The notes under the pieces: generated by a model | What the model was told of the DNA's origin: nothing | The model's database searches: none | Seen by the model: only the letters and a program-made list of their open reading frames with translations | In this document: positions 1-64,000 of the stretch, in pieces | Layout of the letters: each line of letters starts with the position of its first letter | Numbering within the stretch: position 1 is the stretch's first letter | Made by a program: the position numbers and the translations under genes | Sequence record: NC_070966.1 | DNA length: 64,000 nt | Reading direction: 5' to 3' (one strand)

Positions 1-18
1 GATCTTGATCAATTAGTT

Positions 19-957
19 ATGGAACTCTCGGATAATGAAATCCGTAAGGTTCTAAACAAGATGATCTCAAGATCTGAGGCTTCGAAGACTAATGACGTTA
101 TCAAGAGTGCTATCATTGCTCTTGGTCAGGCTAATGAGATCTCTGTCGATTATATTAACAAGATTCTCAGTCTGTACAAGTCAGTAGTTCCAACATCTAC
201 GATCAGTCTTGTTGATATCTTGAATCAGATTCCAGACGAGAATATCGTAAGTGGAGGGTCTGAGATTGTATTCAACTTCATAGATCTTGCTGCATTCCCT
301 GAACGTGATGTCATCTTACAGTCAGGTTCTGTCTCAGTAGGTACACCAGTTTCGACTAATCCTACTGATTATAAGTTCCTAGGCTACTTGAAGGTTCCAC
401 TTGAATTTGGGTCTGTTAATCTTGGATCTAAATATGAAAAGGATCAGAGACTTTACATTCGAAATATCATTCCTAACTGCTTCAGAATCATCTGTAATGC
501 TGATGCATTACAAGCGTACTATCGTTATGAGTTTACGATTTCTGATGCATTCTGGAAGATCGACACTATCAAACCTTCGACTAAACGATTTGAATACAAT
601 GTCGAATACGTAGCGAAGATTAAAGGTGTCAGCTTCAGAATGAAGATTGATAATATTCGTCATCCTGTAGCTCATAAGGATGGTGATCTGACTAAGCCTC
701 TGACTAAGGATACAATTATCCAACGTGATACGACAGTCTTGTCAGGTATGCTGGCTACACAAGCAGTAGTATCTGACTCTTCTGTTAGTAACTTGACTAA
801 GAATCTATCAGACGTTCTGACGGATGATGATATCACAATCATCAAAAGTACAGTGATGAAGAAGAAGGCAGATACTGCCAAGATGTCACTCACTAATGAC
901 TATATGCAACTCATCCTTGTCGGATGGCGTAAAGTCGAGCCTAAGTTCTCATTCTAA
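19..957 (+). CDS. hypothetical protein (312 aa)
   Basis: Long ORF with codon style like its neighbours; first gene of a tightly packed + strand run; no motif recognised. Confidence 0.8.
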   Translation: MELSDNEIRKVLNKMISRSEASKTNDVIKSAIIALGQANEISVDYINKILSLYKSVVPTSTISLVDILNQIPDENIVSGGSEIVFNFIDLAAFPERDVILQSGSVSVGTPVSTNPTDYKFLGYLKVPLEFGSVNLGSKYEKDQRLYIRNIIPNCFRIICNADALQAYYRYEFTISDAFWKIDTIKPSTKRFEYNVEYVAKIKGVSFRMKIDNIRHPVAHKDGDLTKPLTKDTIIQRDTTVLSGMLATQAVVSDSSVSNLTKNLSDVLTDDDITIIKSTVMKKKADTAKMSLTNDYMQLILVGWRKVEPKFSF

Positions 958-966
958 GGTGCAACC

Positions 967-1668
967 ATGCTTGTTTATTCTTACATCTTATACGGATGGG
1001 CACAATCCACTATCACAGGTGGAGATGGCAGTAGTGCTAAGCGTCTGACTCTGATCAGAAAGCTTAATCAGGAGTTCAATCTGCTACCCGACTCTCTCAG
1101 AGGGAAGGGTGGCAAGAATGACTTTGATACAGCTAGAGCATTGACGACATATCTATGTCAAATGTTGAAGGTACCTCCTATCAAGTTTCCTGATCCTGCT
1201 AGTTCTATCAAGTCTATGGATCAGGCTGTACTTGTTTCTGATAAACTCAGTATCGATGTCATCAACAAAGGTAGTCCTGTCTACTTTACGATGAGTAAAG
1301 TAATGCAGACGATTCAGAGTTCAGGTACAGATGCTCACAGAGCATATTTCTTGTCAGCTATCATCAATATGATGTTGGCAGGTAGTAGAATGTTCTTCAC
1401 ACTTGCAGCATCTCAAGGTAGTTATAACTACGATGAGTCGACTGCAATAACATCGTATATCAATCGATTTACGAAGATGAAGATCAGTACTTTTGGTAAG
1501 TCAATGACGTTCATGGAATTGAATTTCACTTCTATGACTGAACAGTTCAATAACTGCTACAGAGCTCTTGTCAGAGACTATCCGAATCTTCAAATAAGCG
1601 ATCCTAATGCGTTGATTGCATCAATTCGTCAGAATATCATTCTGTACCGTATGCAGGAGATCAAATGA
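967..1668 (+). CDS. hypothetical protein (233 aa)
   Basis: Long ORF, 9 nt after the previous stop, with an ATGA overlap with the next gene. Confidence 0.8.
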   Translation: MLVYSYILYGWAQSTITGGDGSSAKRLTLIRKLNQEFNLLPDSLRGKGGKNDFDTARALTTYLCQMLKVPPIKFPDPASSIKSMDQAVLVSDKLSIDVINKGSPVYFTMSKVMQTIQSSGTDAHRAYFLSAIINMMLAGSRMFFTLAASQGSYNYDESTAITSYINRFTKMKISTFGKSMTFMELNFTSMTEQFNNCYRALVRDYPNLQISDPNALIASIRQNIILYRMQEIK

Positions 1669-3080
1669 CTGAAACTATTTCATTGAATGAAGTAGATCAC
1701 TGGGTCGAGACTAATCTTGAGGTCGAGAGCATCGTTGATGCTCTCGGTCTTAGATACAAAGAGCCTGTTGAGAAGGACTATGGATACAGCTCAAAAGTTG
1801 AATTCACAGTAAATATCTCTCTGAACTCTGAAGGTCAAGATCTCATGATCATTGACGGTGGGTATTCATACAATAAACTCAAAATCCATGATCTACCTGA
1901 CAATGCTCCTGTTCAACTACAAGGTGCTACGAGAGCAGTATCAACAGATACTGACTTCAGACTGAAGACTCAGATTCCTATCCAGAATTATATTGAAGGA
2001 ATCCTTGATAAACTACCTAATTTGATCATCACTAAAGAAGACATTATCTTCTCGTCAATTTATGTATCCAATGTGACTGGATTCAAGACATTTGCTAACG
2101 ATATGAATCGATTCGAGACAATCGAAATCGACTCCAATCCTCAGGTGACATTATATGTTACTAAGGATCCTCTCGATCGTTACGTTTTAAGGTATAATCC
2201 TACGTTCATTTTGAAGACGATTATTCATGATTGGATCTTCAAGGCTACTGGATTCAAACTGATGGCCAAGTATGGTGGAGCAATGTCGACCTTTGCATAT
2301 ATGCTAGGTCATGAGATTCTTCACTATCGATTTGACCACTTCAATCCTGTTGTATCTGCAGCAATCGACTCCAAGTGTGTTGATGTAATTGCTCTTAAGA
2401 AAGCTGTCAATCCTAAAATGGCTAAATCGATCGTAAGATCGATGAGAACTGTTGCTGAAGAAATCATGGTTAATTCCTTGATGAGTCAGCTTATGGATAT
2501 GCCAGCAGTCGATAGTGGTCTAACGACAGGATCTAATGGATCAGAAGACTTTAGTTACAAGAATAAATATTATCTTGTGATTGAAGGTCGAAAGATGTAT
2601 TCTCAGGATCGCAAAGGTCGTACGACTTCTCATCTTCAGCCTTTAGATATTAATTCTGAAAAATTTAGTCGTAGAATAGCGTATAGTCTTAGTCTGACTA
2701 AGTATCAGGATGATGAACAGTACCCATATGGTAAAGTAATACTTAAACCAGGACATACTCATGTAGCTATACCTGTTGCAGGTAACTATGTGACATACCC
2801 TGATATTGTCTATCTGATGAATCTGTATGCTTCATTGACTACAGACGATTACTTCGGTAAGAAATATAAACCTAAGCCTCCGAAGATTGAGTATAAGATC
2901 GGTGATATTGTATCGACCTTCAATCATGAGATTTGCATCGTCTGTAATATAGTCAAAGCTAAAGGTGATGAACCTGACAACTTGACTCTTTCTAGACTGA
3001 GTGAACAACAGCTCGACGATCTACGTAATCGTAGAGTAACAATTGAACAACTCGTTGAGATAGGGAAGAAAGATGGCTAG
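1665..3080 (+). CDS. putative zinc metallopeptidase (HEXXH), DUF2201-N-like, partner of the downstream vWA protein
   Basis: AYMLGHEILHYRFDH motif followed by 'AEEIMVN', as in MoxR/vWA-associated metallopeptidase domains. Confidence 0.65.
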   Translation: MTETISLNEVDHWVETNLEVESIVDALGLRYKEPVEKDYGYSSKVEFTVNISLNSEGQDLMIIDGGYSYNKLKIHDLPDNAPVQLQGATRAVSTDTDFRLKTQIPIQNYIEGILDKLPNLIITKEDIIFSSIYVSNVTGFKTFANDMNRFETIEIDSNPQVTLYVTKDPLDRYVLRYNPTFILKTIIHDWIFKATGFKLMAKYGGAMSTFAYMLGHEILHYRFDHFNPVVSAAIDSKCVDVIALKKAVNPKMAKSIVRSMRTVAEEIMVNSLMSQLMDMPAVDSGLTTGSNGSEDFSYKNKYYLVIEGRKMYSQDRKGRTTSHLQPLDINSEKFSRRIAYSLSLTKYQDDEQYPYGKVILKPGHTHVAIPVAGNYVTYPDIVYLMNLYASLTTDDYFGKKYKPKPPKIEYKIGDIVSTFNHEICIVCNIVKAKGDEPDNLTLSRLSEQQLDDLRNRRVTIEQLVEIGKKDG

Positions 3081-4596
3081 ATTCGTTGTAAGTTCTGACG
3101 TTGTTAATCCGTACAAGGTTATCTATCACGATGAGATGCCTACAGATGATGGTGGAGATAAAGATCAAGAATATCAGGATGCTACTGATGAGTACAGTGG
3201 TGACGTAGTTAAATCTAAATCGCCTAAACTGAAACCTCCAGAAGAAGCTCCTATTCCTGGTATGGAGAATAAAAGACCTCAGACTCAAACGATTCTAGGG
3301 TCTAATAATCCTCCAGAAGAAGATCCTCCGCCACCTCCTCCTGGTCCAACTATGGATGAGCCTGACGATACTTCTGATCCATCTCAACCTCCTTCACCTG
3401 ATGCTCAATCATCTAATGATAAGACGACTCAGGATCTGTTGAATCAAAATCCTCCTACTCCTTCAGATGACTCTGATAGTGAATTTGATGACGATGATTT
3501 CGAAGATGGAGGAGACATTGAAGGGGATGATCCAGATGCTCTACCTGATCCTTCACGACCGTCTAATCGTAAGCCAGGTGATTCGTCTATAGATAGTAAT
3601 CCTGATGATACTGGATTTACTTATCCGACTTCTTTCGATGATCTCGAAGATAGTGACGGTGAAGCAGGTGAGAGTGGAGATATAGAGTCTGAAGATAGTG
3701 AACCTGATCCATTCGATGGTATGTCTGATGAAGAAATTCGTAAGGCTATTGAGAATGCTCAGGATGACATGTCAGATGATGTCAAAGATACTCAACAGCA
3801 GATCGATCAATCTAAAGAAGATCTAGCTTCTATGAAACGTGTCGGCAATGGTATGAGTGGAGGAGGTGCCTCTGGTATCAGTCTTCTATCTCGTGCTAGT
3901 GCTGAGAAATTCACTAATCTTATGAAGCCATTCGATCAGTGGATCCGAGATCTGAAAGGTAAAGCTGGTCAGAATCTTGTTTACAGTACTGATACTGTTT
4001 CAAGACGTGTCAAAGGACTATTCGGACGTGAGATCGACTCTGATAGTCACAAGGGTAAGGAACTGGACAAGGTTCTAGCTATTGTGTATGATACCTCAGG
4101 CTCGATGAACGCTAAGTTGATGACCAAAATCAGTAGTAGTCTGTTCTACAAATTGACTCGTGAAAAGATTGTCAAGTATATCTTGCCAATTCACTTCGAC
4201 GGTAGACTACCTACAAAATTCTATCGTGCTACTGAAGCTACTCCTGAGATCGAGAAGATGCTCAAGAATGGCTCGGGATCATATATCCAACCTGCTTATC
4301 GTCAGTTGGAGAAATTGATCCGTGAGAATAAAAGCAAGATGAAGGTATCAGGTATTGTTATCATCTCAGACTATGATATCTTCGATGCTGTAAAGCTACC
4401 AGACGATTTGTACAAAGAGTTGAAGGATATTCCGATCTTCTGCTTGCTAGTGGCAGACAGGAAACTGACTCCAACTAATACGTCATTAGCTACTAAGTAT
4501 AAGAATCAGTCTGGTCTAGATAGCAAGATGACTTTTGCTCTATTCGATGGATTGAACGTGAAAATGTTCATGAGAAACGGAAAAGTTTTGTCATGA
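3073..4596 (+). CDS. vWA-domain protein with a long acidic/Pro-rich N-terminal region
   Basis: MIDAS motif YDTSGSM, later 'IIISDYD'; N-terminal ~250 aa rich in D/E/P/S (low complexity). Confidence 0.75.
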   Translation: MARFVVSSDVVNPYKVIYHDEMPTDDGGDKDQEYQDATDEYSGDVVKSKSPKLKPPEEAPIPGMENKRPQTQTILGSNNPPEEDPPPPPPGPTMDEPDDTSDPSQPPSPDAQSSNDKTTQDLLNQNPPTPSDDSDSEFDDDDFEDGGDIEGDDPDALPDPSRPSNRKPGDSSIDSNPDDTGFTYPTSFDDLEDSDGEAGESGDIESEDSEPDPFDGMSDEEIRKAIENAQDDMSDDVKDTQQQIDQSKEDLASMKRVGNGMSGGGASGISLLSRASAEKFTNLMKPFDQWIRDLKGKAGQNLVYSTDTVSRRVKGLFGREIDSDSHKGKELDKVLAIVYDTSGSMNAKLMTKISSSLFYKLTREKIVKYILPIHFDGRLPTKFYRATEATPEIEKMLKNGSGSYIQPAYRQLEKLIRENKSKMKVSGIVIISDYDIFDAVKLPDDLYKELKDIPIFCLLVADRKLTPTNTSLATKYKNQSGLDSKMTFALFDGLNVKMFMRNGKVLS

Positions 4597-4598
4597 GA

Positions 4599-4626
4599 AG
4601 CGAAGAGGAGGGTGCATAGCCTTCCT
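4599..4626 (+). promoter_or_regulatory. conserved intergenic motif, copy 1 (AGCGAAG-N11-TAGCCTTCCT)
   Basis: AGCGAAG aggagggtgca TAGCCTTCCT just after a stop codon; same 11-nt spacing in six copies. Confidence 0.6.
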
Positions 4627-4635
4627 CTCTTGTCA

Positions 4636-4725
4636 GGAGAGGTGGCCGAGTGGTTGAAGGCACCTGACTACTAATCAGGCATACGAGCAATCGTATCGTG
4701 GGTTCGAAACCCACCCTCTCCGCCA
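4636..4725 (+). tRNA. tRNA-Ser(ACT)
   Basis: Acceptor GGAGAGG/CCTCTCC plus GCCA; anticodon arm CCTGA-CTACTAA-TCAGG; long variable arm; T loop TTCGAAA. Confidence 0.9.
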
Positions 4726-4747
4726 ATTATTAAGAATTGACTTACAT

Positions 4748-5170
4748 ATGTCTATTAGTTTGTATAACTACAAGATCAACGTCATTCGAGTTATCGATGG
4801 CGATACGATTTATGCAGAAATTGATCTAGGATTCAATATTCGCATCAAAGATTACATTCGATTTGATGGAGTTGATACTCCTGAGACTCGAGGATCGACA
4901 GCTACTGATTTAGGTCAGTGGGCTAAGATGTATACTAGTCTTTGGCTCAGAGGTCTTGAGGGACAATTTGATGAGTTGAAGACTCTGAATCTGGATGAGG
5001 CTTGGTCTAAAGTACCTCGTTCGGATACAGGTCCATGGCTTACTAATCTTTATCTGGATAGTAAATCATACAATGACCGTGAGAAATACGGTAGGATCCT
5101 CGGATATATCTATCGTAATGAAGCTCTATCTTTGAATACCAGACTGATTCAAGAAGGTCTCAAGAAGTAG
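4748..5170 (+). CDS. thermonuclease (SNase-like)
   Basis: VIRVIDGDT ... IRFDGVDTPE ... DREKYGRILG motifs. Confidence 0.85.
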   Translation: MSISLYNYKINVIRVIDGDTIYAEIDLGFNIRIKDYIRFDGVDTPETRGSTATDLGQWAKMYTSLWLRGLEGQFDELKTLNLDEAWSKVPRSDTGPWLTNLYLDSKSYNDREKYGRILGYIYRNEALSLNTRLIQEGLKK

Positions 5171-5263
5171 GAGAATTCTAATGGGTGACGATTCTAGCAT
5201 CATACTTTAACCTGTAGGTTCATACAGAAGAGGATCTCCTCTTTACCTACAGGTAAGGAGAGT

Positions 5264-5548
5264 ATGATGGATAAGTTCAATAGAGCAGTACGTAGACATC
5301 ATCGTAAACGTCTACGTGAAAATAGAAAGATTTACCATGGAGGACTCCAATGGGTGATCGATCGTGAGAAAGCTAAATCTTTCAGAGTAAATACTCCTAC
5401 GCCATGTTCATGTCATATGTGTGGCAATCCTCGTAAGTTCTTTAAAGAACTCACAATTCAGGAGCGTAAATTCGCCTTAGATTACGCGAAGTCGAGCTCC
5501 ATTAACCTTCCTTATTGTCAGGAGGAATTGTCCTCCGATGATTTCTGA
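5264..5548 (+). CDS. small basic hypothetical protein with a CSCHMC motif
   Basis: SD 'aaggagag' upstream; Arg/Lys-rich; PCSCHMCGNPRK. Confidence 0.7.
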   Translation: MMDKFNRAVRRHHRKRLRENRKIYHGGLQWVIDREKAKSFRVNTPTPCSCHMCGNPRKFFKELTIQERKFALDYAKSSSINLPYCQEELSSDDF

Positions 5549-5573
5549 ACCACTGAAAACTTATTCGGTTGGA

Positions 5574-5604
5574 TTCAGCGAAGTCAGGGTTGGTTAGCCT
5601 TCCT
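5574..5604 (+). promoter_or_regulatory. conserved intergenic motif, copy 2
   Basis: TTCAGCGAAG tcagggttggt TAGCCTTCCT. Confidence 0.6.
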
Positions 5605-5679
5605 TGTTACGAGGTCGAGGTTTTCGATCTTGAAGAATTCGATTTTTAGAGTACAAGTTTATAAAGAATCTCGTAATAT

Positions 5680-5756
5680 GTACGCTTAACTCAGCTGGAT
5701 AGAGTAGCGACCTTTTAAGTCGTTGGTCATCGGTTCAAGTCCGATAGCGTACACCA
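5680..5756 (+). tRNA. tRNA-Lys(TTT)
   Basis: GTACGCT/AGCGTAC-ACCA; anticodon loop CTTTTAA. Confidence 0.95.
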
Positions 5757-5798
5757 TATTGCATACATTAGAAGACATAGTTTTTAGAGTAAATTTTG

Positions 5799-5876
5799 AG
5801 TGGTGTGCCTGTACCTATGGTACAGAGTGCTCGGAGATCCTCAGGTAGTTGGCGACTTGAGGATCTCTGCTACACT
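5799..5876 (+). ncRNA. candidate small structured RNA (two hairpins in a closing stem)
   Basis: CTGTACC/GGTACAG and GAGATCCTCAGG/CTTGAGGATCTC hairpins, weak AGTG/CACT closure, between two tRNAs. Confidence 0.35.
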
Positions 5877-5883
5877 TTATGAC

Positions 5884-5961
5884 GGTCCTGTACGTTCAAT
5901 TGGATAGACGGCTGGATTTCTACTCCGGAGGTTGGGTGTTCGAGTCACTCCAGGATCGCCA
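5884..5961 (+). tRNA. tRNA-Arg(TCT)
   Basis: GGTCCTG/CAGGATC-GCCA; loop TTTCTAC. Confidence 0.92.
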
Positions 5962-5979
5962 TAAATTGTAGGTTATATT

Positions 5980-6618
5980 ATGGAATGCCCTTATTGTTCT
6001 AAGCTCTTTAAGAGTGAGAGATCAATGTCTGGACATAAGGGATTCTGTAAATCAGGACCCTATCGTGCAGATACGATTGATCGTAATGCAAAAGCTAAGT
6101 TTAAATTAAGAAAAGTCAGACAACCTAGAGGTGTCGACAAGAGGACTCTTCCTGCGTCTTGTAAATTCTGTGACCGAGAATTTGAAAATCTATTTCAGAA
6201 GAATGGTCATCAAGTTAGATGTGAGAAGAATCCTAATCCAGCTGAATCGTCAGGTCCAATAGGATATAAACACACTGAAAGTACTCGAAAGAAGCTCTCT
6301 GACGCTCGAAGAGCCTTCCTTATTGAGAACCCAGATAAGCAATTCTTCAATTATCGTGATTCTAAAGCAGAGCACGATCTTGCTAAGAAATTTGATGAAG
6401 TAGGTATCCTCTACGTAAGACAGTATCGAGGATCTGACTGGAAGAGAGCTTACAAGGCAGACTTCTATCTTCCAGAGTTTAATTACATCATTGAAGTTAA
6501 TGGTGAGTTCAAGTATGAGAACGGTAAGCTGCATCAGTATTACCTAAACCGACAGAGATATATTGAATCATTTGGATATAAAGTGATTCAAGTACACGCG
6601 TATGAAGTGTACGAGTAG
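5980..6618 (+). CDS. free-standing putative homing endonuclease: two Cys/His zinc fingers plus a DUF559/Vsr-like PD-(D/E)XK domain
   Basis: CPYC...H..FC and CKFC...H..RC repeats; 'YKADFYLPEFNYIIEVNGEF...QRYIESFGYKVIQV'. Confidence 0.75.
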   Translation: MECPYCSKLFKSERSMSGHKGFCKSGPYRADTIDRNAKAKFKLRKVRQPRGVDKRTLPASCKFCDREFENLFQKNGHQVRCEKNPNPAESSGPIGYKHTESTRKKLSDARRAFLIENPDKQFFNYRDSKAEHDLAKKFDEVGILYVRQYRGSDWKRAYKADFYLPEFNYIIEVNGEFKYENGKLHQYYLNRQRYIESFGYKVIQVHAYEVYE

Positions 6619-6635
6619 TTAAAGTACATCTTGGA

Positions 6636-6907
6636 CATAGCTAGTGAGTTGGTTCTTCGTGAGTCATATCGTTTCTCCTTTCGGTATGAGTGTATGACAA
6701 GCTATGAGTTCTGGCATTCTATCTACCTTTAATCCTTTTCTGTAGATAGAATAACGCACGCGTCAAGATGTTATCCTCGAAAGTCAGACAGAGGATCTCA
6801 GTTTTATAATCTAGATAACGATATGCCCGATCGTTATGTTCCAGTAAGATCAAGTCTTCCTCCCAGACGTCACTCATTCCCCTCTTGAGTTTATCTTAAC
6901 GCACGCG
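6636..6907 (+). ncRNA. candidate structured RNA with pyrimidine-rich loops and two TAACGCACGCG repeats
   Basis: Hairpins TCATATCG/CGGTATGA, ATTCTATCTAC/GTAGATAGAAT, ATAACGAT/ATCGTTAT, GTCT/AGAC, ACTCA/TGAGT; identical 11-mers at 6752-6762 and 6897-6907; no ORF. Confidence 0.5.
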
Positions 6908-6956
6908 CTAGATTATAGGTCTCTGAAAACTGGACAGGAGACCATCAGTTCACTAG

Positions 6957-7043
6957 GGAGTCAGAAGTATGTAATTCCTTGTCTTACCTGGAGGTCACAT
7001 GCGGGTGATCTCGGTTACTTTGAGGTTTACTACTTCTGACTCC
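6957..7043 (+). ncRNA. candidate rod-shaped small RNA
   Basis: 13-bp terminal stem GGAGTCAGAAGTA/TACTTCTGACTCC enclosing GTAATT/GGTTAC and GAGGTCAC/GTGATCTC stems. Confidence 0.5.
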
Positions 7044-7055
7044 TGCCGGATTTAT

Positions 7056-7131
7056 TCTAGGTTAGCCAAGTTGGTAAGGCACGAGTTTTTGGTGCTCGCA
7101 TACCTAGGTTCGAACCCTAGACCTAGAACCA
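7056..7131 (+). tRNA. tRNA-Gln(TTG)
   Basis: TCTAGGT/ACCTAGA-ACCA; arm CGAGT-TTTTGGT-GCTCG. Confidence 0.92.
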
Positions 7132-7176
7132 CTTTTTAGATGTTGATTAAGTTCCGTCTAACAATGAGAGAATACA

Positions 7177-7434
7177 ATGAGTAAAGCATCTGAAGTTATC
7201 AAGAAGCTGAATGAGACTAAACCTTCAGAAGATCTTCTGAAGAGCGAGGTCCAGGAAATTAAGCAGAAGATGATTAATCAAGGCATCGTCAGACCTGACT
7301 ATGCTGTTGAAAGATTTAGTCTGGTTAGTGATAGATTCAGAAATGTCTTGATACACGGTATTGTTCATGGAACAAATACTGCAGGATGGAGAGATCAGAT
7401 TAAAGATTTGAGATCTCAGAATTTGATTAGTTAG
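7177..7434 (+). CDS. hypothetical protein, MSKAS...NE N-terminal tag family
   Basis: N-terminus MSKASEVIKKLNE; its stop codon abuts tRNA-Gly. Confidence 0.7.
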   Translation: MSKASEVIKKLNETKPSEDLLKSEVQEIKQKMINQGIVRPDYAVERFSLVSDRFRNVLIHGIVHGTNTAGWRDQIKDLRSQNLIS

Positions 7435-7508
7435 CGGACGTAACTCAGAGGTAGAGTGCAATCCTTCCAAGTTTGAAGTCGTGGGTTCGATTCCCATCGT
7501 CCGCTCCA
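7434..7508 (+). tRNA. tRNA-Gly(TCC)
   Basis: GCGGACG/CGTCCGC-TCCA; loop CTTCCAA. Confidence 0.95.
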
Positions 7509-7509
7509 T

Positions 7510-7586
7510 GCATCCTTAGCTCAGTTGGTTAGAGCATCAGTTTTACATACTGAGGGTCACTAGTTCAAGTCTAGTAGGATGTACCA
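7510..7586 (+). tRNA. tRNA-Val(TAC)
   Basis: GCATCCT/AGGATGT-ACCA; loop TTTACAT. Confidence 0.95.
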
Positions 7587-7605
7587 GTTATATTAAACTA
7601 TTCGT

Positions 7606-7681
7606 GGGAGATTAGTTCAGTGGTTAGAACCGTCAGCTCATAACTGATTAAACAGAGGTTCGAATCCTCTATCTCCTACCA
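7606..7681 (+). tRNA. tRNA-Met or Ile2 (CAT)
   Basis: GGGAGAT/ATCTCCT-ACCA; loop CTCATAA; Met versus lysidine-Ile cannot be resolved by eye. Confidence 0.9.
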
Positions 7682-7684
7682 AGT

Positions 7685-7761
7685 ACCACCTTAACTCAGA
7701 TGGATAGAGTACTCGACCGATAATCGAGTTGTCATTGGTTCAAGTCCAATAGGTGGTACCA
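7685..7761 (+). tRNA. tRNA-Ile(GAT)
   Basis: ACCACCT/AGGTGGT-ACCA; loop CCGATAA. Confidence 0.93.
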
Positions 7762-7779
7762 ACTTTTATTGAGTAGATA

Positions 7780-8367
7780 ATGAAGTGCAGTTATTGTGAA
7801 ACTGAGTTTAGACATCTGAGTCGACATGTTAGATATTGTCCTCAGAATCCTGACAGAATTGTCAAGTTAAATCAGTTCTCTAAGGCTGAGTCATTAGGCT
7901 TACCTAAGCCGCCATTGTCTGAGAAATCTCGGAGAATGACTACTGAAAGAAATGCATCTCGAGTATGGACTCCAGAGATCAGATCTAAATTATCTAAGAG
8001 TATGATTAAGTACTTTAAAGATAATCCTGAAGCTCATCCGTACTTAAAGTATCATTCAAGTGGTGAATCATATGCTGAAGGATTCTTTCGAGAATTCTTT
8101 TTAAGTCATGATTTATCATTCAAACAAGAGTTGCAGGTTGGTCTCTATACACTTGACTTCGCATTTGAGGACAAGATGATTGATGTAGAGATCAACGGTA
8201 ACTTTCACTATAATAATCCTGGAATTGTTGAGAAAGATCAACGACGAAGACTCTTCTTGGAAGAGCGTGGATGGACTATTATAGAAGTTCGATGGTCTGA
8301 GTATAAGAAGATGAATGAGTCAGAGCGATCTGATTATCTGAATTCCTTATTATCTCAACTATCCTGA
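7780..8367 (+). CDS. free-standing putative homing endonuclease (zinc finger plus DUF559/Vsr-like domain)
   Basis: CSYC...H..YC; 'QVGLYTLDFAFEDKMIDVEINGNFH...DQRRRLFLEERGWTIIEV'. Confidence 0.8.
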   Translation: MKCSYCETEFRHLSRHVRYCPQNPDRIVKLNQFSKAESLGLPKPPLSEKSRRMTTERNASRVWTPEIRSKLSKSMIKYFKDNPEAHPYLKYHSSGESYAEGFFREFFLSHDLSFKQELQVGLYTLDFAFEDKMIDVEINGNFHYNNPGIVEKDQRRRLFLEERGWTIIEVRWSEYKKMNESERSDYLNSLLSQLS

Positions 8368-8443
8368 CGCGGGATGGCGCAGTCGGTAGCGCGCAAGAGT
8401 CATAATCTTGAGGTCGAGGATTCGAGTTCCTCTCCCGCAACCA
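8368..8443 (+). tRNA. tRNA-fMet-like (CAT)
   Basis: C1:A72 mismatch (CGCGGGA/TCCCGCA-ACCA); loop GTCATAA; anticodon stem CAAGA/TCTTG. Confidence 0.85.
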
Positions 8444-8449
8444 GTTTCA

Positions 8450-8640
8450 GTTAACGAGGCCACCGTATCTAGATTAATCTACCTCACAGGTATCTAGATC
8501 GTAGTGAGTTTGAGCGGAGCAGTCTTAACTGCATCGTTGTGGTCCCATCGATAATGCGGTCCTGAGATGGGATAGGACTCTATCTGAGTGCACAAGGATA
8601 GATGCACCTAAGCGGTCTCTGCGATGAGATCCACCGCTCC
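8450..8640 (+). ncRNA. candidate multibranch structured RNA
   Basis: GAGCGG(8512)/CCGCTC(8634) closes four hairpins (GCAGT/ACTGC, TCCCATC/GATGGGA, CTATCT/GGATAG, GGTCTC/GAGATC); upstream ATCTAGAT pair; no ORF. Confidence 0.5.
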
Positions 8641-8704
8641 ATAATCTGTAATCTTGATGTGAACAGTGTCGTAGATATCTCATCAGTAATATCGAGTTAA
8701 TGAG

Positions 8705-9205
8705 ATGATGTATATCCGATACGCTTTATACTTACCAGTTAATCTACTACTTGTACTGTCAGCATATGTGTTCTCACCTATTCTAGCAGCACTTTCTCTT
8801 GTCACCGGTCCTACGCTTCCTGGAGTACTTCAATGGTTCTCTACTACGGATGACGATTTAGATGGTGGAATTCATCAAAATGTCTCAGGTTATAAGTCTG
8901 GACTCAAAGGATTCTCACTATGGTGGCAACGTACATGTTGGATCTGCAGAAATCCTGCTCATGGGTGGCAGTCTAACTTACTAGGCATGTCTGTTGATGG
9001 ATTCGAATTTATCGAGAAGATCGATATTTCTACTCCTAAATGGTATCTGATGAAGAACAACAAGCATACGTTCTTCATGTGGAAGAAGGATCAACGTCTC
9101 TTCTCCAAGTACTATCTGAAACTATGGTTCGGATGGCTGAATACTGCATATGATGGTAAGAATCATCATTATGAATTTCAGATTGGATTGAAGAGTAAGA
9201 ATTAA
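8705..9205 (+). CDS. hypothetical membrane protein
   Basis: Hydrophobic N-terminal helix; Trp-rich 'WWQRTCWICRNPAHG'. Confidence 0.75.
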   Translation: MMYIRYALYLPVNLLLVLSAYVFSPILAALSLVTGPTLPGVLQWFSTTDDDLDGGIHQNVSGYKSGLKGFSLWWQRTCWICRNPAHGWQSNLLGMSVDGFEFIEKIDISTPKWYLMKNNKHTFFMWKKDQRLFSKYYLKLWFGWLNTAYDGKNHHYEFQIGLKSKN

Positions 9206-9206
9206 C

Positions 9207-9294
9207 GACCCTGTGACGGAGTGGTTGAACGTGCCGGTCTGCAAAATCGGTGGCATGAATTTGTCCGCGAGTTCGAATCTCGCTAGGGTCTCCA
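9207..9294 (+). tRNA. tRNA-Cys(GCA) with a long variable arm
   Basis: GACCCTG/TAGGGTC-TCCA (U73); arm CCGGT-CTGCAAA-ATCGG; 16-nt variable region containing GGCA/TGTC. Confidence 0.85.
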
Positions 9295-9304
9295 AGGTTA
9301 AACT

Positions 9305-9415
9305 ATGAAGTATGCAATCATTCTAGCACTTCTTCTAGCAGGATGTCAATCTGCTGAAGAGCGTTACTATTCAGATTTGTCTACAGGTGTAGGCATGGTT
9401 CTAAAGGATAAATAA
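9305..9415 (+). CDS. small lipoprotein (36 aa; not in the ORF track)
   Basis: MKYAIILALLLAGCQS: signal peptide with LAGC lipobox; SD 'aaggt' upstream. Confidence 0.65.
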   Translation: MKYAIILALLLAGCQSAEERYYSDLSTGVGMVLKDK

Positions 9416-9532
9416 ATGTCAACTATTATTGTTGCAGTTGTAGCATTCATTGCAGGTGGATACGCTAGTAAGAATTTTGGATTCGATCTAGTTGAGTATG
9501 CCAAGGCTGCTTATAACAAGTTTAAGGCATAA
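9416..9532 (+). CDS. small membrane protein (38 aa; not in the ORF track)
   Basis: [19 protein letters not shown]...; ATG immediately follows the previous TAA. Confidence 0.6.
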
Positions 9533-9541
9533 TGCCTTTGT

Positions 9542-9618
9542 CGGAGCGTAGCGCAGCCAGGTAGCGCAATAGTTTTGGGTACTATGGGTCGTCTGTTCGA
9601 ATCAGACCGTTCCGACCA
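9542..9618 (+). tRNA. tRNA-Pro(TGG)
   Basis: CGGAGCG/CGTTCCG-ACCA; loop TTTGGGT. Confidence 0.95.
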
Positions 9619-9620
9619 AT

Positions 9621-9697
9621 ATTCCCTTGGACAAGCGGTTTAAGTCATCTCACTTTCACTGAGAAGATCACGGGTTCAAATCCCGTAGGGAATACCA
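9621..9697 (+). tRNA. tRNA-Glu(TTC)
   Basis: ATTCCCT/AGGGAAT-ACCA; loop CTTTCAC. Confidence 0.93.
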
Positions 9698-9699
9698 AT

Positions 9700-9730
9700 T
9701 TCAGCGAAGTTAGGCTCTTGTAGCCTTCCT
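9700..9730 (+). promoter_or_regulatory. conserved intergenic motif, copy 3
   Basis: TTCAGCGAAG ttaggctcttg TAGCCTTCCT. Confidence 0.6.
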
Positions 9731-9795
9731 TCTTGTATCGGTTAGTAGTGTCAATCCGAGCTATTAATGTGAGTATTAAGTATCGGATTCTATGA

Positions 9796-9892
9796 TCGAG
9801 AGTGGTGGAACGGTAGACACATCCAGATAAAAGAGCAGTTTCTGGACGCTACTTAAATATGCGTGCTAGTTCAAGTCTAGCCTCTCGAACCA
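9796..9892 (+). tRNA. aberrant Leu-type tRNA with a 14-nt anticodon loop (no assignable anticodon)
   Basis: TCGAGAG/CTCTCGA-ACCA, Leu-like D arm and long variable arm, normal T arm; anticodon arm TCCAG-ATAAAAGAGCAGTT-CTGGA. Confidence 0.7.
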
Positions 9893-9926
9893 ATATTATA
9901 TGCTCATTCTTAGATAGGGATTACCA

Positions 9927-10688
9927 ATGGGTAAATTACATGAAATCCTCGCGGTTGAAGGTGACCTCGTAGGTGTAGCCAAGAAAGTTACTGAAGAAGC
10001 TATCGCTACGTTCAGCAAGCGTGCAGATCACTTCAGTGAGACTACTACTGAACAGAAATACTTTGCAGACGATGAGCAGCATCTCAATACGTCTGAATCT
10101 AAGGCAATGGTGACCACTGTACCTGACAAGCTCAAGTACATCGTTGATCCTATTGCTAAGTTCTTCGATGCGTACTATTCGAAGGAAGCTACCAATCAGA
10201 TCGCTAAGGCTGACGTAGAAGTCAAGGGTACAACGATCTTTGCAGATGTTCCAGCAACGGTTCTCCTAGGTATGGAGACTAAGCTTCGTGAACTCCGTAA
10301 GGTCTATGAATCGATTCCGACTCTCGCTCCTGGTGTATTCTGGGAGAAGGATGTTAATCGTCCGGCAGGTGTATACCGTGCTCGTGAACCTGAAGTCCGA
10401 TTCGTTACGAAGAAGACTGTACGTCCGATCACTCTTTCACCTGCTACTGACAAGCATCCTGCTCAGATTGAGAAGGTCAATGAAGATCTTCCTGTCGCTA
10501 AGAAGACGATTACTACCTGGAGTAGTATGATGTCGTCAGCTGACAAGAGCAAGGTCCTCGAACGTATCGATACTCTGATCCGTGCAGTTAAGACTGCTCG
10601 TCAGCGTGCAAACGGTACTGAGGCAGTATCTGCTTCATCCTTCGGTGATAAGATTTTCGACTTTATCCATCAAGGTATCGTCGACTAA
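9927..10688 (+). CDS. conserved-looking hypothetical protein (253 aa) followed by structured RNAs
   Basis: Strong ORF with SD; 'LSPATDKHPAQIEKV' and 'AVKTARQRAN' resemble a bacterial family I recall as DUF7873-like (unverified). Confidence 0.75.
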   Translation: MGKLHEILAVEGDLVGVAKKVTEEAIATFSKRADHFSETTTEQKYFADDEQHLNTSESKAMVTTVPDKLKYIVDPIAKFFDAYYSKEATNQIAKADVEVKGTTIFADVPATVLLGMETKLRELRKVYESIPTLAPGVFWEKDVNRPAGVYRAREPEVRFVTKKTVRPITLSPATDKHPAQIEKVNEDLPVAKKTITTWSSMMSSADKSKVLERIDTLIRAVKTARQRANGTEAVSASSFGDKIFDFIHQGIVD

Positions 10689-10736
10689 GAATTGAATGTT
10701 GAGGCTACCAGCATAGCCTCCATTCTCCGACTCCCA

Positions 10737-10826
10737 TAGGGACAAACTCAGCCTTAAACTTATTGTGAGTATCAAGAATTTATCTTCTGCTCAAGATAAA
10801 CAAACTAGCTTTGTATCCCTAAAACT
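10737..10826 (+). ncRNA. structured segment with four AAACT repeats
   Basis: TAGGGAC..AA/TTTGTATCCCTA closure; AAACT at 10744, 10756, 10802, 10822; inner TTTATCTT/AAGATAAA hairpin. Confidence 0.4.
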
Positions 10827-10847
10827 TAGACAAGATTTACCAGATCT

Positions 10848-10990
10848 AGTCGTAGCATATCTCTATTTTCCCGGAAGGTCGTGAGTTCGAGTCTCATCAC
10901 CGCACCCAATTACCTACAATTGGACTGATGCGGTGTAGCTCAGTGGTAGAGCGTTCGTTTTATCTTGAAGATATCCTATCGATGATGACT
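10848..10990 (+). ncRNA. divergent Y-RNA-like RNA with a circularly permuted tRNA module
   Basis: T arm GTGAG-TTCGAGT-CTCAT, then acceptor CACCGCA...TGCGGTG closed internally, then D arm TAGCTCAGTGGTAGAGC; outer ATATCT/AGATAT and AGTCGT/ATGACT stems. Confidence 0.7.
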
Positions 10991-11142
10991 GTATGAATCT
11001 ATCGTAACGATTAAATATGCTCCGCGATAGGAGTGTATGTTACATTAACAAGAACAGGGTGGTTCCATGCGGAATGTGGTTCCACCCACCTCTTCTTATA
11101 TAAGATCATTCGGATTTTATATAATAAGAATTTGAGGTTTAC

Positions 11143-11430
11143 ATGAGTAAGGCATCAAGATTACTTAGCAAGATCAATGAATTGGACGGTGGATCTAAGG
11201 ACCCACTGGTTCAATCAGGTTGTGCTAAGATTGTAGCTTATTGTCAGAAGAAGAGTCTTAGTGCTACTGAGATTGAGCAGATTAAGGATCAGATTCTTGA
11301 CGACGAGCCTCTTCACAATCATACTGCAGATACACTAGCTGCAATCGGTCTTGATATGAATATCAAGTCTGAGCTTGTAGCGATTGGTCTCAGTAGTGAT
11401 GAAGCTGATGCGATTATGAATGTAACCTAA
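11143..11430 (+). CDS. hypothetical protein, MSKAS...NE tag family
   Basis: MSKASRLLSKINE; SD 'gaggt'. Confidence 0.75.
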   Translation: MSKASRLLSKINELDGGSKDPLVQSGCAKIVAYCQKKSLSATEIEQIKDQILDDEPLHNHTADTLAAIGLDMNIKSELVAIGLSSDEADAIMNVT

Positions 11431-11437
11431 CAGACAT

Positions 11438-11511
11438 GCTCCTATAGTTAAGTGGTATAACTCCTGTTTTGTAATCAGGGTTCCTCAGTTCGATTCTGGG
11501 TGGGAGCACCA
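11438..11511 (+). tRNA. tRNA-Thr(TGT)
   Basis: GCTCCTA/TGGGAGC-ACCA; loop TTTGTAA. Confidence 0.92.
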
Positions 11512-11563
11512 TGATTTCTTGAATCCTAACTCATAGTGAGTTAGAGATAACAAGGAAGATAAA

Positions 11564-11860
11564 ATGAGTGATGAAGTTAATAAGACTGTCGTAACTAGAG
11601 AAGAACATCGAGGTACTGCTTGTAAGTACTATGATACTCGTGGTAAAGCATACGATGCTATTATCACTGAAGTATGGGGACCTCAATGCGTCAACCTTGT
11701 CTATGTCAATGATGTAGAAGGTCAGAAAGATTCTTATGGTCAGAAATTGATCAGATCATGTTCTGTGATGCATGGTAGTGTTCAGCAAGCTCATGGCAAC
11801 TATTGGATGTTACCAGGAGAGACTCGAGTTTCTAAATATGTTCATGATTCAGCTATTTAA
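11564..11860 (+). CDS. hypothetical protein
   Basis: SD 'aaggaag'; compact ORF. Confidence 0.75.
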   Translation: MSDEVNKTVVTREEHRGTACKYYDTRGKAYDAIITEVWGPQCVNLVYVNDVEGQKDSYGQKLIRSCSVMHGSVQQAHGNYWMLPGETRVSKYVHDSAI

Positions 11861-11925
11861 TTAACTTCTGTGATCTTCCGACCTTGACGCGACGAAGTAG
11901 CAGATAACTTATAAACTTTCTTGTT

Positions 11926-12513
11926 ATGTTTTATACTATCTATCGAATAACCAACAATGTTAACAGTAAGATATATGTTGGTATGCACCAGACTACTAAT
12001 TTAGATGACGGTTATATGGGATCGAGCAGATTATTGTTCAATGCTATGAAGAAGCACGGTCCTGATAACTTCTCTAAAGAGATTCTACATGTCTTTGATA
12101 ATAAAGAAGACATGTTTAGTATGGAAGCACAGATAGTAGACGAACAATTTGTTAAAAGATCTGATACATACAACCTAAAGACAGGTGGAGTAGGATCTTT
12201 TAGCTACATTAATTCATCTCCTGAATTTCGACAAAGGTCAATTTCAAGAATTCGTGAATTATGTAAGTCTGATACACCGTATCGTAGAATTCAATCTAAT
12301 AAATTGAAAGATGTTCGATACGATTTCACTGGTCATAAGCATACTGAAGAATCGATCTCTAAGATGAAAATATCTAAGGTCGGTCACGGAGAGGGTTCTT
12401 CGAATTCTCAGTATGGGACGATCTGGATTAATAATGGAGTGAAGAACTCTAAACTTAAATCTAATCTACCTATTCCAGATGGTTGGAGTAGAGGTAGAAA
12501 GATGGGCTTGTAG
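11926..12513 (+). CDS. GIY-YIG homing endonuclease (Seg-like, NUMOD3-type C-terminus)
   Basis: 'TIYRITNNVNSKIYVGMH...YMGS', 'TYNLKTGG', 'GHKHTEESISKM', 'NSQYGTIWINNG'. Confidence 0.9.
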   Translation: MFYTIYRITNNVNSKIYVGMHQTTNLDDGYMGSSRLLFNAMKKHGPDNFSKEILHVFDNKEDMFSMEAQIVDEQFVKRSDTYNLKTGGVGSFSYINSSPEFRQRSISRIRELCKSDTPYRRIQSNKLKDVRYDFTGHKHTEESISKMKISKVGHGEGSSNSQYGTIWINNGVKNSKLKSNLPIPDGWSRGRKMGL

Positions 12514-12578
12514 TGATAACGGGAGCACGATGCCTTTGCACGGCATAGGACAGGGTTCGATTCCCTGCTAGTCCACCA
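12504..12578 (+). tRNA. tRNA-Ala(TGC)
   Basis: GGGCTTG/CTAGTCC-ACCA with G3:U70; loop TTTGCAC. Confidence 0.93.
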
Positions 12579-12630
12579 CATTAGGTCGTATCAACCTGAG
12601 GTTAACCGTAGTTACTCAAACTGATACAAT

Positions 12631-12717
12631 GGGATTTCAGACGTGTTGGAGTGCGATCGGCAGACTGTAAATCTGTCCTCTTAGAGCTACTAGGTTCGAA
12701 TCCTAGAAGTCCCACCA
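12631..12717 (+). tRNA. tRNA-Tyr(GTA)
   Basis: GGGATTT/AAGTCCC-ACCA; loop CTGTAAA; long variable arm. Confidence 0.9.
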
Positions 12718-12722
12718 TATTT

Positions 12723-12764
12723 ATAGCCTCATATCGGAGCAATCTGGTATGAGGCTATTTCTTT
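12723..12764 (+). terminator. probable intrinsic terminator
   Basis: ATAGCCTCATATCGGA-GCAA-TCTGGTATGAGGCTAT followed by TTCTTT. Confidence 0.7.
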
Positions 12765-12838
12765 CATGTTAAAGAGAGGGGCGATGTATTATGATCGTTA
12801 CGACATCTTCTAGGTAAAACAACCTAGGAGTATAAAGC

Positions 12839-13141
12839 ATGAAGTCGCATTATATTAAGTCTGAGAAGTTTCGTTGGAATCGAGACGATAAGATCGAATA
12901 TATTTACAAGCTCAGAGCTGGTAATTATTACCGTGATCTTAAGACCTTTCAGGAGATCTCTGCGAATGAGTTCGTTAAGTTTGATCCTGACTGTATCGAG
13001 TATAAGATTCCTCCTCGTTATGGACGACTTAATCATTACTTGAACAAGTGGAATCTTGAGAGATTTCCTTCTAAGTCTTATAAGAAGTCTTGGAAGTTTG
13101 CTCACAGATGCCGTAAGCAATGGATGATCAATCTTGAATAA
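12839..13141 (+). CDS. hypothetical basic protein
   Basis: SD 'aggag'; overlaps the next ORF. Confidence 0.7.
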   Translation: MKSHYIKSEKFRWNRDDKIEYIYKLRAGNYYRDLKTFQEISANEFVKFDPDCIEYKIPPRYGRLNHYLNKWNLERFPSKSYKKSWKFAHRCRKQWMINLE

Positions 13142-13319
13142 GATGACATTCGATGATTGGTGTGATCAGGTCGATACTGTAGCGAGTAAAGCTATGGGAG
13201 GACCTGAATCATACACTAAGGCCACTGGCAGAGAATGCTGGATGGATATGTATAACGATGGATTCACTCCTGAAGATGCATGGACTGAAGAGTCTTTATG
13301 TATTCAGGAGTCCCTTTAA
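13134..13319 (+). CDS. hypothetical protein
   Basis: Small acidic ORF overlapping the previous stop. Confidence 0.65.
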   Translation: MNKMTFDDWCDQVDTVASKAMGGPESYTKATGRECWMDMYNDGFTPEDAWTEESLCIQESL

Positions 13320-13337
13320 TTCTAGATGGATAAGTTA

Positions 13338-13481
13338 ATGAATTTTCTCGGTAAAATCTTTTCTGCAGATTCTAAGAAGCTGGATGACGCGAAGGCTCTT
13401 CTTGCAGAAGTAACTGCATCGAAGAATCGTATCATCAATAATGATCTTAAGGGTCGTATTGAGACTTTCTTGAGTGCATGA
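13338..13481 (+). CDS. small hypothetical protein (47 aa; not in the ORF track)
   Basis: MNFLGKIFSADSKKLDDAK...; 'ggataag' upstream. Confidence 0.55.
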   Translation: MNFLGKIFSADSKKLDDAKALLAEVTASKNRIINNDLKGRIETFLSA

Positions 13482-13520
13482 GATAGAAGGCTAAAAGACG
13501 CGAATTATTCGCCTAGATTG

Positions 13521-13548
13521 AGCGAACTTAGCGTCTGATAGCCTTCCT
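13521..13548 (+). promoter_or_regulatory. conserved intergenic motif, copy 4 (3' arm of a long hairpin at 13486-13546)
   Basis: AGCGAAC ttagcgtctga TAGCCTTCCT; inverted partner GAAGGCTA..AGACGC..TTCGC upstream. Confidence 0.55.
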
Positions 13549-13565
13549 TCTTTGTCAGACGGTGA

Positions 13566-13641
13566 TGGCTAGTAGCTCAGTTGGTAGAGCATTGCACTGT
13601 TAATGCGACGGTCGTAGGTTCGAGCCCTACCTAGTCAGCCA
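13566..13641 (+). tRNA. tRNA-Asn(GTT)
   Basis: TGGCTAG/CTAGTCA-GCCA; loop CTGTTAA. Confidence 0.95.
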
Positions 13642-13664
13642 GTCTGCTTATAAAGGATTCTTAG

Positions 13665-13871
13665 ATGGAACGTGTATATAGTTTAGTTTATGTTGCTATC
13701 ATTACAGCAGGTGTAGTCGCAGGTATCACAGCACTCACTCTACCTTTGTACTATGGTACGATTGATAGTAATCGTAAACAATCTGAGTTGTCAAGTAAGT
13801 GTGTTGACTCAGGAGGGTCCTGGATCGTAGGTCCTAATGGATACTACCAGTGTATTGCTGGTCGTAAGTAA
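13665..13871 (+). CDS. small membrane-anchored protein
   Basis: N-terminal TM helix; C-terminal C..SGG.W......C motif. Confidence 0.7.
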   Translation: MERVYSLVYVAIITAGVVAGITALTLPLYYGTIDSNRKQSELSSKCVDSGGSWIVGPNGYYQCIAGRK

Positions 13872-13880
13872 TGTGAATAA

Positions 13881-13972
13881 GGATAGTTGGCTGAGTCTGG
13901 TCTAAGGCGCTCGACTTGAAATCGAGAGGACGTGAGAGCGTTCCGTGGGTTCGAATCCTACACTATCCGCCA
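13881..13972 (+). tRNA. tRNA-Ser(TGA)
   Basis: GGATAGT/ACTATCC-GCCA; loop CTTGAAA; long variable arm. Confidence 0.93.
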
Positions 13973-13990
13973 TATTTATTATTGAGTATA

Positions 13991-14377
13991 ATGGATCAAA
14001 TAGTAAAGAAAAAGAGGACTAGACGTCCTGTTTCTTTAGAGACTAGAATGAAATTATCTGCTGCTCTTAAGGGTAAACCTCAGAGTAAAGTTTCTAATGA
14101 AGAGATTTTTGCAGATAATACTACTCATCCTAGACATCGTATTAAAGAAAGAATAATTCGAGATAATCTTATTCCATACGAGTGTGCAATCTGTGAAAAT
14201 GATGGTACATGGAATGGTGAACCTTTATCTTTACATCTAGACCATGAAAATGGTAAGAATAATGATAATCGTCTTGAGAATCTTAGATTCTTATGTCCTA
14301 ACTGTCATAGTCAAACAGATACTTATGCAGGTAAGAATAAGAAACGTAAGAGAATCAAGAGAGAAGAGCGTGTTTAG
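13991..14377 (+). CDS. HNH homing endonuclease (start moved to 13991; the track start at 13916 lies inside tRNA-Ser)
   Basis: CAICEN...LSLHLDHENGKNNDNRLENLRFLCPNCHSQT. Confidence 0.88.
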   Translation: MDQIVKKKRTRRPVSLETRMKLSAALKGKPQSKVSNEEIFADNTTHPRHRIKERIIRDNLIPYECAICENDGTWNGEPLSLHLDHENGKNNDNRLENLRFLCPNCHSQTDTYAGKNKKRKRIKREERV

Positions 14378-14441
14378 TTCAATGGTAGAATGCGAGTCTC
14401 CAAAACTTGATATGAGAGTTCGATTCTCTCAGCACGTGCCA
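14368..14441 (+). tRNA. tRNA-Trp(CCA)
   Basis: GCGTGTT/AGCACGT-GCCA; loop CTCCAAA. Confidence 0.9.
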
Positions 14442-14477
14442 ATTCTAGATATTAAATAAACACTTGGATAAGAAGAA

Positions 14478-15122
14478 ATGTCAAAAGCAAGAGATTTACT
14501 TAATACCTTGAATGAAGCTGATGATTGGAATATTCACAAGAAAGAGTTGAAGAAGGCTGGATTTGATCTCCATCCTAATCATCACGCTAATGTGAATATC
14601 AATCGTAACAACTATCCTCAGAATCGTGATATCTATACGGGTAAAATGAGTAATGGTCATACGATGGTTATTACTCAATTAACTCCGATTGATATGGATC
14701 GATACGCATCTGTTAAGGATGCTTCTGGTAAATTTATCAAGCACTACTACGTAGCTCCTGTTAAACCTACACTGAGTAAAAGTCCTGTATTAAAGTCTAC
14801 AGCGATCGGTAATGATCCTAAGACAGTACTTGAAGAAATCAAAGCAGCTATGAGAATGGTTCCAGAAGGACGTCAGGCTACCTTTAGATCTGTTGAACAG
14901 AATGGTAAGTACTATGAGTTCGATGTCAGATACTGGGGAAGCTGGGAAGTTCCTGATGGTGAAGACGATGATGGAGACTACGACTTTGAAGTCTTGACAT
15001 CTAAATCGTCTAAGTCACTTCAGAACATTGTTGAGCCTATCATTAAGAAATATCCAAGTCTAGATATCTACTATCAAACTGGAGAGAAGAATTATATTAC
15101 TGTTCATGCTACTGTAAAGTAG
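14478..15122 (+). CDS. hypothetical protein, MSKA...NE tag family
   Basis: MSKARDLLNTLNE N-terminus. Confidence 0.8.
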   Translation: MSKARDLLNTLNEADDWNIHKKELKKAGFDLHPNHHANVNINRNNYPQNRDIYTGKMSNGHTMVITQLTPIDMDRYASVKDASGKFIKHYYVAPVKPTLSKSPVLKSTAIGNDPKTVLEEIKAAMRMVPEGRQATFRSVEQNGKYYEFDVRYWGSWEVPDGEDDDGDYDFEVLTSKSSKSLQNIVEPIIKKYPSLDIYYQTGEKNYITVHATVK

Positions 15123-15132
15123 TTGACAGTAT

Positions 15133-15217
15133 GTCGGTATGGCGGAATTGGTAGACGCCCTGGTTTTAGGTACCAGTGTCGAAAGACGTGTAGGTTCGAG
15201 TCCTATTACCGACACCA
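15133..15217 (+). tRNA. tRNA-Leu(TAG)
   Basis: GTCGGTA/TACCGAC-ACCA; loop TTTAGGT; long variable arm. Confidence 0.95.
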
Positions 15218-15223
15218 AATTAT

Positions 15224-15358
15224 GACTTGATGTTGCGAAAGAAATGGTTACTTCGTATTCCAAACGAGAAATGTAGGTATCGAATCCTGCTATCCTAATA
15301 GGATATCGTCTAAGATAGGACGCTAAAATTTCCATTTCTGACACTATCTCATCAAGTC
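15224..15358 (+). ncRNA. Y-RNA-like unit 1 (permuted tRNA-Gly-like module)
   Basis: GACTTGATG-TTGCGA...TATCT-CATCAAGTC; inner AGAAATGG/CCATTTCT; loop ATTCCAA, then T arm, TATCC-TAATA-GGATA, then D arm. Confidence 0.75.
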
Positions 15359-15366
15359 TCATATTC

Positions 15367-15449
15367 AGATCTTGACGTTGCGACTAGTATCGGATACTTC
15401 GCTTTGGTTGCTAAAAACTCCGATGCAATATACTATCTCGTCAAGATCT
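15367..15449 (+). ncRNA. Y-RNA-like unit 2 (short; no T/D arms)
   Basis: AGATCTTGACG-TTGCGA...TATCT-CGTCAAGATCT; inner GTATCGGA/TCCGATGC; apical GC-TTTGGTT-GC. Confidence 0.7.
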
Positions 15450-15459
15450 TTCAGTTTAT

Positions 15460-15604
15460 CCTAACGTTGCGAATTAAACAGTTACTTCGATATCAAGCAG
15501 AAGGTCAATGGTTCGAATCCATTCATGCGACACGCGTTGCATGTAGCTCAGTTGGTTAGAGCGTCCGCCACCACAAGATCTGTTTAAGTCATTATCTCGT
15601 TAGG
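15460..15604 (+). ncRNA. Y-RNA-like unit 3 (permuted tRNA module)
   Basis: CCTAACG-TTGCGA...TATCT-CGTTAGG; TTAAACAG/CTGTTTAA; AATGG-TTCGAAT-CCATT, CATGCGAC/GTTGCATG, TAGCTCAGTTGGTTAGAGC. Confidence 0.8.
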
Positions 15605-15613
15605 TCCTTATAA

Positions 15614-15758
15614 CCTAGTGTTGCGATCGGTACAACTTCATCGCATTGTAAGCCCTGTGTCATTGGTTCAAATCCAATTCCTCCGTCCATCTATCGGAGG
15701 ATAGCTCAGTCTGGTAGAGCAAGGAAAGTATGTTGTATCAATATACCATCTCACTAGG
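15614..15758 (+). ncRNA. Y-RNA-like unit 4 (permuted tRNA-Thr-like module)
   Basis: CCTAGTG-TTGCGA...CATCT-CACTAGG; loop ATTGTAA; ATTGG-TTCAAAT-CCAAT, TCCTCCG/CGGAGGA, TAGCTCAGTCTGGTAGAGC. Confidence 0.8.
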
Positions 15759-15896
15759 ATCCTTATCTCATCCACCAACCTCGGTGTAAGAGTGGAAAGA
15801 GTTACGTGATCGTATGAGAATACGATCACAGTCATTTAGGTCATGTACCATGTGTACAAGGATCATTCGAAGGTGCTCGTCATCTTCAGCAAATAA

Positions 15897-16040
15897 TGTA
15901 GAGTTGCGAATATATCAAGTTCATCGCTTACCATATACCAAGCGGGTAGCTCAGTGGTTAGAGCACTAGGATGTAACAGTCGTAGAGGTCGTCGGTTCGA
16001 ATCCGACTCTAACTTCTTGATATAGACTTATCTCTCTACA
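15897..16040 (+). ncRNA. Y-RNA-like unit 5 (tRNA arms in normal D-anticodon-T order)
   Basis: TGTAGAG-TTGCGA...TATCT-CTCTACA; TATATCAAG/CTTGATATA; D arm TAGCTCAGTGGTTAGAGC precedes T arm GTCGG-TTCGAAT-CCGAC. Confidence 0.75.
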
Positions 16041-16049
16041 ACTTTTATA

Positions 16050-16184
16050 TGTACTGTTGCGACTAATACGGTTACTTCGTTGCAAATGAAACATAGGTTC
16101 GAATCCTATCCAGAGGATTGTCGTAAGATGACATCTGGCTGAGCATTGGTGAGCTCATCTCCGTATTAACTACATCTCAGTACA
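16050..16184 (+). ncRNA. Y-RNA-like unit 6 (permuted tRNA-Cys-like module)
   Basis: TGTACTG-TTGCGA...CATCT-CAGTACA; TAATACGG/CCGTATTA; loop TTGCAAA; ATAGG-TTCGAAT-CCTAT, CCAGA/TCTGG, TGAGC/GCTCA. Confidence 0.78.
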
Positions 16185-16195
16185 ATTACAATTCG

Positions 16196-16350
16196 TACCG
16201 TTGCGAATGATATGAATACATCGCTGTAGAACCGACGTCGTAAGACATGCTAGTTCAAGTCTAGCTCTCCGTCCCAATACTATGACGGAGATGGTGAAAT
16301 TGGTAGACACATCGGTAGATAAATCTTCATATCGGCTTACAATCTCGGTA
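16196..16350 (+). ncRNA. Y-RNA-like unit 7 (permuted type-II tRNA-Tyr-like module)
   Basis: TACCG-TTGCGA...AATCT-CGGTA; TGATATGAA/TTCATATCG; CTGTAGA, variable arm, GCTAG-TTCAAGT-CTAGC, TCTCCGTC/GACGGAGA, TGGTGAAATTGGTAGACAC. Confidence 0.8.
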
Positions 16351-16360
16351 TATCTTAGAC

Positions 16361-16385
16361 GCTATGTTGCGATAGTCCTCATAGC
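16361..16385 (+). promoter_or_regulatory. minimal Y-stem hairpin in the Ro60 5' leader
   Basis: GCTATG-TTGCGA-TAGTCCT-CATAGC, ending 20 nt before the Ro60 ATG. Confidence 0.55.
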
Positions 16386-16405
16386 ATTATCATAGGGAAA
16401 ATGTC

Positions 16406-17974
16406 ATGGCTTCGATCAATAATAAGTCAGTTGCTAATCTTGCACGTACGGTTGCTCCTAAGGCAGTTGTAGCACCTCGTACATTCACTGGTTTATCTCA
16501 TAACATTCGTAACAATAATGGTGCGATGGCGTATGATATCACTCCTATCGAGCAATTGAGACGTACTGTTCTCTCTTGCATGCTCTGGGAGGATTCTGCA
16601 TATGAGTCTGGTGAACAGATTGCTAATCGTATTGAAAGATTGATCGGAGAGTGTGATCCCTCTGATGTAGCACATCTTGCTCGTGAAGCAAGACATATCA
16701 TGAAGCTACGTCATGTTCCTCTCTTTATGTGCATCACGATGCTGAAGTATCCCGAACATAAGAAATATGTTCGTAAGACACTCGCATCAGTTATTGAGCG
16801 TCCTGATGAGCTTGGTCAAGCTCTCGCTCTCTACTGGAAGGATGCTCTTTCTCCTGCTCGTACTACTGAAGATACTGAAATCGGACCTCGAGTTACTTAC
16901 GTTTCTCAGAGAAAGTCTGATCTGAATCTTCCTCTCCAACTACGTAGAGGTCTTGAAGATGCTCTACAGAAGTTTGACTCTTATCAGTTGAAGAAGTACC
17001 TTATGAAGGACAAGCCTGTCTCTATGGCTGACATTCTTCGTATCGTCCACCCTAAGGGTAAGACTGATGAGATCAAAGCTACCTATGGCGAAATCGTCAA
17101 GGGTACTGCTACTGCACCTGATACATGGGAGTCTCGTCTCTCATCTTCTGGTAGATCTGAGAAAGCTACAATCTTCACAGATATGCTCGAACGTAACAAA
17201 TTAGGTGCAATGGCTCTACTGAAGAATCTGCGTGGTATGACTGAGGCTGGTGTTGATACCAATCTTATTAATACTGCGATTCAGAAGATGAATACTGAAC
17301 GTGTTCTTCCTTTCAGATTCCTCACAGCTGCTCGTCATGCTCCTCAGTTCAAGTCTAGTCTCGGTGAGGCTATGCTAAAATCTCTGAAGGACATTCAGAA
17401 TCTGCCTGGTCATACAGTACTACTGATTGACATCTCAGGTAGTATGGGTGGACGTATTTCAGGTAAGTCTGATCTGAGACGTATTGATGCTGCAGCTGCT
17501 ATTGCTATCATGTTGAAGGAAATTTGTCAGTCTTCTGATATGTTTGTCTTCAATTATGGTACGTATCAAGTACGTAACGATAACGTCTTCTGCGTGAATC
17601 AACCTACTGCTAACAATCACGGATACTCCAGGATTGTTGAGAGTACGAGGATCTACAATTACGAAGAAGATGCTGTAGTGAAGAGAGGATTTGATCTATC
17701 AGATCTTATCGTCAATTCAGTAGTTGGTGGAACTGATCTCCAGCAAGCTGTCAGTTATATCAATAATACTGTAGAGTATGATCGTATGATTATCTTTACA
17801 GATGACGAATCATCTACTGTTCCGCCAGCTCCTAGAGATCTTTCCTATTCGATCAACGTATCGACTGGAAACTATGGAGTGACGTACGGTGACTATGTCC
17901 ACATCAACGGATTCTCTGAAGGTGTGATTGGCTATGTCACTGAGTACGATAAGTACGTGAAGAGTCAGAATTAA
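16406..17974 (+). CDS. rsr: Ro60/Rsr ribonucleoprotein (TROVE domain plus vWA)
   Basis: N-terminal 'NNNGAMAY...EQLRRTVLSCMLWEDSAYESG', 'LKLRHVP', 'PDTWESRLS', 'ALLKNLRGM', 'RVLPFRFLTA'; vWA 'LIDISGSM...GGTD...IIFTDDES'. Confidence 0.92.
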   Translation: MASINNKSVANLARTVAPKAVVAPRTFTGLSHNIRNNNGAMAYDITPIEQLRRTVLSCMLWEDSAYESGEQIANRIERLIGECDPSDVAHLAREARHIMKLRHVPLFMCITMLKYPEHKKYVRKTLASVIERPDELGQALALYWKDALSPARTTEDTEIGPRVTYVSQRKSDLNLPLQLRRGLEDALQKFDSYQLKKYLMKDKPVSMADILRIVHPKGKTDEIKATYGEIVKGTATAPDTWESRLSSSGRSEKATIFTDMLERNKLGAMALLKNLRGMTEAGVDTNLINTAIQKMNTERVLPFRFLTAARHAPQFKSSLGEAMLKSLKDIQNLPGHTVLLIDISGSMGGRISGKSDLRRIDAAAAIAIMLKEICQSSDMFVFNYGTYQVRNDNVFCVNQPTANNHGYSRIVESTRIYNYEEDAVVKRGFDLSDLIVNSVVGGTDLQQAVSYINNTVEYDRMIIFTDDESSTVPPAPRDLSYSINVSTGNYGVTYGDYVHINGFSEGVIGYVTEYDKYVKSQN

Positions 17975-17981
17975 GTAGTGA

Positions 17982-18009
17982 GAATTGGGAGTGAAATACC
18001 TCCCAATTC
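17982..18009 (+). terminator. stem-loop after Ro60 (terminator or processing site)
   Basis: GAATTGGGAG-TGAAATAC-CTCCCAATTC; weak U tract. Confidence 0.45.
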
Positions 18010-18022
18010 CATTTATCTAAAT

Positions 18023-18106
18023 GCCCACTTGTCGGAATTGGTAGACGACCGAGACTTAAAATCTTGTGCCTATGGCGTACCGGTTCGAGTCCGGTAGTGG
18101 GTACCA
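18023..18106 (+). tRNA. tRNA-Leu(TAA)
   Basis: GCCCACT/AGTGGGT-ACCA; loop CTTAAAA. Confidence 0.95.
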
Positions 18107-18224
18107 TCAAACTCAACCCCAAAATCACCTAGCCAAACTCATTATAAATCATAGGCTTCATGAAGAGACCGATGTATCAGATAAGCTAACAAGCTATCTT
18201 GATTTCGTAGAAGGGATTCTCAAC

Positions 18225-18398
18225 ATGCCTAGTCTTGACTTTGCACAGATAGTACCTGTTGAAGCGACTATTCTGAAAATTGTAGTCATGCCAAAGGATG
18301 GGACTTGTTCAGTCTGGTATAGTATTCGCAACACTGTACATAAGACTGATCTAATCAGAGAAGAAGACAAATGGACGAGAGTAGTAACAGTACATTAG
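18225..18398 (+). CDS. small hypothetical protein (start moved from 18066, which lies within tRNA-Leu)
   Basis: SD 'gaaggga' before the ATG at 18225. Confidence 0.5.
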   Translation: MPSLDFAQIVPVEATILKIVVMPKDGTCSVWYSIRNTVHKTDLIREEDKWTRVVTVH

Positions 18399-18622
18399 AT
18401 GAGTTAGATATCCGTATCTGGATTGCCCTATCTAACTTAAAAAGTGCTGTTAATGCTAAAATGAAAGATAGAGGTATATCAAACTATCTTGTTGATCTGA
18501 ACCTTAAGATCAGCGAACGAGATATTTTGACAGACGGAAAATTTCACTCTGAATTTCCCATACCTGACTACAAAGATATTGATCCTCAAATCCTGAGCGT
18601 TTACATGAGCGAGGATCGTTAG
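18371..18622 (+). CDS. hypothetical protein
   Basis: Overlaps the previous ORF end; followed by a terminator. Confidence 0.6.
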   Translation: MDESSNSTLDELDIRIWIALSNLKSAVNAKMKDRGISNYLVDLNLKISERDILTDGKFHSEFPIPDYKDIDPQILSVYMSEDR

Positions 18623-18650
18623 TCAATTAGTCAATGTATTGTAATGAATT

Positions 18651-18701
18651 AGCCTAGTTAATATTGATTCTTCGAATTAGTATTAACTAGGCTTTCTTTT
18701 T
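18651..18701 (+). terminator. intrinsic terminator ending the tRNA island
   Basis: AGCCTAGTTAATA...TATTAACTAGGCT followed by TTCTTTTT. Confidence 0.8.
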
Positions 18702-18767
18702 GTCCGATAGGTTCAGTTACGCATTATAAGGGATTCCTCCTTGAAGGTTCCCTCTTGGAGAAGTTAG

Positions 18768-20666
18768 ATGCTAGAATTTGCAGGTAAGTATGAGGATCTG
18801 AAGGGTATCATACCCTCATCTGTTCATACAATCGAGGATCTGGAGAATCAGGTCATCGCATGGGCTAAGGCCTATTACGAGAAAGAATCAGAGTTGATCT
18901 CTGATGAAGAATTCAATCTCGTTACGGAGTATATTGCAGAATTCTACCCTAATAGTCTCGTTCTGAAGACTGGATGGGGCTATAGACCTGAGGCTACTGA
19001 CCATCTTCAGGAGTATCCTCACAAGATTCACGCTGGATCTCTCGCTAAGATCAAGTATGCGGACGTTAAGTCTGGTAATACGACTTATGATCCTCTGTTA
19101 CGATTCTCTCTGATGCCTAAGGGTGATGGAGGTAGTGTCGTTGCATACTACCACGAAGGCCTCCTGGAAAGAGCTTTGTCTCGAGGAGATGGAAATGTAG
19201 GTCTCGATATTACCAAAAATCTGGTAGCATCTGGATCTCTTCCTACCAAGATCGAGAACAAGAATATCGAATGGGTACGAGCAGAATTGATGCTCACCTG
19301 GACTGACTATGAAGCTATCGGGGGTAAGCATCCTCGTAACAAGGCAGTAGGTCTTAGCCAGTCTGAGAATGCTGATCCTGAAGAACTGGCATGCTTGAAG
19401 TTCGTAGCTTACCAGTCTAATCTGGACTTCGACTTCGGTATGGAATTGACTCTTCTCAGGAATCTTGGATTCACTACTGTCAATCATGTTGAGATGAACT
19501 GGTCTGAATTTCTTCAGAAGATTGACGATCAAGTATTCCTGAAATTGTTGAATGAGGATTATCCGACGGATGGTCTTGTTCTTCGATTCAGTGACGATGC
19601 TGCAATCGCATTCAAGTTTCCTGATGAACGAGTTAAGACCAAGATCAAAGACATTGAATGGAATCTGTCAAGAACTGGTCGTATGGTTCCTAAGGCAATC
19701 TTAGAACCTGTCAATCTTGCAGGAGCTACAATCTCCAGAGCGACCTTGAATAACTATGAATACTTGACTGAACTCGGATGCGGTCCAGGATCTGAAGTTG
19801 AGATCATCCGATCTAATCTGATTATCCCTAAGATTGTGAAGGTTCTGAATAAGGAACCTGCAAGACGACCACTTGTATGCAACAGGTGCTATGAAGTACT
19901 GAAGGTCGTAAAGACTGATTTGATGTGCGTCAATGAGATGTGCGCATGTCGAGTTATGTCGTCAGTCAATCGTCTCTTCTCATTGACGAAACCTGATGGT
20001 ATCGGTGGTAGTGCTTGTACGACTCTCGTTAATAGTCTTGCAATCGATAGTTGGGAGACTGCTAAGTCAAGATTCATAGATCAAGACGTGAGTGGTTTGG
20101 ATAAGATCTTCGGTACCAAGACTGAGATTAAGATTCAAGAAATGATCTCGAAGATCAAGAATCTGAATCAGATAATCACTGTCAAGGGTGTACTTTATCT
20201 CGCGAATATTCCTAAGCTTGGTAACTCAAGTATAGGTCCTATCGCTGAGAATGTCTCAGTGGATGCATTCTTGACTGCTATCCGTGAAGATGAGATTCCT
20301 GTTTCATGGAAGCAATACTGTGCATCTGAGCCAGCATTCAACAATCTTCGTAAGTCGATTCAACGAATTCGACTGATATTAGACTTCCTTAATTGGAAGG
20401 TTAATGCTGTAGTGAAAGTCGAGAAAGTAGAAACTCGTCTGAAGTACTGCATGACTGGAACATTCAGTAAGAAGAGATCTGAGCTACAAACTGAGTTCTC
20501 TAAGTTAGGTCTTGAATTCGTCGATGTCAAGAAAGCTCAAGTCTTGATGTGGGATGGAGAAGATCAGAAGAATAAGTATCATACTGCCAAGAAGCTCGGG
20601 ATTGAGATTATCTCCGAGAAGGAATTCAGAAGTCGATATGTCCAATCAGAAGAAGCCATCGTATAA
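18768..20666 (+). CDS. ligA: NAD-dependent DNA ligase
   Basis: KxDG (PKGDG), 'ALSRGDGNVG', 'PTDGLV', 'AIAFKF', OB fold 'SRTGRMVPKAILEPVNLAGATISRATLNN', Cys zinc finger, C-terminal BRCT. Confidence 0.95.
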   Translation: MLEFAGKYEDLKGIIPSSVHTIEDLENQVIAWAKAYYEKESELISDEEFNLVTEYIAEFYPNSLVLKTGWGYRPEATDHLQEYPHKIHAGSLAKIKYADVKSGNTTYDPLLRFSLMPKGDGGSVVAYYHEGLLERALSRGDGNVGLDITKNLVASGSLPTKIENKNIEWVRAELMLTWTDYEAIGGKHPRNKAVGLSQSENADPEELACLKFVAYQSNLDFDFGMELTLLRNLGFTTVNHVEMNWSEFLQKIDDQVFLKLLNEDYPTDGLVLRFSDDAAIAFKFPDERVKTKIKDIEWNLSRTGRMVPKAILEPVNLAGATISRATLNNYEYLTELGCGPGSEVEIIRSNLIIPKIVKVLNKEPARRPLVCNRCYEVLKVVKTDLMCVNEMCACRVMSSVNRLFSLTKPDGIGGSACTTLVNSLAIDSWETAKSRFIDQDVSGLDKIFGTKTEIKIQEMISKIKNLNQIITVKGVLYLANIPKLGNSSIGPIAENVSVDAFLTAIREDEIPVSWKQYCASEPAFNNLRKSIQRIRLILDFLNWKVNAVVKVEKVETRLKYCMTGTFSKKRSELQTEFSKLGLEFVDVKKAQVLMWDGEDQKNKYHTAKKLGIEIISEKEFRSRYVQSEEAIV

Positions 20667-21582
20667 AAAGACTTATGAGATTCTAGATCCTAATGATCCT
20701 CCTACTCTAGCTAAAGAGACGGAGGATCATTATGTATTCTATTGTCCTAATTGTGTTGAGAAGAGAGGAAAGCCTGACAAAGACGGTAGGCTTTATTGGA
20801 GTAAACCTAAGCAGGTAGGTTATTGCTTCAAATGTGTCACTTCATTCTTTCCTGCAGCAGATGAGAATCTTACTCCTGAGGAGAATGAGCTCTTCCATAT
20901 GATTGGACGGACTCTTTCAAAGATGGATAAGGATGAGTCGATCGTCGACCCTCCTCCTATGGACTTCTCATTCGATGCCCTGGATTACGATCTTCTTACT
21001 TATTTGAAGAATCGTAATCCATTTTTGCCGTCTCTAGTGAAATTGCTCGGATGTAGAGCATGGTATGGCAAGATTAATGGTGTAGCATTTCCATTTATCT
21101 ATAAAGATTACGTAGGTAAATTCCAGGTCCGATTTGATACCAAGATCAAGGATAAGAGATATTATACATCTCCTGGCAAGGACAAGCTACCGTATTCTCC
21201 TACAGGTCTGTTCACTGACTTCAAGTTGAGAGATGAACCTACCATCACAATCTGTGAAGGTGTATTCGATGCCATTGCATTGATGATTCTTGGTTATCCT
21301 AATCCAATCGCTGTTCTAGGTAAAACATTGACAGCATTCCAAATCAGATTATTGAGAACTATGATGCCATCTAATGCATTCGTAGTAATGGATGATTGGG
21401 AAATCTCAAAGGCTATTAAAGGTCAATTGATGAGCAATGTGATCTCGATGGAAGACGTCAGAATTGTTTCGTATGGAGATGACGTGGATCCTGAAGAGTA
21501 TCTAGTTGAAGAGATTAAGGATCCTGAGAAATTTAAGATATATGCTGGAAATGTTGCAGAGATTATAAGAACTTATTCGTAA
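20638..21582 (+). CDS. DNA primase (zinc finger plus TOPRIM); start moved to 20638
   Basis: CPNC...CFKC; 'ITICEGVFDAI', 'VVMDDW'. Confidence 0.8.
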   Translation: MSNQKKPSYKKTYEILDPNDPPTLAKETEDHYVFYCPNCVEKRGKPDKDGRLYWSKPKQVGYCFKCVTSFFPAADENLTPEENELFHMIGRTLSKMDKDESIVDPPPMDFSFDALDYDLLTYLKNRNPFLPSLVKLLGCRAWYGKINGVAFPFIYKDYVGKFQVRFDTKIKDKRYYTSPGKDKLPYSPTGLFTDFKLRDEPTITICEGVFDAIALMILGYPNPIAVLGKTLTAFQIRLLRTMMPSNAFVVMDDWEISKAIKGQLMSNVISMEDVRIVSYGDDVDPEEYLVEEIKDPEKFKIYAGNVAEIIRTYS

Positions 21583-22292
21583 TGAAGTTTAATATTATTG
21601 AGACTAAAATCCAAGGATATCTAAGGAAGGGATCTCTCCTTTTGACTAAGGAAGATCTCAATATTAACATCAAGCGTCATACACGTGCTCACTACGTAGG
21701 CATTTCGACAATCTCAGGATGTGCTCGAATGCTATGGATGAAGTACTTTCATCCTAATTTGATCAAATGGCCTGATAATTCAGCTAGTGATCATAAGAGT
21801 GTCCGAATCTTCGACATGGGACATATTTGTGAGTGGATTACTGTTAGATGCTTAGAATTAGGTGGTGCCACGATCACCGGTGCTCAAGATACCTACGAAG
21901 AATTCGGTATCTTTAAAGGTCATCCAGATGCGACTATTGATGGTAACCTAACAGGTGAAATCAAGTCAATGAATGATAATCATTTCCAACATTTTGTTGA
22001 ACAAGGTGTCAAGAAGAGTCATTGGGGATATTATGTCCAAACTCAGATGTATGAATATTACTCTGGAACTCATGACGGATGCTTGATAGCTACCAATAAA
22101 AATACTGGTGAGATGAAATGTGAGCACGTTCCTTATGATGAAGCAGTTGTAGAGCACCATCGTCAAAAAGCTAAGCATATTTCAGAGACTAAACATTTCT
22201 GGGATATTGATAAAGAGTTTATAGCACAAGATTTGAATAGCTGCTCATTTTGTCCTCTCAGAAAATTATGTCATGGAGACAAGCAATGGTGA
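21582..22292 (+). CDS. Cas4-like PD-(D/E)XK exonuclease
   Basis: One N-terminal Cys (SGCAR) plus three C-terminal Cys (CSFCPLRKLC); 'GHPDA...GEIKS', 'YVQTQMY'. Confidence 0.8.
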   Translation: MKFNIIETKIQGYLRKGSLLLTKEDLNINIKRHTRAHYVGISTISGCARMLWMKYFHPNLIKWPDNSASDHKSVRIFDMGHICEWITVRCLELGGATITGAQDTYEEFGIFKGHPDATIDGNLTGEIKSMNDNHFQHFVEQGVKKSHWGYYVQTQMYEYYSGTHDGCLIATNKNTGEMKCEHVPYDEAVVEHHRQKAKHISETKHFWDIDKEFIAQDLNSCSFCPLRKLCHGDKQW

Positions 22293-22591
22293 CAAAGATT
22301 GTTAACATGCATAAGGATCGTCACTTTGATATCGACATTACTCGAAATGGAATGTACGGTAATCCATTTATGATAGGTCGAGATGGTGATCGTGTCCAGG
22401 TCATCAATAAATTTAGAGACTGGATCAAAGGAATTAGTTGTCAAGAAGTGGAGCCAATTCGACGTAGAAGCATAGTTGAAAGCCTTCCTTCTATGAAGGA
22501 TAAGGTACTAGGATGTGTATGTTCTCCTAATCCTTGTCATGGTGATGTTTATGTGGATTTCATTGAAGGAGTTGAAGAGATAATATGTTGA
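22286..22591 (+). CDS. DUF4326-like protein
   Basis: 'DIDITRNGMYGNPF..GRDGDR..VI.KF...LGCVCSPNPCHGDV'; second ATG chosen as start. Confidence 0.8.
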   Translation: MVTKIVNMHKDRHFDIDITRNGMYGNPFMIGRDGDRVQVINKFRDWIKGISCQEVEPIRRRSIVESLPSMKDKVLGCVCSPNPCHGDVYVDFIEGVEEIIC

Positions 22592-23088
22592 AATGGCGTA
22601 AGAGATTCCTCAGGTTGGCTAGAGAAGTCGCATCCTGGAGTAAAGATCCTTCGACTAAAGTTGGATGTGTAGTAGTCGATCCTAAGACTAAGAAGATTAT
22701 CTCACTCTCATACAATGGATTTCCTCGCAATCATCCTGACGATGAAGAGTTGTACAAAGACCGACAGTATAAGCTTGATAATATTATCCATGCAGAGATG
22801 AATTCGGTCATCGGTAATGATGTCAACGGGATGGATTTATATGTCTGGCCATTCTTCTGTTGTTCAAATTGTGCTAAACATGTAGTTCAATCAGGTATTA
22901 AGATGGTATGTTCATCTAATCTTACACCTGAAAGATGGATAGATGATCTTAACAAATCTAAGAGTATATTTGAAACTAGTGAAGTTGAATATATTATCTT
23001 CAAAGATAAATTCCTAGATATGTCCGAAGATGAGATAGAAATCGAAGTCATAGTAGATGAAGGTTATATTAAACCTGCAAGTTGGTAA
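22585..23088 (+). CDS. dCMP deaminase
   Basis: 'SKDPSTKVGCVVV', 'YNGFPR', 'HAEMN', 'CCSNCAK'. Confidence 0.88.
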   Translation: MLKWRKRFLRLAREVASWSKDPSTKVGCVVVDPKTKKIISLSYNGFPRNHPDDEELYKDRQYKLDNIIHAEMNSVIGNDVNGMDLYVWPFFCCSNCAKHVVQSGIKMVCSSNLTPERWIDDLNKSKSIFETSEVEYIIFKDKFLDMSEDEIEIEVIVDEGYIKPASW

Positions 23089-24803
23089 TAATGGCATCTC
23101 GTAGAATTTACAGTCAGCAAGAAATTGATAAGATTACTCCAATGGTCTGGAGGGAGATTGATAAACAATTTCCTTTCGATAGTGCTCGTTCAGGTCAGAA
23201 AGATCTGATTTTCAGAATTGTTAAAGCTTATATGGAAGGCAAGAAGTACTTCATTCTTGAAGCTCCTACTGGTACAGGTAAGTCAGTTATTGGTACAACT
23301 GCTGCAAAAGTGATTTCAGCACTATTCACTCTAGAAGCAGAAGACGATAAGAAGGCTCCTCCTAGCAATAGTTGTGTATGTACTAAGACGAAGGCACTTC
23401 AGAAACAGTACTCTGACTCCTTTCCAGATATCGTTACACTCTGGTCAAAGACAGGATATCCTTGTAACCTAGAACCGTACAATCCGGATGCTTATTACGG
23501 ATCGTATACATGTTCCAAGAAGTACTGCAAGCTATTCAATGAATGTAATTTCAGAGTAGCTCGTGAGAAGTTTAACAGTGCTAGTACTGGTACACTCAAC
23601 TATGCGTACTACTTGAATTTTCGTCATTATCGATCAAAAGTACTAGTGCTTGACGAATGCCATACACTAGAGCAAGTTCTATGCAATCACCTGAGTGTTA
23701 AGTTCAATGTAGAATTCACTCATCGTACTCTACAAGTTATGCTTAAGTACGATTTGATATCCTCTGAACTAGCTTCTAAACTTTATGCACTGCTGACTAA
23801 TGCGATTTCTATCAAGGATACAATGCCGAGATGGTTTCTTGTTATGAAGTCGATCATTCAAGCTATGAAGCCTATTGTATCCCTGATGGTATCGAATTTT
23901 AATAGTCTTCAGGATGAAATTGATATGGGTAACTATACAATTGATCCTACGGCTAAGAAGAATCTGTACCATCATGCTGGTTTAGTGAATACTCTAGAAG
24001 GTAAGTTACAGAAGCTACTTCATTCTTCTGTTGAATGGGTTATTTCTGAACGTAAGGACAATGACTTCATTGAATTGAAGCCTGTGGAATTGCATGAAGA
24101 GGCACATATTCTATTCAATAGATGTGAGTTCGCAATCTTAATGTCTGCTACGATCTGTGGTATTCAAGTCTTCGCAGAGAATCTTGGTATCAAGCTGCAT
24201 GAGTATTCATCAGCTCAGTTGAATTCTACTGTACCAGTCGAGAATCGTCGAGTATATTCTGTTGGACTACCTTCATTCTCTCGTGAGACTAAAGAGGAAG
24301 TATTTCCACTTTATGTCCATGTTATGGACGAGTTGATTAGTCAATTCGCACCTAATGATCGAGGAATTATTCATAGCGTATCTTACGACAATGCGAGATT
24401 TATCGTTGATAACTCTAAGCATTCTCATCGCATGAAGATTCCTGAATCTTATGAGTTGATGCATATCAAAGACTATATGTCAATGGAAGATGATCGTATT
24501 ATCGTGACTCCTGCAGCAATCGAAGGTCTTGATCTTGAAGGCGATCTATCCAGATTTCAAGCATTCTTGAAAGTACCTTATCCATATCTTGGAGATAAGT
24601 GGGTAGCTCGTAAGAAAGAAATCAGTAATGATTGGTACCTGCGAGAGACTATCTCGGCTATCGTACAAGGTGCTGGACGAAGCGTTCGTGGTGGTGATGA
24701 TTATGCTACCACTTTTATTATGGATAGTAATTTTGATCGCTTAACTTATCGAGGAGATTTGATTCCTCAATGGTTCAGTGAAGCTATTGTTAAATTAGGT
24801 TAA
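23082..24803 (+). CDS. DinG/YoaA-like SF2 helicase (Fe-S type)
   Basis: APTGTGKS, Cys cluster, LDECH, 'LMSATI', 'EGLDLEG', 'KVPYPYLGD', 'QGAGRSVR'. Confidence 0.9.
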   Translation: MVIMASRRIYSQQEIDKITPMVWREIDKQFPFDSARSGQKDLIFRIVKAYMEGKKYFILEAPTGTGKSVIGTTAAKVISALFTLEAEDDKKAPPSNSCVCTKTKALQKQYSDSFPDIVTLWSKTGYPCNLEPYNPDAYYGSYTCSKKYCKLFNECNFRVAREKFNSASTGTLNYAYYLNFRHYRSKVLVLDECHTLEQVLCNHLSVKFNVEFTHRTLQVMLKYDLISSELASKLYALLTNAISIKDTMPRWFLVMKSIIQAMKPIVSLMVSNFNSLQDEIDMGNYTIDPTAKKNLYHHAGLVNTLEGKLQKLLHSSVEWVISERKDNDFIELKPVELHEEAHILFNRCEFAILMSATICGIQVFAENLGIKLHEYSSAQLNSTVPVENRRVYSVGLPSFSRETKEEVFPLYVHVMDELISQFAPNDRGIIHSVSYDNARFIVDNSKHSHRMKIPESYELMHIKDYMSMEDDRIIVTPAAIEGLDLEGDLSRFQAFLKVPYPYLGDKWVARKKEISNDWYLRETISAIVQGAGRSVRGGDDYATTFIMDSNFDRLTYRGDLIPQWFSEAIVKLG

Positions 24804-24805
24804 TT

Positions 24806-25114
24806 ATGAGCAAATATCGTACAGTACATACTCTCAAGACGCTTGCACCATTCTACTATGCTGTAATGAATGGTGAGAAGACATTTGAGATTCGTAAGAA
24901 TGACCGACAGTTTCAGAAGGGTGATCTTCTAGTCCTTGATCTTTATGAACCAGACAATCAAACAAAGAATACTATGATTAGACCAGTATCCGTTTATTGT
25001 GAAGTAACATGGGTACTTGCTGGAGGTCAGTTTGGTATCGAGCTAGGATATGCAGGATTGGCTATTCGTATTCTTAACTCACAGGAATTTAATGAATTAA
25101 GAGGTCCTTTCTGA
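24806..25114 (+). CDS. ASCH/DUF3850-domain protein
   Basis: 'HTLKT...FYYAVMNGEKTFEIRKNDRQFQKGD.LVL'. Confidence 0.85.
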   Translation: MSKYRTVHTLKTLAPFYYAVMNGEKTFEIRKNDRQFQKGDLLVLDLYEPDNQTKNTMIRPVSVYCEVTWVLAGGQFGIELGYAGLAIRILNSQEFNELRGPF

Positions 25115-25119
25115 GATTA

Positions 25120-25150
25120 TTCAGCGAAATTCGGCTCTGAGAGCCTTCCT
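25120..25150 (+). promoter_or_regulatory. conserved intergenic motif, copy 5
   Basis: TTCAGCGAAA ttcggctctga GAGCCTTCCT upstream of the HD/polymerase genes. Confidence 0.6.
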
Positions 25151-25182
25151 TTCTACGACCCCTTAGATGAGATCGACACTTT

Positions 25183-25854
25183 ATGAAAGACATTGTCTTT
25201 AATCCTCTCCTTAAGATCTCTAGTGTGAACCGGTACTCCGGAGTTTATCTGACCAAGAATGAGTCAGTTTCAGATCACACTACTCAAACTGGATTACTAT
25301 GTATTCTAGTCGGCAACGAGATCAATAAACGTCTTGCGAAATTGAAATCCTCTGTTAGAGTGAATCTCGAGAAATTAGCCTACAAGGCTTTAATCCACGA
25401 TCTCGAGGAATCCAAGACTTGTGACACTCCTAGAAATGTTAAATACTTCAATGACTTGATTTATCAAGAATTTGAGAGAATGGGTGACCAGGTTGTTCTT
25501 GAACTATCTGAACTCTATGAATTTCCTGAGCTCTATGAGCAATGGAAAAATGCTAAGGATAAGACTCTAGAAGGGTATATTCTTAAGATCTGCGATATGA
25601 TTCATGTCGTACGTAAACTAGTTGATGAAGTTGTACTTCTTGGAAATCTTAACATGCTTCAGGTAGCACTGGAGTTGAAGGATCATCTGAAGAAGACTCA
25701 CGATTATATTAATAAGATTACAGATCTACCTGCTGAAGCGATTGACGTCTTTAATGAATTGACGATTTTCTCATTGGATACCGTTAACTATATTCTTAAG
25801 AAACATCAATCGGAGATTACAGATTATAACTTTACATCTCTGAAGAGCGCATAA
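25183..25854 (+). CDS. HD-domain 5'-deoxynucleotidase (YfbR-like)
   Basis: 'NRYSG...ESVSDHT', 'ALIHDLEESKTCDTPRNVK', 'LKICDMI'. Confidence 0.85.
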   Translation: MKDIVFNPLLKISSVNRYSGVYLTKNESVSDHTTQTGLLCILVGNEINKRLAKLKSSVRVNLEKLAYKALIHDLEESKTCDTPRNVKYFNDLIYQEFERMGDQVVLELSELYEFPELYEQWKNAKDKTLEGYILKICDMIHVVRKLVDEVVLLGNLNMLQVALELKDHLKKTHDYINKITDLPAEAIDVFNELTIFSLDTVNYILKKHQSEITDYNFTSLKSA

Positions 25855-28800
25855 TGTCCTTAGAAATTGAATCCATTATTAACAAAGTTGATCTGACTAG
25901 TGATGTTCGTGTATGTCACATGTGCCCACTAGCTGAGAAGTTTGGTGGATGTGATAATCTTGGACGAGTATCTTTTGAGATTGTAGGTCAGAATCCTAAG
26001 GTTCTACTTGTAGGTGAAGCACCTGCAGCTGAGGATCTGAAATCTGAACGACCATTCAGTAGTCAGTCTGGTTCATTCTTGAGAATGGCGATGGCTGAAA
26101 TTGGCATTAATGATTACGCTCTAGCGAATGTGATCATGTGTCAACCTAAGAGTGTAAATATCTACACTCCGACTCCTGAAGAGTCCGCTCACTGTAAAGC
26201 ACATATTCAAAGATTTGTTGAAAAGTACAAACCTGAGACAGTCATCTTGCTCGGACGAGGAGCATATGAAGTCATTCTACCAGAGAGTTACTTCGCAGGT
26301 CAGTCAGTTACGAATGTAACCAAGAAGAAGGCTATCGAAATTGATGGTGTACGTTATGGAGCAGCATTTCATCCATCGTATATCTTCCGTAATGGTGGTA
26401 AAGAATCACCACAGTACATCGACTTCTTGAATCGATTGAGACGACTGACTCAGAATAGTGTTGATGCAGAATTCATCGTACCGTTTAAGATCGTTAATCT
26501 CGATCAACTAGATGAGACTCTCGAAGAGTTTGATGTCTACAAAGAACTAGGCTTCGACTATGAAGGTACCTCGCTTGATCCGTATGACGTCAATTATCAG
26601 GTTCTCGGACTTGGTATGTCATCGATGGACAAGGCAGTTTATATCGACTTTCATCGAGAGCCTACTCAAGAAGAAAAGAATAAGATATCTGACTTCATTC
26701 GTAAGAAGCAGATGTGGGTTTATAACGTCAACTATGAAACCAAAGTTACATGGTCTAAGTTGAGTAATGATCTTATTCGATTCCACGATGCGATGACTCT
26801 TGTAAAGATCGACTGTTCTCCTGGATCACTGAAGGACAATGCTCGTAAATATCTGAATGCAGAAATCTGGGAAGAGATCGTAGGTAACTTGACTACCTTG
26901 TTCTACGATATCTTCCAATTTATGAAGAAGATTGAGGAGAAATCTCCTAAACTATATAATGCTTGTAGACAAGCTAATATGGAGGCGATCTATCTTCTTA
27001 AGGAAGATACTGCTGAGAAAATCACTGGTGGTAAGAAGAATCCTAAGGTTACGAGATATCGTACCAAGCAGGCAGATCATGCAGACTACATATCTGCTAA
27101 GATCTCTGCACTTAGAGAATTCTGCTCTGATGAAGATATCCAACGTGGATTTACTAAGTTTCCTTACGAGTGGGCAGCTGTTCCTCCGAAGATTCTAGGT
27201 GAATACTGCTGCTACGACTCTTATTACACACTAGGTCTTAAGAATCATCTGTGGGATAAGTATAAGAGCGTTTACCAGTATTATATCACCCAAGGGTGGC
27301 TAGGCTCTACGATGGAGAGCTATGGTCTGAATTGGGATGATGATAAAGCTTCTGAGCATGAACGATTCTATCTCGTTGAAGCTACGACATGCTTGAATCA
27401 GATCATTCAGAAATTGGATTTTGGTGAGAAAACTCTTGATATTCATACAAGAGCAAGCATGATTTTCAATGACTCTAGTCTTCCTGATGCTAGGAAACTC
27501 ATTGATCTGAAAGGTATCTTTAATCCAGGTACTCCAGATAAACTTAAACAGAAACCCTTCTGGGATAAGTACGTAACTGACTTTACGACTGCAATATCCA
27601 TCTATCTTGTTCTCAGTGAACAGATTCTAATGTCTCCAATCATTCCTGACCAAGCGATTGAGTTAGTCGATCGTCAAGATCTCAATAAAGCTATTGAGAA
27701 TTTGATGTCAGTAGATTGGACTAAGTACGATGGAGTTGATCTTAAGACTGCCAAGTCAATTCAGAAATTGATGATGGATCTTATTGGTACACTCGATGAG
27801 AAGATCGGATGGAAGCTATATGCATTCAGAAGTGATGTTCTAGAGTGGCAATATAAAGCTCACGAAACGTACGGTGGACTAGATATCGACAATCGTGAGA
27901 CTTGGACTCCTGAGTTCGAGTTGTTATATCTTCTGAGAAGATATAAAAAGGTTGAGAAGAGTAAGAATACGTACATCAATGGTAAGGTAGGTAGAGCACG
28001 AGTATGGTTGTCGACAGTCGATGATTACCAGAAGCCTCCTGTTCGACTGAAGCGTTACTTTGATGTTATGGAAGAGAGACAGTGGAAGAAGTATGAACTT
28101 CAGCATAACGAGAGATGGATTCTTGATACAGAATTCAATGTTGCTGGTGCAAATACTAAACGATGGAAAGCAGCTATTCATACTGTTCCATGGGGATCAG
28201 AACTCCGAGAGATCTATGCATCTCGTTGGTGGGATGGTCTGTTTATGCATTACGACTACTCTCAGGCAGAAGTTCGAATTCTAGCAGCTATCTCTCAGGA
28301 TAGAGCACTACTGGAAGCATTCGCTGATCCTGATACTGACATTCACATGTTCGTTGCATCTCGAATCTGGAAGAAAGATCCTAAGGATGTGACTCCAGCT
28401 GAGCGTCGATATGCTAAGGTCTGCTCGTTCTCGATTTTGTACGGTAAGTCTATCGAAGGATTTGCTACTGAACATACCAAGGGTGATGTTGCAGCAGCTA
28501 AGCGTATCTTTGATGACTTCTATGCAGCATTCCCTCAAGTTAAGGAGTGGATTGAGAAACAGCATAGAGATGCGAAAGTATCTGGTAAGGTCTTTACCTT
28601 ATTCGGAGATCCTCTGTATCTTGATATGTCGGACCCTAATGGTGCTATGCGTGATGCTCAAAACTGGCCAATTCAGTCCTCGAGCAGCTGTGTAGCAGGA
28701 TGGGCTATCTGGATGAACTACGAGTTTTCTAGAAATAGAAACATTCCGATTCTTCCAATGGTCTTTACTCACGACTCTCACGATATGGAATTCAGATGTC

Positions 28801-29183
28801 AACATCTATTCGAGACGATTGATACTGTTCTCGAAACTGCAGTTGATCTACCTAAGCGTAGATTTAATCTTCCGATGAAGATCGACTGGGAAATCGGTGT
28901 TAATCAGTCTGATGCAATTGAGTTCAAAGAAACATCTCGATTTGATGAAGGTCGAGGTCGTACGTATCACTTTGAATGCAATGAAAATGCAATGATGCCT
29001 GTATTCGATCGTCTAAAGAACTACTTTGACATCGAATATGAAGTCACTTCTAGAGAGACTGAGAGAGCATCGCTGAAAGAAATGTTCGTTGCAAGACGAG
29101 CATTCTCTAAGTATCTTGGTACAGATGTAACCGTCGTAGGTGGTAACCTCAAACTAGTGAAGAAAAATGGGATAAAAATATGA
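25854..29183 (+). CDS. family A DNA polymerase with an N-terminal uracil-DNA-glycosylase-like (family 4) domain and 3'-5' exonuclease
   Basis: UDG: CHMC, GEAPA, 'NVIMCQP', HPSY; exonuclease: FDYEGT, 'FHDAM', 'YCCYDS'; polymerase: DYSQAEVRILA, RRYAKVCSFSILYG, NWPIQS, THDS. Confidence 0.92.
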   Translation: MSLEIESIINKVDLTSDVRVCHMCPLAEKFGGCDNLGRVSFEIVGQNPKVLLVGEAPAAEDLKSERPFSSQSGSFLRMAMAEIGINDYALANVIMCQPKSVNIYTPTPEESAHCKAHIQRFVEKYKPETVILLGRGAYEVILPESYFAGQSVTNVTKKKAIEIDGVRYGAAFHPSYIFRNGGKESPQYIDFLNRLRRLTQNSVDAEFIVPFKIVNLDQLDETLEEFDVYKELGFDYEGTSLDPYDVNYQVLGLGMSSMDKAVYIDFHREPTQEEKNKISDFIRKKQMWVYNVNYETKVTWSKLSNDLIRFHDAMTLVKIDCSPGSLKDNARKYLNAEIWEEIVGNLTTLFYDIFQFMKKIEEKSPKLYNACRQANMEAIYLLKEDTAEKITGGKKNPKVTRYRTKQADHADYISAKISALREFCSDEDIQRGFTKFPYEWAAVPPKILGEYCCYDSYYTLGLKNHLWDKYKSVYQYYITQGWLGSTMESYGLNWDDDKASEHERFYLVEATTCLNQIIQKLDFGEKTLDIHTRASMIFNDSSLPDARKLIDLKGIFNPGTPDKLKQKPFWDKYVTDFTTAISIYLVLSEQILMSPIIPDQAIELVDRQDLNKAIENLMSVDWTKYDGVDLKTAKSIQKLMMDLIGTLDEKIGWKLYAFRSDVLEWQYKAHETYGGLDIDNRETWTPEFELLYLLRRYKKVEKSKNTYINGKVGRARVWLSTVDDYQKPPVRLKRYFDVMEERQWKKYELQHNERWILDTEFNVAGANTKRWKAAIHTVPWGSELREIYASRWWDGLFMHYDYSQAEVRILAAISQDRALLEAFADPDTDIHMFVASRIWKKDPKDVTPAERRYAKVCSFSILYGKSIEGFATEHTKGDVAAAKRIFDDFYAAFPQVKEWIEKQHRDAKVSGKVFTLFGDPLYLDMSDPNGAMRDAQNWPIQSSSSCVAGWAIWMNYEFSRNRNIPILPMVFTHDSHDMEFRCQHLFETIDTVLETAVDLPKRRFNLPMKIDWEIGVNQSDAIEFKETSRFDEGRGRTYHFECNENAMMPVFDRLKNYFDIEYEVTSRETERASLKEMFVARRAFSKYLGTDVTVVGGNLKLVKKNGIKI

Positions 29184-29911
29184 GTCGAGCAAAATCACTG
29201 ATCGACATGATTAAAGGAACCAAGAACGAGTCTGGTGACGATGACGACGAAATCTCAAATCGTCGTCGTGGTGGTACTTGGATTGATCCTCATCATGTTG
29301 ACGCAGCATCCAAGAATCTGAAGCGTACTCAGTCATTCTACAAGAAGGCTAGTAATGCTAGCTCAGTTGAAGATCAAGAGTATTGGTTAGCTCGAGTCTT
29401 TAACAAGAATGCTGTTGCTAAGAGAATCTCCTCTGGATTCTATAACAAGGAAGCTAAGGCAGGAGTCGTAGGCGTCGATGACGTTGAAGATCTGTCAGCA
29501 TCTCTTGTTACAGGTAATCCAAGAGCATCGGGTCGTGTTACGACTAAGGATCACACACGTAATCCTGAAGAGATCTTTGCTGCTAACCAGATCGTTAAAG
29601 CTCTCTACGATACGATTGACAAGAAGTGGCCTGGACGTCCTCAGAACAAGATGGTTCTGACATACTTCCTCAAGGTCAATAAAGCTGATCATCTTATTAA
29701 CTTTAAGCTTCCATACGATGATCGTGTGGAAGAAATCATCTCTTCTATTGAGAAATATGCTAAAGACAATAACTCCAAGATTACTTGGACTACTCCTAAG
29801 CAGTTTCAGAATTTTTCAGGTATTGAAGACAGAATGTATGCAAAGGTCATGCAGTTCCTAGCAGATAATGCTGTAGAATTGGGTGCTCTTATCATTCGAG
29901 GTAAGAAATAA
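29180..29911 (+). CDS. hypothetical protein (MSRA tag; possible divergent sigma-like C-terminal half)
   Basis: MSRAKSLIDMIK..KNE; 'NPEEIFAANQIVKALYDTI...KMVLTYF'. Confidence 0.75.
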   Translation: MSRAKSLIDMIKGTKNESGDDDDEISNRRRGGTWIDPHHVDAASKNLKRTQSFYKKASNASSVEDQEYWLARVFNKNAVAKRISSGFYNKEAKAGVVGVDDVEDLSASLVTGNPRASGRVTTKDHTRNPEEIFAANQIVKALYDTIDKKWPGRPQNKMVLTYFLKVNKADHLINFKLPYDDRVEEIISSIEKYAKDNNSKITWTTPKQFQNFSGIEDRMYAKVMQFLADNAVELGALIIRGKK

Positions 29912-30258
29912 TGGACCAGAGAGTACTTGACGTTCTAGCTCAAGGATATATTAATCGTGAGCTTACACTACCAGCCGCTGATCTATCTAAGGCTGTTATT
30001 TATATTGTTAATTATCATGTTAGACATAAGACAAGTGGACTGGCAGATCTAAAGACTGCTTATGGTAGTCCTGAGTCTTCTAATCTGGCAGTTAGGTTCT
30101 ACTCTACAGGTCTATTTAATGGTGTTGTAGATAATGATTCTAAGAGCTCAGATCTATTCTGGTCTCTATTCAATTCGATGACTACATCTCTGATGATTGA
30201 GTCCATCAATGAATCGTTAGCTGAATCCTCGAAAGAAGTTGAAGTGATCGCCGAATAA
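29911..30258 (+). CDS. hypothetical protein
   Basis: TAATG coupling to the previous gene. Confidence 0.7.
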   Translation: MDQRVLDVLAQGYINRELTLPAADLSKAVIYIVNYHVRHKTSGLADLKTAYGSPESSNLAVRFYSTGLFNGVVDNDSKSSDLFWSLFNSMTTSLMIESINESLAESSKEVEVIAE

Positions 30259-30353
30259 AGGCGCTTACTTGTTGGGTAAATGGGTGCAGTTAGGCTCTTG
30301 GAGGGATTCTTATTCGGTGAGCCCTCCAAGGCTTCCAGAAAGAGGGTAATGTA

Positions 30354-31010
30354 ATGGCTAGCGATAGACAGATGAAAGGTTACATCTGGGGAGAGCAAAT
30401 CCTGGATCATGCTCACATTGAGCATTATGCAAGGGCGATGAGATCCGATGATGTACGTACCGAGGAGTACTGGTACCAGGCAGTATTTCATGGGAAGAAC
30501 CACTCTAAGGTTCTTCAGTCGGAAGTCTTTCATAAGAAAATCCGCAACAACGTTACAAATAAAGTAGAAGTTGAGACTCTGGTTTCTACTTCTAACTCTG
30601 ACGTCGTTAATGATGTTCTAGCAGAGGAGAGAAAGAATGAAGTAAAATATTCTCGAGTTATCGAGGATGATAAGGTCGGTAATATGTCCGACTATCTTCC
30701 CGATGCAACTGTTGGGTTCTCAGTTATTATCAGAGAAATAGCTGACAAATGCAACGATGATGAAATCAAGGTCCTGAGCTACTTTGTATGTCAGGAACAT
30801 CTGGATAATATCCTATTCGAGGGGAATTCGATTCATTCATCAAACGATCGCTTCAATCGTACGATCCTAGGTATCTGGGAAAAGAATGTGAAGAGCATCA
30901 ATGATCTGAATCGATTTGTAGGTACTCGTGCTCGTGCTGATAAAGCTAGGTGGAGACTCTGCAATCTCTTGAAGAAGGAGTATCCTGAACTCTTGTCAGG
31001 AAAACGATGA
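30354..31010 (+). CDS. hypothetical protein (possible divergent sigma region-4-like C-terminus)
   Basis: SD 'agaggg'; 'IIREIADKCNDDEIKVLSYF...RARADKARWRLCNLL'. Confidence 0.75.
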   Translation: MASDRQMKGYIWGEQILDHAHIEHYARAMRSDDVRTEEYWYQAVFHGKNHSKVLQSEVFHKKIRNNVTNKVEVETLVSTSNSDVVNDVLAEERKNEVKYSRVIEDDKVGNMSDYLPDATVGFSVIIREIADKCNDDEIKVLSYFVCQEHLDNILFEGNSIHSSNDRFNRTILGIWEKNVKSINDLNRFVGTRARADKARWRLCNLLKKEYPELLSGKR

Positions 31011-31246
31011 GTCCATCTAACAAGCCCTATGACCCAAAGTTAGACACAATCATCTACGAAAATAGACATCCTGAAACGGGTTTGTGCATCTCGGTGCATA
31101 AATACGGAAGCAGTGAACCGAAGATCAAGTTAGGTCCAAGAATCGTCGGTGACGACTCCAAACCTGTCTACTTGAAATTAGGTAGAATATCTATAAACGA
31201 GTTTTTGTGGATATCCGAGGTCCTAAAACCCTACGTTAAATCTTAG
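31007..31246 (+). CDS. small hypothetical protein, possibly PC4-like ssDNA-binding
   Basis: ATGA overlap; 'ISVHKY...PKIKLGPR...KLGRIS' pattern. Confidence 0.55.
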   Translation: MSPSNKPYDPKLDTIIYENRHPETGLCISVHKYGSSEPKIKLGPRIVGDDSKPVYLKLGRISINEFLWISEVLKPYVKS

Positions 31247-31258
31247 AGGATCTAAAAC

Positions 31259-34200
31259 ATGCAACTTTCTCTGAAGCCAGTCTCTCCAGAATCTGTACTC
31301 TTGACTTCACAAGGAGAGGTCAAGTCGTATGAGACTCTGAACTTCAAGACAGGTCTACCTGTTCGAGACGGTCTCTTGTGCCAGAAGGTATTCGGACCGA
31401 TTAGAGACTACGTATGTGAATGCGGCAAGTACGATGGTAAGAAATACCAGGGACATACTTGTGAGAAGTGCGGTGTTACGGTAGCGAGTTCACGTGCTCG
31501 TACTGTGAGAATGGGTCATATTGATCTTCAAGTTCCCATTCTTAATCCGTTGATGATCGAGTCGATCGAATCGATTATAGGTCTCCCATCCAGAAAGATG
31601 GAGGACTTTATGAAGAACAAGATCTGCCTGAAATTTTCAGCATCTGGTACAGGTAATCTTGTTCGTAAGGACGGTACACGAGGTATCGCGTATTTTGTAG
31701 ATCCTAAGGAATCTGATCCTCGATCTCCTACTCTGCAGCATACGAAGTCGTCTCTGGTTCTTTATGAACTCTTGACGGATCTCGATATTGAAGAGACGCT
31801 CAAAGTCAATGGATCCAAGATCCTGAAGACCTATGTGCAGAAGAACTTCCCTCTTTCTAATCTCTTCATTCGTTATCTACCGGTATCTCCAGCAGGATAC
31901 CGTCCAGTCACTCGTATGAGAAACTACTATTCTCAGCATCCCAAGAATGACCTTTATCAGAAGATCATTCGACGTACTCTGCGAGTGAAGGAACTGGTTA
32001 ATATCAATGCAGACTCAATGATTCTTCAGGAAGAGGCAGGCATTCTGTATAAGTCTGTCGATCAACTCTTCACTGGAGGAGCTCGAGATGGCGATGGGAA
32101 CCCTCTTCCTGGAACCATTGAGAAGATGATGGGTAAGAGAGGTATTCTCCGAGGAAATCTTCTCGGTAAGCGTACCGACTACTCTGGACGTTCAGTTATC
32201 ACTTCAGCAGGTGATCGTGTAGAAGTGGACCAGATTGGTCTACCTCGTAAGATGGCATACATCTTGTTTCGTCCTTTCATTCTCCGTTATCTGATGACGG
32301 AGTATCTGGATCATTATACTGAAGCACTGAAGCACTACGAGAAGAAGACTGTTATCGCACTGAAGTCTCTCGAGATGGTAGCTAAGGATTATCCGATCAT
32401 CATGAATCGTGCTCCTACGCTTCATAGATACGGTGTAATGTCTTTCCGTACCAAGTTGGTAAATGGTAAGGCTATCCTCGTTCATCCGATTGTATGTTCT
32501 CCATTCAATGCAGACTTCGACGGAGATACTGTAGCTATCCACTTGCCTCTTTCAGCTAAGTCTGTTCAGGAGTGCAAAGATTATCTCATGCCTCAGAACA
32601 ATCTCCTGTCTTCACTTGATGGTGATCCGATCATCAATATGTCGCACGAGATGGTTATCGGTCTTGCTATCATGTCTCGTATTAAGGATCATGATAAGGG
32701 ATTCGGTACATTCCGACGTATGGATGAGCTCGAGTATCTTCATACTGTCACCAATCCTCAGACTAGCCGTCCTACACTTGAGATCTACGATAGAATCAAG
32801 TGGAAAGATGAACGAGGAGTGACAGAGACGTGCTATGGTCGACTTCTTCTCGAGCAGACATTCAAGACCAAGAATCTTCCGAAGGACTTCTCTAAGAAGA
32901 CTATTCGTCGGATGATCAGTGATGCGTACGACAAGCTTGGACCTGATGAACTGATTAAGGTACTGGATGTAGCTACTCAGCTTTCATTCAAGTATGCTAC
33001 GAACTCTGGTTTCTCAGTTTCGATTGATGATTGTAAGGTACCTTCTACGAAACCTGCTAAGATTGCGAAAGCTAGAGAGCAGGAAGCTGAGAATTATCGT
33101 CAATTCGATAACAATGAAATCAATCTTGCAGAGCGTCGAGAGAACAATATTCGTCTCTGGAACGATGTCTTTGAAGATCTTCATCACGATTGGATGAAAG
33201 AAGCAGGTGAGGACAATCCGGTAGTTCTTATGTATACTACTGGTGCTCGTGTTAGTAAGTCTCAGGTCAATCAGATCGGAGTCGCTAAGGGTCTTGTATC
33301 CAATGCACTCAATCAGATCATCGAGAAGCCTATGGTTAACTCCTTCCGTGAAGGATTGTCGACGTTTGAGTACTTTGCATCTTGCTCTGGATCTCGTAAG
33401 TCCATGGCAGACAAGAAGAATCTGACTCCCAAGTCTGGTTATCTTACACGTCGAATGATTACTGCTAGCCGAGATTTCTTCATTAATTCAGATGATTGTG
33501 GTACCGATAAGGGTATCATGCGTACGATGAAGTCCTCGTATGGACGTTATCGTTGCGACAATGGTGAGATGATTGGTACGAACAATAGTGAAGAACTCGT
33601 TAAGGTTCGTAGTCCGATTCATTGTGAGTCGCATGGTGGTATCTGCGTTAAGTGCTACGGTATTGATCCTGCTAAGCGTAAGATCGTCACGAAGGGGTCC
33701 AACGTAGGAGCTATTGCAGCTCACTCGTTGACTGAATCTACAACTCAGATGACGATGCGTACCTTCCATACATCTGGTGCAGTCGTTCTGAAGGATAGTC
33801 CGATGGTCATTACTGCCCAGAAGGATGGTAAGATCAGCTGGGATACTCTTCATCCTGTCTACAGCAAGATTCATGTTGTTGCAGATATGGAAGATTGGGA
33901 TACACCTCTCAATGATCGATTGACGTATACAGTTCATAACAAGATGTCTCGCATTCTTGTTAAGGATGGTCAGTCTGTCAAGAAGGGTGATCCTCTAGCG
34001 ATCTACGTTGATGAAGATCTTGAGAGCGACGACGTCAGTGGATCGCTCCCTAAGATTGAATCTCTGTATGAAGGTCGAGTACCTCCGAAAGCGTACAAGT
34101 CAGTTATCTCGAAGGTAGCTGGTAAGATTGGTATTAACATCGGAGATGAAGGTCTTAAGATCTTCGTTGATGGTGAATACCAAGGTACTGCTCATCCTAA

Positions 34201-34642
34201 GACTCCGGTATTCGTTGCTCAAGGTCAGTATGTTGAAGCTGGTCAGACTCTCTCGTTTGGTTCTCCAGACGTAGTAGGTTTGTTCAAGGAGACAAAGGAT
34301 CTTGATCTCGCTTACAAGGTCTTTGAGAAGACTCTGATGGATATCTACAATAAGGAAGGTCTCCAGCCAGTACCAACTCATTCGGAGATGATCTTCAGAG
34401 CGATGTCTAATCTGGTATACACCGAGAGTGGTCCTTATGGTCTTCGATCCCATGGAGACAAGGGTAGCATTATGCTGAAGGGTATTACTCAGATTGGTGC
34501 GAATCATCCGTCCTGGTTGAAGTCAATCGGATTCGGATGGGTAGCTCAGACGATCAGAACTTCTGCTGTGAATCTTGCTACCACGTACGATCTTCCTACC
34601 GAACGTCTGATGTCTGGTGAATTGATTTACGAGGATAAATAA
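31259..34642 (+). CDS. rpoC: DNA-directed RNA polymerase beta' subunit (single polypeptide, phage-encoded)
   Basis: 'GLLCQKVFGP.RDYVCECGKY...CEKCGV', 'RMGHIDL', 'GNLLGKRTDYSGRSVI', NRAPTLHR, NADFDGD, 'TPKSGYLTRR', 'TQMTMRTFH'. Confidence 0.96.
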   Translation: MQLSLKPVSPESVLLTSQGEVKSYETLNFKTGLPVRDGLLCQKVFGPIRDYVCECGKYDGKKYQGHTCEKCGVTVASSRARTVRMGHIDLQVPILNPLMIESIESIIGLPSRKMEDFMKNKICLKFSASGTGNLVRKDGTRGIAYFVDPKESDPRSPTLQHTKSSLVLYELLTDLDIEETLKVNGSKILKTYVQKNFPLSNLFIRYLPVSPAGYRPVTRMRNYYSQHPKNDLYQKIIRRTLRVKELVNINADSMILQEEAGILYKSVDQLFTGGARDGDGNPLPGTIEKMMGKRGILRGNLLGKRTDYSGRSVITSAGDRVEVDQIGLPRKMAYILFRPFILRYLMTEYLDHYTEALKHYEKKTVIALKSLEMVAKDYPIIMNRAPTLHRYGVMSFRTKLVNGKAILVHPIVCSPFNADFDGDTVAIHLPLSAKSVQECKDYLMPQNNLLSSLDGDPIINMSHEMVIGLAIMSRIKDHDKGFGTFRRMDELEYLHTVTNPQTSRPTLEIYDRIKWKDERGVTETCYGRLLLEQTFKTKNLPKDFSKKTIRRMISDAYDKLGPDELIKVLDVATQLSFKYATNSGFSVSIDDCKVPSTKPAKIAKAREQEAENYRQFDNNEINLAERRENNIRLWNDVFEDLHHDWMKEAGEDNPVVLMYTTGARVSKSQVNQIGVAKGLVSNALNQIIEKPMVNSFREGLSTFEYFASCSGSRKSMADKKNLTPKSGYLTRRMITASRDFFINSDDCGTDKGIMRTMKSSYGRYRCDNGEMIGTNNSEELVKVRSPIHCESHGGICVKCYGIDPAKRKIVTKGSNVGAIAAHSLTESTTQMTMRTFHTSGAVVLKDSPMVITAQKDGKISWDTLHPVYSKIHVVADMEDWDTPLNDRLTYTVHNKMSRILVKDGQSVKKGDPLAIYVDEDLESDDVSGSLPKIESLYEGRVPPKAYKSVISKVAGKIGINIGDEGLKIFVDGEYQGTAHPKTPVFVAQGQYVEAGQTLSFGSPDVVGLFKETKDLDLAYKVFEKTLMDIYNKEGLQPVPTHSEMIFRAMSNLVYTESGPYGLRSHGDKGSIMLKGITQIGANHPSWLKSIGFGWVAQTIRTSAVNLATTYDLPTERLMSGELIYEDK

Positions 34643-34645
34643 AGG

Positions 34646-34843
34646 ATGCAAGACCTATCTCAACTATGTGAAGTTGAGATGGAGAAGTTAGTTGAAATAC
34701 TAATGAGATCGACTCACTTGACACTCGACGGTGTTGAGCTGAGTCGATCTCATGAATATCATAATAGCCCATCTGTCTCTACAATTAAAACTCATAAAGT
34801 CCTTGATGACTCATACATTACAGTTAGACTGAAATATGTATAA
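34646..34843 (+). CDS. hypothetical protein
   Basis: Short ORF tightly packed after rpoC. Confidence 0.55.
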   Translation: MQDLSQLCEVEMEKLVEILMRSTHLTLDGVELSRSHEYHNSPSVSTIKTHKVLDDSYITVRLKYV

Positions 34844-35549
34844 CTTGCAATACGATGATGGAATTCTTAAATCAAATAGGGAGTCTCTCGTAAACATACG
34901 AGCTCCATTCTTCAAACGGATTGATCGACGATCTCGCAAGTCGTCCATCGAGAGATTAATGATCTCACCTGATACAACAAGAAATTGTAGTCAGATTAAG
35001 AGATTTCTCGTTCCGTTCAACGATAAGTACTTGTACAGCATGCATGTGACTTATCGTGACGACTTAAAGTGTCAATCTATTTATGACACTAACAAGTCTC
35101 TCAAGCGAATCCTCCGATCTAAAATGTTAATGTCAGCTGTGAACAGGATAAATGAGTATCCTCAACTCAAAGCAGACATATTGTCTGTAATCAAGCTTGT
35201 AGTTAATTCTTGGGAGTTTGATGGTCTTATCACAGACATTGAATGGCTCCAGGATGAAAATCTACTGGATACTGTGATATCTAAGTGGAAACTGAAGAAG
35301 TACGAATCCTCTACAGAGCGAGGGTCAGTGATCAATCTCTTAATAAAGAGTTTTGATGGAGTTCCACTTAATCTTCTATCTCATCTAGAGATGAAGAAAA
35401 TCAGTATTGAGGATACTGACATTGAGGACGTTAAGTTTAAATGTCCTCTGATATTAATGCGATCGAATTCATCTTGTGCAGGATTCATATCTAAGTCCTT
35501 GGATAAAGGACTACCTGTGAGTCTGTTCAAGATTGATATAAAAGAGTAA
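34836..35549 (+). CDS. hypothetical protein
   Basis: Long ORF ending at a bidirectional terminator. Confidence 0.75.
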   Translation: MYNLQYDDGILKSNRESLVNIRAPFFKRIDRRSRKSSIERLMISPDTTRNCSQIKRFLVPFNDKYLYSMHVTYRDDLKCQSIYDTNKSLKRILRSKMLMSAVNRINEYPQLKADILSVIKLVVNSWEFDGLITDIEWLQDENLLDTVISKWKLKKYESSTERGSVINLLIKSFDGVPLNLLSHLEMKKISIEDTDIEDVKFKCPLILMRSNSSCAGFISKSLDKGLPVSLFKIDIKE

Positions 35550-35605
35550 AAATAAAGGCCACTAGGCGGACCCTTCTCGGAGGATTCACCTAGTGGCCTA
35601 TTTTT
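35550..35605. terminator. bidirectional intrinsic terminator at the strand switch
   Basis: AGGCCACTAGG...CCTAGTGGCCT with an A-run before and a T-run after, between convergent genes. Confidence 0.8.
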
Positions 35606-35610
35606 GTGTC

Positions 35611-35865
35611 TTATGGAAGAAGTGGTACGAAACTCTTCAGCTTATTGTACACATCATCCTGCTTACCCATTTCAGTCGAATACTTATCAAGAATCGTCTG
35701 ATTATCTGGGAATTCATTACCTTGATTAGCTACCCAGTCGACATAATCATGCCAATCCTGGTCATCGTGAAGATCACGATGCTGCTTAATCAGATTTGCA
35801 TATTCAGCATCTGTGAATTCATGCAATGATGAAAGCTTCTCAAGAATGTCTTTAGCTCTACTCAT
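35611..35865 (-). CDS. hypothetical protein, MSRA tag family (second Met chosen)
   Basis: MSRAKDILEKLSSLHE. Confidence 0.7.
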   Translation of the reverse strand: MSRAKDILEKLSSLHEFTDAEYANLIKQHRDLHDDQDWHDYVDWVANQGNEFPDNQTILDKYSTEMGKQDDVYNKLKSFVPLLP

Positions 35866-35876
35866 ATTAATCTCCG

Positions 35877-36332
35877 TCAAGCTACTACAGCGAGTTCATT
35901 ACTTGGTACTTCATGAACGTCACCATCGACTTCGATCATGCAGATTTCACCGTTCACTTTAAGAACAGTGCCTGTACCGTGAACTGATTCAACAGTGTTA
36001 TTAAGAAGGATCTCACGACCATTCTTATCTTCGCATTCGATGAATGCTCTCTGACCATTGTCAGGAGTGTAATCAGGAGCTTTACCTGTTACGCCATCTG
36101 CATTCACATTGTTCCAGTGACCGTATGCGTCAAAGTATAGTACGTCGAGATCCGAACTATCTTGGAACTTGTCACGTTCAGCCATAGCATCCTTGAAAGG
36201 CATTGCTAGAGGACCTAGGATAACTTTATTGTTGGTACGATTAACAATGTACGTACCAATGCGTTTACTGGTATCTTCGTCGATACCTGTGATCTTTGAC
36301 AGATCACTAATCAGACCTGATGCTCTGCTCAT
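35877..36332 (-). CDS. hypothetical protein, MSRA tag family
   Basis: MSRASGLISDLSKI. Confidence 0.75.
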   Translation of the reverse strand: MSRASGLISDLSKITGIDEDTSKRIGTYIVNRTNNKVILGPLAMPFKDAMAERDKFQDSSDLDVLYFDAYGHWNNVNADGVTGKAPDYTPDNGQRAFIECEDKNGREILLNNTVESVHGTGTVLKVNGEICMIEVDGDVHEVPSNELAVVA

Positions 36333-36360
36333 ATTAAATATCCTTGTTAGCGTTTATGAC

Positions 36361-36660
36361 TTAGAGACCAGCAGCCTTGCGCTTTCTCATAGTCATTTGA
36401 CGCTTACGAGAGATAGCAGCTTGCTGTCCTCTCTTCTTACGAGCACCCATCTTCGCAGCCTTACGCTTAGCGATGATCTCACCGGCACTCATCTTGACGC
36501 AAGTCTTACCATCAATCTTGTAACCTGGAGGGCAATCAAGAATAACACTCTTGGCTCCACCTCTGAATGTTACTTTCTTCTTAGGAGCAGCTTCACTAGC
36601 TGGAATAGAAGACTCATAGTAAGCATCAATTTTAGTGATCAAATCTGCAGATTTAGACAT
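36361..36660 (-). CDS. putative prohead core protein (T4 gp68-like)
   Basis: Highly basic C-terminus 'KRKAAKMGARKKR...RKRQMTMRKRKAAGL' resembling T4-type gp68; N-terminus MSKSADLITKIDAYYE. Confidence 0.6.
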   Translation of the reverse strand: MSKSADLITKIDAYYESSIPASEAAPKKKVTFRGGAKSVILDCPPGYKIDGKTCVKMSAGEIIAKRKAAKMGARKKRGQQAAISRKRQMTMRKRKAAGL

Positions 36661-36728
36661 AATGTACATCCATTTTAGTTTATTTAATGAGGATTATCAC
36701 TTTACACAATTATAAAGTGTGCACAAAG

Positions 36729-36759
36729 AGGAAGGCTTATGTCGCCTTCCTTCGCTGAA
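36729..36759 (-). promoter_or_regulatory. conserved intergenic motif, copy 6 (minus strand)
   Basis: Reverse complement TTCAGCGAAG gaaggcgacat AAGCCTTCCT, co-oriented with the minus-strand genes. Confidence 0.6.
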
Positions 36760-36772
36760 TCCTTAGCTTTAT

Positions 36773-38617
36773 TTACGTTATTAACTTATTCTTCTCACTA
36801 GCAGGTATCCCATTAGCGATTCGATCCATCATTATAGGATACGGATGAACACCATCTTGTGTAACACTAGGTCGTACAATAGATCCTACAGGTAAAATTG
36901 CAGCACGTGGAATTGAGAGTATAAGAGTATTTCCACTAACACTTAGAATAGTAGTCGTAGATAGTCTAGCAATTCCATCAGGCGCTGCATAAGTATTGAT
37001 TTCTTGTTCTCCTCTAAACAAGTTAGCATTAGCAACTTGAATAGATGAATAAGTTTCTACTCCATCAGTACCAGCTTGGACAGTGACAGTTGTGCTAGGT
37101 AGTTCTAACGTACCTGGCCATGCACCACCCTTTACACTTGATACCCATGCGTAATAAGTATCAATAGAATCATCGCAACATGATGATGTCTTTGCTAAGA
37201 TATCATTTCTCAGGCGCCATTTACCACTATTGTCTGTTCCATCAGCAGGCCATGAATTCTGAGATGAGTATGTCTGGAATTCTGCCTGAAGATATAGATT
37301 ACTAGCAGTGATCGACCCTGTAGCAGGAGTCGTAGCAGACCCTGCAAAGTTATAAGTGAAACTATTTGGACCTGTGACTGTTATAATCACATTACCATTG
37401 TACTCAGTTTGAGTAGCTCCACCAATCGTAACTGTTTGACCTGTTACAAGTCCGTTAGTACCAGAAGCGATAGCCGCAGTTACAACAGTTCCTACAGATG
37501 TCAATGTGACAGTACGTGTAGTCACTGTACGACCGAGAGGGGTCGTCGCAACGATCTTAACACCTGGATAACGTGCACGTAGTCTGGTAACCAAGCTGCG
37601 GTAATTGGTATTGAAGAATGTCGTATAAACTGTACTAGTATCATTCTGACCCATCTGATTCAAGATAACAGTAAAAGGTTTCTTATTGTTATTGAATGCA
37701 GTGATTTCATCAAGAATTGCCCATCGACGAGTAGCAATCGTACTACCACTACCTGTAAGTTCGAGTACAGAGTGTGATCCTGGCATACCAATCATAAAGT
37801 GAGGAAGACGTCCAATACCGTCTGCTTTATCTAGCCATCTACGTAACCATCCTAAGTTACCTCGAGCATCAGCACCTGCACTATATTCTTGACGAGCTTC
37901 ACCGATACTATCAACGACTGCTAGTACTACAGGTCGACCATCCCAGTCACCTTTAGCAACCATAAAATCAGGACCGTAGTATGCTGGTTGAGTTACTAGA
38001 ATGTAATTTATATCGAGTGATGCAGTGCAGTCTGCAAGTGGTGTATCTTTATAAGCTAGAAGTGTATTGAGATCACTAGCGCCCCATATTCTTTCACCAC
38101 GATGTTTCTGAATACGATATACTGGCCAGACTTTCTCACCTACTGCAGTATGATAGAAAGTCCAAATTTCCATCTCACTTTCAGGAGCAACATCGCGTAG
38201 AACTAATTCATCCGTCCATGCACCATTACTCTGGTCAGCAATTGTTATAGTATCTAGACCTGAGAACTTGCACTGATAGAATACGCCAGCAACTTTGATA
38301 AACAAAGCATCGACTACTACAGAGTTACCAGGAGTACCAATTGTACCAGTTACAACTGTTTCTTGAGGTGAATTTCCACCTTCTGTTGCAGCGAATCCAG
38401 ATAGATGGAATTTGAATGAACGTGTTGCATATGAAGGAGTATTTACAATAATCTTACTGCAAAGATAGTTCGTGCCAGATGCTGCTGTAACTAAGTTACC
38501 AGATGGTACACGATTTCTAGTTGCAAAGAACATATAGCGACTAGGATCAACTGGACGAGCTCTTCGTCCATTAAATGCAGTATTAACAATTTTTAATGAT
38601 TTTTTGGATATAGCCAT
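36773..38617 (-). CDS. virion appendage protein with an SGNH-hydrolase-like domain
   Basis: 'VLAVVDSIGE', 'NQMGQND', 'DGVHP'; inserted beta-repeat 'GLVTGQTVTIGGATQTEYNG'; MAISK N-terminus. Confidence 0.7.
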   Translation of the reverse strand: MAISKKSLKIVNTAFNGRRARPVDPSRYMFFATRNRVPSGNLVTAASGTNYLCSKIIVNTPSYATRSFKFHLSGFAATEGGNSPQETVVTGTIGTPGNSVVVDALFIKVAGVFYQCKFSGLDTITIADQSNGAWTDELVLRDVAPESEMEIWTFYHTAVGEKVWPVYRIQKHRGERIWGASDLNTLLAYKDTPLADCTASLDINYILVTQPAYYGPDFMVAKGDWDGRPVVLAVVDSIGEARQEYSAGADARGNLGWLRRWLDKADGIGRLPHFMIGMPGSHSVLELTGSGSTIATRRWAILDEITAFNNNKKPFTVILNQMGQNDTSTVYTTFFNTNYRSLVTRLRARYPGVKIVATTPLGRTVTTRTVTLTSVGTVVTAAIASGTNGLVTGQTVTIGGATQTEYNGNVIITVTGPNSFTYNFAGSATTPATGSITASNLYLQAEFQTYSSQNSWPADGTDNSGKWRLRNDILAKTSSCCDDSIDTYYAWVSSVKGGAWPGTLELPSTTVTVQAGTDGVETYSSIQVANANLFRGEQEINTYAAPDGIARLSTTTILSVSGNTLILSIPRAAILPVGSIVRPSVTQDGVHPYPIMMDRIANGIPASEKNKLIT

Positions 38618-38648
38618 AACATCAACTCTCAGATTTATCCATGATTAC

Positions 38649-39926
38649 TTATAGAGGAGCAAGTCTCACGTAGTTAGGTGGGACCCAATAAGGATCTAGC
38701 ATAGGAGCCATAGCTGCAGCGAAGTATGGTGCCATGTTAGCATGATCTGTTTGCCCAGGGTGAATTGTATCTGACGGATACGAATTAGGATCTCCCTGAT
38801 ATGGTCTCATATCGATCGCAACATCACAATATCCATCAGCTCCTGATAGAATCCAATTGTTGTAATCATTCTTTACAGTATTCTGAGCACCTGTGAACGT
38901 TCCACGATTCAAGCAGCAGACTGCTACCATAAGTAGCGGGAGTCCATAAGGTCCGATTGTATTCTTAACTGCAGTAGCAATTGAGATGAAGTCAGCTTTG
39001 ATCGCTGCTAATGTTCTATTTGCTGCAATATCGTTAGTAATACATTGTAGAATTACACAAGTTAGCAGGTCAAGATTGACCCATTGAAGAGGAGCGAGTG
39101 CAGGAGTCTGAAGTTGCATTTTATTAGCATCAACAGCAGCAAACTGCCATACAAACGTCTCTCCATTAATATTATTTAATCCACGTTTGATGTAACCACC
39201 AGTCGTTCCTGTATTGGTATCATTGAGATACTGAGCAATACTGTCACCGATGACTCTACAAGCAGCCATAGGAACATCAGGAATTCCTGTAATCATCCAT
39301 GGCCATACAGCGTTACCTCCACCAGATCCAGATGCATTCATAGCACCTACGCTATTAACCTGAGCACCACCTACTGTACGAAATCCTTGTGATGATGGGC
39401 CAACCATGTTGACACCATTAATATTGTCAAGCGCTGGATCGAATACTCCAGTCGTAGCATTCTTTACAGTTCTAGTACCTCTGGTGAAGATCTGACTATT
39501 AGCAAGAGCAAATGCTCCAACAATATTGTCAGTTTCAATCAATCCACCACTGACTAGATCTTTAGATATCGCACCACTATAGGTTGCAGGATACGTAGTT
39601 GATCCAATTTCAATTGCACGCCTCCAGATACTTGTAGCAGCAGGAGATGCAACTTCTGCTCCAGATCCAGGTGTCAGTCTTGCTTGTATATCCTGAATTC
39701 TAAGATCTTTAATATTAGCTCGCCCGATTTTATGAGCATTTCTAACTTGGTTAGCAGTATACGATCCACCTGAAGCCATTAATGATGGAGCTAGGTTAGG
39801 AGTTGCGCACCAACTAGCTACAAGTTGTCTTTTAGTAGGTGTAGGTCGAACTAAAGGTCGATTATTGTTGCGAGGATTTATTAAGATTAATTTTGACTTC
39901 AATAATCTGGTTTTAGAGATTGCCAT
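38649..39926 (-). CDS. virion appendage protein with an SGNH/GDSL esterase domain
   Basis: 'VIGDSIA', 'CITND', 'DTIHP'; MAISK N-terminus. Confidence 0.75.
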   Translation of the reverse strand: MAISKTRLLKSKLILINPRNNNRPLVRPTPTKRQLVASWCATPNLAPSLMASGGSYTANQVRNAHKIGRANIKDLRIQDIQARLTPGSGAEVASPAATSIWRRAIEIGSTTYPATYSGAISKDLVSGGLIETDNIVGAFALANSQIFTRGTRTVKNATTGVFDPALDNINGVNMVGPSSQGFRTVGGAQVNSVGAMNASGSGGGNAVWPWMITGIPDVPMAACRVIGDSIAQYLNDTNTGTTGGYIKRGLNNINGETFVWQFAAVDANKMQLQTPALAPLQWVNLDLLTCVILQCITNDIAANRTLAAIKADFISIATAVKNTIGPYGLPLLMVAVCCLNRGTFTGAQNTVKNDYNNWILSGADGYCDVAIDMRPYQGDPNSYPSDTIHPGQTDHANMAPYFAAAMAPMLDPYWVPPNYVRLAPL

Positions 39927-39997
39927 AATGCTATCCTTAATGAGATATAAATGTTAGTAGGTGAAATTTTCCACCTACTAACAGATTTGAGAGTCTA

Positions 39998-42358
39998 TTA
40001 ACTCTGTATGTATCTCCAGCAATATCCGTCATCATAACGAGCAGGTACAGCTACTGTTGCTCCATTTGAGAGCGTATAAACTACAGCACATGATACAGTT
40101 GGTGTGTTACGATATGTTGGCATATTCGGATTAACAACTTGTCCAGCAGGAATAATGAACGTCAATCCTGTTTCATTAAGGACTTTCTGGTCATTAATTA
40201 GCCATTGAACAACAGATGTTGCTCCAGCAATTTCAGGAACAGTCACTGTCAGAGTAGATCCTGCAGTCATCGTACCAGAGATTGTAGGTTTAACTACAGG
40301 ATCAGTAGTCGTTACTGAATTAACGAAATTAGGACCCTTCGTGAATGCAGGGTAGTCTGGTGTGACGAATGTACCACTAGCGTTTGTATAACCGGTAGCT
40401 GCTCCACCACTTCCTGAGAATCCATTATTGTTATTCTGTTCAGCGATATTGTCTGTAACGAACCCTGTTGCAGGACGGTCTTGCTTGAAGAATGCTTTAT
40501 TCTTACGCGTATGGTTATAAAGGATTTCATAGTCCATACGCTGCCATCCACCGTCTGGGTCATCATATCCAGATAGTGCCATAGCAAACCAGTTACCTTC
40601 GATACGATTGAAAATCCATCGTTGATCACGAGTATGAATGATTGCACCAGTACCGATACCGAATGAGTTATCATTCAATATAGCACCACGAAGATAGTTA
40701 TCACGTACGGTAACGAGACTTGATAGTGATGACAAGCAGAAGTAGTTACCTTCACAGTCGTTACGTTCGAATAGAACTCTACTTGCACCTTCAATAACGC
40801 AGTTACCTTTAAGAGCATTCGAAAGTACTGAGTGTCTGAAGATATTGTCTGAGACTTCTACGTCAGCAGGTTCCATACCAGACTTGCGTTCGGAGGTGAT
40901 CTGAAGATTATCTGCTCCAGTACCTGTAGGAATACCAAACTTACACCAACGAACTCGACCTTGTCTCCATTTACGGAGATACATTCCGTCACCGTCAATA
41001 CCATCAACAAGTGTACAATGATAGATATTACTATTAACGAATCCATGTAAGTAGATACCGTTACCGTACTGACTATTCTTCTCAATCTGGAGTCGCAAGA
41101 ATGTACTTCCTGTACCATCCGTAAGACTGATCGCTCGTTGTGTGCCAGTAATCTTCAGATCTTTAAGAATAACGTTAGTTAATGTACCAGATACTGATGC
41201 ACCAATTGCAAATCCACTTGGAACTGTGGTTATAAAGTGAGGAGGTGGTTGTGAAGGGTCACCATAAGCTTGAATTGTTGTATAATTGCGAAGTGCGTGA
41301 CCTGTTGTAGTCGTAGGAGTATCGTAAACAGTACCACGCTTATACATCGTGATATATGTACTGAAAACGTCTGCTCCTCGAATACCATTAGCCTTACCAA
41401 AGGTCTTGAATGGAGTAGCAGGAGTCTTACCATTGTTAAGACTATCGTCACCATTGACACTATCAACGAAGTAGGTTCTTGTTAGTCCAGCAGTCGGTAC
41501 AAGAGTAATAGGAACAATTGTGCTCTGACTTCCAGCAATATTAGATGCTGTGATCGTTACATAATAAGTTCCTGCAGCTTTTGCTGAATTGACAAGAGTG
41601 ATCATACCTGTACTTGCATCAATAGCAAAATCAACATCATCAATTGAATAAGTGACTGCAGGTTTAGGTGAATTCAATGCAAGGACACGTCCTACACTCG
41701 TACCAGATGCAGCACCTTGAGTTATATACATATAACCTAGGTATCCATACTTACCATTCTTCTCACTATCAACCCATGTCGTATAAGAAGGAGGCATCTG
41801 AGGAGCTTCATTAGGCTTATCTGTAGTAACACTAATCGTATTACTGATGATTTCGATGAATCCACTAGCTACCGTACCAGCAGTTACACGGAATTGATAA
41901 GTACCATCTTCTAACACGTCTTGGAATACGTGAGTAGAATTACCAGAAATATCTGACAATTCTGAACCGTCAACGATCCATTCTGTATTACCGAAAACTC
42001 TATATTCATAAACTATGATTCTATCATTGACAGGAGCGCCATTCTCTAGATATAGATTAGAACTAAGAGTAGGGTGGATAGTATTTTGCGGACTAGTACC
42101 TGTAATTTTTAGACGTGCCAAGGAGATCTCCATATCTGTAACTTTAGGAATATTGATTTTGTCGTATTCACGAGCTTTAATCTCAACACTTCCTGGTGGT
42201 AAATTTGAGAACGATACAGACCAGTCCCCATTCTCGTCTGCTACGATAGAATAAGTATTTGATCCTATCGTACCCTTAACGCGCTTCCCAGGAGTAGCTT
42301 TACCATGGACTGTTGCAGTATTACCTGAAGCATTTTTAGATGTAATTGATATAGCCAT
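39998..42358 (-). CDS. tailspike/depolymerase-like protein (Ig/cadherin-like repeats plus right-handed beta-helix)
   Basis: 'YFVDSVNGDDSLNNGKTPATPFKT', parallel beta-helix-like repeats, Ig-like ends. Confidence 0.7.
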   Translation of the reverse strand: MAISITSKNASGNTATVHGKATPGKRVKGTIGSNTYSIVADENGDWSVSFSNLPPGSVEIKAREYDKINIPKVTDMEISLARLKITGTSPQNTIHPTLSSNLYLENGAPVNDRIIVYEYRVFGNTEWIVDGSELSDISGNSTHVFQDVLEDGTYQFRVTAGTVASGFIEIISNTISVTTDKPNEAPQMPPSYTTWVDSEKNGKYGYLGYMYITQGAASGTSVGRVLALNSPKPAVTYSIDDVDFAIDASTGMITLVNSAKAAGTYYVTITASNIAGSQSTIVPITLVPTAGLTRTYFVDSVNGDDSLNNGKTPATPFKTFGKANGIRGADVFSTYITMYKRGTVYDTPTTTTGHALRNYTTIQAYGDPSQPPPHFITTVPSGFAIGASVSGTLTNVILKDLKITGTQRAISLTDGTGSTFLRLQIEKNSQYGNGIYLHGFVNSNIYHCTLVDGIDGDGMYLRKWRQGRVRWCKFGIPTGTGADNLQITSERKSGMEPADVEVSDNIFRHSVLSNALKGNCVIEGASRVLFERNDCEGNYFCLSSLSSLVTVRDNYLRGAILNDNSFGIGTGAIIHTRDQRWIFNRIEGNWFAMALSGYDDPDGGWQRMDYEILYNHTRKNKAFFKQDRPATGFVTDNIAEQNNNNGFSGSGGAATGYTNASGTFVTPDYPAFTKGPNFVNSVTTTDPVVKPTISGTMTAGSTLTVTVPEIAGATSVVQWLINDQKVLNETGLTFIIPAGQVVNPNMPTYRNTPTVSCAVVYTLSNGATVAVPARYDDGYCWRYIQS

Positions 42359-42364
42359 CTTATG

Positions 42365-43864
42365 TTATCCATGACTCTTAAGTTCAACTGTAATAAGCAT
42401 ACTATCTGTACCGCTATTAGTGAATGCTGACTGCGGATCTGTATTAACAGGTCCATTAGTATCATAAACTGCTAGTCTTGATGTAGACGATGAGTTAGTA
42501 TGGTCTTGTCTGACTGTCCATGAAGCTCCTATACTACCTAACGTGGTACTACGGATAGCAGCCATACAAATCAACCATGAGGTACTATCAGTATTCTGAA
42601 GTGCCATAACATCAGCATTCTTACGCGTAGTTCCTGAAGCTGCGAATACAGTATTAATTGCACCTATTGGTGCAGCATTGTTTGCACCTCTATACACCAT
42701 TACTACAGTATCTGTAGCACTTGTTGAAACGATAGAAGGTTCTGAGCTAGTAGCAGCCACCTTCCAGAAGACTCTACCTAGATAACCACCAGCACTTAAG
42801 AAAGCACTAGTAGCAGTCCAACCTGAAGGTAGTGTGAATGTTCCTCCATCACGGAATACACATGCTACAAATAGGTCACCCGCTTGGTGAGTAGGCATAG
42901 CTACAGTAGAAACACCCATTGCAGATGATACGAACGTAATTGCATCATCGATCGTAATAGAGTCGAGTGCTTCTTCACCTACTGGAAAGTCAGTAACCAT
43001 CAAGTCAGCTAGATTGTAGCTACCTGCTGGTAGATCTTCTGTGTATGTATAAGTCCAATCACCTTCTGCATCTGTAACTGCTGTGCCATTTTCTGTACCA
43101 CTAGGCATAAGGAAGTGAATCGTAAGACCTGATACACCTGTATTTGATCGAACGTAACCTGTTAATGTAGGTCTAGTATTCGTTGTGATATTACCTGAAG
43201 AAACCGGTACACCGTCAATCGCAGATAGGTACAGACCTTCTACTTCAGTAGCTGTAATCAAAATTGTCAATGTTCTACCTGCTGTCGTAGTAACAAGTAG
43301 TTCAGTCGACCCTACTGTTACTGGACTCTCTCCTTTAAGAATTCTATTAGTAGTATCACTGAATGTGAATCGGCCATCATCTGGAGAGATGCTAAAGATC
43401 TTCTCATCAGCACCTATATCAAGACCTGTCAAGGTAGCGATAGTTGTTCCTTCGAGATCGTCAATGGTAAGAGTACCAGTAGTAGGTCCTAATACACCTT
43501 CGATCGTATTAACAACGTTAATTGTAAAGGTACGGATAACAGGAAAATCTATTCCGTTATCAGCTTGAATCGTGACTGTGTGTGAACTATTAGTTTCAAA
43601 ATCTAATGAGCCACTAAGTCGTAGAGTTTTATTAACTAGAGAGAATTTGTTGTCTGGATCATCAATTTTAGTAAAGATATAATTAGCTTGTCCACCTGTA
43701 ATTGACAGATGTCCAATGACTGAATTATTCAAAGAATTCTCGAATATTGTAGCATTAGAAAGATAAATTGTACCAGGCAGTCTCGTAGATTTAACGATAC
43801 TGTTACCGAGAATTCTAATAAATTTCTTGGATATAGTCATTTCAGGTATCTTACCTCCGAACAT
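42365..43864 (-). CDS. virion surface protein with cadherin/Ig-like domains
   Basis: 'IFENSLNNSVIGHLS...LDFETNSSHTVTIQADNG'; probable start at MTISKK. Confidence 0.7.
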   Translation of the reverse strand: MFGGKIPEMTISKKFIRILGNSIVKSTRLPGTIYLSNATIFENSLNNSVIGHLSITGGQANYIFTKIDDPDNKFSLVNKTLRLSGSLDFETNSSHTVTIQADNGIDFPVIRTFTINVVNTIEGVLGPTTGTLTIDDLEGTTIATLTGLDIGADEKIFSISPDDGRFTFSDTTNRILKGESPVTVGSTELLVTTTAGRTLTILITATEVEGLYLSAIDGVPVSSGNITTNTRPTLTGYVRSNTGVSGLTIHFLMPSGTENGTAVTDAEGDWTYTYTEDLPAGSYNLADLMVTDFPVGEEALDSITIDDAITFVSSAMGVSTVAMPTHQAGDLFVACVFRDGGTFTLPSGWTATSAFLSAGGYLGRVFWKVAATSSEPSIVSTSATDTVVMVYRGANNAAPIGAINTVFAASGTTRKNADVMALQNTDSTSWLICMAAIRSTTLGSIGASWTVRQDHTNSSSTSRLAVYDTNGPVNTDPQSAFTNSGTDSMLITVELKSHG

Positions 43865-43908
43865 AGAATAGTGACGCTACTTACATCGTGTAAGTAGCGT
43901 CATATTAC

Positions 43909-44574
43909 TTACACTTCGATGGTATGAAGAGTTACCTTATAAACTTCGCTATTAGCTGCAGGTGTATAAGCTCCAGCAGTAACAAGATAAGCGAATAGAT
44001 CTGTACCTGTGGTACGAATCTGCTTACCAATGTTATTAACTTCGACGTATAGAGTTGAACCGATCAGAACAGGCGTACCTAGATCGACGTATCCAAGGAA
44101 TGATGGACGATCAGTTGCATCGAATACGAATGCTCCATTATCTGCAACAGCAGATCCTGGTGTTGCACTGTAAAGATATAGTCTGAAAGAAGTCATACCT
44201 GCTGGAACAGATGCAATATCGAGTTCCAGCTGTGTACCTGTAACAAGGAGAGCTCCTGCAGCAGATCTTACAGCAGCAAACGTAAGAGGTCCACCTACAA
44301 CGTCGTTAGCAGCATATGCGTTCATATCTGCAGGACGTGTAATAGTTAGAGCAACATCCTTAGCAGATGATGTCTGGTTGACAGGTAGAGTATCTTGGTT
44401 ACTTGCGAGAACTACAGGTAGAGATGCAGTCTTAGTCTGTTGACCAAACGTCAGATCTGCTGCTGCACCATCAGCTCCAATAGCTACCTTAATTCTTTGA
44501 TAGAGTACGCCACCAACATCGTCAGCAGCGATTGTTGCACCATTACCTGGTGTTACACTCATATTATCAGCCAT
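43909..44574 (-). CDS. putative structural protein
   Basis: Ala/Gly/Thr-rich ORF in the structural block. Confidence 0.7.
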   Translation of the reverse strand: MADNMSVTPGNGATIAADDVGGVLYQRIKVAIGADGAAADLTFGQQTKTASLPVVLASNQDTLPVNQTSSAKDVALTITRPADMNAYAANDVVGGPLTFAAVRSAAGALLVTGTQLELDIASVPAGMTSFRLYLYSATPGSAVADNGAFVFDATDRPSFLGYVDLGTPVLIGSTLYVEVNNIGKQIRTTGTDLFAYLVTAGAYTPAANSEVYKVTLHTIEV

Positions 44575-44588
44575 TTTCGTATCCTAAT

Positions 44589-44900
44589 TTAGCTGTTTAA
44601 CAATAGAAGACCACGGTATGTACTACCGGAGGTCGGTGGTGAAGTATTTTGACCTGCATAGGTCATGAGTAGTGTTAGTCCCATAGGACGTCCTACTCTG
44701 TCATCTACAGGAGGCGTGTCACCTGCTGTATAAGTCAATAACAATAGAAGTCCTAGAGACTTACCTGTTAAACTCGGATCTGGAGGATCAGGAGGATCTA
44801 CAGGCGTTCCAGGACTATCAATTGTAGTCGAAGAGTATTGGTAGCCGTAACTGAACACTCCTTTGACTCCTTGGAATTCGTTAAATATAACGCCAACCAT
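44589..44900 (-). CDS. small protein with three G..GL.LL.TY-like repeats
   Basis: GKSLGLLLLLTY, GRPMGLTLLMTY, YRGLLLLNS separated by Pro-rich linkers. Confidence 0.65.
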   Translation of the reverse strand: MVGVIFNEFQGVKGVFSYGYQYSSTTIDSPGTPVDPPDPPDPSLTGKSLGLLLLLTYTAGDTPPVDDRVGRPMGLTLLMTYAGQNTSPPTSGSTYRGLLLLNS

Positions 44901-44940
44901 CTTATGTCCTACTCAGAGATTTGAATCTCTATAAGATTCA

Positions 44941-45282
44941 TTAGTCGTGTTCTACGTGAATTTCGACACCAGTACCTACAACTGATACAATTCTTCTAAC
45001 AAATTTTGGTAGAATCCATGCTCCTTGTGGACGTTTATATGTCTGAGGTTCACTATCTTCATTACTGATTGGGACTACAGTGATTTCAGCTACGATACCC
45101 GATGGAACATAGATATCCAATGCCTTACCATAAATTGGTAATTCTTTATTACCTATCATTTCCGATGTAAGTAGATATGATTTTGTAGACTGATGAGTTC
45201 TTCTCTTCTCACCAAGGTTGTAGAGATTAGACTCTCTATCGCTATACCAACCAGATGGATCTTTTTCTATGTCGTAAGGCAT
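44941..45282 (-). CDS. hypothetical protein
   Basis: ORF in a co-oriented run. Confidence 0.7.
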   Translation of the reverse strand: MPYDIEKDPSGWYSDRESNLYNLGEKRRTHQSTKSYLLTSEMIGNKELPIYGKALDIYVPSGIVAEITVVPISNEDSEPQTYKRPQGAWILPKFVRRIVSVVGTGVEIHVEHD

Positions 45283-45297
45283 CGAATCTATTCCGTA

Positions 45298-45882
45298 TCA
45301 CTGATTAAAATATTTTATGACACCATCGTAGATTGCATCTGCAACAAAGTCATGTTTATCATTAGCAATATACTTATCACAGTCTTTAATTGAAGAGATG
45401 TAATAAGGTTCAATAATTGCACTAGGCGCATTAATCTTACTCAAGAAGAGATCGATCTTAGGTTTAAAGTCAACTTTAAATTTGTTGCTTTCTACCATAG
45501 ATGGAGACATCTTCTTAAACCATCCTACCCATGCTCCTCTATTGTGAGATCCTAGCATTCTCACACATGACTCTAATAGATTTTCAGCGAGCTTCTTAGA
45601 TGAATCTTTGTGCATCATAAAGAAAGCTCGACTGCCATCAGTCTTGGTATTGTTAGTATTACCAAGATGAACTTCGATAGCTAGATCCGGATTGATTTCG
45701 TTGATGCGAGTAACCTTGTCTAAAAGCTTACCTTCAACAACGTGAATCTGGTAAATCGACGGATCGAACTTAAGTTTTAATTGATCTACAATTTTGACTA
45801 CTTCGTCGTATTCGACGTAGCCATTTTTAGATACTCCACGATAATTCTCATAATGACCAGGACTGATGGCAATAACCTTCAT
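45298..45882 (-). CDS. N-acetylmuramoyl-L-alanine amidase (Amidase_3) endolysin
   Basis: 'IAISPGH', 'VEYDEV', 'AIEVHLG', 'AIIEPYYIS'. Confidence 0.85.
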   Translation of the reverse strand: MKVIAISPGHYENYRGVSKNGYVEYDEVVKIVDQLKLKFDPSIYQIHVVEGKLLDKVTRINEINPDLAIEVHLGNTNNTKTDGSRAFFMMHKDSSKKLAENLLESCVRMLGSHNRGAWVGWFKKMSPSMVESNKFKVDFKPKIDLFLSKINAPSAIIEPYYISSIKDCDKYIANDKHDFVADAIYDGVIKYFNQ

Positions 45883-45891
45883 TTTATATCT

Positions 45892-46209
45892 CTACTTTTT
45901 CTTCTTGTGACGGTATGCGTCTAATTGTGTTTCTAATCTACCAGCGTAGTTAGAAAGAATTTCTATAGACATTAATGCAGCTTTAGCTACACTAGGTGAA
46001 CTTGTATCGAAGTCTTCAGTACTTAAACTTGTGATAGGTAGCTTAGGTCTGACATTCTTAGGTGGCTCAGGCCAGTCTTGTACAACGACTTTCTCGACGA
46101 CCTTGACTGGAGGCGGGAGAGGCGTCCGTGACTTGCTCGTACTTACACAAGAACTCAGAAGAATTACAGGAATCATTGCATATACGTACTTCATTGTCCT
46201 GATTCCCAC
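45892..46209 (-). CDS. o-spanin-like lipoprotein
   Basis: Lipobox 'ILLSSC', Pro-rich, overlaps the i-spanin 3' end. Confidence 0.75.
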   Translation of the reverse strand: MGIRTMKYVYAMIPVILLSSCVSTSKSRTPLPPPVKVVEKVVVQDWPEPPKNVRPKLPITSLSTEDFDTSSPSVAKAALMSIEILSNYAGRLETQLDAYRHKKKK

Positions 46210-46622
46210 TTATTACCTAGCTTATTACCCTCTTCTTTGAGCCATTTCATAGATTCTTGACAAGAATTGCCAATAACTGCTGAAGATAGTTCACTTAGAA
46301 GGTGATTATGCTCGATATCTTTCTTATTAATGACCGTTTCAGAGTCTTCGAGATTCTTCATAAGATCTCTCTTATTCGCCTCAAGAGCGCTGATTTTCTC
46401 GTTATTAAGAGTGACAACTTCTGACATTTGATTGTAAGAATTCTGCCACTGTTTGATAGCTTCATCTTTGATTTCAATCGTCATAGCAGAATTAACTAAT
46501 TGAGTCTTAAGACTCTTAATTTCGATATGACAGTAATAAAGATAAAGTCCAAGAATTGCTACGACGAACAGTCCAATAATTTTAGTTAGATTGTTTGTCA
46601 GAAGGGTTGCTAGTATACTCAT
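46191..46622 (-). CDS. i-spanin-like protein
   Basis: N-terminal TM helix, long coiled coil, C-terminal Cys. Confidence 0.75.
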   Translation of the reverse strand: MSILATLLTNNLTKIIGLFVVAILGLYLYYCHIEIKSLKTQLVNSAMTIEIKDEAIKQWQNSYNQMSEVVTLNNEKISALEANKRDLMKNLEDSETVINKKDIEHNHLLSELSSAVIGNSCQESMKWLKEEGNKLGNKWESGQ

Positions 46623-46971
46623 CTGTTGGAGAACCTCTAAAATCTAAATATTTCTTCCCGAGTACTTCTACCATGAAGATTGACATATAAATTGTCATAA
46701 ACCATTCTGTGAGTTTATCATTTAAGACAAGAAATATGAAAGCCCATGTAGATACTACTGTTGCCAGAAGCATACGAATCTTCGAACCACTTAATTTGTT
46801 ATCCTGAGGATCAACAATTAAATCTGTAAGATCGATGTTAGGATACTTTCTGGATGAATGCAATTTGAGGATAACCATGATAGCTACCACAAGAACTACA
46901 ACGAGACTGAATGCTCGCTCTGACATCCACCCAGAGATGTCATGAATTAAATTGAATAGTGCGTCATCCAT
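46582..46971 (-). CDS. holin-like membrane protein
   Basis: Three hydrophobic segments; next to the spanins. Confidence 0.55.
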   Translation of the reverse strand: MDDALFNLIHDISGWMSERAFSLVVVLVVAIMVILKLHSSRKYPNIDLTDLIVDPQDNKLSGSKIRMLLATVVSTWAFIFLVLNDKLTEWFMTIYMSIFMVEVLGKKYLDFRGSPTDEYTSNPSDKQSN

Positions 46972-46979
46972 AATAGTTC

Positions 46980-47759
46980 CTATGAATATTTCTCCTTGAG
47001 AGTTTTCATGGAGATCATTTGATGGTCGATGATCTTACCTTCACCAACTCGTAATCTACAAATTCCGTATGTCCAACCAGTAGCACTTAGTCCAGCGTAG
47101 TGTTCAACTTCTCCATCAGGTAGAGAGGTGCCGACATTGAACACTTGAACAGATTGATTAGAACCAATCTTAGCTTCATGGTGAATACGGTGACGATGAG
47201 TGTGTCCTAGAACGACTGAGAAGAGAGTATCTCTTGCGATCGCTGCTTCGACATTCTTACCTTTATAAGGTACACCCATCGTATTGAATGGAACATGAGT
47301 AAATCCTACTCCACCTAAGAATAGAAATTTACCGTATGCGGATACATTAAAATTGTATCTGGCGTATAATTGCTCGATGAGAAGACCGAAATGACCACAC
47401 TCCTTTGGTCTAGCTTTAGCTTCTCGATGAGCTCTGTCCTCGTGATTTCCTAGTGTAATATGGCGTTCGACTTCTGTATGAGATGGAGCTTCTTTATCAA
47501 ACATATAAAGAGCTTCTTCACCAGCACTAATATCGTCCATAAAAGTTGGACGTTCAAGATCCTCTTTGGATCCAGGCAATTGATGCCTAGACAAACTATC
47601 GAGAGATAGAAAGTCACCTATGCTAACAACACAGTCAGATGGATTGGCAGATAGATAACGACCGATCCAAGTCATTCTTTCATTGGATCTTTTGGGACTG
47701 ACGTGAGCATCAGCGATGACCACCACGTCTTGAGATTTGTCGTCAGTAGATTTAATCAC
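46980..47759 (-). CDS. calcineurin-like metallophosphoesterase
   Basis: DAH, GDF, GNHE, 'FTH', GHTH motifs. Confidence 0.88.
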   Translation of the reverse strand: MIKSTDDKSQDVVVIADAHVSPKRSNERMTWIGRYLSANPSDCVVSIGDFLSLDSLSRHQLPGSKEDLERPTFMDDISAGEEALYMFDKEAPSHTEVERHITLGNHEDRAHREAKARPKECGHFGLLIEQLYARYNFNVSAYGKFLFLGGVGFTHVPFNTMGVPYKGKNVEAAIARDTLFSVVLGHTHRHRIHHEAKIGSNQSVQVFNVGTSLPDGEVEHYAGLSATGWTYGICRLRVGEGKIIDHQMISMKTLKEKYS

Positions 47760-47823
47760 GGAATAATCCTTAAGGAGACATTAGAGAGGTCACAAGAATG
47801 TGACCTCTCCCTCGTCAATTCAA

Positions 47824-48429
47824 CTACGCAAGTACTGAATTAAACTTCTGAGCGTAAGTTGCTACATCTTTGGCTCGATCGAGACCATTGATGATTCTTC
47901 TTGCATTTACCCAGTCAGTTGTATTAGAGTTAAAGTAATTCTCTAGAGATACTCCTGTGAAGTCACCTCTAGTGCTCTGCCCCTTAGTCATTCCTTCAAT
48001 CATGATTCTAGCAGCGATCTTAGGATCCATTGCTAGTTCAGGATTGCCTACCAGATCAACTCCTAGGAGTTTACCCATATTTAAATAGTTATTGTACCAT
48101 GTAAGTTGTACATATCCTCGTCCACAGTACTTAGCTCCATCGCCTGGATTTTTATTACCCATTTGAAGAGCTAACTTAGGACGAGTCCCCTTGATGTCGT
48201 ACATCTTGGTATAATAAGCATTGCCACCATACTCCTTAACAGGGAGCATAGTCTTAGCAGTTTCATGATAAGCAGTTGCTAACATGTAAGCTGCCCATCT
48301 TGTATCTTCTACTTCAGCCTCGATTTCTCCAAGAATGAAGTTTAATCCATTAACTTGAGATTGAGTCAATGAAGTGAAGAGACCATTCTTCTTAATGCCA
48401 TCGTAAAATTTTTCACGATTGATTAACAT
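47824..48429 (-). CDS. glycoside hydrolase family 19 endolysin
   Basis: 'AAYMLATAYHET', 'YCGRGYVQLTW..NY', 'ARRIING'. Confidence 0.9.
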   Translation of the reverse strand: MLINREKFYDGIKKNGLFTSLTQSQVNGLNFILGEIEAEVEDTRWAAYMLATAYHETAKTMLPVKEYGGNAYYTKMYDIKGTRPKLALQMGNKNPGDGAKYCGRGYVQLTWYNNYLNMGKLLGVDLVGNPELAMDPKIAARIMIEGMTKGQSTRGDFTGVSLENYFNSNTTDWVNARRIINGLDRAKDVATYAQKFNSVLA

Positions 48430-48442
48430 ATTGCACCTATCG

Positions 48443-48796
48443 CTAAGGGTTAATCTTACTGTTCAAGGTCTGGATCTGTACCTTCAGATTATCATTCTCT
48501 AATTTAAGATCACTGATTTCATCTAGAAGAAACTTAACTTGCATCTCTAATTTGGCACTATCTGCAATAGCCTTGTTACGCTCTTCATTCAGCTTGTCAG
48601 TTCTAGCTTCAAGTTCTAGTACTCTTTTAACGAGACTATCTCTGTAACTATCAAATGACTCCGTGGCACGATCATCTCTCAGATCTCGCTTAACCATACG
48701 GAATGCTTTGTAAGAACCTCCAATTATTAGAGCAGCACACGATCCGACTGCAGCCCAGAATCCTCCTGAAGCATCGGTCGGTAAAAAGTCCACCAT
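48443..48796 (-). CDS. TM plus coiled-coil protein (lysis accessory/holin-like)
   Basis: N-terminal TM helix, C-terminal heptads, next to GH19. Confidence 0.6.
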   Translation of the reverse strand: MVDFLPTDASGGFWAAVGSCAALIIGGSYKAFRMVKRDLRDDRATESFDSYRDSLVKRVLELEARTDKLNEERNKAIADSAKLEMQVKFLLDEISDLKLENDNLKVQIQTLNSKINP

Positions 48797-48798
48797 GG

Positions 48799-49260
48799 CT
48801 ATTCTCCAACAGATTTATCGATTTTATTTTTATCAAATCTTAAGAAGTCCCACCAAGCAGCAACCATAACAATTGCAGTATCCATTACTGCAGCAGCTGG
48901 AGGATATTTAGAGCTGATACAGGATAGAGATACAAATGTCCATACTGCACATGAAAAGAATTTGATGAGGAGTTCAAATTTGAATGTCTTCTTACTCGAT
49001 ACACGATAAAATCTCCACAATTGAATCGATGCGAGAAAGAAGAATAGCAATACCCATTGAATCTCAGACAGGATAGAACTCATTAATCCGTAGACAGGTC
49101 TGTCAGGACTCATTGTCTGTCCAGGTAAAGCTAATGAAATTGCCCAGAGATATCCTGACATAATCGAACAGATTATGGCAGGACTTGTGTCAGCATTTTT
49201 AACTGTTGATGAGAATGCATAATATATCTCAAATATATTATTTTTAAAATGGCTTAACAT
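48799..49260 (-). CDS. multi-pass membrane protein (start moved to 49260)
   Basis: Four hydrophobic helices; ATGA overlap with the upstream fibre gene. Confidence 0.65.
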   Translation of the reverse strand: MLSHFKNNIFEIYYAFSSTVKNADTSPAIICSIMSGYLWAISLALPGQTMSPDRPVYGLMSSILSEIQWVLLFFFLASIQLWRFYRVSSKKTFKFELLIKFFSCAVWTFVSLSCISSKYPPAAAVMDTAIVMVAAWWDFLRFDKNKIDKSVGE

Positions 49261-50180
49261 CACAACTCCGCATCTAAGCTGAATGCAAACGTATTTGTAA
49301 CCGAATGAGTAAAGTACATCCCAGTCGCGAATACTTGTGTATTTCCATTTGCAGCCGTACCAATCCATGAAATCGATGGAACTGTTCTCATTGGAGTTGG
49401 CGTGATATGGACTGTATAGTTTCCAGAATTACCAACAGTTACAGGATATTTTATATAGTATCTGTAGCAGAGCAAAGTTTCAGTTATAAGTGGACGCTCA
49501 TAGAATGGATCCGACTCACTTGTGGCATCACCTTCAACTAGAGATACTCTAGCGATATCGAATGTCCCTGACTGTTGACCTAAGCTGACAGTATTCGCGT
49601 TCCAATTTGATCCTGCATCGAACCAAAATCTTAACCCTAAATAATTATCAGGATTCGATCCTAAAGTTTTACCGCTGATCGACGGGATATTAACAGTATA
49701 CGAGAATTTCTGCCAGCTAGTACTCAGAAGAACTTTCTTAGGAGCAAAATCAACATTCGATGAGGGAGATCCACCAGTACCGAATACTTGAACTAGATCT
49801 ACAGCAATATTTTTAGCTGAGTCAGCCTTAGCATAAAATGTAATAGTAGCTCTCTTTCCGACGAGCGTTCGTACATTTTCAATCTTTTGATGCTTTAATA
49901 CATAATTTCCTGCACCTGCAACTGATGTTACTACTGTTCTTGAGAAGTAAATCGGTTCGCCAGGTACTTCAGTCTGACCTACTGTAAATGGTTGCTGCGA
50001 ATGAGTCTTTGTTGATCCTACATGAGTATTAGCCCATCTATCGTCAGATCCATAGTCTGCAGTTGTCTGAGAAGTAGCACGTTGCCAGATTCTAAAATCA
50101 CCATTAATAATTTTATTTCTTGATGGATCTGAGATCGGTATACTAGCTCGACCTGCTAATAATGTATTTTTACTAGTCAT
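49260..50180 (-). CDS. tail fibre-associated carbohydrate-binding-like protein (paralog A)
   Basis: 'RNKIINGDFRIWQRATS', 'DDRW', jelly-roll-like core. Confidence 0.75.
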   Translation of the reverse strand: MTSKNTLLAGRASIPISDPSRNKIINGDFRIWQRATSQTTADYGSDDRWANTHVGSTKTHSQQPFTVGQTEVPGEPIYFSRTVVTSVAGAGNYVLKHQKIENVRTLVGKRATITFYAKADSAKNIAVDLVQVFGTGGSPSSNVDFAPKKVLLSTSWQKFSYTVNIPSISGKTLGSNPDNYLGLRFWFDAGSNWNANTVSLGQQSGTFDIARVSLVEGDATSESDPFYERPLITETLLCYRYYIKYPVTVGNSGNYTVHITPTPMRTVPSISWIGTAANGNTQVFATGMYFTHSVTNTFAFSLDAEL

Positions 50181-50200
50181 TTAATTATCCTCAGGTCCGA

Positions 50201-51508
50201 TCAGAATTCCCACATCACATTAGCATTACCTGTCATCGTAGGAGTACCACTAACAGTAGTTAATCTTAGTGATGCTAACTCACCTGGTAGTGTGACTTGA
50301 GCATTACCTCGAGAGTTACCACTACCTTGATAAGTTCCATCCACTGTCATCATCCAAGTACTAGCACCTGCCGATCCAGTTACTCTGTTAATGACTACAG
50401 TTACTGATGCATAAGCATTGACTGTAGTTCCACTAACAAAATTTAATCCTAGTGTATTCATAACAGCACTACTCATACTACTAGCACCTAAATTAGTAAT
50501 AACTCCAGTGTAGCCTGTAGTAACAATGCCAGTTGAAATTCCTAGTTGAAGAATTGGTGTCTGATTAGCACTTAATGTTAATGTAGGAATTAGAACAGTG
50601 ACTCTATTAATTGCAGGTGGTAAATTAGGCCAATCTATAAATGTACCGGATAGAGTGGTTACTGCATTTCTCTTTAGACCTTTAGTAGTCTGGAGATTTA
50701 CAACATCATTAGTAAGATTAGTTAGATTGATTGTTGCAATATCGACGGGAGCATTATATGCTTTGATCCAGTAAGTAACTGTAATGTTAGTAGGACGAGT
50801 TTCAGATGCAGTACGAGGAGTACCATTAACACCGTCGGTGACAGGATCACCTGTACTTCTTGATCCGCTACCATATGAGTTAGGATCATTTGAACCTGCT
50901 TGGACAATACCTGTAGTTGTCGATACGTTACTAACTACAAATCTATGACCTTGGAATGCATCTTGTTGAGTTGATCCAAATACGCGGCCTGAGTCCACAG
51001 TCTGACCAGGAGTCCATCCACGCATGAAGTAACCGCCCATATCAGGTAGGAGTGGATCTCCGTTTCCATTCAATGGTCGACCAATCGTGATTAAGTGAGC
51101 TCTGAGTTCAGGATATGTACTCGTAACTGCTGCACCATTCATCAGTAGGCATCCAGGAGGAGGCGTCGTGTCACTACCAAACATAGTAACAATCTCACCT
51201 ACTCTACGTCCAACAGATGCCTGAAGATCAGATACTGACTTAGTTATAGCAGTCGATCCATATGATCTAATGACAACATTGTCATTAGCATTTCGACCAT
51301 CAATTAAAGTAACAGTTGATGGAGTAGCGAATACAATATCTGACTGGAGAATTAAGATACCATTGATAAAGATATCGTAATTGTAAGGATCTATACTTAA
51401 AATTCTGCCGTCATTTGAGACGCCACTGAATACAGTTTGACCCTCGGTCGCAGTAAATGAATAGTCAGATCGAGCTACTAAATTTGGTCTATTTCCGAGA
51501 TAGGTCAT
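50201..51508 (-). CDS. tail fibre protein with a tail-collar domain
   Basis: 'VGEIVTMF...PPPGCLLMNG...LPDMGGYFMRG...QQDAFQGH...ETRPTNITV..WIKA'. Confidence 0.85.
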   Translation of the reverse strand: MTYLGNRPNLVARSDYSFTATEGQTVFSGVSNDGRILSIDPYNYDIFINGILILQSDIVFATPSTVTLIDGRNANDNVVIRSYGSTAITKSVSDLQASVGRRVGEIVTMFGSDTTPPPGCLLMNGAAVTSTYPELRAHLITIGRPLNGNGDPLLPDMGGYFMRGWTPGQTVDSGRVFGSTQQDAFQGHRFVVSNVSTTTGIVQAGSNDPNSYGSGSRSTGDPVTDGVNGTPRTASETRPTNITVTYWIKAYNAPVDIATINLTNLTNDVVNLQTTKGLKRNAVTTLSGTFIDWPNLPPAINRVTVLIPTLTLSANQTPILQLGISTGIVTTGYTGVITNLGASSMSSAVMNTLGLNFVSGTTVNAYASVTVVINRVTGSAGASTWMMTVDGTYQGSGNSRGNAQVTLPGELASLRLTTVSGTPTMTGNANVMWEF

Positions 51509-51525
51509 TGATCAAAATCCAATTA

Positions 51526-52032
51526 TTAATCAGTCCAGTATTCATCGTCTGCAAAATTATAAGGAATAGGATCCATTGCTTTAATCGTCCAGGATTTGTC
51601 GTAAAGATACGATAAATATGCAGTGGACTTTAAGAATAATTCAACGATTTGACCAGGAGTAAGATTCTGGGTTGCATTATTGGCGTCTCTAAAAGGTGTA
51701 ATTGTTGTTGTGTCACCTGTAGAGATCCTACTTGTAGCTACTGAGAATAGTGATTGAAGATTTCTGGTATCTTGTGTTGTACCTGTAATAGGTATAGATC
51801 CTACTCCAGTTACTTCAATCGAGATTCCTTTAGAAATACGTCTCTCACGTTCTGCATTAATTTGATCTGAGGTAGGTCTAGGTGGAATGTAAGGAGAAAT
51901 CTCATTACCTTGACTCTCCCACTCAAGAACCATTTGACGATAACGATTTCCCATATCGTCTGGAATAATTACAGTCTGACCGTCAATATCCGCTTGGATC
52001 GACCCATTTTCTAAGTATTTTACATTTTCCAT
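51526..52032 (-). CDS. tail fibre assembly/DUF4376-like protein
   Basis: 'INAERERRI', 'FRDANN....LT..Q', follows a fibre gene. Confidence 0.7.
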   Translation of the reverse strand: MENVKYLENGSIQADIDGQTVIIPDDMGNRYRQMVLEWESQGNEISPYIPPRPTSDQINAERERRISKGISIEVTGVGSIPITGTTQDTRNLQSLFSVATSRISTGDTTTITPFRDANNATQNLTPGQIVELFLKSTAYLSYLYDKSWTIKAMDPIPYNFADDEYWTD

Positions 52033-52046
52033 CTGATTCTCTTTAA

Positions 52047-53099
52047 TTATAATTCAGCGTCAGCTGTAAATTGGAACTGATAAAATCCACTTTGATTTGT
52101 TGCATTAGCAGTTAGATATACTCTGCATCTATCGGCATTCAAGTCATCAGTAGTTGGCGTACTACTAGGAAAACTATTAACACTGATTATAGTAAGTCCA
52201 AGTGTAGGAGCAGTTCTCATTGTTACAGGAAAATATAACATCGTAGTATATGTAGCACCTGAAATCGTATCACCTTGCCATGTAACTGCATTTAATGATT
52301 TTGTGTAGTACCGATAGCACAGTCTGATTTCATCACCTAGATGTCTTTTTGAAAAAGGGTCAGTTTCATATTGAGCGTCACCCTCTACTACAGATACATG
52401 AGATAGATCAAATGTTCCAGACTGTTGACCTAAGTTACTTGCTCGACTCGCAAGAGTCGATCCAGCATCAAACCAGAAGTTGAGTATTAGTGTATGATTG
52501 CTATCACTTCCTAGAATTTTTCCTGAAATCGATGGGAGAGTTACAAGTATAGAGTATCTCTTCCATGATGATGTAAGAGATACTAGACCTAGTGGGATCG
52601 AAACTGAAGTTGATGGTGATCCACCACTACCAAAACTTTGGTAAAATTCTAGAGCAATATTACGATTAGTATCAGCTTTAGCATAAAATGTAACTGTAAC
52701 TGTTTTGTTAGCTAGAAAATGAACACCTTCTATAGCTTGTGATTTTACAGCATAATTTCCAGAACCTGCTACAGAGGCTACAACTGTACGACTGAAGTAA
52801 GACGGATTATTTGGAACTTCAGTATGACCCAATGTGAATGACTGCCTGGATGCAGTTTTAGTAGTTCCGATATTCAGATTCATCCATCGATCATCAGATC
52901 CGTAACCAGAAGATGTCTGAGAAGTACCTCGTTGCCATATATCAAAGTCACCGTTGATAATCTTATTTCTGAAACCTGGCAGATTATCAACTAGTAGATT
53001 AGCACGTGATTTAGGTAGTGAAATTAAGTCGCTTAGATTATTAGAACTGTCTAATTTACCATAAGCAACTTCAGGAGTTTCTGCTCCAATATATGACAT
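52047..53099 (-). CDS. tail fibre-associated carbohydrate-binding-like protein (paralog B)
   Basis: 'NNLSDL...RANL', 'RNKIINGDFDIWQRGTS'; clear similarity to 49260-50180. Confidence 0.75.
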   Translation of the reverse strand: MSYIGAETPEVAYGKLDSSNNLSDLISLPKSRANLLVDNLPGFRNKIINGDFDIWQRGTSQTSSGYGSDDRWMNLNIGTTKTASRQSFTLGHTEVPNNPSYFSRTVVASVAGSGNYAVKSQAIEGVHFLANKTVTVTFYAKADTNRNIALEFYQSFGSGGSPSTSVSIPLGLVSLTSSWKRYSILVTLPSISGKILGSDSNHTLILNFWFDAGSTLASRASNLGQQSGTFDLSHVSVVEGDAQYETDPFSKRHLGDEIRLCYRYYTKSLNAVTWQGDTISGATYTTMLYFPVTMRTAPTLGLTIISVNSFPSSTPTTDDLNADRCRVYLTANATNQSGFYQFQFTADAEL

Positions 53100-53431
53100 T
53101 AACTACTCTCCATCAAAGATACATAAGCATCAATCGATGCAGCTGTACTGGATACAATATATAAAGAATATCCTGGCATCAATACAAGTTTCTGATCTCC
53201 ACCTACAAGTACAAGAGATGACCCTTGAATAATCGGAGCATTCTTAACAATATAAATATTGTTAGTTCCATCGTTGACATACACGTCGACATTTACAGAT
53301 GCGATCAGTAGGTTAGCGACTGAAAATCCGATAACTGTAGCTGTAGTACTAGCAGGTACGTTGTAATTAGAAATCTTAACAGGAGTCGTACCGATTACTC
53401 TACTGTTAATAGATTTAAATACAGTAGCCAT
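53099..53431 (-). CDS. small virion structural protein
   Basis: Beta-rich; translationally coupled within the fibre cluster. Confidence 0.7.
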   Translation of the reverse strand: MATVFKSINSRVIGTTPVKISNYNVPASTTATVIGFSVANLLIASVNVDVYVNDGTNNIYIVKNAPIIQGSSLVLVGGDQKLVLMPGYSLYIVSSTAASIDAYVSLMESS

Positions 53432-53435
53432 TTTA

Positions 53436-53666
53436 TTATCCTAACGCAATAGCCATAGCAATTGCAGTTGAAGTATCCGATACAGAATTTGCATCAATTG
53501 CAGTAGATAGTTCTGCAAGTGTATCACGACTAGCAGGTGCACTACCTTTGATTGTATTGATCTTATCTGTTACAACAGTATTAACAAATTCTGTCGTAGC
53601 TACTCGGCTGGAACTATTATTATTCTCAGCAGTTATTCCGACGAATGGTGGAACTGATAGTGGCAT
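53436..53666 (-). CDS. small fibre-like structural protein
   Basis: 'RVATTEFV', 'APASRDTLAEL', C-terminal AIAMAIALG. Confidence 0.7.
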   Translation of the reverse strand: MPLSVPPFVGITAENNNSSSRVATTEFVNTVVTDKINTIKGSAPASRDTLAELSTAIDANSVSDTSTAIAMAIALG

Positions 53667-53670
53667 TGTA

Positions 53671-54453
53671 TTATCCTCTAATCCCTTCTAGAACAATATT
53701 TCCAGTGATGTTACCTGCAGATGCAATAAATCTAATAGCATTTTGACTACCTGTTAAAGTAGCTGACTTAGACGCTAGTGTAACTCCTGCATGCAAGCTA
53801 CTTGTAACTAGTCCTGTAAAGTGGGTAATCATATACTTGATAGTTGATGCTTTATTAAGATTAATCAACGTTGCAGTAATCAGAGAAGGATCATTAGCCA
53901 ATGTAGTAACTGTCATTTGATAACCAACTGCAGTACTTGAGGTACCATTTACAACTGCTGTACTATATCCATAATAAGCCAAAGAATGATTTCCACTCGT
54001 TGTGAATGTCGATCCGTTATCTGAACTTAATTGAATAAATCCTAAACCACCTGAAGTCAGTGCTAAGTCACCAACAATTCTCAGAGTCTTAAATGCTGCT
54101 AGATTAGTAATAGGAAAGTTTGCAACGTTCGTAAATGAGTAAGATCCAATAAGTTCCCAGGCATTAGGTCTAAATACTTTCGTGCCAGTCCCATCACCTA
54201 CTGCTATAGAGTTATCGTCGGTATCCCATTCCATCACACCCTCTTCGGTTGGAAGAGATGATGTGCTTTGAGTGAGAATAATCTTAGGACTCGATAAAGT
54301 TTTATTAGTAAGTGTTTCAGATCCAGTCAAGGATGCTTTGGCGTCTAAACTTGACTGAACAGTTGATGCGACTGCCTTTGTAGCTAGTGCGTCTTTAATC
54401 GAGGAGTTAGATCCTCGTAATGCTTCAATTGAGTCTCTAACTTTGCTCGACAT
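53671..54453 (-). CDS. fibre-like structural protein
   Basis: 'SETLTNKTL' fibre repeat; beta-rich C-terminus. Confidence 0.7.
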   Translation of the reverse strand: MSSKVRDSIEALRGSNSSIKDALATKAVASTVQSSLDAKASLTGSETLTNKTLSSPKIILTQSTSSLPTEEGVMEWDTDDNSIAVGDGTGTKVFRPNAWELIGSYSFTNVANFPITNLAAFKTLRIVGDLALTSGGLGFIQLSSDNGSTFTTSGNHSLAYYGYSTAVVNGTSSTAVGYQMTVTTLANDPSLITATLINLNKASTIKYMITHFTGLVTSSLHAGVTLASKSATLTGSQNAIRFIASAGNITGNIVLEGIRG

Positions 54454-54454
54454 A

Positions 54455-55147
54455 TTAAGTACTTTCTGAGAATACTACAACATCCACTACGTCACCTAAA
54501 GTTAAAGCAGGTGTGAATGTTATAAGAGTAGCTTCTATAACATAATCAGTACCAGCTACAATTTTCATACCGTTGACCCATACCATAACGATTTTATTTA
54601 GGAATGAACCATTGAATGTCGATTGACCTGCTACTGCTGTGAATGAGGATGAACCGTCAAAACTGAGAGATGTTGGAGTATAAAGAATCGTTAGATTTGA
54701 TTCTTTACATGTAAACTGATCACCTGTGGTACCGTAAACATACATCTTACCAGGATTGATCATATAGGATGGCATTTCGTAAAGTGCATAAGGAGGTAAT
54801 ATAATACTACCAGCACCTAACGTGGCAGGTGAGTCAAAATTGATCGCCATCACATTTTGTTGACTCAAATTCTGAAATGTAAGTCCTGATCGATTAAAGT
54901 TCGTATCAACAACCATCGAATTGGTAGTGTTAATAGCTCTACTGTAATCTATCCAACTAGTTAAATTAGCCTTTGTACGGATCAGTTCATTTTCACCGAT
55001 CGTAACATTCAAAGGATTAGTTTCACTAACTGGTACTCCATCAGGAGTCGAAGGAACGTGCTGATGGACATGAATCCCACCCGTTTCAATCGAACGGAAT
55101 GTCTTCATATTACCAGAAGCGTCTACAACATTATAATTATTGCTCAC
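54455..55147 (-). CDS. putative structural protein
   Basis: ORF in the structural run. Confidence 0.7.
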   Translation of the reverse strand: MSNNYNVVDASGNMKTFRSIETGGIHVHQHVPSTPDGVPVSETNPLNVTIGENELIRTKANLTSWIDYSRAINTTNSMVVDTNFNRSGLTFQNLSQQNVMAINFDSPATLGAGSIILPPYALYEMPSYMINPGKMYVYGTTGDQFTCKESNLTILYTPTSLSFDGSSSFTAVAGQSTFNGSFLNKIVMVWVNGMKIVAGTDYVIEATLITFTPALTLGDVVDVVVFSEST

Positions 55148-55201
55148 TTTAATACTCCTGAAGAGAAGGAGATAGGATTTAAGATCCTATCTCCTTATGT
55201 C

Positions 55202-55429
55202 TTAGACTTCGTCCCAGGTAAACTCACCCTTGTATCTAAATCTCTTACCAGTATCGTTTTCGACAACAATCGTACCGCGTACAGGATTCATTGTCTTACG
55301 ATCTTCAGAAGATCTGTACAGAAGAGAAGGTTCACTTGCAGATACCTCTACGAATGTATGAGTGTACTCAATAACTCGCGTAGGATCTTCTTGTCCAAGT
55401 TCTGGTTTGACTTCAGTTTTCTTAGCCAT
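55202..55429 (-). CDS. hypothetical protein
   Basis: Short ORF between structural genes. Confidence 0.6.
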   Translation of the reverse strand: MAKKTEVKPELGQEDPTRVIEYTHTFVEVSASEPSLLYRSSEDRKTMNPVRGTIVVENDTGKRFRYKGEFTWDEV

Positions 55430-55438
55430 ATTTACACC

Positions 55439-58400
55439 TTAAGAGATTGTAAGTCTGATATTACGAATTGCAGGAGCAGTTGTAAAGTCAGTCTTGTCTA
55501 GAGTTAATCTCAGTCGACTTGCGTTAGCAGCCAGACCTGTATACGTGTAGACTGAAGTCGTCCACTCGTTACCGATTTGAGTACTAGATACGAAAGTCAT
55601 TGAGGCAAACGATGAGTTAGCCAACTGGACTGATGGTTGGAAGGTTGACCCTGTAGGAACATACTGATCGATAACGAGCTTGAGAGTCGCTGGCGTAGTA
55701 GATCCATTAGGAATGTCAAACTGACGAGAAGTATACGTACCAGGCTTAACAGGTGTTCCACCATATAAGCAGAGACCCTTTCCGATAATCGGAGACTTGT
55801 TAGTAGATGATGAGATCATATCTACTTTAAGTAGAACCGTACCAGAAAGTGGGACTGTATAGAGAGGAATACCAGGAGTGATATCGTACTGAGTACCTGC
55901 TTGATCCTGAAGATAGAATCTTGCTGTTGTACTCTGAGGAACCGTAATCGTCTCGTCTGATAGAACCCAATCAGAGATTGAGGTCAATCCTGTTAGAGTT
56001 AGAAGTGTAGCTGTCGAAGTTCCACTAGTGTAGACAGCTTTTCTCAGAATCATCGTCAAGTCAGAGTCCTGGAATGCAGTCCATGTAGACTCGTTAGCCG
56101 AGACTTGGAATACACCACCATAAGGCTGCTGAGTGACACGCTTCTGAGTAAGCATATCATTGTAACCGAGTTTAGCAATACCTACTGAACCAGCAGGTTG
56201 AGATGTAAGTACAACAAGTGCCTTTTCATCACCTCGAGATACAGGAATTGGAGACTCGAATGAAATCTTATTCCAACCTGCTACAACACTGGCTTTCTTG
56301 ATACGACCAGACTCTGACTGCGTAGCAGATAGAGGAATACCGTATTCAGCTTCTGCTACCTTGGTAACGATATCGTCATCTGGTAGCTCTGTAACATACA
56401 GTGAAACTGATGTCAAGTCACCGTCATCTTCATCCAGAACGAATGTTTCAGCAATCGGATCGTAATAAACAACTTCAGTAGTAGCCGTCGTCATGACACG
56501 AAGGACCGCACTGGCAGTTGTATTACTTGACAGTCCTACACCTTTGATTTCGTAGTTGTTAGTAGGCGTACCTGCTGCAACTGAGAGGTTATAAGTGTAA
56601 GAACCACTACCATCTGCTGTTACGTTCTGACTGATGGAACGATACGTAATATGAATCGTTTCACCTGGAGCAAATCCTAAGAATCGAGCCTGAACAGTTT
56701 CTGTCGTGATCGTACTAGTCTTAGTCTGAGACGTCAACGGAGTTGAGAACAGATCACGAATTGTATTCCAGACGTTCTTCTTCCAAGATCCTGTAGCAGA
56801 TGGAATTGTACGATACTGATACCAGATCGTAGTCTGCGTGATATTGGATGGAGTTAACTGGAGCTGACCAATAGGAGGTGCACCTGCAACTGCATAAGGA
56901 TTGATCTTCTGACTAGTCGTAACTTGTGTCTGACTAATTACATCAGTTTCCGTGAATGGAAGAGTTGTAGTAGCAGATGTAACACCAAGTCTGTTGTATG
57001 TTGAATCAAGAATCAGAGATTCAAGATACAGAATCATATTGTTAGTAAGACCTAGGTCTTGCTTAACATTCGACTTCAAGTTATCAACGAACAGATTTCT
57101 CTTGTTAGTTGTCGGATCTGTTGAACGTGCACTATCCATTAGCGATAGAGTTGCAACATTATCTTCAACTGAGAAGAGTCTTGATTTCAGACTATTCAAT
57201 TCTGACTGCGGAATATTAGTAACGGTATCTGCAGTAATTACAGGATTCGAACCATTGATCAATTCGATCGTGAACAGTGAAAGAGCATTGCTCAGATACT
57301 GCGGAGGATTATAAGTTGTATAACCTGGAGTACCTCTACTGATAACGAACTGCTTGTTCTCAGTAATACTGAGACGATCAATACGTTTCAAGAAGTAGTC
57401 GTAGTCAACGTAGAACACACTACCATTAACAAGAACGTTACTTGAATCAAGAACGACTCCTAGACCGTCACCTGAAATCGTAGGTACGAACGTCGAGATG
57501 TAAGTATAAGTTACAGTGTAGGTTGAACCTGGAGCAGGTTCAGCACCACCTGGAGACCAGTTAATACTATCACCTGATACAATGTAATCTGTGTTTACAA
57601 CGTAAGTCGTACCACCTTGTGTAACGGATGATACTGCAAGAACTGGAGTATCTGGCAGTACGTCAATCGCTCCTGAGAAGCTACCGTGCGTAATCGTACG
57701 AGTTACAGACTTAGTACCTTGAATACGAGTTACTGTATTGATCTTATTGTATCGAAGATTGTACGTTGCACTACCTGTGTAGGTATATGGTTCACCAGCT
57801 ACTGCACGATTGTCAACAACAGGGTCGAATAGAACCTTCTGCTGAGTTTCAATGATAACTGGTACACCATTCACACGAGCTTTACCAGAACTGATATTAA
57901 CAATCGCAGAATTACTACCATCGAATGAGTCAAACGATGCACTCATACCATAAAGAACAGTACTACCACGAGTTTCTCTATCGTACTGGTTAAGAAGCTT
58001 ATTCATAACCAAGGATACATCATCAGTCTGACGAGAGATCGTCTGAATGACACCATCAACAATAGTGATAATCGGGAAGAATACTTCATCACCGGTTAGC
58101 TCACCTTGTGCGATCCATCTTGCAGACATCTTCTCGCGCATAGCACCTGGCTGACCTACGTTAGGAGATGCAGGATCTGGCTCGAGAATGAGAGGATCTT
58201 CAAGTTCAGTGATGAGAACAGTCTTAGCAGCAACACCTACAACGTAGGTGCCAGTTGCAGTAATCGGAACTACTCGAGTAGGTACTTGAGCGGTTACACC
58301 ATCAAGATATACCGTAGCATTCTTAAGAGTGATACCTGTAGTTGTAACAGCTTCAACTTCACCACCAGTAAGAATGCTACCGTTAGTGACAAGCTGAGTT

Positions 58401-58549
58401 AGAATGAGCTTTAGATCGTTTCTAATCGACTCCTGAATTTCATTCAATTCAGCTGCTTGTAGACCACTACCTGCAAGGAATAGAAGACGACTATAATTCT
58501 TAGTCGCATCAAATCTATTAAAATATGCGTTAGGAGGCGTATATGTCAT
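55439..58549 (-). CDS. large baseplate/tail protein (DUF4815-like)
   Basis: 'YFNRFDATKNYSRLLFLAGSGLQAAELNEIQ', 'DPIAETF', 'SANESTWT...QDSDL'. Confidence 0.8.
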   Translation of the reverse strand: MTYTPPNAYFNRFDATKNYSRLLFLAGSGLQAAELNEIQESIRNDLKLILTQLVTNGSILTGGEVEAVTTTGITLKNATVYLDGVTAQVPTRVVPITATGTYVVGVAAKTVLITELEDPLILEPDPASPNVGQPGAMREKMSARWIAQGELTGDEVFFPIITIVDGVIQTISRQTDDVSLVMNKLLNQYDRETRGSTVLYGMSASFDSFDGSNSAIVNISSGKARVNGVPVIIETQQKVLFDPVVDNRAVAGEPYTYTGSATYNLRYNKINTVTRIQGTKSVTRTITHGSFSGAIDVLPDTPVLAVSSVTQGGTTYVVNTDYIVSGDSINWSPGGAEPAPGSTYTVTYTYISTFVPTISGDGLGVVLDSSNVLVNGSVFYVDYDYFLKRIDRLSITENKQFVISRGTPGYTTYNPPQYLSNALSLFTIELINGSNPVITADTVTNIPQSELNSLKSRLFSVEDNVATLSLMDSARSTDPTTNKRNLFVDNLKSNVKQDLGLTNNMILYLESLILDSTYNRLGVTSATTTLPFTETDVISQTQVTTSQKINPYAVAGAPPIGQLQLTPSNITQTTIWYQYRTIPSATGSWKKNVWNTIRDLFSTPLTSQTKTSTITTETVQARFLGFAPGETIHITYRSISQNVTADGSGSYTYNLSVAAGTPTNNYEIKGVGLSSNTTASAVLRVMTTATTEVVYYDPIAETFVLDEDDGDLTSVSLYVTELPDDDIVTKVAEAEYGIPLSATQSESGRIKKASVVAGWNKISFESPIPVSRGDEKALVVLTSQPAGSVGIAKLGYNDMLTQKRVTQQPYGGVFQVSANESTWTAFQDSDLTMILRKAVYTSGTSTATLLTLTGLTSISDWVLSDETITVPQSTTARFYLQDQAGTQYDITPGIPLYTVPLSGTVLLKVDMISSSTNKSPIIGKGLCLYGGTPVKPGTYTSRQFDIPNGSTTPATLKLVIDQYVPTGSTFQPSVQLANSSFASMTFVSSTQIGNEWTTSVYTYTGLAANASRLRLTLDKTDFTTAPAIRNIRLTIS

Positions 58550-58556
58550 TTTATCC

Positions 58557-59387
58557 TCAGAATGTCATAACTATTTCGTAGAACTCTCTAGTTGAAGAGT
58601 TTCTAATAATAGGAGAAACGTTCTCAATTGAAAGTAGTGAACCCTTATCGGAGACTTCACTTGGTATTAGGTATTGCTTATTCTCATTACCTGCTGTAGG
58701 TACTGTACCAATAAATATACCGTATTGATAGATAGTATTATTAGGCGCATCTGTGAGATCGTAAGCAATATAAGCGTAGATATATTTCGTCGGAGTTAAT
58801 GACTCAGCCCATCGTCCCTGGTTTGTAACATACGCACCATTCACATCAGGTTTAACATACTTAACACTCATAACTTTTCTACGACCAAGTTCTCTATAAA
58901 GACCTTCATAGGTCAATAGAGGACTTGGAGGGGATGTAGTCCAAAGTGCAGAAGAAGTAGTGTTAACAGTCGGTATTGAAACAGTACCGACTGTAACTGA
59001 ACCGTTATCAATCCATTCAGCAGCAGTAACTGTTACAAGATACTTGTAATCATTTGATGCTGTTCTACCATAAACTTTGTAGGATTTAGCACCAGATACT
59101 GCACTCCAAGTCAACTTGATTGAACTACCAACTGAACTTAGAGTGAATGCAATAGCAGAAGATCCCGTAGTTTCTCCAGCATCTGTCGTACAAGTAACCT
59201 TGTAAGTATAACTTCCCAGAGGAAGCGTTCCTGCAACAGCTGATAGTGTGGCAGCTCCACTTGTCGGAGGGTCCATGTAAGGAGGGATATCTCCCCATGC
59301 AAGGTACAGTTGCTGATCTTTAATCGATTTAGCGATCGCAACGTGACCTGTATTGGTTAGCACCATAAAAGCCATAATTAACTCCAA
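58557..59387 (-). CDS. baseplate wedge protein
   Basis: 'LTNTGHVAIAKSI...LYLAWG', 'IYQYGIF', C-terminal 'IRNSSTREFYEIVMTF'. Confidence 0.65.
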   Translation of the reverse strand: MELIMAFMVLTNTGHVAIAKSIKDQQLYLAWGDIPPYMDPPTSGAATLSAVAGTLPLGSYTYKVTCTTDAGETTGSSAIAFTLSSVGSSIKLTWSAVSGAKSYKVYGRTASNDYKYLVTVTAAEWIDNGSVTVGTVSIPTVNTTSSALWTTSPPSPLLTYEGLYRELGRRKVMSVKYVKPDVNGAYVTNQGRWAESLTPTKYIYAYIAYDLTDAPNNTIYQYGIFIGTVPTAGNENKQYLIPSEVSDKGSLLSIENVSPIIRNSSTREFYEIVMTF

Positions 59388-60566
59388 TTATAGAACAGTA
59401 AGATAGATACTGTTGAACTTCTTACCAAAATTCAAGGTACCTCCACTGCTCTGATCGCCAGCGAGTGTAGGTGTTGTAATCGCATCTACATCTGCACTAA
59501 TACCATGTCGATACATCGCGATGTGATTAGTTCTTAAAGTTTCAGCTCTATCTAGCATCGACTTACCGAGTACGAAGTTATGCGAAAGTGATTTATCTTG
59601 CCATGAATAATTTATGTTACCATCAAGTGGTCTTAGATCCTGGTCAAGCTTACTTTCATCAAGTGTGAAAGCATAGATATTATGACGTCTACGTCTGATA
59701 TCGAATGCGAACGAGTCGTCTATAACAAGATCGTGAGATGTAATACGACCAGTTGTTGTCTGGAACATATAATAATCTTCACGGACGAATCTGTCCAGAA
59801 TAAGATTAACGTCAAGCAGATTAGGTCTGAATCTATCGTAAACAAGATCCGACGATATCTGGTGACCTCTGATGGTCTCAATCTTGATTTCAGAATAATC
59901 GTAAATCAGATCCGAGTCAAAAGTATTACATAGAAGTAGATTAATCGTATTTGAGGTCGAAGTTGATGTTGATCCATAAGGTCTGCTCAACTTACTCATA
60001 TCAAGAGTAAAGTCTCTTGACAGACGATGCATACCTAGAGATACAACATTGTTAGAATAATCGACTGATTCATCATAAACTCGACAATTCGTAATACCTT
60101 GAAGAGTCAAGCATAGAGGAAAGATTTCTCTCGCGAAGTCTTCAAGAGTAAGAATCTGATCAAGTGTGATTCTTACCTCATTCTCGAATACGAGAGTAAC
60201 GTCTGTACAACCATTCTCTGACTTAACATAGATTATGTTCTTAGGTTGGAGATTCAATAGTCTCAAGACTAATTGAAATCCTTCTTCAGTACCTTTGATA
60301 TTAGCCAAGTCTGACATAATCATCGAAACTGATGTTTCGTCGACATTGCCAGAAAGTAGCTTACCTAGAGTACTGGAACCTAAAAACTTAAGAATCTGCT
60401 GAGCATCGTAGTGTTCGGATGCTGGATTGTACAGATTCTTGATCTTGTTAATTTCTGGAGATACTGTATCATTGATAACCTTATCGAGAACGTTCGTTAC
60501 GTTCTCGTAAAGTGGATACTCTCGCAGATTAGGTGGTAAGTAATTAATACTTTTCATCATATTCAT
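59388..60566 (-). CDS. baseplate/tail protein
   Basis: 'IKGTEEGFQLVL' tail-protein-like motif; position between wedge genes. Confidence 0.6.
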   Translation of the reverse strand: MNMMKSINYLPPNLREYPLYENVTNVLDKVINDTVSPEINKIKNLYNPASEHYDAQQILKFLGSSTLGKLLSGNVDETSVSMIMSDLANIKGTEEGFQLVLRLLNLQPKNIIYVKSENGCTDVTLVFENEVRITLDQILTLEDFAREIFPLCLTLQGITNCRVYDESVDYSNNVVSLGMHRLSRDFTLDMSKLSRPYGSTSTSTSNTINLLLCNTFDSDLIYDYSEIKIETIRGHQISSDLVYDRFRPNLLDVNLILDRFVREDYYMFQTTTGRITSHDLVIDDSFAFDIRRRRHNIYAFTLDESKLDQDLRPLDGNINYSWQDKSLSHNFVLGKSMLDRAETLRTNHIAMYRHGISADVDAITTPTLAGDQSSGGTLNFGKKFNSIYLTVL

Positions 60567-61933
60567 TAGCTATATCCTAAATCAGGATCAGTACCTGAAA
60601 CATCCAGTGTATTGATATCAAGAGAATACTGGATATCATAGCTGTTGATTTTAAAGTATTGATTATAGTTTGCACGCTTGTCTGCGATCGGATACTTAGG
60701 ATAAACTCTCTTGACTCCAGGTAGATCCATAGCGATCAAACCTGAGACTGAGAAGATTCCACCTAACTTGTATTCCATTGATTGGAAGTAAGACTTAATA
60801 AGAGCATCTACTTCAACACTGTCTGCAATTGTACTGAGTACGACTAGTACCTTGATATTGACACCTAGTTCAACAGGATCTTGAAGAACAATATTCGTAC
60901 CTAGAACTTTATGTTTATCTAAGTACGCATAAAATTGATCTTTCTCGTAACTGAGAAGATGTCTTTTCTGGTCTGTAACGTATGCGAGATCAACAGTACA
61001 ACACGTATTTTGTCTCTTCACTGCATAACTTGAGATGATACCTGCATAAGATAGCGAGATACTATTGTAGTCCGCTAGTGTAATTAGACGTCTCTTAGTC
61101 GTGAAGTATCCTGGAGCAACTGACTTTAGTTTCTCGAGACTATCTTCATTAGATCCATAAGAGAGAATTGTACCAGATAAGACTTCACCAGCATTGAATG
61201 TCAACTGAGATAGATCCAAACTCAGATCTTCAGTAGCTGCTCCAGGTTGAATGTATTCAACTTTAACGATATCGCCATTGTTAAGTTTCATCCCTAGATC
61301 GTCATCACCAAAGATGAAGTAGGTACCTGCCGTATAAGTTCTTTCTAGAACATCAGCATCAACTAGCTCTTCAGCATTTCGTACAACAGTTACAAGTTCG
61401 TCATTTACCATGACGTTGTAGAGATTGTTGTCAATGGTGTCTTCAACAAGAAATCGTTCGAATACTTTCGTACTTGTAGAAGTGAATTGTACTGACTTCC
61501 AGAGACCAATAACTACATCAACAGTATTCTGACCAGCAACAAATCCTGTATCAGATAGAATCGAAAGAAACTCACCTCGATAGTTACCGATCGGAGTCTC
61601 TTTGGTCCACTGAACAGGATTAGTTAATGTGAATGTAATTCTGAATCTAGGTGCTGCCATTCTATTGACATTGTAACCTAGAGTCGTTGACAATCCTACT
61701 ACTGAAGATCGTAGTCGAGCAGTATCAATGTAGGCCTCTCTACGATTAGCAGATGCCATGTAGCTCAAGAATGATCCAAGACCTGCAGCGAGTTCGATGG
61801 TGGTCATACCAGCACCACCCTCGTAGAAGTCTTTCCATCTTCTCTGGTAGTCGTTCAGTGACTGAACATATGTCTTCAAGTCGTTTCTGATAGACTCAAA
61901 GGAGATTGAAGTAGGATTGATAATATTACTCAT
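60566..61933 (-). CDS. baseplate wedge subunit (T4 gp6/baseplate J-like)
   Basis: 'SFESIRNDLKTYV', 'REAYIDTARLRSSVV', 'EDSLEKLK..AP..F...RLITLADY'. Confidence 0.85.
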   Translation of the reverse strand: MSNIINPTSISFESIRNDLKTYVQSLNDYQRRWKDFYEGGAGMTTIELAAGLGSFLSYMASANRREAYIDTARLRSSVVGLSTTLGYNVNRMAAPRFRITFTLTNPVQWTKETPIGNYRGEFLSILSDTGFVAGQNTVDVVIGLWKSVQFTSTSTKVFERFLVEDTIDNNLYNVMVNDELVTVVRNAEELVDADVLERTYTAGTYFIFGDDDLGMKLNNGDIVKVEYIQPGAATEDLSLDLSQLTFNAGEVLSGTILSYGSNEDSLEKLKSVAPGYFTTKRRLITLADYNSISLSYAGIISSYAVKRQNTCCTVDLAYVTDQKRHLLSYEKDQFYAYLDKHKVLGTNIVLQDPVELGVNIKVLVVLSTIADSVEVDALIKSYFQSMEYKLGGIFSVSGLIAMDLPGVKRVYPKYPIADKRANYNQYFKINSYDIQYSLDINTLDVSGTDPDLGYS

Positions 61934-62298
61934 TTGGACAGTCCTATGACTTGTTCAAATCTATCGTCTCCTAGTCCGACGACCTCAAATACAAGATATA
62001 CTCGATAGATATGATTATCGTAATCCGGATCAACACTAGATCTTGATGTGTCCAGAATTACTCTAGGCTCCCATCTGTAGATAGCTTCGACGATTTCGTT
62101 ATACATCTGAAACGCGAGAGCTTCAGTCATAGGTTCGAAAAGTAAGTCTTCCAGATTAGATCCGAAGTCTGCTAGGAATAGTCTCGTATTTTTACTCGTG
62201 GTTAGGATCGATATGATTGATTGTTTGATCGAATCAATATCGTAAACGTAATTAGATTTCAACGATTGATTGATATCGGAGTAAACATAATACTGCAT
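61930..62298 (-). CDS. baseplate wedge subunit (T4 gp25/gpW-like)
   Basis: 'IKQSIISILTT..NTRLF..DFGSNL..LLFEP', 'IYRWEPRV'. Confidence 0.9.
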   Translation of the reverse strand: MQYYVYSDINQSLKSNYVYDIDSIKQSIISILTTSKNTRLFLADFGSNLEDLLFEPMTEALAFQMYNEIVEAIYRWEPRVILDTSRSSVDPDYDNHIYRVYLVFEVVGLGDDRFEQVIGLSK

Positions 62299-62299
62299 G

Positions 62300-62908
62300 T
62301 CAATTCAGATTAATCTTATCACCAGTAACATTGATTTCTCCATTACTGGTAACATTAATCTCTCCCTCTGCACTAATGTTAATCGTACCTTTGAGACTGA
62401 GACTCAAGGAGCCATCCTTCTCAATTTTCATATTCAACTTAGGCTCGTCAGACGATTGAGTAGAAGAAGACCCTTCATCTTCTTCAGTAGCCATGTGGAT
62501 GTACTCTGCAGTACCTTTCTTCTTATTCTGTCGATAGACATTACCAGAAGTATCTCTCCAACCATAGCTCTCAGGATAATCTTCGTCGAAATCTCCTGTA
62601 GACTCTTTCTCACTCTGCCAATGACCTGAGTAGAATGGCTGATAAACATTACCATGAGGAAAGGTAACAGATAGATGTGATCCAATCACTGGCACACTAA
62701 ACTGACTACCTTTTCCAGACCCTCCTTGGAAGGTAGGTTGATTAGGATAAACCCATGGAAGGTCTTCAGTATTACCTTTGTAAATACCATCAATCGTGAC
62801 TTTAACTCGACCTAGCTTCTTAGGGTCTTTGTTGTCAACAACAGTACCCTTCTGAGGCTTATTCAAATTATTAGTCTTGCTCATCCACTCTGCTGGTTTT
62901 AGAAGCAT
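62300..62908 (-). CDS. baseplate spike (gp5/gpV OB-fold)
   Basis: 'GTVVDNKDP.KLGRVKV', 'LPW', 'VPVIGS.LSVTF..GN..QP'. Confidence 0.88.
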   Translation of the reverse strand: MLLKPAEWMSKTNNLNKPQKGTVVDNKDPKKLGRVKVTIDGIYKGNTEDLPWVYPNQPTFQGGSGKGSQFSVPVIGSHLSVTFPHGNVYQPFYSGHWQSEKESTGDFDEDYPESYGWRDTSGNVYRQNKKKGTAEYIHMATEEDEGSSSTQSSDEPKLNMKIEKDGSLSLSLKGTINISAEGEINVTSNGEINVTGDKINLN

Positions 62909-63999
62909 TAATTATTTCCTACTGCACCGTTCATAGCTTCACGATTCAATACGAGATTAGTTTTGAATGAATAATCTTCGATGATTCTAGCTACTTTAGA
63001 TACAATCCAGTAACCTGAATAGTTCTCTGAACTGTATTCACGAGTGGTAGGACCGTCTGTGAATTTAACTAGATCGAGAGCACGTACTGGAAAGAATCTA
63101 TTTGAACAATTGACGGTCAACTTATTGCTACTGAAAGTAGCAAGATTAGCTAGATTGTTAGATTTAGCTTCATGGAATTTCTTATTAGTATTCTCATTAA
63201 GAATCAGATTCTCACCTGTTCTAAGAAGAGCACTAGCCGACTGTTCAAGACCTGATCCCATCGACATTACTTGAGATACGACTGAACTGAATAGAGAAAG
63301 AAGTCCTCCGTCGAGATCAATAACATTGTTAGATCTGGAGTAACCTTGCCAATAGTTCATAAATCCTGTATCTGCTTCAATTACATAATTGGTATCGTAA
63401 TAGATCGTATTCGGACCTTCATTACGATTTGACAGAATGAATTTAGGACTACCTGCCATAACATTTTCGATAGATCGTAATCTGAATCTTCCATCTGAAG
63501 TAATTGCGACCATAGGAAAATTCTTAGATCCTAAGTCGGATCTCGTCCACAATTCATTAACGAATGACTTATCTGTGATACTATGTTGGATCCAATTTTG
63601 GATATCTGAAGATGCTGAGATATCGAAATCTGGAATAAAGTGCTTGCTAACAATTTGACTCATTGTGGCAATAGCTGACTGCTTAGGGGTGACCATAACA
63701 TCGGTACCAGTTAGGTATTCGATTCTATCGTACAACCCCTTCACAGTCATAATGTAACTCGAACCTGAACGTCTTGAAAGCTCTTTCTTCATAGGCTTCA
63801 ATCTCATGTTCGATAGTTCTAAGGTATCTAATCCCATCGCAGCGTTGATGACAGATTTCTCATTCATATGAGAGATAACTTCGTCACTATCAGACTCGAA
63901 TGTCAACTCGAAAGTTGGTAAAGTATTACCAGCTTCTTCGACAACCATGAATCTCTTTAGATCTGAGTTACCGAGAAAGTTACGTCCATTGATATCGAA
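62908..63999 (-). CDS. baseplate hub protein (gp27/gpD-like), 5' end probably beyond the window
   Basis: Frame stays open from 63948 to the window edge (FDINGRNFLGNSDLKRF-M...); position just upstream of the spike gene. Confidence 0.65.
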   Translation of the reverse strand, partial: FDINGRNFLGNSDLKRFMVVEEAGNTLPTFELTFESDSDEVISHMNEKSVINAAMGLDTLELSNMRLKPMKKELSRRSGSSYIMTVKGLYDRIEYLTGTDVMVTPKQSAIATMSQIVSKHFIPDFDISASSDIQNWIQHSITDKSFVNELWTRSDLGSKNFPMVAITSDGRFRLRSIENVMAGSPKFILSNRNEGPNTIYYDTNYVIEADTGFMNYWQGYSRSNNVIDLDGGLLSLFSSVVSQVMSMGSGLEQSASALLRTGENLILNENTNKKFHEAKSNNLANLATFSSNKLTVNCSNRFFPVRALDLVKFTDGPTTREYSSENYSGYWIVSKVARIIEDYSFKTNLVLNREAMNGAVGNN

Positions 64000-64000
64000 T

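Follow-up and report, generated by a model that had tools for sequence, protein, structure and literature searches.

What is the function of a short two-block sequence that recurs between the genes of Rhizobium phage RHph_TM30? The DNA analysed here (the window) is a stretch of 64,000 nucleotides, bases 124001–188000 of a genome of 207.6 kb (record NC_070966.1), and all positions are those of the window unless given as genome positions. The motif, AGCGAAR-N11-DAGCCTTCCT (class 1), was searched for exactly and then with two mismatches allowed, using shuffled sequences as the control. Five exact matches and two near matches were found (Table 1), where shuffles predict 0.00 exact matches and 0.03 with two or fewer mismatches; the recurring motif described in the original prediction is thus confirmed. 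All six copies reported there were recovered (13521 with one mismatch), and a seventh, at 5485–5512, had been missed. The starts given for 4599 and 13521 stand, while 5574, 9700 and 25120 denote the same copies as 5577, 9703 and 25123, with numbering that begins at the TTC of TTCAGCGAA; (A/T)TTCAGCGAA does open four copies, as had been described. The spacing of 11 nt between the blocks is exact in all seven, and all seven match the direction of the neighbouring genes, again as described. The six known copies are intergenic in the deposited annotation; the seventh is not, and lies inside an ORF.

Table 1. Positions of motif copies and associated features in the window.
Feature	Position	Strand	Properties	Context
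Class-1 copy AGCGAAG-N11-TAGCCTTCCT	4599–4626	+	Exact match; PWM score 37	3 nt past stop of ORF 3073–4596; 10 nt ahead of tRNA-Ser (4636)
Class-1 copy CGCGAAG-N11-TAACCTTCCT	5485–5512	+	2 mismatches; PWM score 46	Within 3' end of ORF 5267–5548, 37 nt ahead of its stop
Class-1 copy, intergenic	5577–5604	+	Exact match; PWM score 54, highest genome-wide	tRNA-Lys (5680) begins 76 nt downstream
Class-1 copy	9703–9730	+	Exact match; AGGCT/AGCCT hairpin inside	6 nt past tRNA-Glu (9697); 197 nt ahead of ORF 9927
Class-1 copy, AGCGAAC	13521–13548	+	1 mismatch; spacer without hairpin	tRNA-Asn (13566) 18 nt downstream
Class-1 copy	25123–25150	+	Exact match; core kept at orthologous site in L116, L114 and rel5	Flanked by ASCH gene and operon of 5'-deoxynucleotidase and UDG-fused DNA polymerase A
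Class-1 copy	36729–36756	-	Exact match	Upstream of 'prohead core' gene (36669/36660–36361)
Weak class-1-like site, AGCCTTCCT core without GCGAA box	6294–6319	+	PWM score 17.7	Inside homing-endonuclease ORF 5980–6618; adjoins TM30/Y65 indel breakpoint
Weak class-1-like site AACGAA-N13-AGACTTCCT	20363–20388	+	PWM score 18.7; status uncertain	Inside NAD ligase gene; primase start 275 nt downstream
Class-2 motif TAGGTTCAGTT-N11-AAGGGATTCCTCCTTGAAGG	18708–18750	+		Directly 3' of terminator 18651–18693; GGGATTC core 38 nt ahead of NAD ligase start
Class-2 motif TGGGTGCAGTT-N11-GAGGGATTCTTATTCGG	30281–30325	+		Upstream of gene 30354–31010 and beta' operon
Protein of 218 aa, uncharacterised family	30354–31010	+	Paralog at 29180–29911	Always accompanies beta'
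RNA polymerase beta' homolog, 1127 aa	31259–34642	+	Rpb1 domains 1–5

The whole genome contains about 30 class-1 copies, and CCTTCCT is the most widespread 7-mer among its 146 intergenic gaps, being present in 23 of them. All 31 A[AG]CCTTCCT cores are co-oriented with local transcription (p = 9e-10) and 23 of the 31 are in non-coding DNA, which makes up 9% of the genome (p = 5e-18). The distance from core to next start codon has a mode of 27–33 nt. Intergenic gaps are often only 50–60 nt long and are occupied by the motif and a ribosome-binding site, and therefore have no space for another promoter. Three window copies are followed by tRNA genes (Ser, Asn and Lys, at 10, 18 and 76 nt) that were absent from the original prediction, and since these copies directly precede tRNA genes a role in translation is argued against.

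Comparison of TM30 with its sister phage Y65 shows 2/285 changes in the two blocks (0/180 in the 3' block), whereas spacers plus flanks have 86/2565 (Fisher p = 0.005); purifying selection acts on the blocks and leaves the spacer free. L116, a metagenomic relative with a beta' 55% identical, carries GCGAA-N13-AGCCTTCCTTATT ahead of this YfbR/PolA operon and, on its minus strand, an orthologous GCGAA-N13-AGCCTTCT at the late-region site equivalent to TM30 36729–36756. L114 (beta' 53%) and rel5 (beta' 41%) keep AGCCTTC(C/T)T upstream of the DNA polymerase operon, and rel5 has six AGCCTTCCT cores on the plus strand and none on the minus. In Vibrio phage Va2 (beta' 28% identical) the core recurs in register with that of TM30 as AACCTTGCTYCTTG, with a profile similarity of 10.6 at offset 0 and no more than 7.7 at other offsets; AACCTTGCTYCTTGAAT is present there in eight co-oriented copies upstream of genes, seven of them intergenic. 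The 5' block (A)GCGAA is confined to TM30 and the relative nearest to it, and the 3' core is deeply conserved in related phages. All of the phages with the core (of Rhizobium, of Vibrio and uncultured relatives) carry a beta' gene that stands alone, together with a DNA polymerase of an unusual kind, which points to a conserved, phage-encoded promoter choice, uncharacterised so far.

The reading that fits best is that class 1 is one promoter class of RHph_TM30, phage-directed, not of the sigma-70 type and recognised at the DNA level, to which we give a probability of about 60%; it fits because of the co-orientation, the intergenic placement, the 27–33 nt to the start codon, the selection on the blocks and the orthologous conservation. 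Anatomy, distribution, selection and conservation are observed; that the motif is active as a promoter, where transcription starts and which polymerase is at work are inferred from them. The original prediction had likewise suggested, as one of two possibilities, a promoter with fixed spacing and no sigma-70 consensus; the spacing and the consensus hold, and the promoter role is the probable interpretation of the sequence. The motif has no TTGACA-like -35 and TATAAT-like -10 hexamers 16–18 nt apart, which rejects a sigma-70-type promoter, and sigma-70-like sites are not enriched in window positions 1–20000 (48 versus 53.8 expected). A protein complex would read the two DNA blocks on one helix face, their centres about 20 bp apart. 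The 3' block A(G/A)CCTTCCT(Y)nTT would be the core element, and (A)GCGAA, exactly 13 nt upstream of it, an auxiliary or class-specific element. Transcription might start a few bases 3' of CCTTCCT, in which case leaders would be ~20–25 nt to start codons and a few nt to tRNAs. Class 1 would drive genes of replication and nucleotide metabolism, clusters of tRNA genes and a small number of other genes within the 52–160 kb 'middle' part of the genome.

Many copies overlap the upstream stop codon or begin no more than 10 nt from it, and this bears on an RNA-level alternative, in which the motif works within long polycistronic transcripts as a site of processing, stabilisation or antitermination: the blocks would be bound by an RNA-binding protein or a nuclease of the phage, and hairpins would shield upstream 3' ends. 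Stop-codon proximity and a hairpin followed by a pyrimidine-rich run would equally be expected of an RNA-processing or 3'-end element; such a hairpin and run are present in about a third of copies, two window copies had been flagged as a hairpin with a T-rich tail, and the spacer complements the 3' block beyond shuffled spacers (combined Z = -5.2). Many strong terminators, moreover, precede genes that lack room for a promoter, which implies that transcripts of this genome are often read through and processed. The pairing of spacer with 3' block that had been described as usual is, however, a tendency and not a rule: it is strong in about 8/27 genome copies and absent from about 8/27. RNAalifold finds no consensus structure in a gap-free alignment of 20 copies with variable spacer sequence, and there is no supporting covariation, with the named helix 63% paired as in shuffles (73% in a slid register) and one compensatory cell. 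The orthologous L116 copy also lacks the hairpin, a fixed distance between blocks around a freely varying spacer is what DNA recognition typically shows, and the window has no Rfam match at gathering score except tRNAs. The copy at genome position 207355, in a gene-free region of ~820 bp that heads plus-strand genes, has no co-oriented gene upstream as a source of transcript. We regard the RNA-level site as unlikely.

The suggestion that the promoter might be of a hairpin type fails for the same reasons, the copies having neither a consensus structure nor covariation and the L116 orthologue having no hairpin. N4 virion RNA polymerase reads promoters with an obligatory DNA hairpin, a conserved stem and a 3-nt loop (PMC4496689). 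Some class-1 copies do form a short hairpin with conserved bases (stem of 5–8 bp, loop of 3–7 nt), but unlike in N4 it is not conserved and does not covary, and its loop and register vary. With no RNAalifold consensus, a helix no better paired than shuffles and about 8/27 copies without a hairpin, an N4-type promoter was rejected; no single-subunit virion polymerase is annotated in the TM30 record.

That the copies are intrinsic-type terminators or pause sites, a hairpin followed by the pyrimidine run TCCTTCTTGT, is highly improbable. Copies do lie at gene ends, and two of seven window copies pass a lax terminator scan (4607–4624 and 9712–9726), but none of the seven has a T-run, most copies have no stable GC-rich stem and a U-run is absent, on which grounds this class was rejected. 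It is the linear blocks that are conserved and not the stem, and copies also stand 10–18 nt ahead of tRNAs and at the head of the gene-free region. True TM30 terminators are different and much stronger, with stems of 10–20 pairs followed by TTTT. Strong intrinsic terminators do occur 10–70 nt downstream of three copies outside the window, which is odd for a simple mRNA promoter.

Five of the 14 TM30/Y65 indel breakpoints in the 50–150 kb region abut a motif copy, where about one is expected; the TM30 pair at 5485 and 5577 is a single copy in Y65, and a homing-endonuclease gene is inserted immediately after the copy at genome position 118506. These observations are what would be seen if the motif were a recombination hot spot of the PeSL kind bounding cassettes, or if a regulator or architectural protein of the phage bound the DNA there (as at an operator or activator site), with no initiation at the motif; the AGGCT-N5-AGCCT inverted repeats of some copies do look like dimer binding sites. 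The inverted repeat is confined to a minority of copies, however, and the motif as a whole is asymmetric, while the transcription machinery is indicated by the 31/31 co-orientation and by a constant spacing from start codons, so that we consider such a site quite improbable. Behaviour as a cassette boundary is no argument against a promoter, because published PeSL/PmSL promoter cassettes show the same (PMC4122927). The PeSL and PmSL elements of T4-like phages are composite cassettes of promoter and stem-loop (Arbiol 2010, PMC2839356; Comeau 2014, PMC4122927). Like these, class-1 repeats are intergenic, are concentrated where the genome is plastic and mark the edges of sister-phage indels and gene replacements, and they combine a conserved, putative promoter with a variable stem-loop. 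Unlike PeSLs, in which the stem-loop is upstream of sigma-70-like -35 and -10 elements, class 1 has a consensus that is not sigma-70-like and hairpins that are not upstream but overlap spacer and core in about a third of copies.

If class 1 is a promoter, its reader is probably not the plain host sigma-70 holoenzyme. The beta' homolog of TM30 is 33.6% identical to Salmonella RpoC (E = 2e-143) and has the catalytic NADFDGD at residue 417, and is probably active. A tblastn search of the 207.6-kb genome with RpoB gave nothing at E < 1, although a very divergent beta could escape it; as only beta' was found, a promoter of a complete phage multisubunit polymerase (phiKZ/AR9 type) was rejected, and any phage polymerase would therefore need host subunits as well, a kind of hybrid not reported in the literature searched. 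When 41 proteins (39 unassigned of at least 140 aa and two small annotated regulators) were scanned against Pfam and PHROGs, no sigma-like, MotA-like or AsiA protein was found; AsiA itself is of a size below 140 aa, where the scans covered just those two regulators. No fold could be recognised in the proteins conserved next to beta'. The beta' homolog is a candidate enzyme component for reading class 1, because the core co-occurs with beta'-encoding phages of different hosts, and the protein of 30354–31010 is, speculatively, a candidate specificity factor. A phage-redirected polymerase involving beta', perhaps with a specificity factor, is the more likely reader.

SPO1, with gp28 and gp33/34, and phiKZ and AR9, with a non-virion RNA polymerase, have promoters read through phage specificity factors or multisubunit polymerases. 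TM30 resembles them in a phage-specific consensus unlike that of the host, several temporal classes and a large genome with a polymerase gene; they differ in consensus, and in that a sigma is known or the beta- and beta'-like subunits are all present, where in TM30 only beta' was found. The MotA box of T4 is (a/t)(a/t)TGCTT(t/c)a, 11–13 nt from the -10 element TAnnnT. T4 middle promoters consist of this box at -30 and a -10 element, and are used through sigma appropriation by MotA/AsiA (PMC2988021, PMC4122927). Class 1 likewise has two blocks, with AGCGAA, 12 nt and (T/A)AGCCT, the 12 nt to (D)AGCCT holding in all copies (the -30 and -10 assignments being assumed), and its hexamer nAGCCT has A and T where -11A and -7T would fall. 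Both are associated with replication genes, nucleotide genes and tRNAs, alongside separate early and late classes. In contrast to T4, the class-1 box is GCGAA and not TGCTT, its core is AGCCTTCCT and not TAnnnT, no MotA/AsiA homolog was found in the scanned set, and the core co-occurs with a phage beta', absent from T4, and has been kept in phages whose hosts are unrelated.

Promoter classes are familiar elements in phages, but the class-1 consensus has no match in the literature searched, in which nothing was found on this phage group. The roughly 30 class-1 and 17 class-2 sites provide an experimental handle, including the motif parts GCGAA, AGCCTTCC and the 13-nt spacing, and bear on the role of a lone phage beta', the existence of a hybrid polymerase and the transcription of a possibly hypermodified genome. 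For annotators of this phage family the motif is a simple marker of transcription units.

Class 2, TAGGT(T/G)CA(C/G)TT-N11-A(A/G)GGATTCTTCTTTGAAGGG, with 17 copies, dominates the early region and also precedes the beta' operon. The 'longer variant' of class 1 reported at 30289–30336 has GTTAGGCTCTTG in common with copy 3, as stated, but is a member of this separate class. It is conceivable, if doubtful, that classes 1 and 2 together form the promoter code of an undescribed system in the phage clade with UDG-fused, SP15-like DNA polymerases and probably hypermodified thymidine. The phage beta' would replace that of the host in an otherwise host-derived polymerase, and two paralogous proteins (gp323 and gp325 families; ~220–240 aa) encoded just upstream of beta' would be class-specific specificity factors reading A(R)CCTT(S)CT-type cores on modified DNA. 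The two classes fail to explain all transcription, because several genes that follow terminators carry neither motif. Late genes have T4-late-like TTTATAT boxes. The structural genes of TM30 are annotated with T4-type names.

The window corresponds to bases 124001–188000 of Rhizobium phage RHph_TM30 (TM30; MN988521.1; 207,623 bp; Kleczkowskaviridae, Cuauhnahuacvirus), which it matches at 100%, and motif analysis was performed genome-wide on the whole record. The plus-strand genes span 1–159.5 kb, with many small early orfs followed by genes of nucleotide metabolism and replication and 20 tRNAs; the minus-strand genes (159.6–206.9 kb) are those for structure and lysis. In the window, the two-block motif AGCGAAR-N11-DAGCCTTCCT (class 1; 5' block GCGAA, 3' block or core AGCCTTCC) has five exact matches and seven with at most two mismatches, where shuffled sequences are expected to give 0.00 and 0.03, and the pattern reported in the original prediction is therefore real. 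Of its six copies (named here by start coordinate), 13521 is recovered when two mismatches are allowed, and one further copy had been overlooked (window 5485–5512). The spacer measures exactly 11 nt in each of the seven, four start with TTCAGCGAA as had been said, and six, including all of those first described, are intergenic; copy 5485 lies within the last 64 nt of orf 5267–5548. Class-1 copies precede tRNA-Ser, tRNA-Asn and tRNA-Lys at 10, 18 and 76 nt, respectively. Coordinates of associated features are listed in the table.

Genome-wide, the core A[AG]CCTTCCT occurs 31 times, always co-oriented with local transcription (31/31; binomial p = 9e-10), and 23 of the 31 are in non-coding DNA, which makes up 9.1% of the genome as called here (p = 5e-18). 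The copies found by this search, which the original prediction had proposed as a check, are thus neither randomly oriented nor mostly genic. GCGAA lies exactly 13 nt 5' of the core in 16 copies, and a matrix built from these 16 identifies about 30 genome sites. This confirms what was first described and raises the number of copies from six to about 30. Full two-block copies range from 61 to 161 kb, with one more at 207355; in early-region copies the 5' block is mostly degenerate. CCTTCCT is the most widespread 7-mer in intergenic gaps (23 of 146), the distance from core to next start codon clusters at 27–33 nt, and many motif-bearing gaps are only 50–60 nt, taken up entirely by the motif plus a ribosome-binding site. 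The proposal that class 1 is a promoter is the best-supported interpretation, resting on the rigid spacing, the uniform co-orientation, the non-coding placement and the conservation of the blocks, and we give it a probability of about 0.6. As a phage-specific promoter class it would be a known kind of element, with a core that is retained throughout a clade of little-studied phages.

Coordinates of signals and associated features in the TM30 genome (L002, L003 and L005 are genome pieces)
Feature	Coordinates	Strand	Context
Class-1 motifs followed by strong intrinsic terminators (10–70 nt)	genome 17542–17635, 64837–64945, 81591–81645 (L002, L003)		
Class-2 examples	genome 27, 14352, 27051, 44172, 58583, 62233, 107296	+	intergenic
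Class-2 copy	window 18708–18750	+	after terminator, before NAD ligase
Class-2 copy	window 30281–30325	+	before beta' operon
TTTATAT/TATAAT-type boxes	window 36669–36728; late-gene upstream regions in L005	- (window site)	
Gene-free region, ~820 bp	L005 41200–41623 and L002 1–83 (genome 207200–207623 and 1–83)		between divergent gene blocks
Strong hairpin GGCCACTAGG...CCTAGTGGCC, A-runs and T-runs on flanks	window 35555–35610		convergence of plus- and minus-strand genes; probably a bidirectional terminator
Array of ~8 repeats, GTTGCGA-N13-TTACTTCG/CATCGC	window 15217–16410		tRNA-like pieces between repeats

Block conservation was examined in 21 orthologous class-1 copies of TM30 and its sister phage Y65, which are 98.7% identical over one compared stretch. 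Only two of 285 positions differ in the two blocks, both in one degenerate copy, and none of 180 in the 3' block, compared with 86 of 2,565 in the spacers and 60-nt flanks (Fisher p = 0.005); spacer substitutions are tolerated. Of 14 indel or replacement breakpoints that separate the two phages between 50 and 150 kb, five abut a class-1 copy, against an expectation of about one. The copies at window 5485 and 5577 (window 5485–5604; 92 nt apart) correspond to a single copy in Y65, through duplication in one phage or deletion in the other by recombination between motif copies, and a homing-endonuclease gene directly after copy 118506 in TM30 is absent from Y65. In abutting such breakpoints the class-1 copies are like the PeSL/PmSL cassettes of T4-like phages, which consist of a promoter and a stem-loop (PMC2839356, PMC4122927). 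That the motif is instead a site for regulator binding or recombination, at which no transcript initiates, is improbable.

The original prediction also raised a hairpin-type promoter, with AGGCT in the spacer pairing with AGCCT in the 3' block. When 31-nt segments of 27 copies were folded and compared with shuffled-spacer versions, the combined Z was −5.2 and the copies were heterogeneous: in about eight of 27 the stem reaches −8 kcal/mol or better, and in about eight there is no stem. RNAalifold found no consensus structure in a gap-free alignment of 20 copies. The AGGCT/AGCCT helix is 63% paired, which equals the shuffled controls, a register slid by one gives 73%, and only one compensatory cell was found. 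A purine patch in the spacer (tAGG), itself semi-conserved, lies opposite the invariant pyrimidine block and accounts for the tendency to pair; given this heterogeneity, the lack of a consensus and a helix no better than shuffles, the hairpin is regarded as dispensable. Neither a hairpin-type promoter nor a structured RNA agrees with these data.

These results bear on an RNA-level processing or antitermination element, which is unlikely, if somewhat less so than a regulator or recombination site. Copies do hug stop codons, a third of them form hairpins, and three outside the window are followed 10–70 nt later by strong terminators; however, the structure is not conserved, the spacing is rigid, and copy 207355 has no co-oriented gene upstream. 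The pairs of motif and terminator could define short RNAs of about 40–90 nt, or promoter-proximal attenuators. The association in the reverse order, terminator first and then motif, is weak (three of the 25 terminators predicted). That class 1 is itself a terminator is very improbable. The gene-free region that holds copy 207355 continues downstream of it with an AT-rich repeat tract (~207560–207623) and a class-2 motif, a layout that recalls the origins of T4, where replication is primed by a middle promoter adjoining an unwinding element.

What had been described as a longer variant of the motif (30289–30336) proved to be a member of a separate class of conserved intergenic sites (class 2), TAGGT(T/G)CA(C/G)TT-N11-A(A/G)GGATTCTTCTTTGAAGGG, with 17 genome copies. 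Each of the 17 is on the plus strand just 5' of a gene start, and most belong to the early region (0–62 kb); both classes have a GTTAGG spacer start and a TTCYTYCTTG tail. Boxes of the TTTATAT/TATAAT type precede late genes, namely the capsid gene, gene 384 and the gene that follows window copy 36729, and closely resemble T4 late promoters, and sigma-70-like sites are not enriched. The genome thus appears to use at least three signal classes arranged by region, as temporal promoter classes usually are. Sigma-54, ECF and RpoH-like consensus sequences were compared with class 1 by eye and mismatch in block sequences and spacing.

Literature searches with the family, genus and phage names and the consensus strings returned nothing relevant, and a search of IMG/VR with the beta' protein (an RNA polymerase beta' homolog encoded at window 31259–34642) found no close relative. 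Scanning IMG/VR for GCGAA-N13-AGCCTTCCT gave 104 contigs, with one match listed for each, which were taken as chance. Relatives were reached through beta' homologs on syntenic metagenomic contigs. In L116 (beta' 55% identical), GGCGAA-N13-AGCCTTCCTTATT lies in the gap 5' of the 5'-deoxynucleotidase/DNA polymerase operon, the site of window copy 25123, with a spacer unrelated to that of TM30 and no hairpin, and GCGAA-N13-AGCCTTCT is on the minus strand at the equivalent of window copy 36729. L114 (53%) retains AAGCCTTCTTATT 5' of the polymerase gene, and rel5 (L119; 41%; 39 kb assembled) has six AGCCTTCCT sites, every one of them on the plus strand, including those in the gaps before a polymerase-like gene and before the ligase. 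Vibrio phage Va2 (28%) has eight co-oriented GAACCT-N4-5-AACCTTGCTYCTTGAAT sites 5' of genes within 27.5 kb, seven of them intergenic, and their profile is in register with AGCCTTCCTTCTTGT of TM30 (similarity 10.6 at offset 0, at most 7.7 elsewhere). This makes the 3' block the ancient core and the GCGAA box a lineage- or class-specific element. Ralstonia phage RP13 and E. coli phage EP_H11 each carry conserved motifs of their own in intergenic gaps. Some of these are class-2-like; the likeness to class 1 is weaker and limited to ACCTTG in RP13. Motifs of the class-2 type (GTTCTTTTGGG and then a GC-rich run) are found in L116, L114, rel5, EP_H11 and RP13. For YerA41, the promoters given in the GenBank record are no more than predicted sigma-70 boxes, and a loose cross-clade count of [AGC][AGC]CCTT[CG][CT] was uninformative.

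The beta' homolog (1,127 aa) has all five Rpb1 domains and an intact NADFDGD catalytic motif, and aligns with Salmonella RpoC over 957 aa at 33.6% identity. A tblastn search of the 207.6-kb genome with RpoB gave no match with E < 1, Rhizobium phages are absent among the RpoB matches listed (60 of 89 records), and four metagenomic relatives share the beta' neighborhood, where no gene in the 11–39 kb stretches covered matches a beta-subunit Pfam family. A stand-alone beta' with no detectable beta suggests a hybrid enzyme of phage beta' and host subunits; no prior report of such a hybrid was found. Since the core is common to phages of unrelated hosts that share this gene set, a phage-specified form of polymerase is a likelier reader of class 1 than host sigma factors are, as judged from co-occurrence, and the originally suggested phage RNA polymerase is plausible. 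Pfam and PHROGs searches of the beta' neighbors and 41 other proteins, mostly larger unassigned ones, gave no convincing sigma or MotA-like factor; the sole sigma-type match (Sigma70_r4, E = 0.0068) is to one member of the set, possibly a Cro-like HTH protein.

A 218-aa protein (window 30354–31010) always adjoins the beta' gene, and its 243-aa paralog (window 29180–29911) is 3' of the polymerase gene, an arrangement seen in TM30, L116 and L114; only the beta'-adjacent member was seen in L118 and rel5. Only 76 of 1.8 billion proteins represent this family (the gp325 family). Va2 has a homolog (E = 1e-14) and EP_H11 a weak match, and no domain or fold was recognizable by Pfam, PDB or structure comparison. 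A profile of the family had no significant match to PDB sequences or Pfam (best, a MarR protein, E = 0.034). AlphaFold models of two conserved beta' neighbors are of low confidence (pLDDT 59 and 48), and Foldseek with the low-confidence 218-aa model found nothing in PDB with E < 1. There are two paralogs and two promoter-like classes, which may be coincidence.

DNA polymerase A (window 25854–29183) has at its N-terminus a domain of the uracil-DNA glycosylase type (Pfam UDG, E = 8e-19). SP15-like polymerases, from phages whose thymidine is hypermodified, have been described with this architecture (PMC13697223), and the TM30 genome may thus carry modified T. Within the repeat array, Rfam YrlA (Y RNA-like) matches below the gathering score are at 15475–15589 (E = 6e-6) and 15654–15728 (E = 3e-6), and a TROVE/Ro60-like gene (window 16406–17974) is directly 3'; array and gene are probably a phage Ro60 and Y-RNA module.

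What the first reader, a model, noticed from the sequence alone, without database searches (positions are those of the whole stretch)
6636..6907. Noncoding region of hairpins with anti-Shine-Dalgarno-like loops, in two modules ending in TAACGCACGCG
Seen: four hairpins expose pyrimidine loops (TTTCTCCTTT, CTTTAATCCTTTTCT, TCCTCCC, TTCCCCTCT) complementary to AGGAG/GGGAGG/GAGGGG. An identical 11-mer directly follows a stem at 6752 and at 6897. Established: C/U-rich loops in sRNAs such as S. aureus RNAIII seed pairing to ribosome-binding sites. Inference: a phage sRNA or sRNA pair that occludes SD sequences (host shut-off or timing of phage translation), with the 11-mer as a protein or processing site.
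Basis: partly seen in the sequence, partly recalled or inferred. Interest (0 to 1): 0.65.

Follow-up and report, generated by a model that had tools for sequence, protein, structure and literature searches.

The report
Folded two-domain RNA in phage tRNA array
The unannotated 437-base gap before tRNA-Gln in a Rhizobium phage is a real, conserved, folded non-coding RNA built from two similar halves. Several of its exposed loops copy the ribosome's mRNA-docking tail, so it may block ribosome-binding sites, but that role is untested.

Summary
The window is Rhizobium phage RHph_TM30 (Kleczkowskaviridae). The finding lies in a 437-nt unannotated spacer (6619-7055) between a homing-endonuclease gene and tRNA-Gln, inside a + strand array of 20 tRNA genes.

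- **Anatomy:** the four pyrimidine-loop hairpins and the twice-occurring 11-mer are real and non-random. The 11-mer sits in the middle of two paralogous domains, not at their ends. A very stable 89-nt hairpin follows, just before tRNA-Gln.
- **Conservation:** contigs of a roughly 90%-identical relative in a root metatranscriptome cover exactly this spacer and not the flanking protein genes. They carry three clean compensatory double changes in three different stems, new G-U wobbles valid only on the + strand, and a frameshift in the only antisense ORF.
- **Known families:** no Rfam family matches. No homologue was found in phage, viral, metagenome or 401 Hyphomicrobiales genome searches.
- **Function:** loop a shares an 8-mer with the host-order 16S rRNA 3' tail. 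However, a scan of 335 phage translation starts found no specific target.

Verdict: a genuine new structured phage RNA, and the anti-Shine-Dalgarno function remains plausible but unproven. The scan has noted the same kind of RNA (phage small RNAs with such loops) on other phages' DNA, but not this sequence.

The parts
6619..7055 (+). Whole non-coding element: the spacer from the homing-endonuclease stop codon to the tRNA-Gln 5' end
   Evidence: Unannotated in GenBank. z -3.6. A relative's RNA-library contigs align to exactly 6615-7057. Only one variable site (6871) among 10 isolates.
6626..6633 (+). P1 5' strand (ACATCTTG), which pairs with 6764-6771 and closes domain 1
   Evidence: Forms when the domain is folded alone. 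Five of 8 pairs are identical and 3 are compensated relative to P1' of domain 2 (read from the sequence). It is not favoured in the full-length ensemble.
6664..6689 (+). Hairpin a, loop TTTCTCCTTT; 6675-6682 is CTCCTTTC, identical to the 16S 3' tail
   Evidence: The loop and 3' arm are unchanged in the relative, but the stem is weakened.
6716..6752 (+). Hairpin b, 11-bp stem, 15-nt loop CTTTAATCCTTTTCT
   Evidence: z -4.3. Compensatory change 6720 T>C with 6748 A>G. In the relative the top of the stem is rebuilt and the loop core ATCCTTT is kept.
6752..6762 (+). 11-mer copy 1 (TAACGCACGCG), a junction strand of domain 1
   Evidence: Lies in the 47-nt stretch 6753-6799 that shows no change in the relative.
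6764..6771 (+). P1 3' strand (CAAGATGT)
6773..6803 (+). Hairpin c (stem ATCCTC/GAGGAT, loop GAAAGTCAGACA) followed by TCAGTT
   Evidence: Paralogous to hairpin g, with 3 compensated pairs. Unchanged in the relative.
6805..6814 (+). P1' 5' strand (TATAATCTAG), which pairs with 6908-6917 and closes domain 2
   Evidence: Perfect 10-bp inverted repeat. Forms when the domain is folded alone. 6806 A>G gives a G-U pair.
6815..6837 (+). Hairpin d, 8-bp stem, loop ATGCCCG
   Evidence: Compensatory change 6820 G>A with 6832 C>T.
6854..6868 (+). Hairpin e, 4-bp stem, loop TCCTCCC
   Evidence: The relative has 6865 A>G (a U-G wobble on the + strand) and loop CCCTCCC.
6872..6890 (+). Hairpin f, 5-bp stem, loop TTCCCCTCT
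   Evidence: No substitutions are listed in the relative, but unlisted insertions probably lie nearby, so it was not evaluated.
6897..6907 (+). 11-mer copy 2, a junction strand of domain 2
6908..6917 (+). P1' 3' strand (CTAGATTATA)
6918..6950 (+). Hairpin g (7-bp stem, loop GAAAACTGGACA) followed by TCAGTT
   Evidence: Compensatory change 6919 G>A with 6942 C>T.
6956..7044 (+). Hairpin h, a long irregular hairpin with a 13-bp perfect base, 11 nt before tRNA-Gln
   Evidence: -45.4 kcal/mol, z -5.9, and 10.5 kcal/mol better on the + strand than on the - strand. Inverted repeat I2.
7056..7131 (+). tRNA-Gln(UUG). RNase P cleavage at its 5' end would set the element's 3' end (inferred).
5980..6618 (+). 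Homing-endonuclease gene upstream (DUF559/NUMOD3-type). It is context, not part of the RNA.
   Evidence: It is partly deleted or replaced in phage Y65 while the spacer stays intact.

Best explanation
The spacer encodes a stable, structured non-coding RNA of about 440 nt on the + strand.

**Biogenesis (inferred).** It is made as part of the tRNA-array transcript. RNase P cutting at the 5' end of tRNA-Gln releases its 3' end, and the long hairpin h protects that end.

**Architecture (shown, except P1/P1', which are inferred).** There are two paralogous domains. In each, a closing helix (P1 or P1') encloses hairpins with pyrimidine loops. A conserved single-stranded 11-mer follows, then a hairpin with a GAAR-N4-GACA loop, then UCAGUU.

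**Mechanism (inferred).** The four accessible C/U loops imitate the 3' tail of host 16S rRNA. They most likely pair with GGAG/AAGGAG-type Shine-Dalgarno sequences and occlude ribosome binding on a set of host or phage mRNAs. The 11-mer core would serve as a protein-binding or tertiary-structure site.

That it is a real structured RNA is well supported (about 0.8). The anti-Shine-Dalgarno mechanism itself is a moderate bet.
For: - **Fold:** z -3.6 for the whole spacer. Hairpins b and h have z -4.3 and -5.9.
- **Strand:** the per-hairpin energies sum to -100.7 kcal/mol on the + strand against -83.0 on the - strand. All neighbouring genes are on the + strand.
- **Covariation with a relative:** root-metatranscriptome contigs of a relative cover 6615-7057 but not the homing-endonuclease gene or the 85-aa ORF. 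They carry compensatory pairs 6720/6748, 6820/6832 and 6919/6942, and + strand wobbles at 6665, 6689, 6806 and 6865.
- **Paralogue covariation:** P1 against P1' and hairpin c against hairpin g differ by compensated pairs.
- **11-mer:** unique to these two sites in the genome.
- **Loops:** accessible in the ensemble. Loop a shares the 8-mer CTCCTTTC with the 16S 3' end of the host's order.
- **Phage ribosome-binding sites:** AGGAG, GGAGA and AAGGA are the commonest upstream words.
- **Precedent:** multi-hairpin anti-Shine-Dalgarno small RNAs are established in Rhizobiales (PMC4615179).
Against: - No transcript data exist for this phage itself. The run holds assembled contigs only, which cannot show ends, strand or level.
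- Only one diverged relative is available, and its list of differences was truncated.
- Hairpin a is not structurally kept in the relative.
- The most conserved part is the 11-mer and hairpin c, not the C/U loops.
- Loop-to-translation-start duplex energies are only about 1 kcal/mol better than internal controls, and no start site stands out.
- An anti-Shine-Dalgarno RNA would also hit the phage's own mRNAs.
- P1 and P1' are not favoured in the full-length thermodynamic ensemble.
- Other spacers in this array are also strongly folded, so folding alone is not special here.
Confidence: 0.4

Rival explanations
1. It is a large structured RNA whose function lies in its three-dimensional architecture: binding a protein or the ribosome, or self-assembling. 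This would parallel the ROOL and GOLLD RNAs that phages carry next to tRNA islands. The C/U loops and the 11-mer would then be contact surfaces rather than mRNA seeds.
For: - The architecture has two domains, each with a conserved single-stranded junction 11-mer and conserved large loops c and g.
- The junction and hairpin c are the most conserved part.
- It sits inside a phage tRNA array, as ROOL and GOLLD often do; their function is unknown and GOLLD pulls down ribosomes (bioRxiv 10.1101/2024.12.08.627333).
- No specific mRNA target was found.
Against: - No Rfam match to ROOL, GOLLD or any other family, even at E up to 10.
- It is far smaller and simpler than those RNAs.
- No pseudoknot or tertiary covariation could be tested.
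- A kissing interaction between loops c/g and loops a/b is not supported by the relative's loop changes (read).
Confidence: 0.25
2. It is a passive structured spacer of the tRNA precursor. Its hairpins guide or protect processing (RNase E, RNase P, exonucleases) and have no function in trans.
For: - Other spacers of the same array are equally strongly folded: 5757-5883 has z -4.6 and 13482-13565 has z -4.7.
- One of these is also covered by the relative's RNA contig (5802-5882).
- Hairpin h sits right next to the tRNA 5' end.
Against: - At 437 nt it is far longer than any processing signal needs to be.
- The duplicated domain plan has a conserved 11-mer and conserved loop sequences while stems drift.
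- It has a lower substitution density than the adjacent homing-endonuclease gene in Y65: 1 change in 437 nt against 6 in 119 nt.
Confidence: 0.2
3. It is a DNA-level element: a replication origin, a recombination or homing site, or a protein-binding iteron pair.
For: - Two direct 11-mers lie 145 bp apart and occur nowhere else in the genome.
- The element is next to a homing-endonuclease gene.
- Several AAGAT/ATCTT inverted repeats are present.
Against: - G-U pairs make the + strand fold 17.7 kcal/mol better than the - strand, which has no meaning for DNA.
- New wobbles in the relative keep RNA pairing only.
- The element is present in RNA-library contigs without the flanking genes.
- The endonuclease gene varies independently of the spacer.
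Confidence: 0.05
4. The element works on the minus strand, either through the 52-aa ORF 6877-6719 or as an RNA with GGA-rich loops that sponges a CsrA-type protein.
For: - On the minus strand the loops read AAAGGAGAAA, GGGAGGA and AGAGGGGAA.
- An ATG-initiated ORF of 52 aa exists there.
Against: - The ORF has no Pfam hit and no homologue.
- The relative has a 1-nt deletion at 6871 inside the ORF.
- No CsrA gene was found in the phage, and none scored over the cut-off in 101 sampled genomes of the host's order.
- The minus strand folds worse.
- All surrounding transcription units are on the + strand.
Confidence: 0.03

Closest known systems
Cuckoo / alpha-r14 / CcsR (RSs0680) small RNAs of Rhizobiales and Rhodobacterales
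   Same: They have two to four adjacent hairpins whose loops carry an anti-Shine-Dalgarno-like pyrimidine motif while the stems vary. They occur in the host's own order (PMC4615179).
   Different: - The defining loop motif CCUCCUCCC is absent here. Only one 1-mismatch copy exists (6856-6864), which is at chance level in the window.
- No Rfam hit.
- This element is phage-encoded and embedded in a tRNA array, and has extra conserved parts (11-mer, hairpins c, g and h).
- No homologue in 401 Hyphomicrobiales genomes.
RNA species I and II of the phage T4 tRNA gene region
   Same: They are small stable RNAs of unknown function encoded among phage tRNA genes, next to a homing-endonuclease gene (the T4 region map in PMC2330249). 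That they are processed from the tRNA precursor is from my own knowledge.
   Different: No sequence or structure relationship was tested, and no Rfam model hit. The T4 RNAs are single small RNAs of about 140 nt (from my own knowledge), not a 440-nt two-domain RNA, and are not known for anti-Shine-Dalgarno loops.
ROOL and GOLLD large ornate RNAs
   Same: They are large structured non-coding RNAs of phages and prophages, often beside tRNA islands, with unknown function.
   Different: No match to their Rfam models. This element is smaller (about 440 nt against about 580-800 nt or more) and has a much narrower distribution (one phage genus plus one metatranscriptome relative).
S. aureus RNAIII-type C-rich-loop small RNAs, and the phiKZ 141-nt small RNA noted elsewhere in this scan
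   Same: They have exposed C/U-rich hairpin loops proposed or shown to seed pairing with ribosome-binding sites (PMC4615179 discussion; scan notes s1-157406 and s1-160023, which I did not check).
   Different: They are unrelated in sequence and have a different host range. Here there are four loops in a duplicated domain, and targets are unknown.
3'ETS-leuZ of E. coli, a functional RNA cut out of a tRNA precursor spacer (from my own knowledge)
   Same: It is a trans-acting RNA released from a tRNA operon transcript by the tRNA-processing nucleases.
   Different: It acts as a sponge for small RNAs, is much shorter, and has no anti-Shine-Dalgarno loops. Biogenesis of the phage RNA is only inferred.

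Membership tests
Cuckoo / alpha-r14 / CcsR small RNAs | Each of 2-4 adjacent hairpin loops carries CCUCCUCCC | tested here: not met
   There is no exact copy in the spacer. One 1-mismatch copy lies at 6856-6864, and 7 such matches occur in the window against 5.4 expected.
Cuckoo / alpha-r14 / CcsR small RNAs | Match to the family's covariance models (Rfam alpha-proteobacterial small-RNA families) | tested here: not met
   cmscan of 6600-7060 at E up to 10 gave only a 14.9-bit RAGATH-35 chance hit.
Cuckoo / alpha-r14 / CcsR small RNAs | Hairpins of 24-50 nt with loops of 9-27 nt and no multiloop | tested here: inconclusive
   Hairpins a and b fit these sizes. Hairpins e and f are 15 and 19 nt, with loops of 7 and 9 nt. 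The domain folds contain multiloops.
ROOL / GOLLD | Match to Rfam models RF03087 / RF01998 | tested here: not met
   No hit.
ROOL / GOLLD | Location in a phage or prophage next to a tRNA island | tested here: met
   The element lies inside a 20-tRNA array.
ROOL / GOLLD | Homo-oligomeric nanocage assembly | not testable with these tools
   Needs biophysical or cryo-EM work.
Bacterial Y RNA (YrlA) / Ro60 partner RNAs of this phage | Ro-binding stem (the local copies carry GUUGCGA) and a tRNA-like module | tested here: not met
   The motif appears in all eight Y RNA stems (seven units plus the stem-only copy) at 15224-16405 and is absent from 6619-7055. No YrlA hit in the spacer.
tRNA or tRNA-like pseudogene | Cloverleaf detected by ARAGORN or Rfam RF00005 | tested here: not met
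   There are no calls between 5961 and 7056.
Group I intron carrying the homing-endonuclease ORF | Intron core match and a split host gene | tested here: not met
   No intron family hit. The flanking tRNA-Arg and tRNA-Gln are both intact.
CsrB/RsmZ-type CsrA sponge (minus strand) | A CsrA/RsmA protein in the host or phage | tested here: not met
   PF02599 was not found in the phage. It scored over the cut-off in 0 of 101 sampled genomes of the host's order.

The most novel reading that the evidence does not exclude
This is a third, smaller class of the enigmatic large structured RNAs that phages keep in their tRNA islands, alongside ROOL and GOLLD. It would be a two-domain particle that uses four copies of a 16S-tail mimic to capture Shine-Dalgarno-bearing mRNAs or ribosomal components as a multivalent decoy, rewiring translation during infection, instead of acting as a classical one-seed small RNA.
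Probability: 0.12. Interest if true: 0.8.

Novelty: new variant of a known kind. Interest (0 to 1): 0.5.

Why it matters
Phage-encoded regulatory RNAs are few, and the large structured RNAs that sit in phage tRNA islands have no known function. This is a compact case that can be handled genetically, in a cultivable Rhizobium phage. It has a duplicated domain plan and a conserved junction motif, and its loops copy the ribosome's mRNA-docking sequence. These features give clear handles for mutation and pull-down experiments. If the loops do bind Shine-Dalgarno sites, this would be a phage version of the anti-Shine-Dalgarno small RNAs that its rhizobial hosts use themselves. It would also be made by the tRNA-processing machinery. 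If they do not, it is still a new structured RNA family whose partner could shed light on why phages pair such RNAs with tRNA arrays, here beside a Ro60/Y-RNA locus.

Tried and rejected
**Searches for relatives**
- blastn against 50,697 phage records found only the 10 near-identical Cuauhnahuacvirus records.
- tblastn or protein searches with the neighbouring 85-aa, 94-aa and 507-aa proteins found only the same phages.
- Two module patterns scanned against IMG/VR found nothing.
- The 24-base module pattern found nothing in JGI metagenomes.
- A looser two-copy 10-mer pattern returned 240 loci from metagenomes and genomes. All were chance hits in GC-rich DNA, and none resembled the element by nhmmer or blastn.
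- 401 Hyphomicrobiales genomes gave only 23-28 nt chance matches.
- A covariance model of the 11-mer/hairpin module found no third copy in the phage genome.

**Other tests**
- Rfam gave no family for the spacer.
- The sigma-70 promoter and intrinsic-terminator scan found nothing convincing inside or flanking the spacer.
- The minus-strand 52-aa ORF is rejected: no homologue, and a frameshift in the relative.
- The CsrA-sponge reading is rejected.
- Target scan of the four loops against 335 phage translation-initiation regions: the best hit was loop b against a 76-aa minus-strand gene starting at window 53666 (-18.9 kcal/mol). Internal control windows reach -19.3, so no target is claimed.
- Long-range pairs of the full-length minimum-free-energy fold are not supported by the relative.
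- Kissing interactions between loops c/g and loops a/b are not supported by the relative's loop changes.
- I ran no further search on stop-to-stop frames of the spacer to fish for the relative's contigs, because the chance of success was low.

Full report
**Where it is.** The window is identical to Rhizobium phage RHph_TM30 (MN988521.1, positions 124001-188000; Kleczkowskaviridae, Cuauhnahuacvirus). The finding lies in a 437-nt stretch with no annotation (6619-7055). Upstream is a homing-endonuclease gene (5980-6618; weak DUF559/NUMOD3 hits). Downstream is tRNA-Gln (7056-7131). The stretch sits inside a + strand array of 20 tRNA genes interspersed with small ORFs. The same array holds a Ro60 gene with Y-RNA-like units, as earlier scan notes say; I saw their sub-threshold YrlA hits and shared GUUGCGA stems.

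**The observation.** All four pyrimidine-loop hairpins exist at the stated places, and the loops are predicted to be open.
- Hairpins a (8 bp) and b (11 bp, z -4.3) are solid. Hairpins e (4 bp) and f (5 bp) are marginal by themselves.
- The 11-mer occurs exactly twice in the window (0.16 expected) and nowhere else in the 207-kb genome.
- A lax scan gives 49 pyrimidine-loop hairpins on the + strand of the 64-kb window, 5 of them in this spacer. Three of the 10 hairpins with purely pyrimidine loops fall within 230 nt here. By a Poisson estimate of mine, this clustering remains unlikely (about 0.002-0.004) after correcting for the number of windows.

- Each 11-mer is followed by AGAT two to three bases later. 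A second hairpin then follows: c (6773-6796) in the first module and g (6918-6943) in the second. Their 12-nt loops are related (GAAAGTCAGACA and GAAAACTGGACA), and each is followed by TCAGTT.
- Aligned, stems c and g share three pairs and differ by three compensated pairs.
- Folded separately, each half closes with a long-range helix whose 3' strand starts right after the 11-mer. These are P1 (6626-6633 with 6764-6771) and P1' (6805-6814 with 6908-6917). Aligned from the 11-mer side, 5 of 8 pairs are identical and 3 are changed on both sides with pairing kept (read from the sequence).
- So the element is a duplicated domain: closing helix, C/U-loop hairpins, single-stranded 11-mer, GAAR-loop hairpin, TCAGTT.
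- An 89-nt hairpin h follows (6956-7044; -45.4 kcal/mol, z -5.9) and ends 11 nt before tRNA-Gln.
- Caveat: in the full-length thermodynamic ensemble P1 and P1' are out-competed by other pairings among several AAGAT/ATCTT segments. The two-domain fold is therefore an inference that rests on the parallel architecture.

**Strand and coding.**
- Summed over the eight local structures, the + strand folds at -100.7 kcal/mol and the - strand at -83.0 kcal/mol. Most of the gap comes from G-U pairs in hairpins a and h.
- The only sizeable ORF is antisense (6877-6719, 52 aa). It has no Pfam hit and no homologue in the phage database or the 5.8-billion-cluster protein set.
- No promoter-like or terminator-like site separates the modules.

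**Comparative evidence.**
- The ten GenBank relatives are at least 99% identical here. The spacer has a single variable site (6871), while the last 119 nt of the endonuclease gene have six changes in phage Y65. The surrounding array is 93-99% identical.
- The endonuclease gene is partly deleted or replaced in Y65 while the spacer is intact. The RNA is therefore not a passenger of that mobile gene.
- No other relative was found in any collection searched (see "Tried and rejected").
- The one informative relative came from a public root metatranscriptome (run X1). Two contigs of 350 and 266 nt align to 6615-6900 and 6889-7057, at about 90% identity in aligned letters, and their flanks then turn unlike the window.
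- Nothing from that run lies on the endonuclease gene or on the 85-aa ORF 7177-7434. A further contig does cover another tRNA spacer (5802-5882).
- Contigs cannot prove transcription. However, assembling only non-coding spacers of a rare phage from an RNA library is what abundant stable RNA would give and what contaminating DNA would not.

**What the relative's differences show.**
- Three double substitutions each turn one Watson-Crick pair into another, in three different stems: 6720 T>C with 6748 A>G (hairpin b), 6820 G>A with 6832 C>T (d), and 6919 G>A with 6942 C>T (g).
- With 34 listed substitutions over about 440 nt and about 80 local pairs, I estimate about 0.1 such events by chance.
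- Single changes at 6665, 6689, 6806 and 6865 give G-U pairs that are valid only on the + strand.
- The top of hairpin b is rebuilt with indels into a new 4-bp extension. Its loop shrinks to 9 nt but keeps AUCCUUU.
- Loop a is unchanged. Loop e becomes CCCUCCC.
- A 47-nt stretch (6753-6799: 11-mer, linker, hairpin c) shows no change, and none is listed around the second 11-mer.
- A 1-nt deletion at 6871 frameshifts the antisense ORF.
- Against the model: hairpin a loses its two top pairs and folds weakly, the helices that extend it are broken, and the full-length long-range pairs are not supported.
- The tool truncated its lists. About 8 substitutions beyond 6970, and about 14 inserted letters that probably lie in 6872-6900, were not shown. 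Hairpins f and h could therefore not be evaluated.

**The anti-Shine-Dalgarno idea.**
- The 16-mer GGATCACCTCCTTTCT is present in 55 of 101 sampled genomes of the host's order, and it lies at the very 3' end of the 16S rRNA model in a locus I checked.
- Loop a with its closing base reads CTCCTTTC, an 8-mer of that tail. Loop b has TCCTTTTCT (TCCTTTC in the relative). Loop e has CCTCC.
- The commonest words upstream of phage starts are AGGAG, GGAGA and AAGGA, although my start choice favoured such words.
- Duplex energies of the four loops with 335 phage translation starts are only about 1 kcal/mol better than with internal coding controls. The best single hit (-18.9 kcal/mol) is matched by a control (-19.3).
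- Pairing with ribosome-binding sites in general is therefore plausible, but no specific target emerges. The host genome could not be examined.

**Comparison with known systems.**
- The nearest functional analogue is the cuckoo/alpha-r14/CcsR family of the host's own order: 2-4 hairpins with CCUCCUCCC loops (PMC4615179). The motif test and the Rfam test both fail here. The element may work like these RNAs, but it is not a member of the family.
- By context, the analogues are T4's RNA species I and II in its tRNA region (PMC2330249) and the ROOL and GOLLD RNAs, which are "often near tRNA islands" in phages and have no known function. There is no model match to these either.
- The minus-strand CsrA-sponge alternative fails because no CsrA gene was found in the phage or in 101 genomes of the order.
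- The scan has noted phage small RNAs with similar loops in unrelated phages (phiKZ-type and others). I did not test those notes. They show that the kind is recurrent, not that this sequence was seen before.

**Verdict.** This is a real, apparently undescribed structured RNA, restricted so far to one rhizobiophage genus plus one environmental relative. That it is a folded + strand RNA under selection is well supported (about 0.8). I rate the idea that it acts by occluding Shine-Dalgarno sequences at about 0.4. An architecture- or partner-binding role (0.25) and a passive processing spacer (0.2) are the main rivals.

Noticed in passing
window 5757-5883: The 127-nt spacer between tRNA-Lys and tRNA-Arg is strongly folded (-44.7 kcal/mol, z -4.6, with a 15-bp perfect hairpin). 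The relative's RNA-library contig also covers 5802-5882. It may be another stable spacer RNA.
   Followed up: partly
window 13482-13565: Just before tRNA-Asn, the minimum-free-energy fold of this stretch is a long hairpin (z -4.7). An alternative local 10-bp hairpin at 13532-13561 would present an all-pyrimidine loop CCTTCCTTCT. This would be a fifth anti-Shine-Dalgarno-like loop in the tRNA array, outside the flagged spacer.
   Followed up: partly
window 7177-7434: An 85-aa ORF is not annotated in any of the 10 GenBank records but is 100% identical in all of them. It has no Pfam family and no relative in IMG/VR.
   Followed up: partly
window 7780-8367 and 6001-6279: The homing-endonuclease genes are polymorphic. 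The second one (between tRNA-Ile and tRNA-Met) is absent from phages Y65 and TM21B. The N-terminal part of the first has no counterpart in Y65 (279 nt against 151 nt).
   Followed up: partly
window 11909-12581 and 13873-14367: Two further non-coding stretches of the tRNA array have no counterpart in phage Y65 and are replaced by segments of other lengths. The array is a mosaic of swappable spacers.
   Followed up: no
window 4636-4725: ARAGORN calls a tRNA-Ser with anticodon ACT (A at position 34), which is unusual for a bacterial-type tRNA.
   Followed up: no
window 53661-53687: A + strand stretch is 78% identical to 6712-6738 (hairpin b's 5' arm and loop). The mRNA of the minus-strand 76-aa gene that starts at 53666 is therefore complementary to loop b across its ribosome-binding site (-18.9 kcal/mol). 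This is not significant against controls, but it is the best candidate phage target.
   Followed up: partly

Follow-up and report, generated by a model that had tools for sequence, protein, structure and literature searches.

In phage T4, a capsid-targeting sequence (CTS) of 10 residues forms the leader that is taken off by the gp21 protease (PMC3012670), and cleavage by gp21 follows L/I-x-E (PMC9026906). In the giant phages phiKZ, 201phi2-1 and SPN3US numerous head proteins are cleaved after a Glu, and the propeptides have been proposed to target the prohead; diverged paralogues of phiKZ-type giant phages can keep conserved N-termini (PMC5694885). Here we describe a short N-terminal tag on proteins of Rhizobium phage RHph_TM30 (TM30), a Rhizobium jumbo phage of the Kleczkowskaviridae. 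The T4 CTS (on IPI, IPII, IPIII and Alt) is likewise a short N-terminal leader on unrelated proteins of one phage, and both phages have an S77 (gp21-family) protease, a leader that appears to end in Glu (mostly L/I-x-E) and a cargo that varies between close relatives. Some TM30 bearers are found within the tRNA gene cluster or next to it, adjoining homing endonucleases, while the tRNA island of T4 has ipI, ipII and ipIII at its flanks. However, the TM30 tag, MS(K/R)AxxLLxxLxE, is unrelated to the T4 leader MKTYQEFIAE, is longer (13-20 versus 10 residues) and occurs on more proteins (10-12 versus about 4). The gp68-like core protein of TM30 shares the cargo tag whereas T4 gp68 lacks an IP leader, so the shared tag of TM30 does not just repeat what is seen in T4; the TM30 scaffold is moreover fused to the protease, unlike that of T4. 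The phiKZ, 201phi2-1 and SPN3US systems are distant from TM30 and differ in that their propeptides are mostly longer than 100 residues with no single common short tag, and in that their protease motif, S/A/G-x-E, has a small rather than a hydrophobic P3.

The stretch of DNA analysed (the window) comprises 64,000 nucleotides, which are bases 124001-188000 of the TM30 record (NC_070966.1). An earlier note on this DNA had quoted seven ORFs with tagged N-termini, and each one is present in the window (Table 1); the coordinate that it gave for the three minus-strand ORFs (35865, 36332 and 36660) is that of the start codon. It had also claimed that the sequences diverge past the tag, which was borne out, as the bodies of the bearers show no BLAST similarity to one another after residue 20. 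Three tRNA-island genes are indeed tagged, but of these genes, which the note had called hidden, the ORF at 7177 is the only one that lacks a RefSeq annotation. The sequence of this ORF is the same in phage Y65, and the Y65 allele of gp356 reads MSKASDLLSRIHE, in which the conserved L7 and I11 are kept via synonymous changes. Pfam searches returned no domain on the TM30 tag bearers, nor on ten larger tagged proteins from relatives. Several of the plus-strand bearers lie amid early or middle-type genes, in the tRNA island and beside the DNA polymerase gene.

Table 1. Tagged ORFs of the window and the untagged paralogue gp336 (window coordinates).
Feature	Position	Strand	Length (aa)	Tag	Next residue	Description
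Tagged ORF	7177..7434	+	85	MSKASEVIKKLNE	T	Between tRNA-Gln and tRNA-Gly
gp356	11143..11430	+	95	MSKASRLLSKINE	L	Acidic; within tRNA island
gp351	14478..15122	+	214	MSKARDLLNTLNE	A	C-terminal alpha/beta cargo domain
gp338	29180..29911	+	243	MSRAKSLIDMIKGTKNE	S	Basic; tag followed by acidic linker; start overlaps DNA polymerase gene end
gp336	30354..31010	+				Untagged weak gp338 paralogue
gp331	35611..35865	-	84	MSRAKDILEKLSSLHE	F	Acidic
gp330	35877..36332	-	151	MSRASGLISDLSKITGIDE	D	Acidic
gp329	36361..36660	-	99	MSKSADLITKIDAYYE	S	gp68-like prohead core protein; basic C-terminal tail

A genome-wide motif count, which the earlier note had named as a check, was performed on all 207,623 bp of the public TM30 record with the strict pattern M-S-(K/R)-(A/S)-x-x-(L/I/V)-(L/I)-x-x-(L/I/V). 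This count yielded 10 strict bearers, adding gp202, gp213 and gp285 to the original seven, as well as two loose bearers, gp181 and gp200. Based on the position-specific N-terminal residue frequencies in the other ~354 TM30 genes, 0.02 strict tags per genome would be expected by chance. With a looser pattern, 11 of 2,111 ATG starts matched and each of these belonged to a tagged ORF, with zero false matches. The fuller consensus, M-S-(K/R)-(A/S)-x-(E/D)-(L/I/V)-(L/I)-x-x-(L/I/V)-..-E, spans ~13 residues. MSK-type starts are frequent in highly expressed genes and Ser is the top second residue in TM30 (72 of 365 genes), and one could therefore suppose that the first codons are selected at the mRNA level for translation initiation or regulation rather than for the peptide. 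We regard this as scarcely credible because the tag Ser is encoded by AGT, AGC, TCA, TCT and TCG, thus by both codon families, Leu is encoded by five codons, and the DNA upstream of the tagged ORFs is dissimilar between bearers, which places the match at the protein level; in addition, the hydrophobic residues 7, 8 and 11 are conserved through synonymous changes.

It is also very unlikely that the tag merely reflects common descent, as a first helix retained by fast-diverging paralogues without a shared signal function. Many of the bearers are short proteins of 56-151 aa that stand in tandem arrays in relatives, as such an origin might predict, but the bodies have no mutual similarity and fall into distinct families (gp68-like, the gp285 family and the gp351 domain). 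Furthermore, the tag has been gained or lost between orthologues, those of gp284 being tagged in three relatives and untagged in TM30, and between paralogues, gp338 being tagged and gp336 not. The match between these two paralogues was the sole BLAST hit obtained with the bodies past residue 20 (E = 6e-5 over 55 aa). Since this alignment begins at gp338 residue 54, gp338 has ~29 extra N-terminal residues, consisting of the tag and a linker. The suggestion that gp338 (29180) is a transcription factor found no support, with Pfam, PHROGs and the ESM Atlas all empty; its one link to transcription is that it lies close to the gene for RNA polymerase beta'.

The tag extends well beyond TM30. In relatives with 30-57% protease identity it was found on 7-14 genes, except for one 30%-complete fragment that has a single tagged gene, and over this range it is nearly invariant while the bodies are unalignable, which also speaks against common descent. 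The tagged genes of relatives are always on the strand of the head genes, frequently within the head module, and are dense between the terminase, portal, protease and capsid genes. Four relatives (L020, L026, L027 and L048) each have 5-8 strict tags at most 21 kb from the portal, protease and capsid genes and on the same strand. A DNA pattern for the tag gave 14, 9, 8, 7 and 1 matches in five IMG/VR records of relatives, all on the protease strand, and a reversed-pattern control gave 0; three of these records are 100% complete, the record with 14 matches is 53% complete and that with one match 30%. In TM30 itself, gp285 belongs to the head-neck module, and its orthologues from phages with 41-47% protease identity retain the core of the tag. 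The clade is large and mostly uncultured, and includes coliphage IME392; no relatives came up when IMG/VR was searched at the protein level with the gene for RNA polymerase beta'. Taken together, the tag is a signal on which selection acts at the protein level; it is common to unrelated proteins and conserved over a deep phage clade.

We then considered how the tag might be processed. Residues 41-184 of TM30 gp281 match Peptidase_S77 (PF03420) with 34.7 bits (cut-off 27 bits), which is the family of T4 gp21, and the C-terminal half of gp281 is a coiled-coil; gp281 is a prohead protease fused to a scaffold. The TM30 major capsid protein matches PF07068 (Gp23 family). A Glu is present within residues 11-20 of all 12 tags, compared with 44% of other genes. 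The motif (L/I/V/M/F)-x-E occurs in this interval in 8 of the 12 tags and in 69 of 354 (19.5%) other genes (p = 7e-4), a T4-type motif from which the preference of gp281 may differ. In the other four tags the P3 residue before the Glu is not a canonical hydrophobic one (K-N-E, Y-Y-E, T-H-E and S-D-E). The capsid protein has a conserved (I/A/T)-L-E followed by S or H near residues 31-35, a candidate maturation site with a P3/P2 pattern unlike that of the tags. The composition of the tag also bears on the idea of an N-terminal amphipathic anchor through which envelope-acting proteins reach the membrane or are exported. Its terminal location and hydrophobic residues 7, 8 and 11 would suit such an anchor, but it lacks a hydrophobic core of signal-peptide length, positions 3 and 6 are charged, the tag end is acidic, and the bodies of the bearers are soluble and often very acidic, making this explanation highly improbable.

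One of the bearers is related to a known head component. Residues 23-99 of gp329 match phrog_3503 ('head scaffolding protein') with E = 3e-12, and tblastn matched 'head scaffolding protein' genes of Vibrio phages. In Vibrio Ackermannviridae-like phages the homologous gene is located between portal and protease, a position that is typical of the gp68/PHROG 3503 family but not defining. The gp329 gene (record 160361-160660) is not so placed, lying ~40 kb from the protease gene (200699-202210). As judged by eye, its basic C-terminal tail resembles that of T4 gp68. Members of the gp68/PHROG 3503 family have their own N-terminus, whereas that of gp329 is instead the phage-wide tag, which is retained in an orthologue with 66% identity. 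When gp351 and gp329 were used in word-index searches, TM30, Y65 and one 66% orthologue were retrieved and nothing further.

The cargo protein gp351 made it possible to look at leaders outside the clade. Its C-terminal part (residues ~110-214) is an alpha/beta domain of wide occurrence that carries the motif R-(D/Y)-W-G-x-W-E..P-D, and the dN/dS of gp351 relative to Y65 is 0.12. For this C-terminal domain we found 241 distant homologues, 143 of which are Met-started. A short leader ending in (L/I/F/M/V)-x-E was present in 82 of these 143, as compared with 70 of 344 background genes (p = 4e-15). These leaders are lineage-specific, and some differ very little from the capsid-targeting sequence of T4: MKTFKEFLTEA, for example, resembles T4 IPI (MKTFKEF) and IPII/III (MKTYQEFIAE). 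One gene for the domain with a T4-type leader belongs to a four-gene run in which the leader is the same in all four. No copy of the domain was found in T4, and tblastn with gp351 and two homologues against cultured phages gave the TM30 group only. Searches of the PDB by sequence and by fold turned up no relative of the domain, the best Foldseek matches being designed proteins (E ~7e-3), and against BFVD only uncharacterised proteins were matched.

The earlier note had proposed that the tag is a capsid-targeting propeptide cut after Glu. Apart from the details on the tRNA island and the transcription factor, this proposal fits all that was computable, namely the S77 protease, the tagged gp68-like core protein, the enrichment of Glu and (L/I/V)-x-E at the tag end, the head-module genes tagged across the clade and the T4-type leaders on gp351 homologues. 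On these grounds the tag is probably a capsid-targeting propeptide that is removed after Glu, and we infer that the bearers would be packaged in the head, cleaved and ejected into the host. Speaking against this are the presence of some bearers in early or middle-type gene regions, the four tags with a non-canonical P3, and the sharing of one tag by core protein and cargo, in which TM30 departs from T4. A literature search found no virion proteome for TM30, Y65 or relatives.

According to the mechanism that we propose, the tag would form a short amphipathic helix in which residues 4, 7, 8 and 11 share one face. During prohead assembly this helix may dock the cargo on the prohead core, most plausibly on the scaffold half of gp281, about residues 205-503. 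The other half of gp281, the gp21-type serine protease, would then cut behind the closing Glu of the tag (residues 13-20). Such a cut would release the mature cargo inside the head, and part of the cargo could exit with the DNA at infection. An amphipathic helix is, however, a generic interaction motif. The tag might be imagined as an uncleaved docking helix for another partner (a chaperone, the neck or portal, the phage RNA polymerase or a host factor), with the bearers residing outside the capsid. The helix that AF2 places, with low confidence, at residues 3-13 of gp351 would suit this idea, as would the location of many bearers away from the structural block in TM30 and relatives alike. We nevertheless consider a different docking partner unlikely, given the Glu and (L/I/V)-x-E at the tag end, the tag on a gp68-family core protein, the density of tagged genes amid the terminase, portal, protease and capsid genes of relatives, and the T4-type CTS leaders on gp351 homologues.

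Extending the capsid-targeting proposal to other lineages, we tentatively suggest that the tag could be a clade-wide portable packaging code for 7-14 cargo proteins per complete genome, and that cargo domains such as the C-terminal one of gp351 might cross unrelated phage lineages by leader swap, via recombination at leader-coding DNA; of the two proposals, we hold this one to be the more doubtful. The lineage-specific leaders comprise MS(K/R)AxxLL.., MRYxEIINEA, MKTFKEFLxEA and MKxxQxLLEMAKR. If a portable code does exist, the leader of a lineage and its full head-delivered repertoire, which probably serves host takeover or anti-defence, would be readable from sequence. The present analysis names 10-12 proteins in the unstudied family Kleczkowskaviridae as candidates for packaging in the head, a set that can be tested directly, and gives a consensus leader for the clade. 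Upon confirmation, foreign proteins could be loaded into Rhizobium phage heads by means of the 13-residue tag, as with the CTS in T4, and the gp351-type domain would be a widespread cargo worth study. The search route taken here, from one cargo family to the leaders of each lineage, could be used to chart capsid-targeting codes across many phages.

Lastly, the DNA upstream of the bearers was inspected for a late promoter, and no motif marked out a class. The sequence ATTAAATAAAC is found upstream of gp351 and gp329 only, and TATAATAAG upstream of gp356, gp283 and in other places.

The window was assigned by megablast to Rhizobium phage RHph_TM30 (NC_070966.1, 207,623 bp, record positions 124001-188000), a member of the genus Cuauhnahuacvirus, the one genus of the Kleczkowskaviridae. 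Seven more records, from six phages, showed at least 99% identity to TM30 over the tested stretch, and RHph_Y65 (Y65; two records) was ~98.5% identical. An earlier note had described seven ORFs here sharing the N-terminal tag MS(K/R)A..L(I/L)..(L/I)..E, and all seven were present with the quoted N-termini; six are annotated in RefSeq, as hypothetical proteins except for gp329, a prohead core protein. Scanning the whole TM30 genome, rebuilt from the record, raised the count to ten strict bearers (ATG-started ORFs with MS[KR][AS] followed by hydrophobic residues at 7, 8 and 11; pattern M-S-(K/R)-(A/S)-x-x-(L/I/V)-(L/I)-x-x-(L/I/V)), while gp181 and gp200 carry looser tags (see table). Based on position-specific residue frequencies in the other ~354 N-termini, only 0.02 strict bearers are expected per genome. 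Across 113,000 open-frame residues, the motif without its Met turned up only ~10 more times, and a loose pattern matched 11 of 2,111 ATG starts, every one a known bearer.

Tagged ORFs and other features of RHph_TM30 and compared stretches (window positions unless marked)
Feature	Positions	Strand	Remarks
Tagged ORF	7177-7434		strict tag; between tRNA-Gln and tRNA-Gly; absent from RefSeq annotation
gp356	11143-11430	+	strict tag
gp351	14478-15122	+	strict tag
gp338	29180-29911	+	strict tag
gp329	36361-36660	-	strict tag
gp330	35877-36332	-	strict tag
gp331	35611-35865	-	strict tag
gp202	record 75828-76097		strict tag
gp213	record 82018-82188		strict tag
gp285	record 197990-198307		strict tag; within head-neck module
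gp181			looser tag, MSKVGDLLQNLSD
gp200			looser tag, MNKANQVLKRLSE
gp281 repeats, residues ~283-400	record 200699-202210; L002 (TM30 record stretch) 32699-34210	-	outside window
gp351 leader and gene, TM30 vs Y65	14437-15122 vs L006 (Y65 stretch) 17610-18295
L048 leaders	1316-17039 of IMGVR_UViG_3300033143_007105		two leader types
ORF, 195 aa	11926-12513	+	GIY-YIG-like start; no RefSeq annotation
ORF, 153 aa	13916-14377	+	HNH-like motif HLDHENGKNNDNRLENLRFLCPNCH; overlaps tRNA-Ser; no RefSeq annotation
Gap before gp350	15218-16405		no annotated gene
tRNA-like Rfam match	15945-16009	+	partial; 33.9 bits; model positions 6-65
gp350	16406-17974		TROVE (Ro60-like)
RNA polymerase beta'-like gene	31259-34642	+	1,127 aa; NADFDGD motif
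T(T)ATAATAAG(A/T)A sites	record 135120 (window 11120), 199222, 67506, 107943, 207456, 207614

The shared signal lies in the protein and not in the DNA. Across the bearers Ser2 is encoded by AGT, AGC, TCA, TCT and TCG, five codons are in use for Lys/Arg3 and five for the tag leucines, and the 45 nt 5' of the starts are dissimilar. Between the gp356 alleles of TM30 (MSKASRLLSKINE) and Y65 (MSKASDLLSRIHE), L7 and I11 changed synonymously, while unconstrained positions were replaced. The bearers range from 56 to 243 aa with body pI values of 4.1-10.9, and BLAST found no similarity among the twelve past residue 20. The sole body match was a weak one (E = 6e-5) of gp338 to its untagged neighbour gp336; since this alignment begins at gp338 residue 54, gp338 resembles a gp336-type body plus a tag and an acidic linker. 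The suggestion that a bearer, gp338, might be a transcription factor found no support.

TM30 has a capsid protein of the Gp23 family and a protease-scaffold fusion, gp281 (503 aa), which matches Peptidase_S77 (the T4 gp21 family) at residues 41-184, is coiled-coil thereafter, and is named prohead core scaffolding and protease protein in the original GenBank record. In its scaffold half the motif Y-x-x-(L/F)-G-x-(P)-E-(E/D)-(L/I) is repeated six times, for example as YKEFGTPEELTEAF and YKDLGSPDELSGML; the repeats are kept in relatives and could be docking or cleavage sites. The bearer gp329 matched PHROG 3503 ('head scaffolding protein') with E = 3e-12, and its basic C-terminal tail resembles, by eye, that of T4 gp68. 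A Vibrio phage homologue of gp329 is encoded between portal and protease, where T4 has gp67/68. The N-termini of this homologue and of T4 gp68 differ from the tag, which therefore belongs to the TM30 phage lineage and not to the gp68 family.

In T4, gp21 cuts its substrates after L/I-x-E, and the first 10 residues of IPIII form the capsid-targeting sequence (CTS), in which residues 4 and 7 act in targeting and residues 8 and 10 in processing (PMC9026906; PMC3012670). A Glu falls within residues 11-20 in every one of the 12 TM30 tags, compared with 44% of the remaining genes, and (L/I/V/M/F)-x-E occurs there in 8/12 tags versus 69/354 other genes (Fisher p = 7e-4); examples of tag ends are KLNE, KINE, TLNE, SLHE, GIDE, TLTE, AIVE and RLSE.

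Cultured phages yielded no intermediate relatives of TM30. A search with gp281 recovered 76 metagenomic protease-scaffold fusions (31-57% identity across most of the length), and an IMG/VR profile search gave 42 loci; the relatives' head modules are syntenic with that of TM30. In gp285 orthologues (body E = 1e-6 to 1e-16; N-termini MTRASAFLSKIYE, MSISANLLTRIKK and MINAKRLLKLVED) tag positions 4, 7, 8 and 11 are conserved, a gp329 orthologue of 66% identity starts with MSKSKTLIDKIDNYYE, and the cultured, syntenic coliphage IME392 has MVTAAEVLSSVDE at the gp285 slot. In one relative, L020 (42% protease identity), six small consecutive genes with unrelated bodies start MSK(A/V)(D/Q)x(I/V)L. Orthologues have both gained and lost the tag: gp284 is tagged in L020 and untagged in TM30. 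A 21-kb stretch holds 8 strict tags in L026 and 5 each in L027 and L048, three more distant loci (35-37% protease identity); every one is on the strand of the head genes, in the terminase-portal interval, on both sides of the protease and past the neck gene. L048 mixes two kinds of leader: 5 genes have MSKA(T/R)E(I/L)LEKI, and about 9 others have x(T/S)(K)(A/E)(Q/E)ML(D/K)FLxE. In five IMG/VR relative records the tag DNA pattern matched 14, 9, 8, 7 and 1 times (record completeness 53%, 100%, 100%, 100% and 30%, respectively), on the protease strand only, and the reversed-pattern control gave zero; some of these tagged genes form clusters remote from the head module, which is also seen in TM30. 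Forty tags gave the consensus M-S-(K/R)-A-x-(E/D)-(L/I/V)-(L/I)-x-x-(I/L)-E, and in many relatives the tag ends in L-I-E, a canonical gp21-type site.

Strongly enriched, borne by unrelated proteins and conserved across a deep clade, the tag is a protein-level N-terminal signal. It ends in Glu and occurs, for the most part, in the head gene modules of phages that encode a gp21-type protease. We consider it probable that this is a capsid-targeting signal; the leading alternative is a helix that docks onto some other partner. As a capsid-targeting signal, the tag would dock its bearers onto the scaffold core and gp281 would cut at the closing Glu, so that bearers would reside in the head and then be ejected. 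A literature search found no virion proteome for TM30, Y65 or relatives.

The leaders of gp351 homologues, a single putative cargo family, are independent evidence on the tag. With gp351 as query, full HMMER searching returned 241 proteins (E <= 1e-3), all matching only the C-terminal domain, in which R151, G154, W156, D167, D169 and K204 are invariant. Its AF2 model is a small alpha/beta fold (pLDDT >90), for which no informative structural neighbour was found. A short leader (<=14 residues) ending in (L/I/F/M/V)-x-E opens 82/143 Met-started homologues versus 70/344 TM30 background genes (p = 4e-15). The classes of these leaders are lineage-specific: MRYxEIINEA; MKTLQxLLEMAKR; MKxxELFE; MIKLKRLSALINE; and MKTFKEFLTEA or MKTFKEMLTE. 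The cargo domain is thus preceded by whichever leader each phage uses. The last class is nearly that of T4, whose record gives MKTYQEFIAE for IPII and IPIII and MKTFKEF for IPI; one of the leaders before this domain is, in near-identical form, the experimentally proven CTS. On a 1.7-kb contig a homologue is among four consecutive genes each starting (M)KT(F/L)KEFL(N/T/Q)E. A second contig has MITFKQFLE, MITFKQYIKE and MNFKLFLE at the starts of the genes next to the homologue. In one further case the homologue forms a fusion protein, with a portal protein in front of it.

Between TM30 and Y65, gp351 is 80% identical in protein, against 97-100% for its neighbours; a dS of 1.2 and a dN/dS of 0.12 point to a real gene and an old allele. 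The DNA of the 12 tag codons that open the gene, and of the 40 nt before them, is identical, where the gene's dS predicts ~4 synonymous differences in these codons. Diverged sequence borders this stretch on both sides. The gene is a mosaic, and the leader looks like a recombination joint in this single case.

In Y65 the flanking tRNA genes lie closer: gp356 and tRNA-Ala are ~75 nt apart, and tRNA-Ser is adjacent to tRNA-Trp. The GIY-YIG-like and HNH-like ORFs thus look like homing endonucleases that TM30 has and Y65 lacks. The tRNA-like match in the 1.2-kb gap before gp350 may mark a YrlA- or Y-RNA-like RNA that partners the Ro protein. The single beta'-like gene has the gp338/gp336 paralogue pair on one side and the tagged minus-strand genes on the other. 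Finally, T(T)ATAATAAG(A/T)A, which may be a promoter element, is found repeatedly in AT-rich DNA between genes; its sites include ones upstream of the tagged gp356 and of gp283, a neighbour of the capsid gene.
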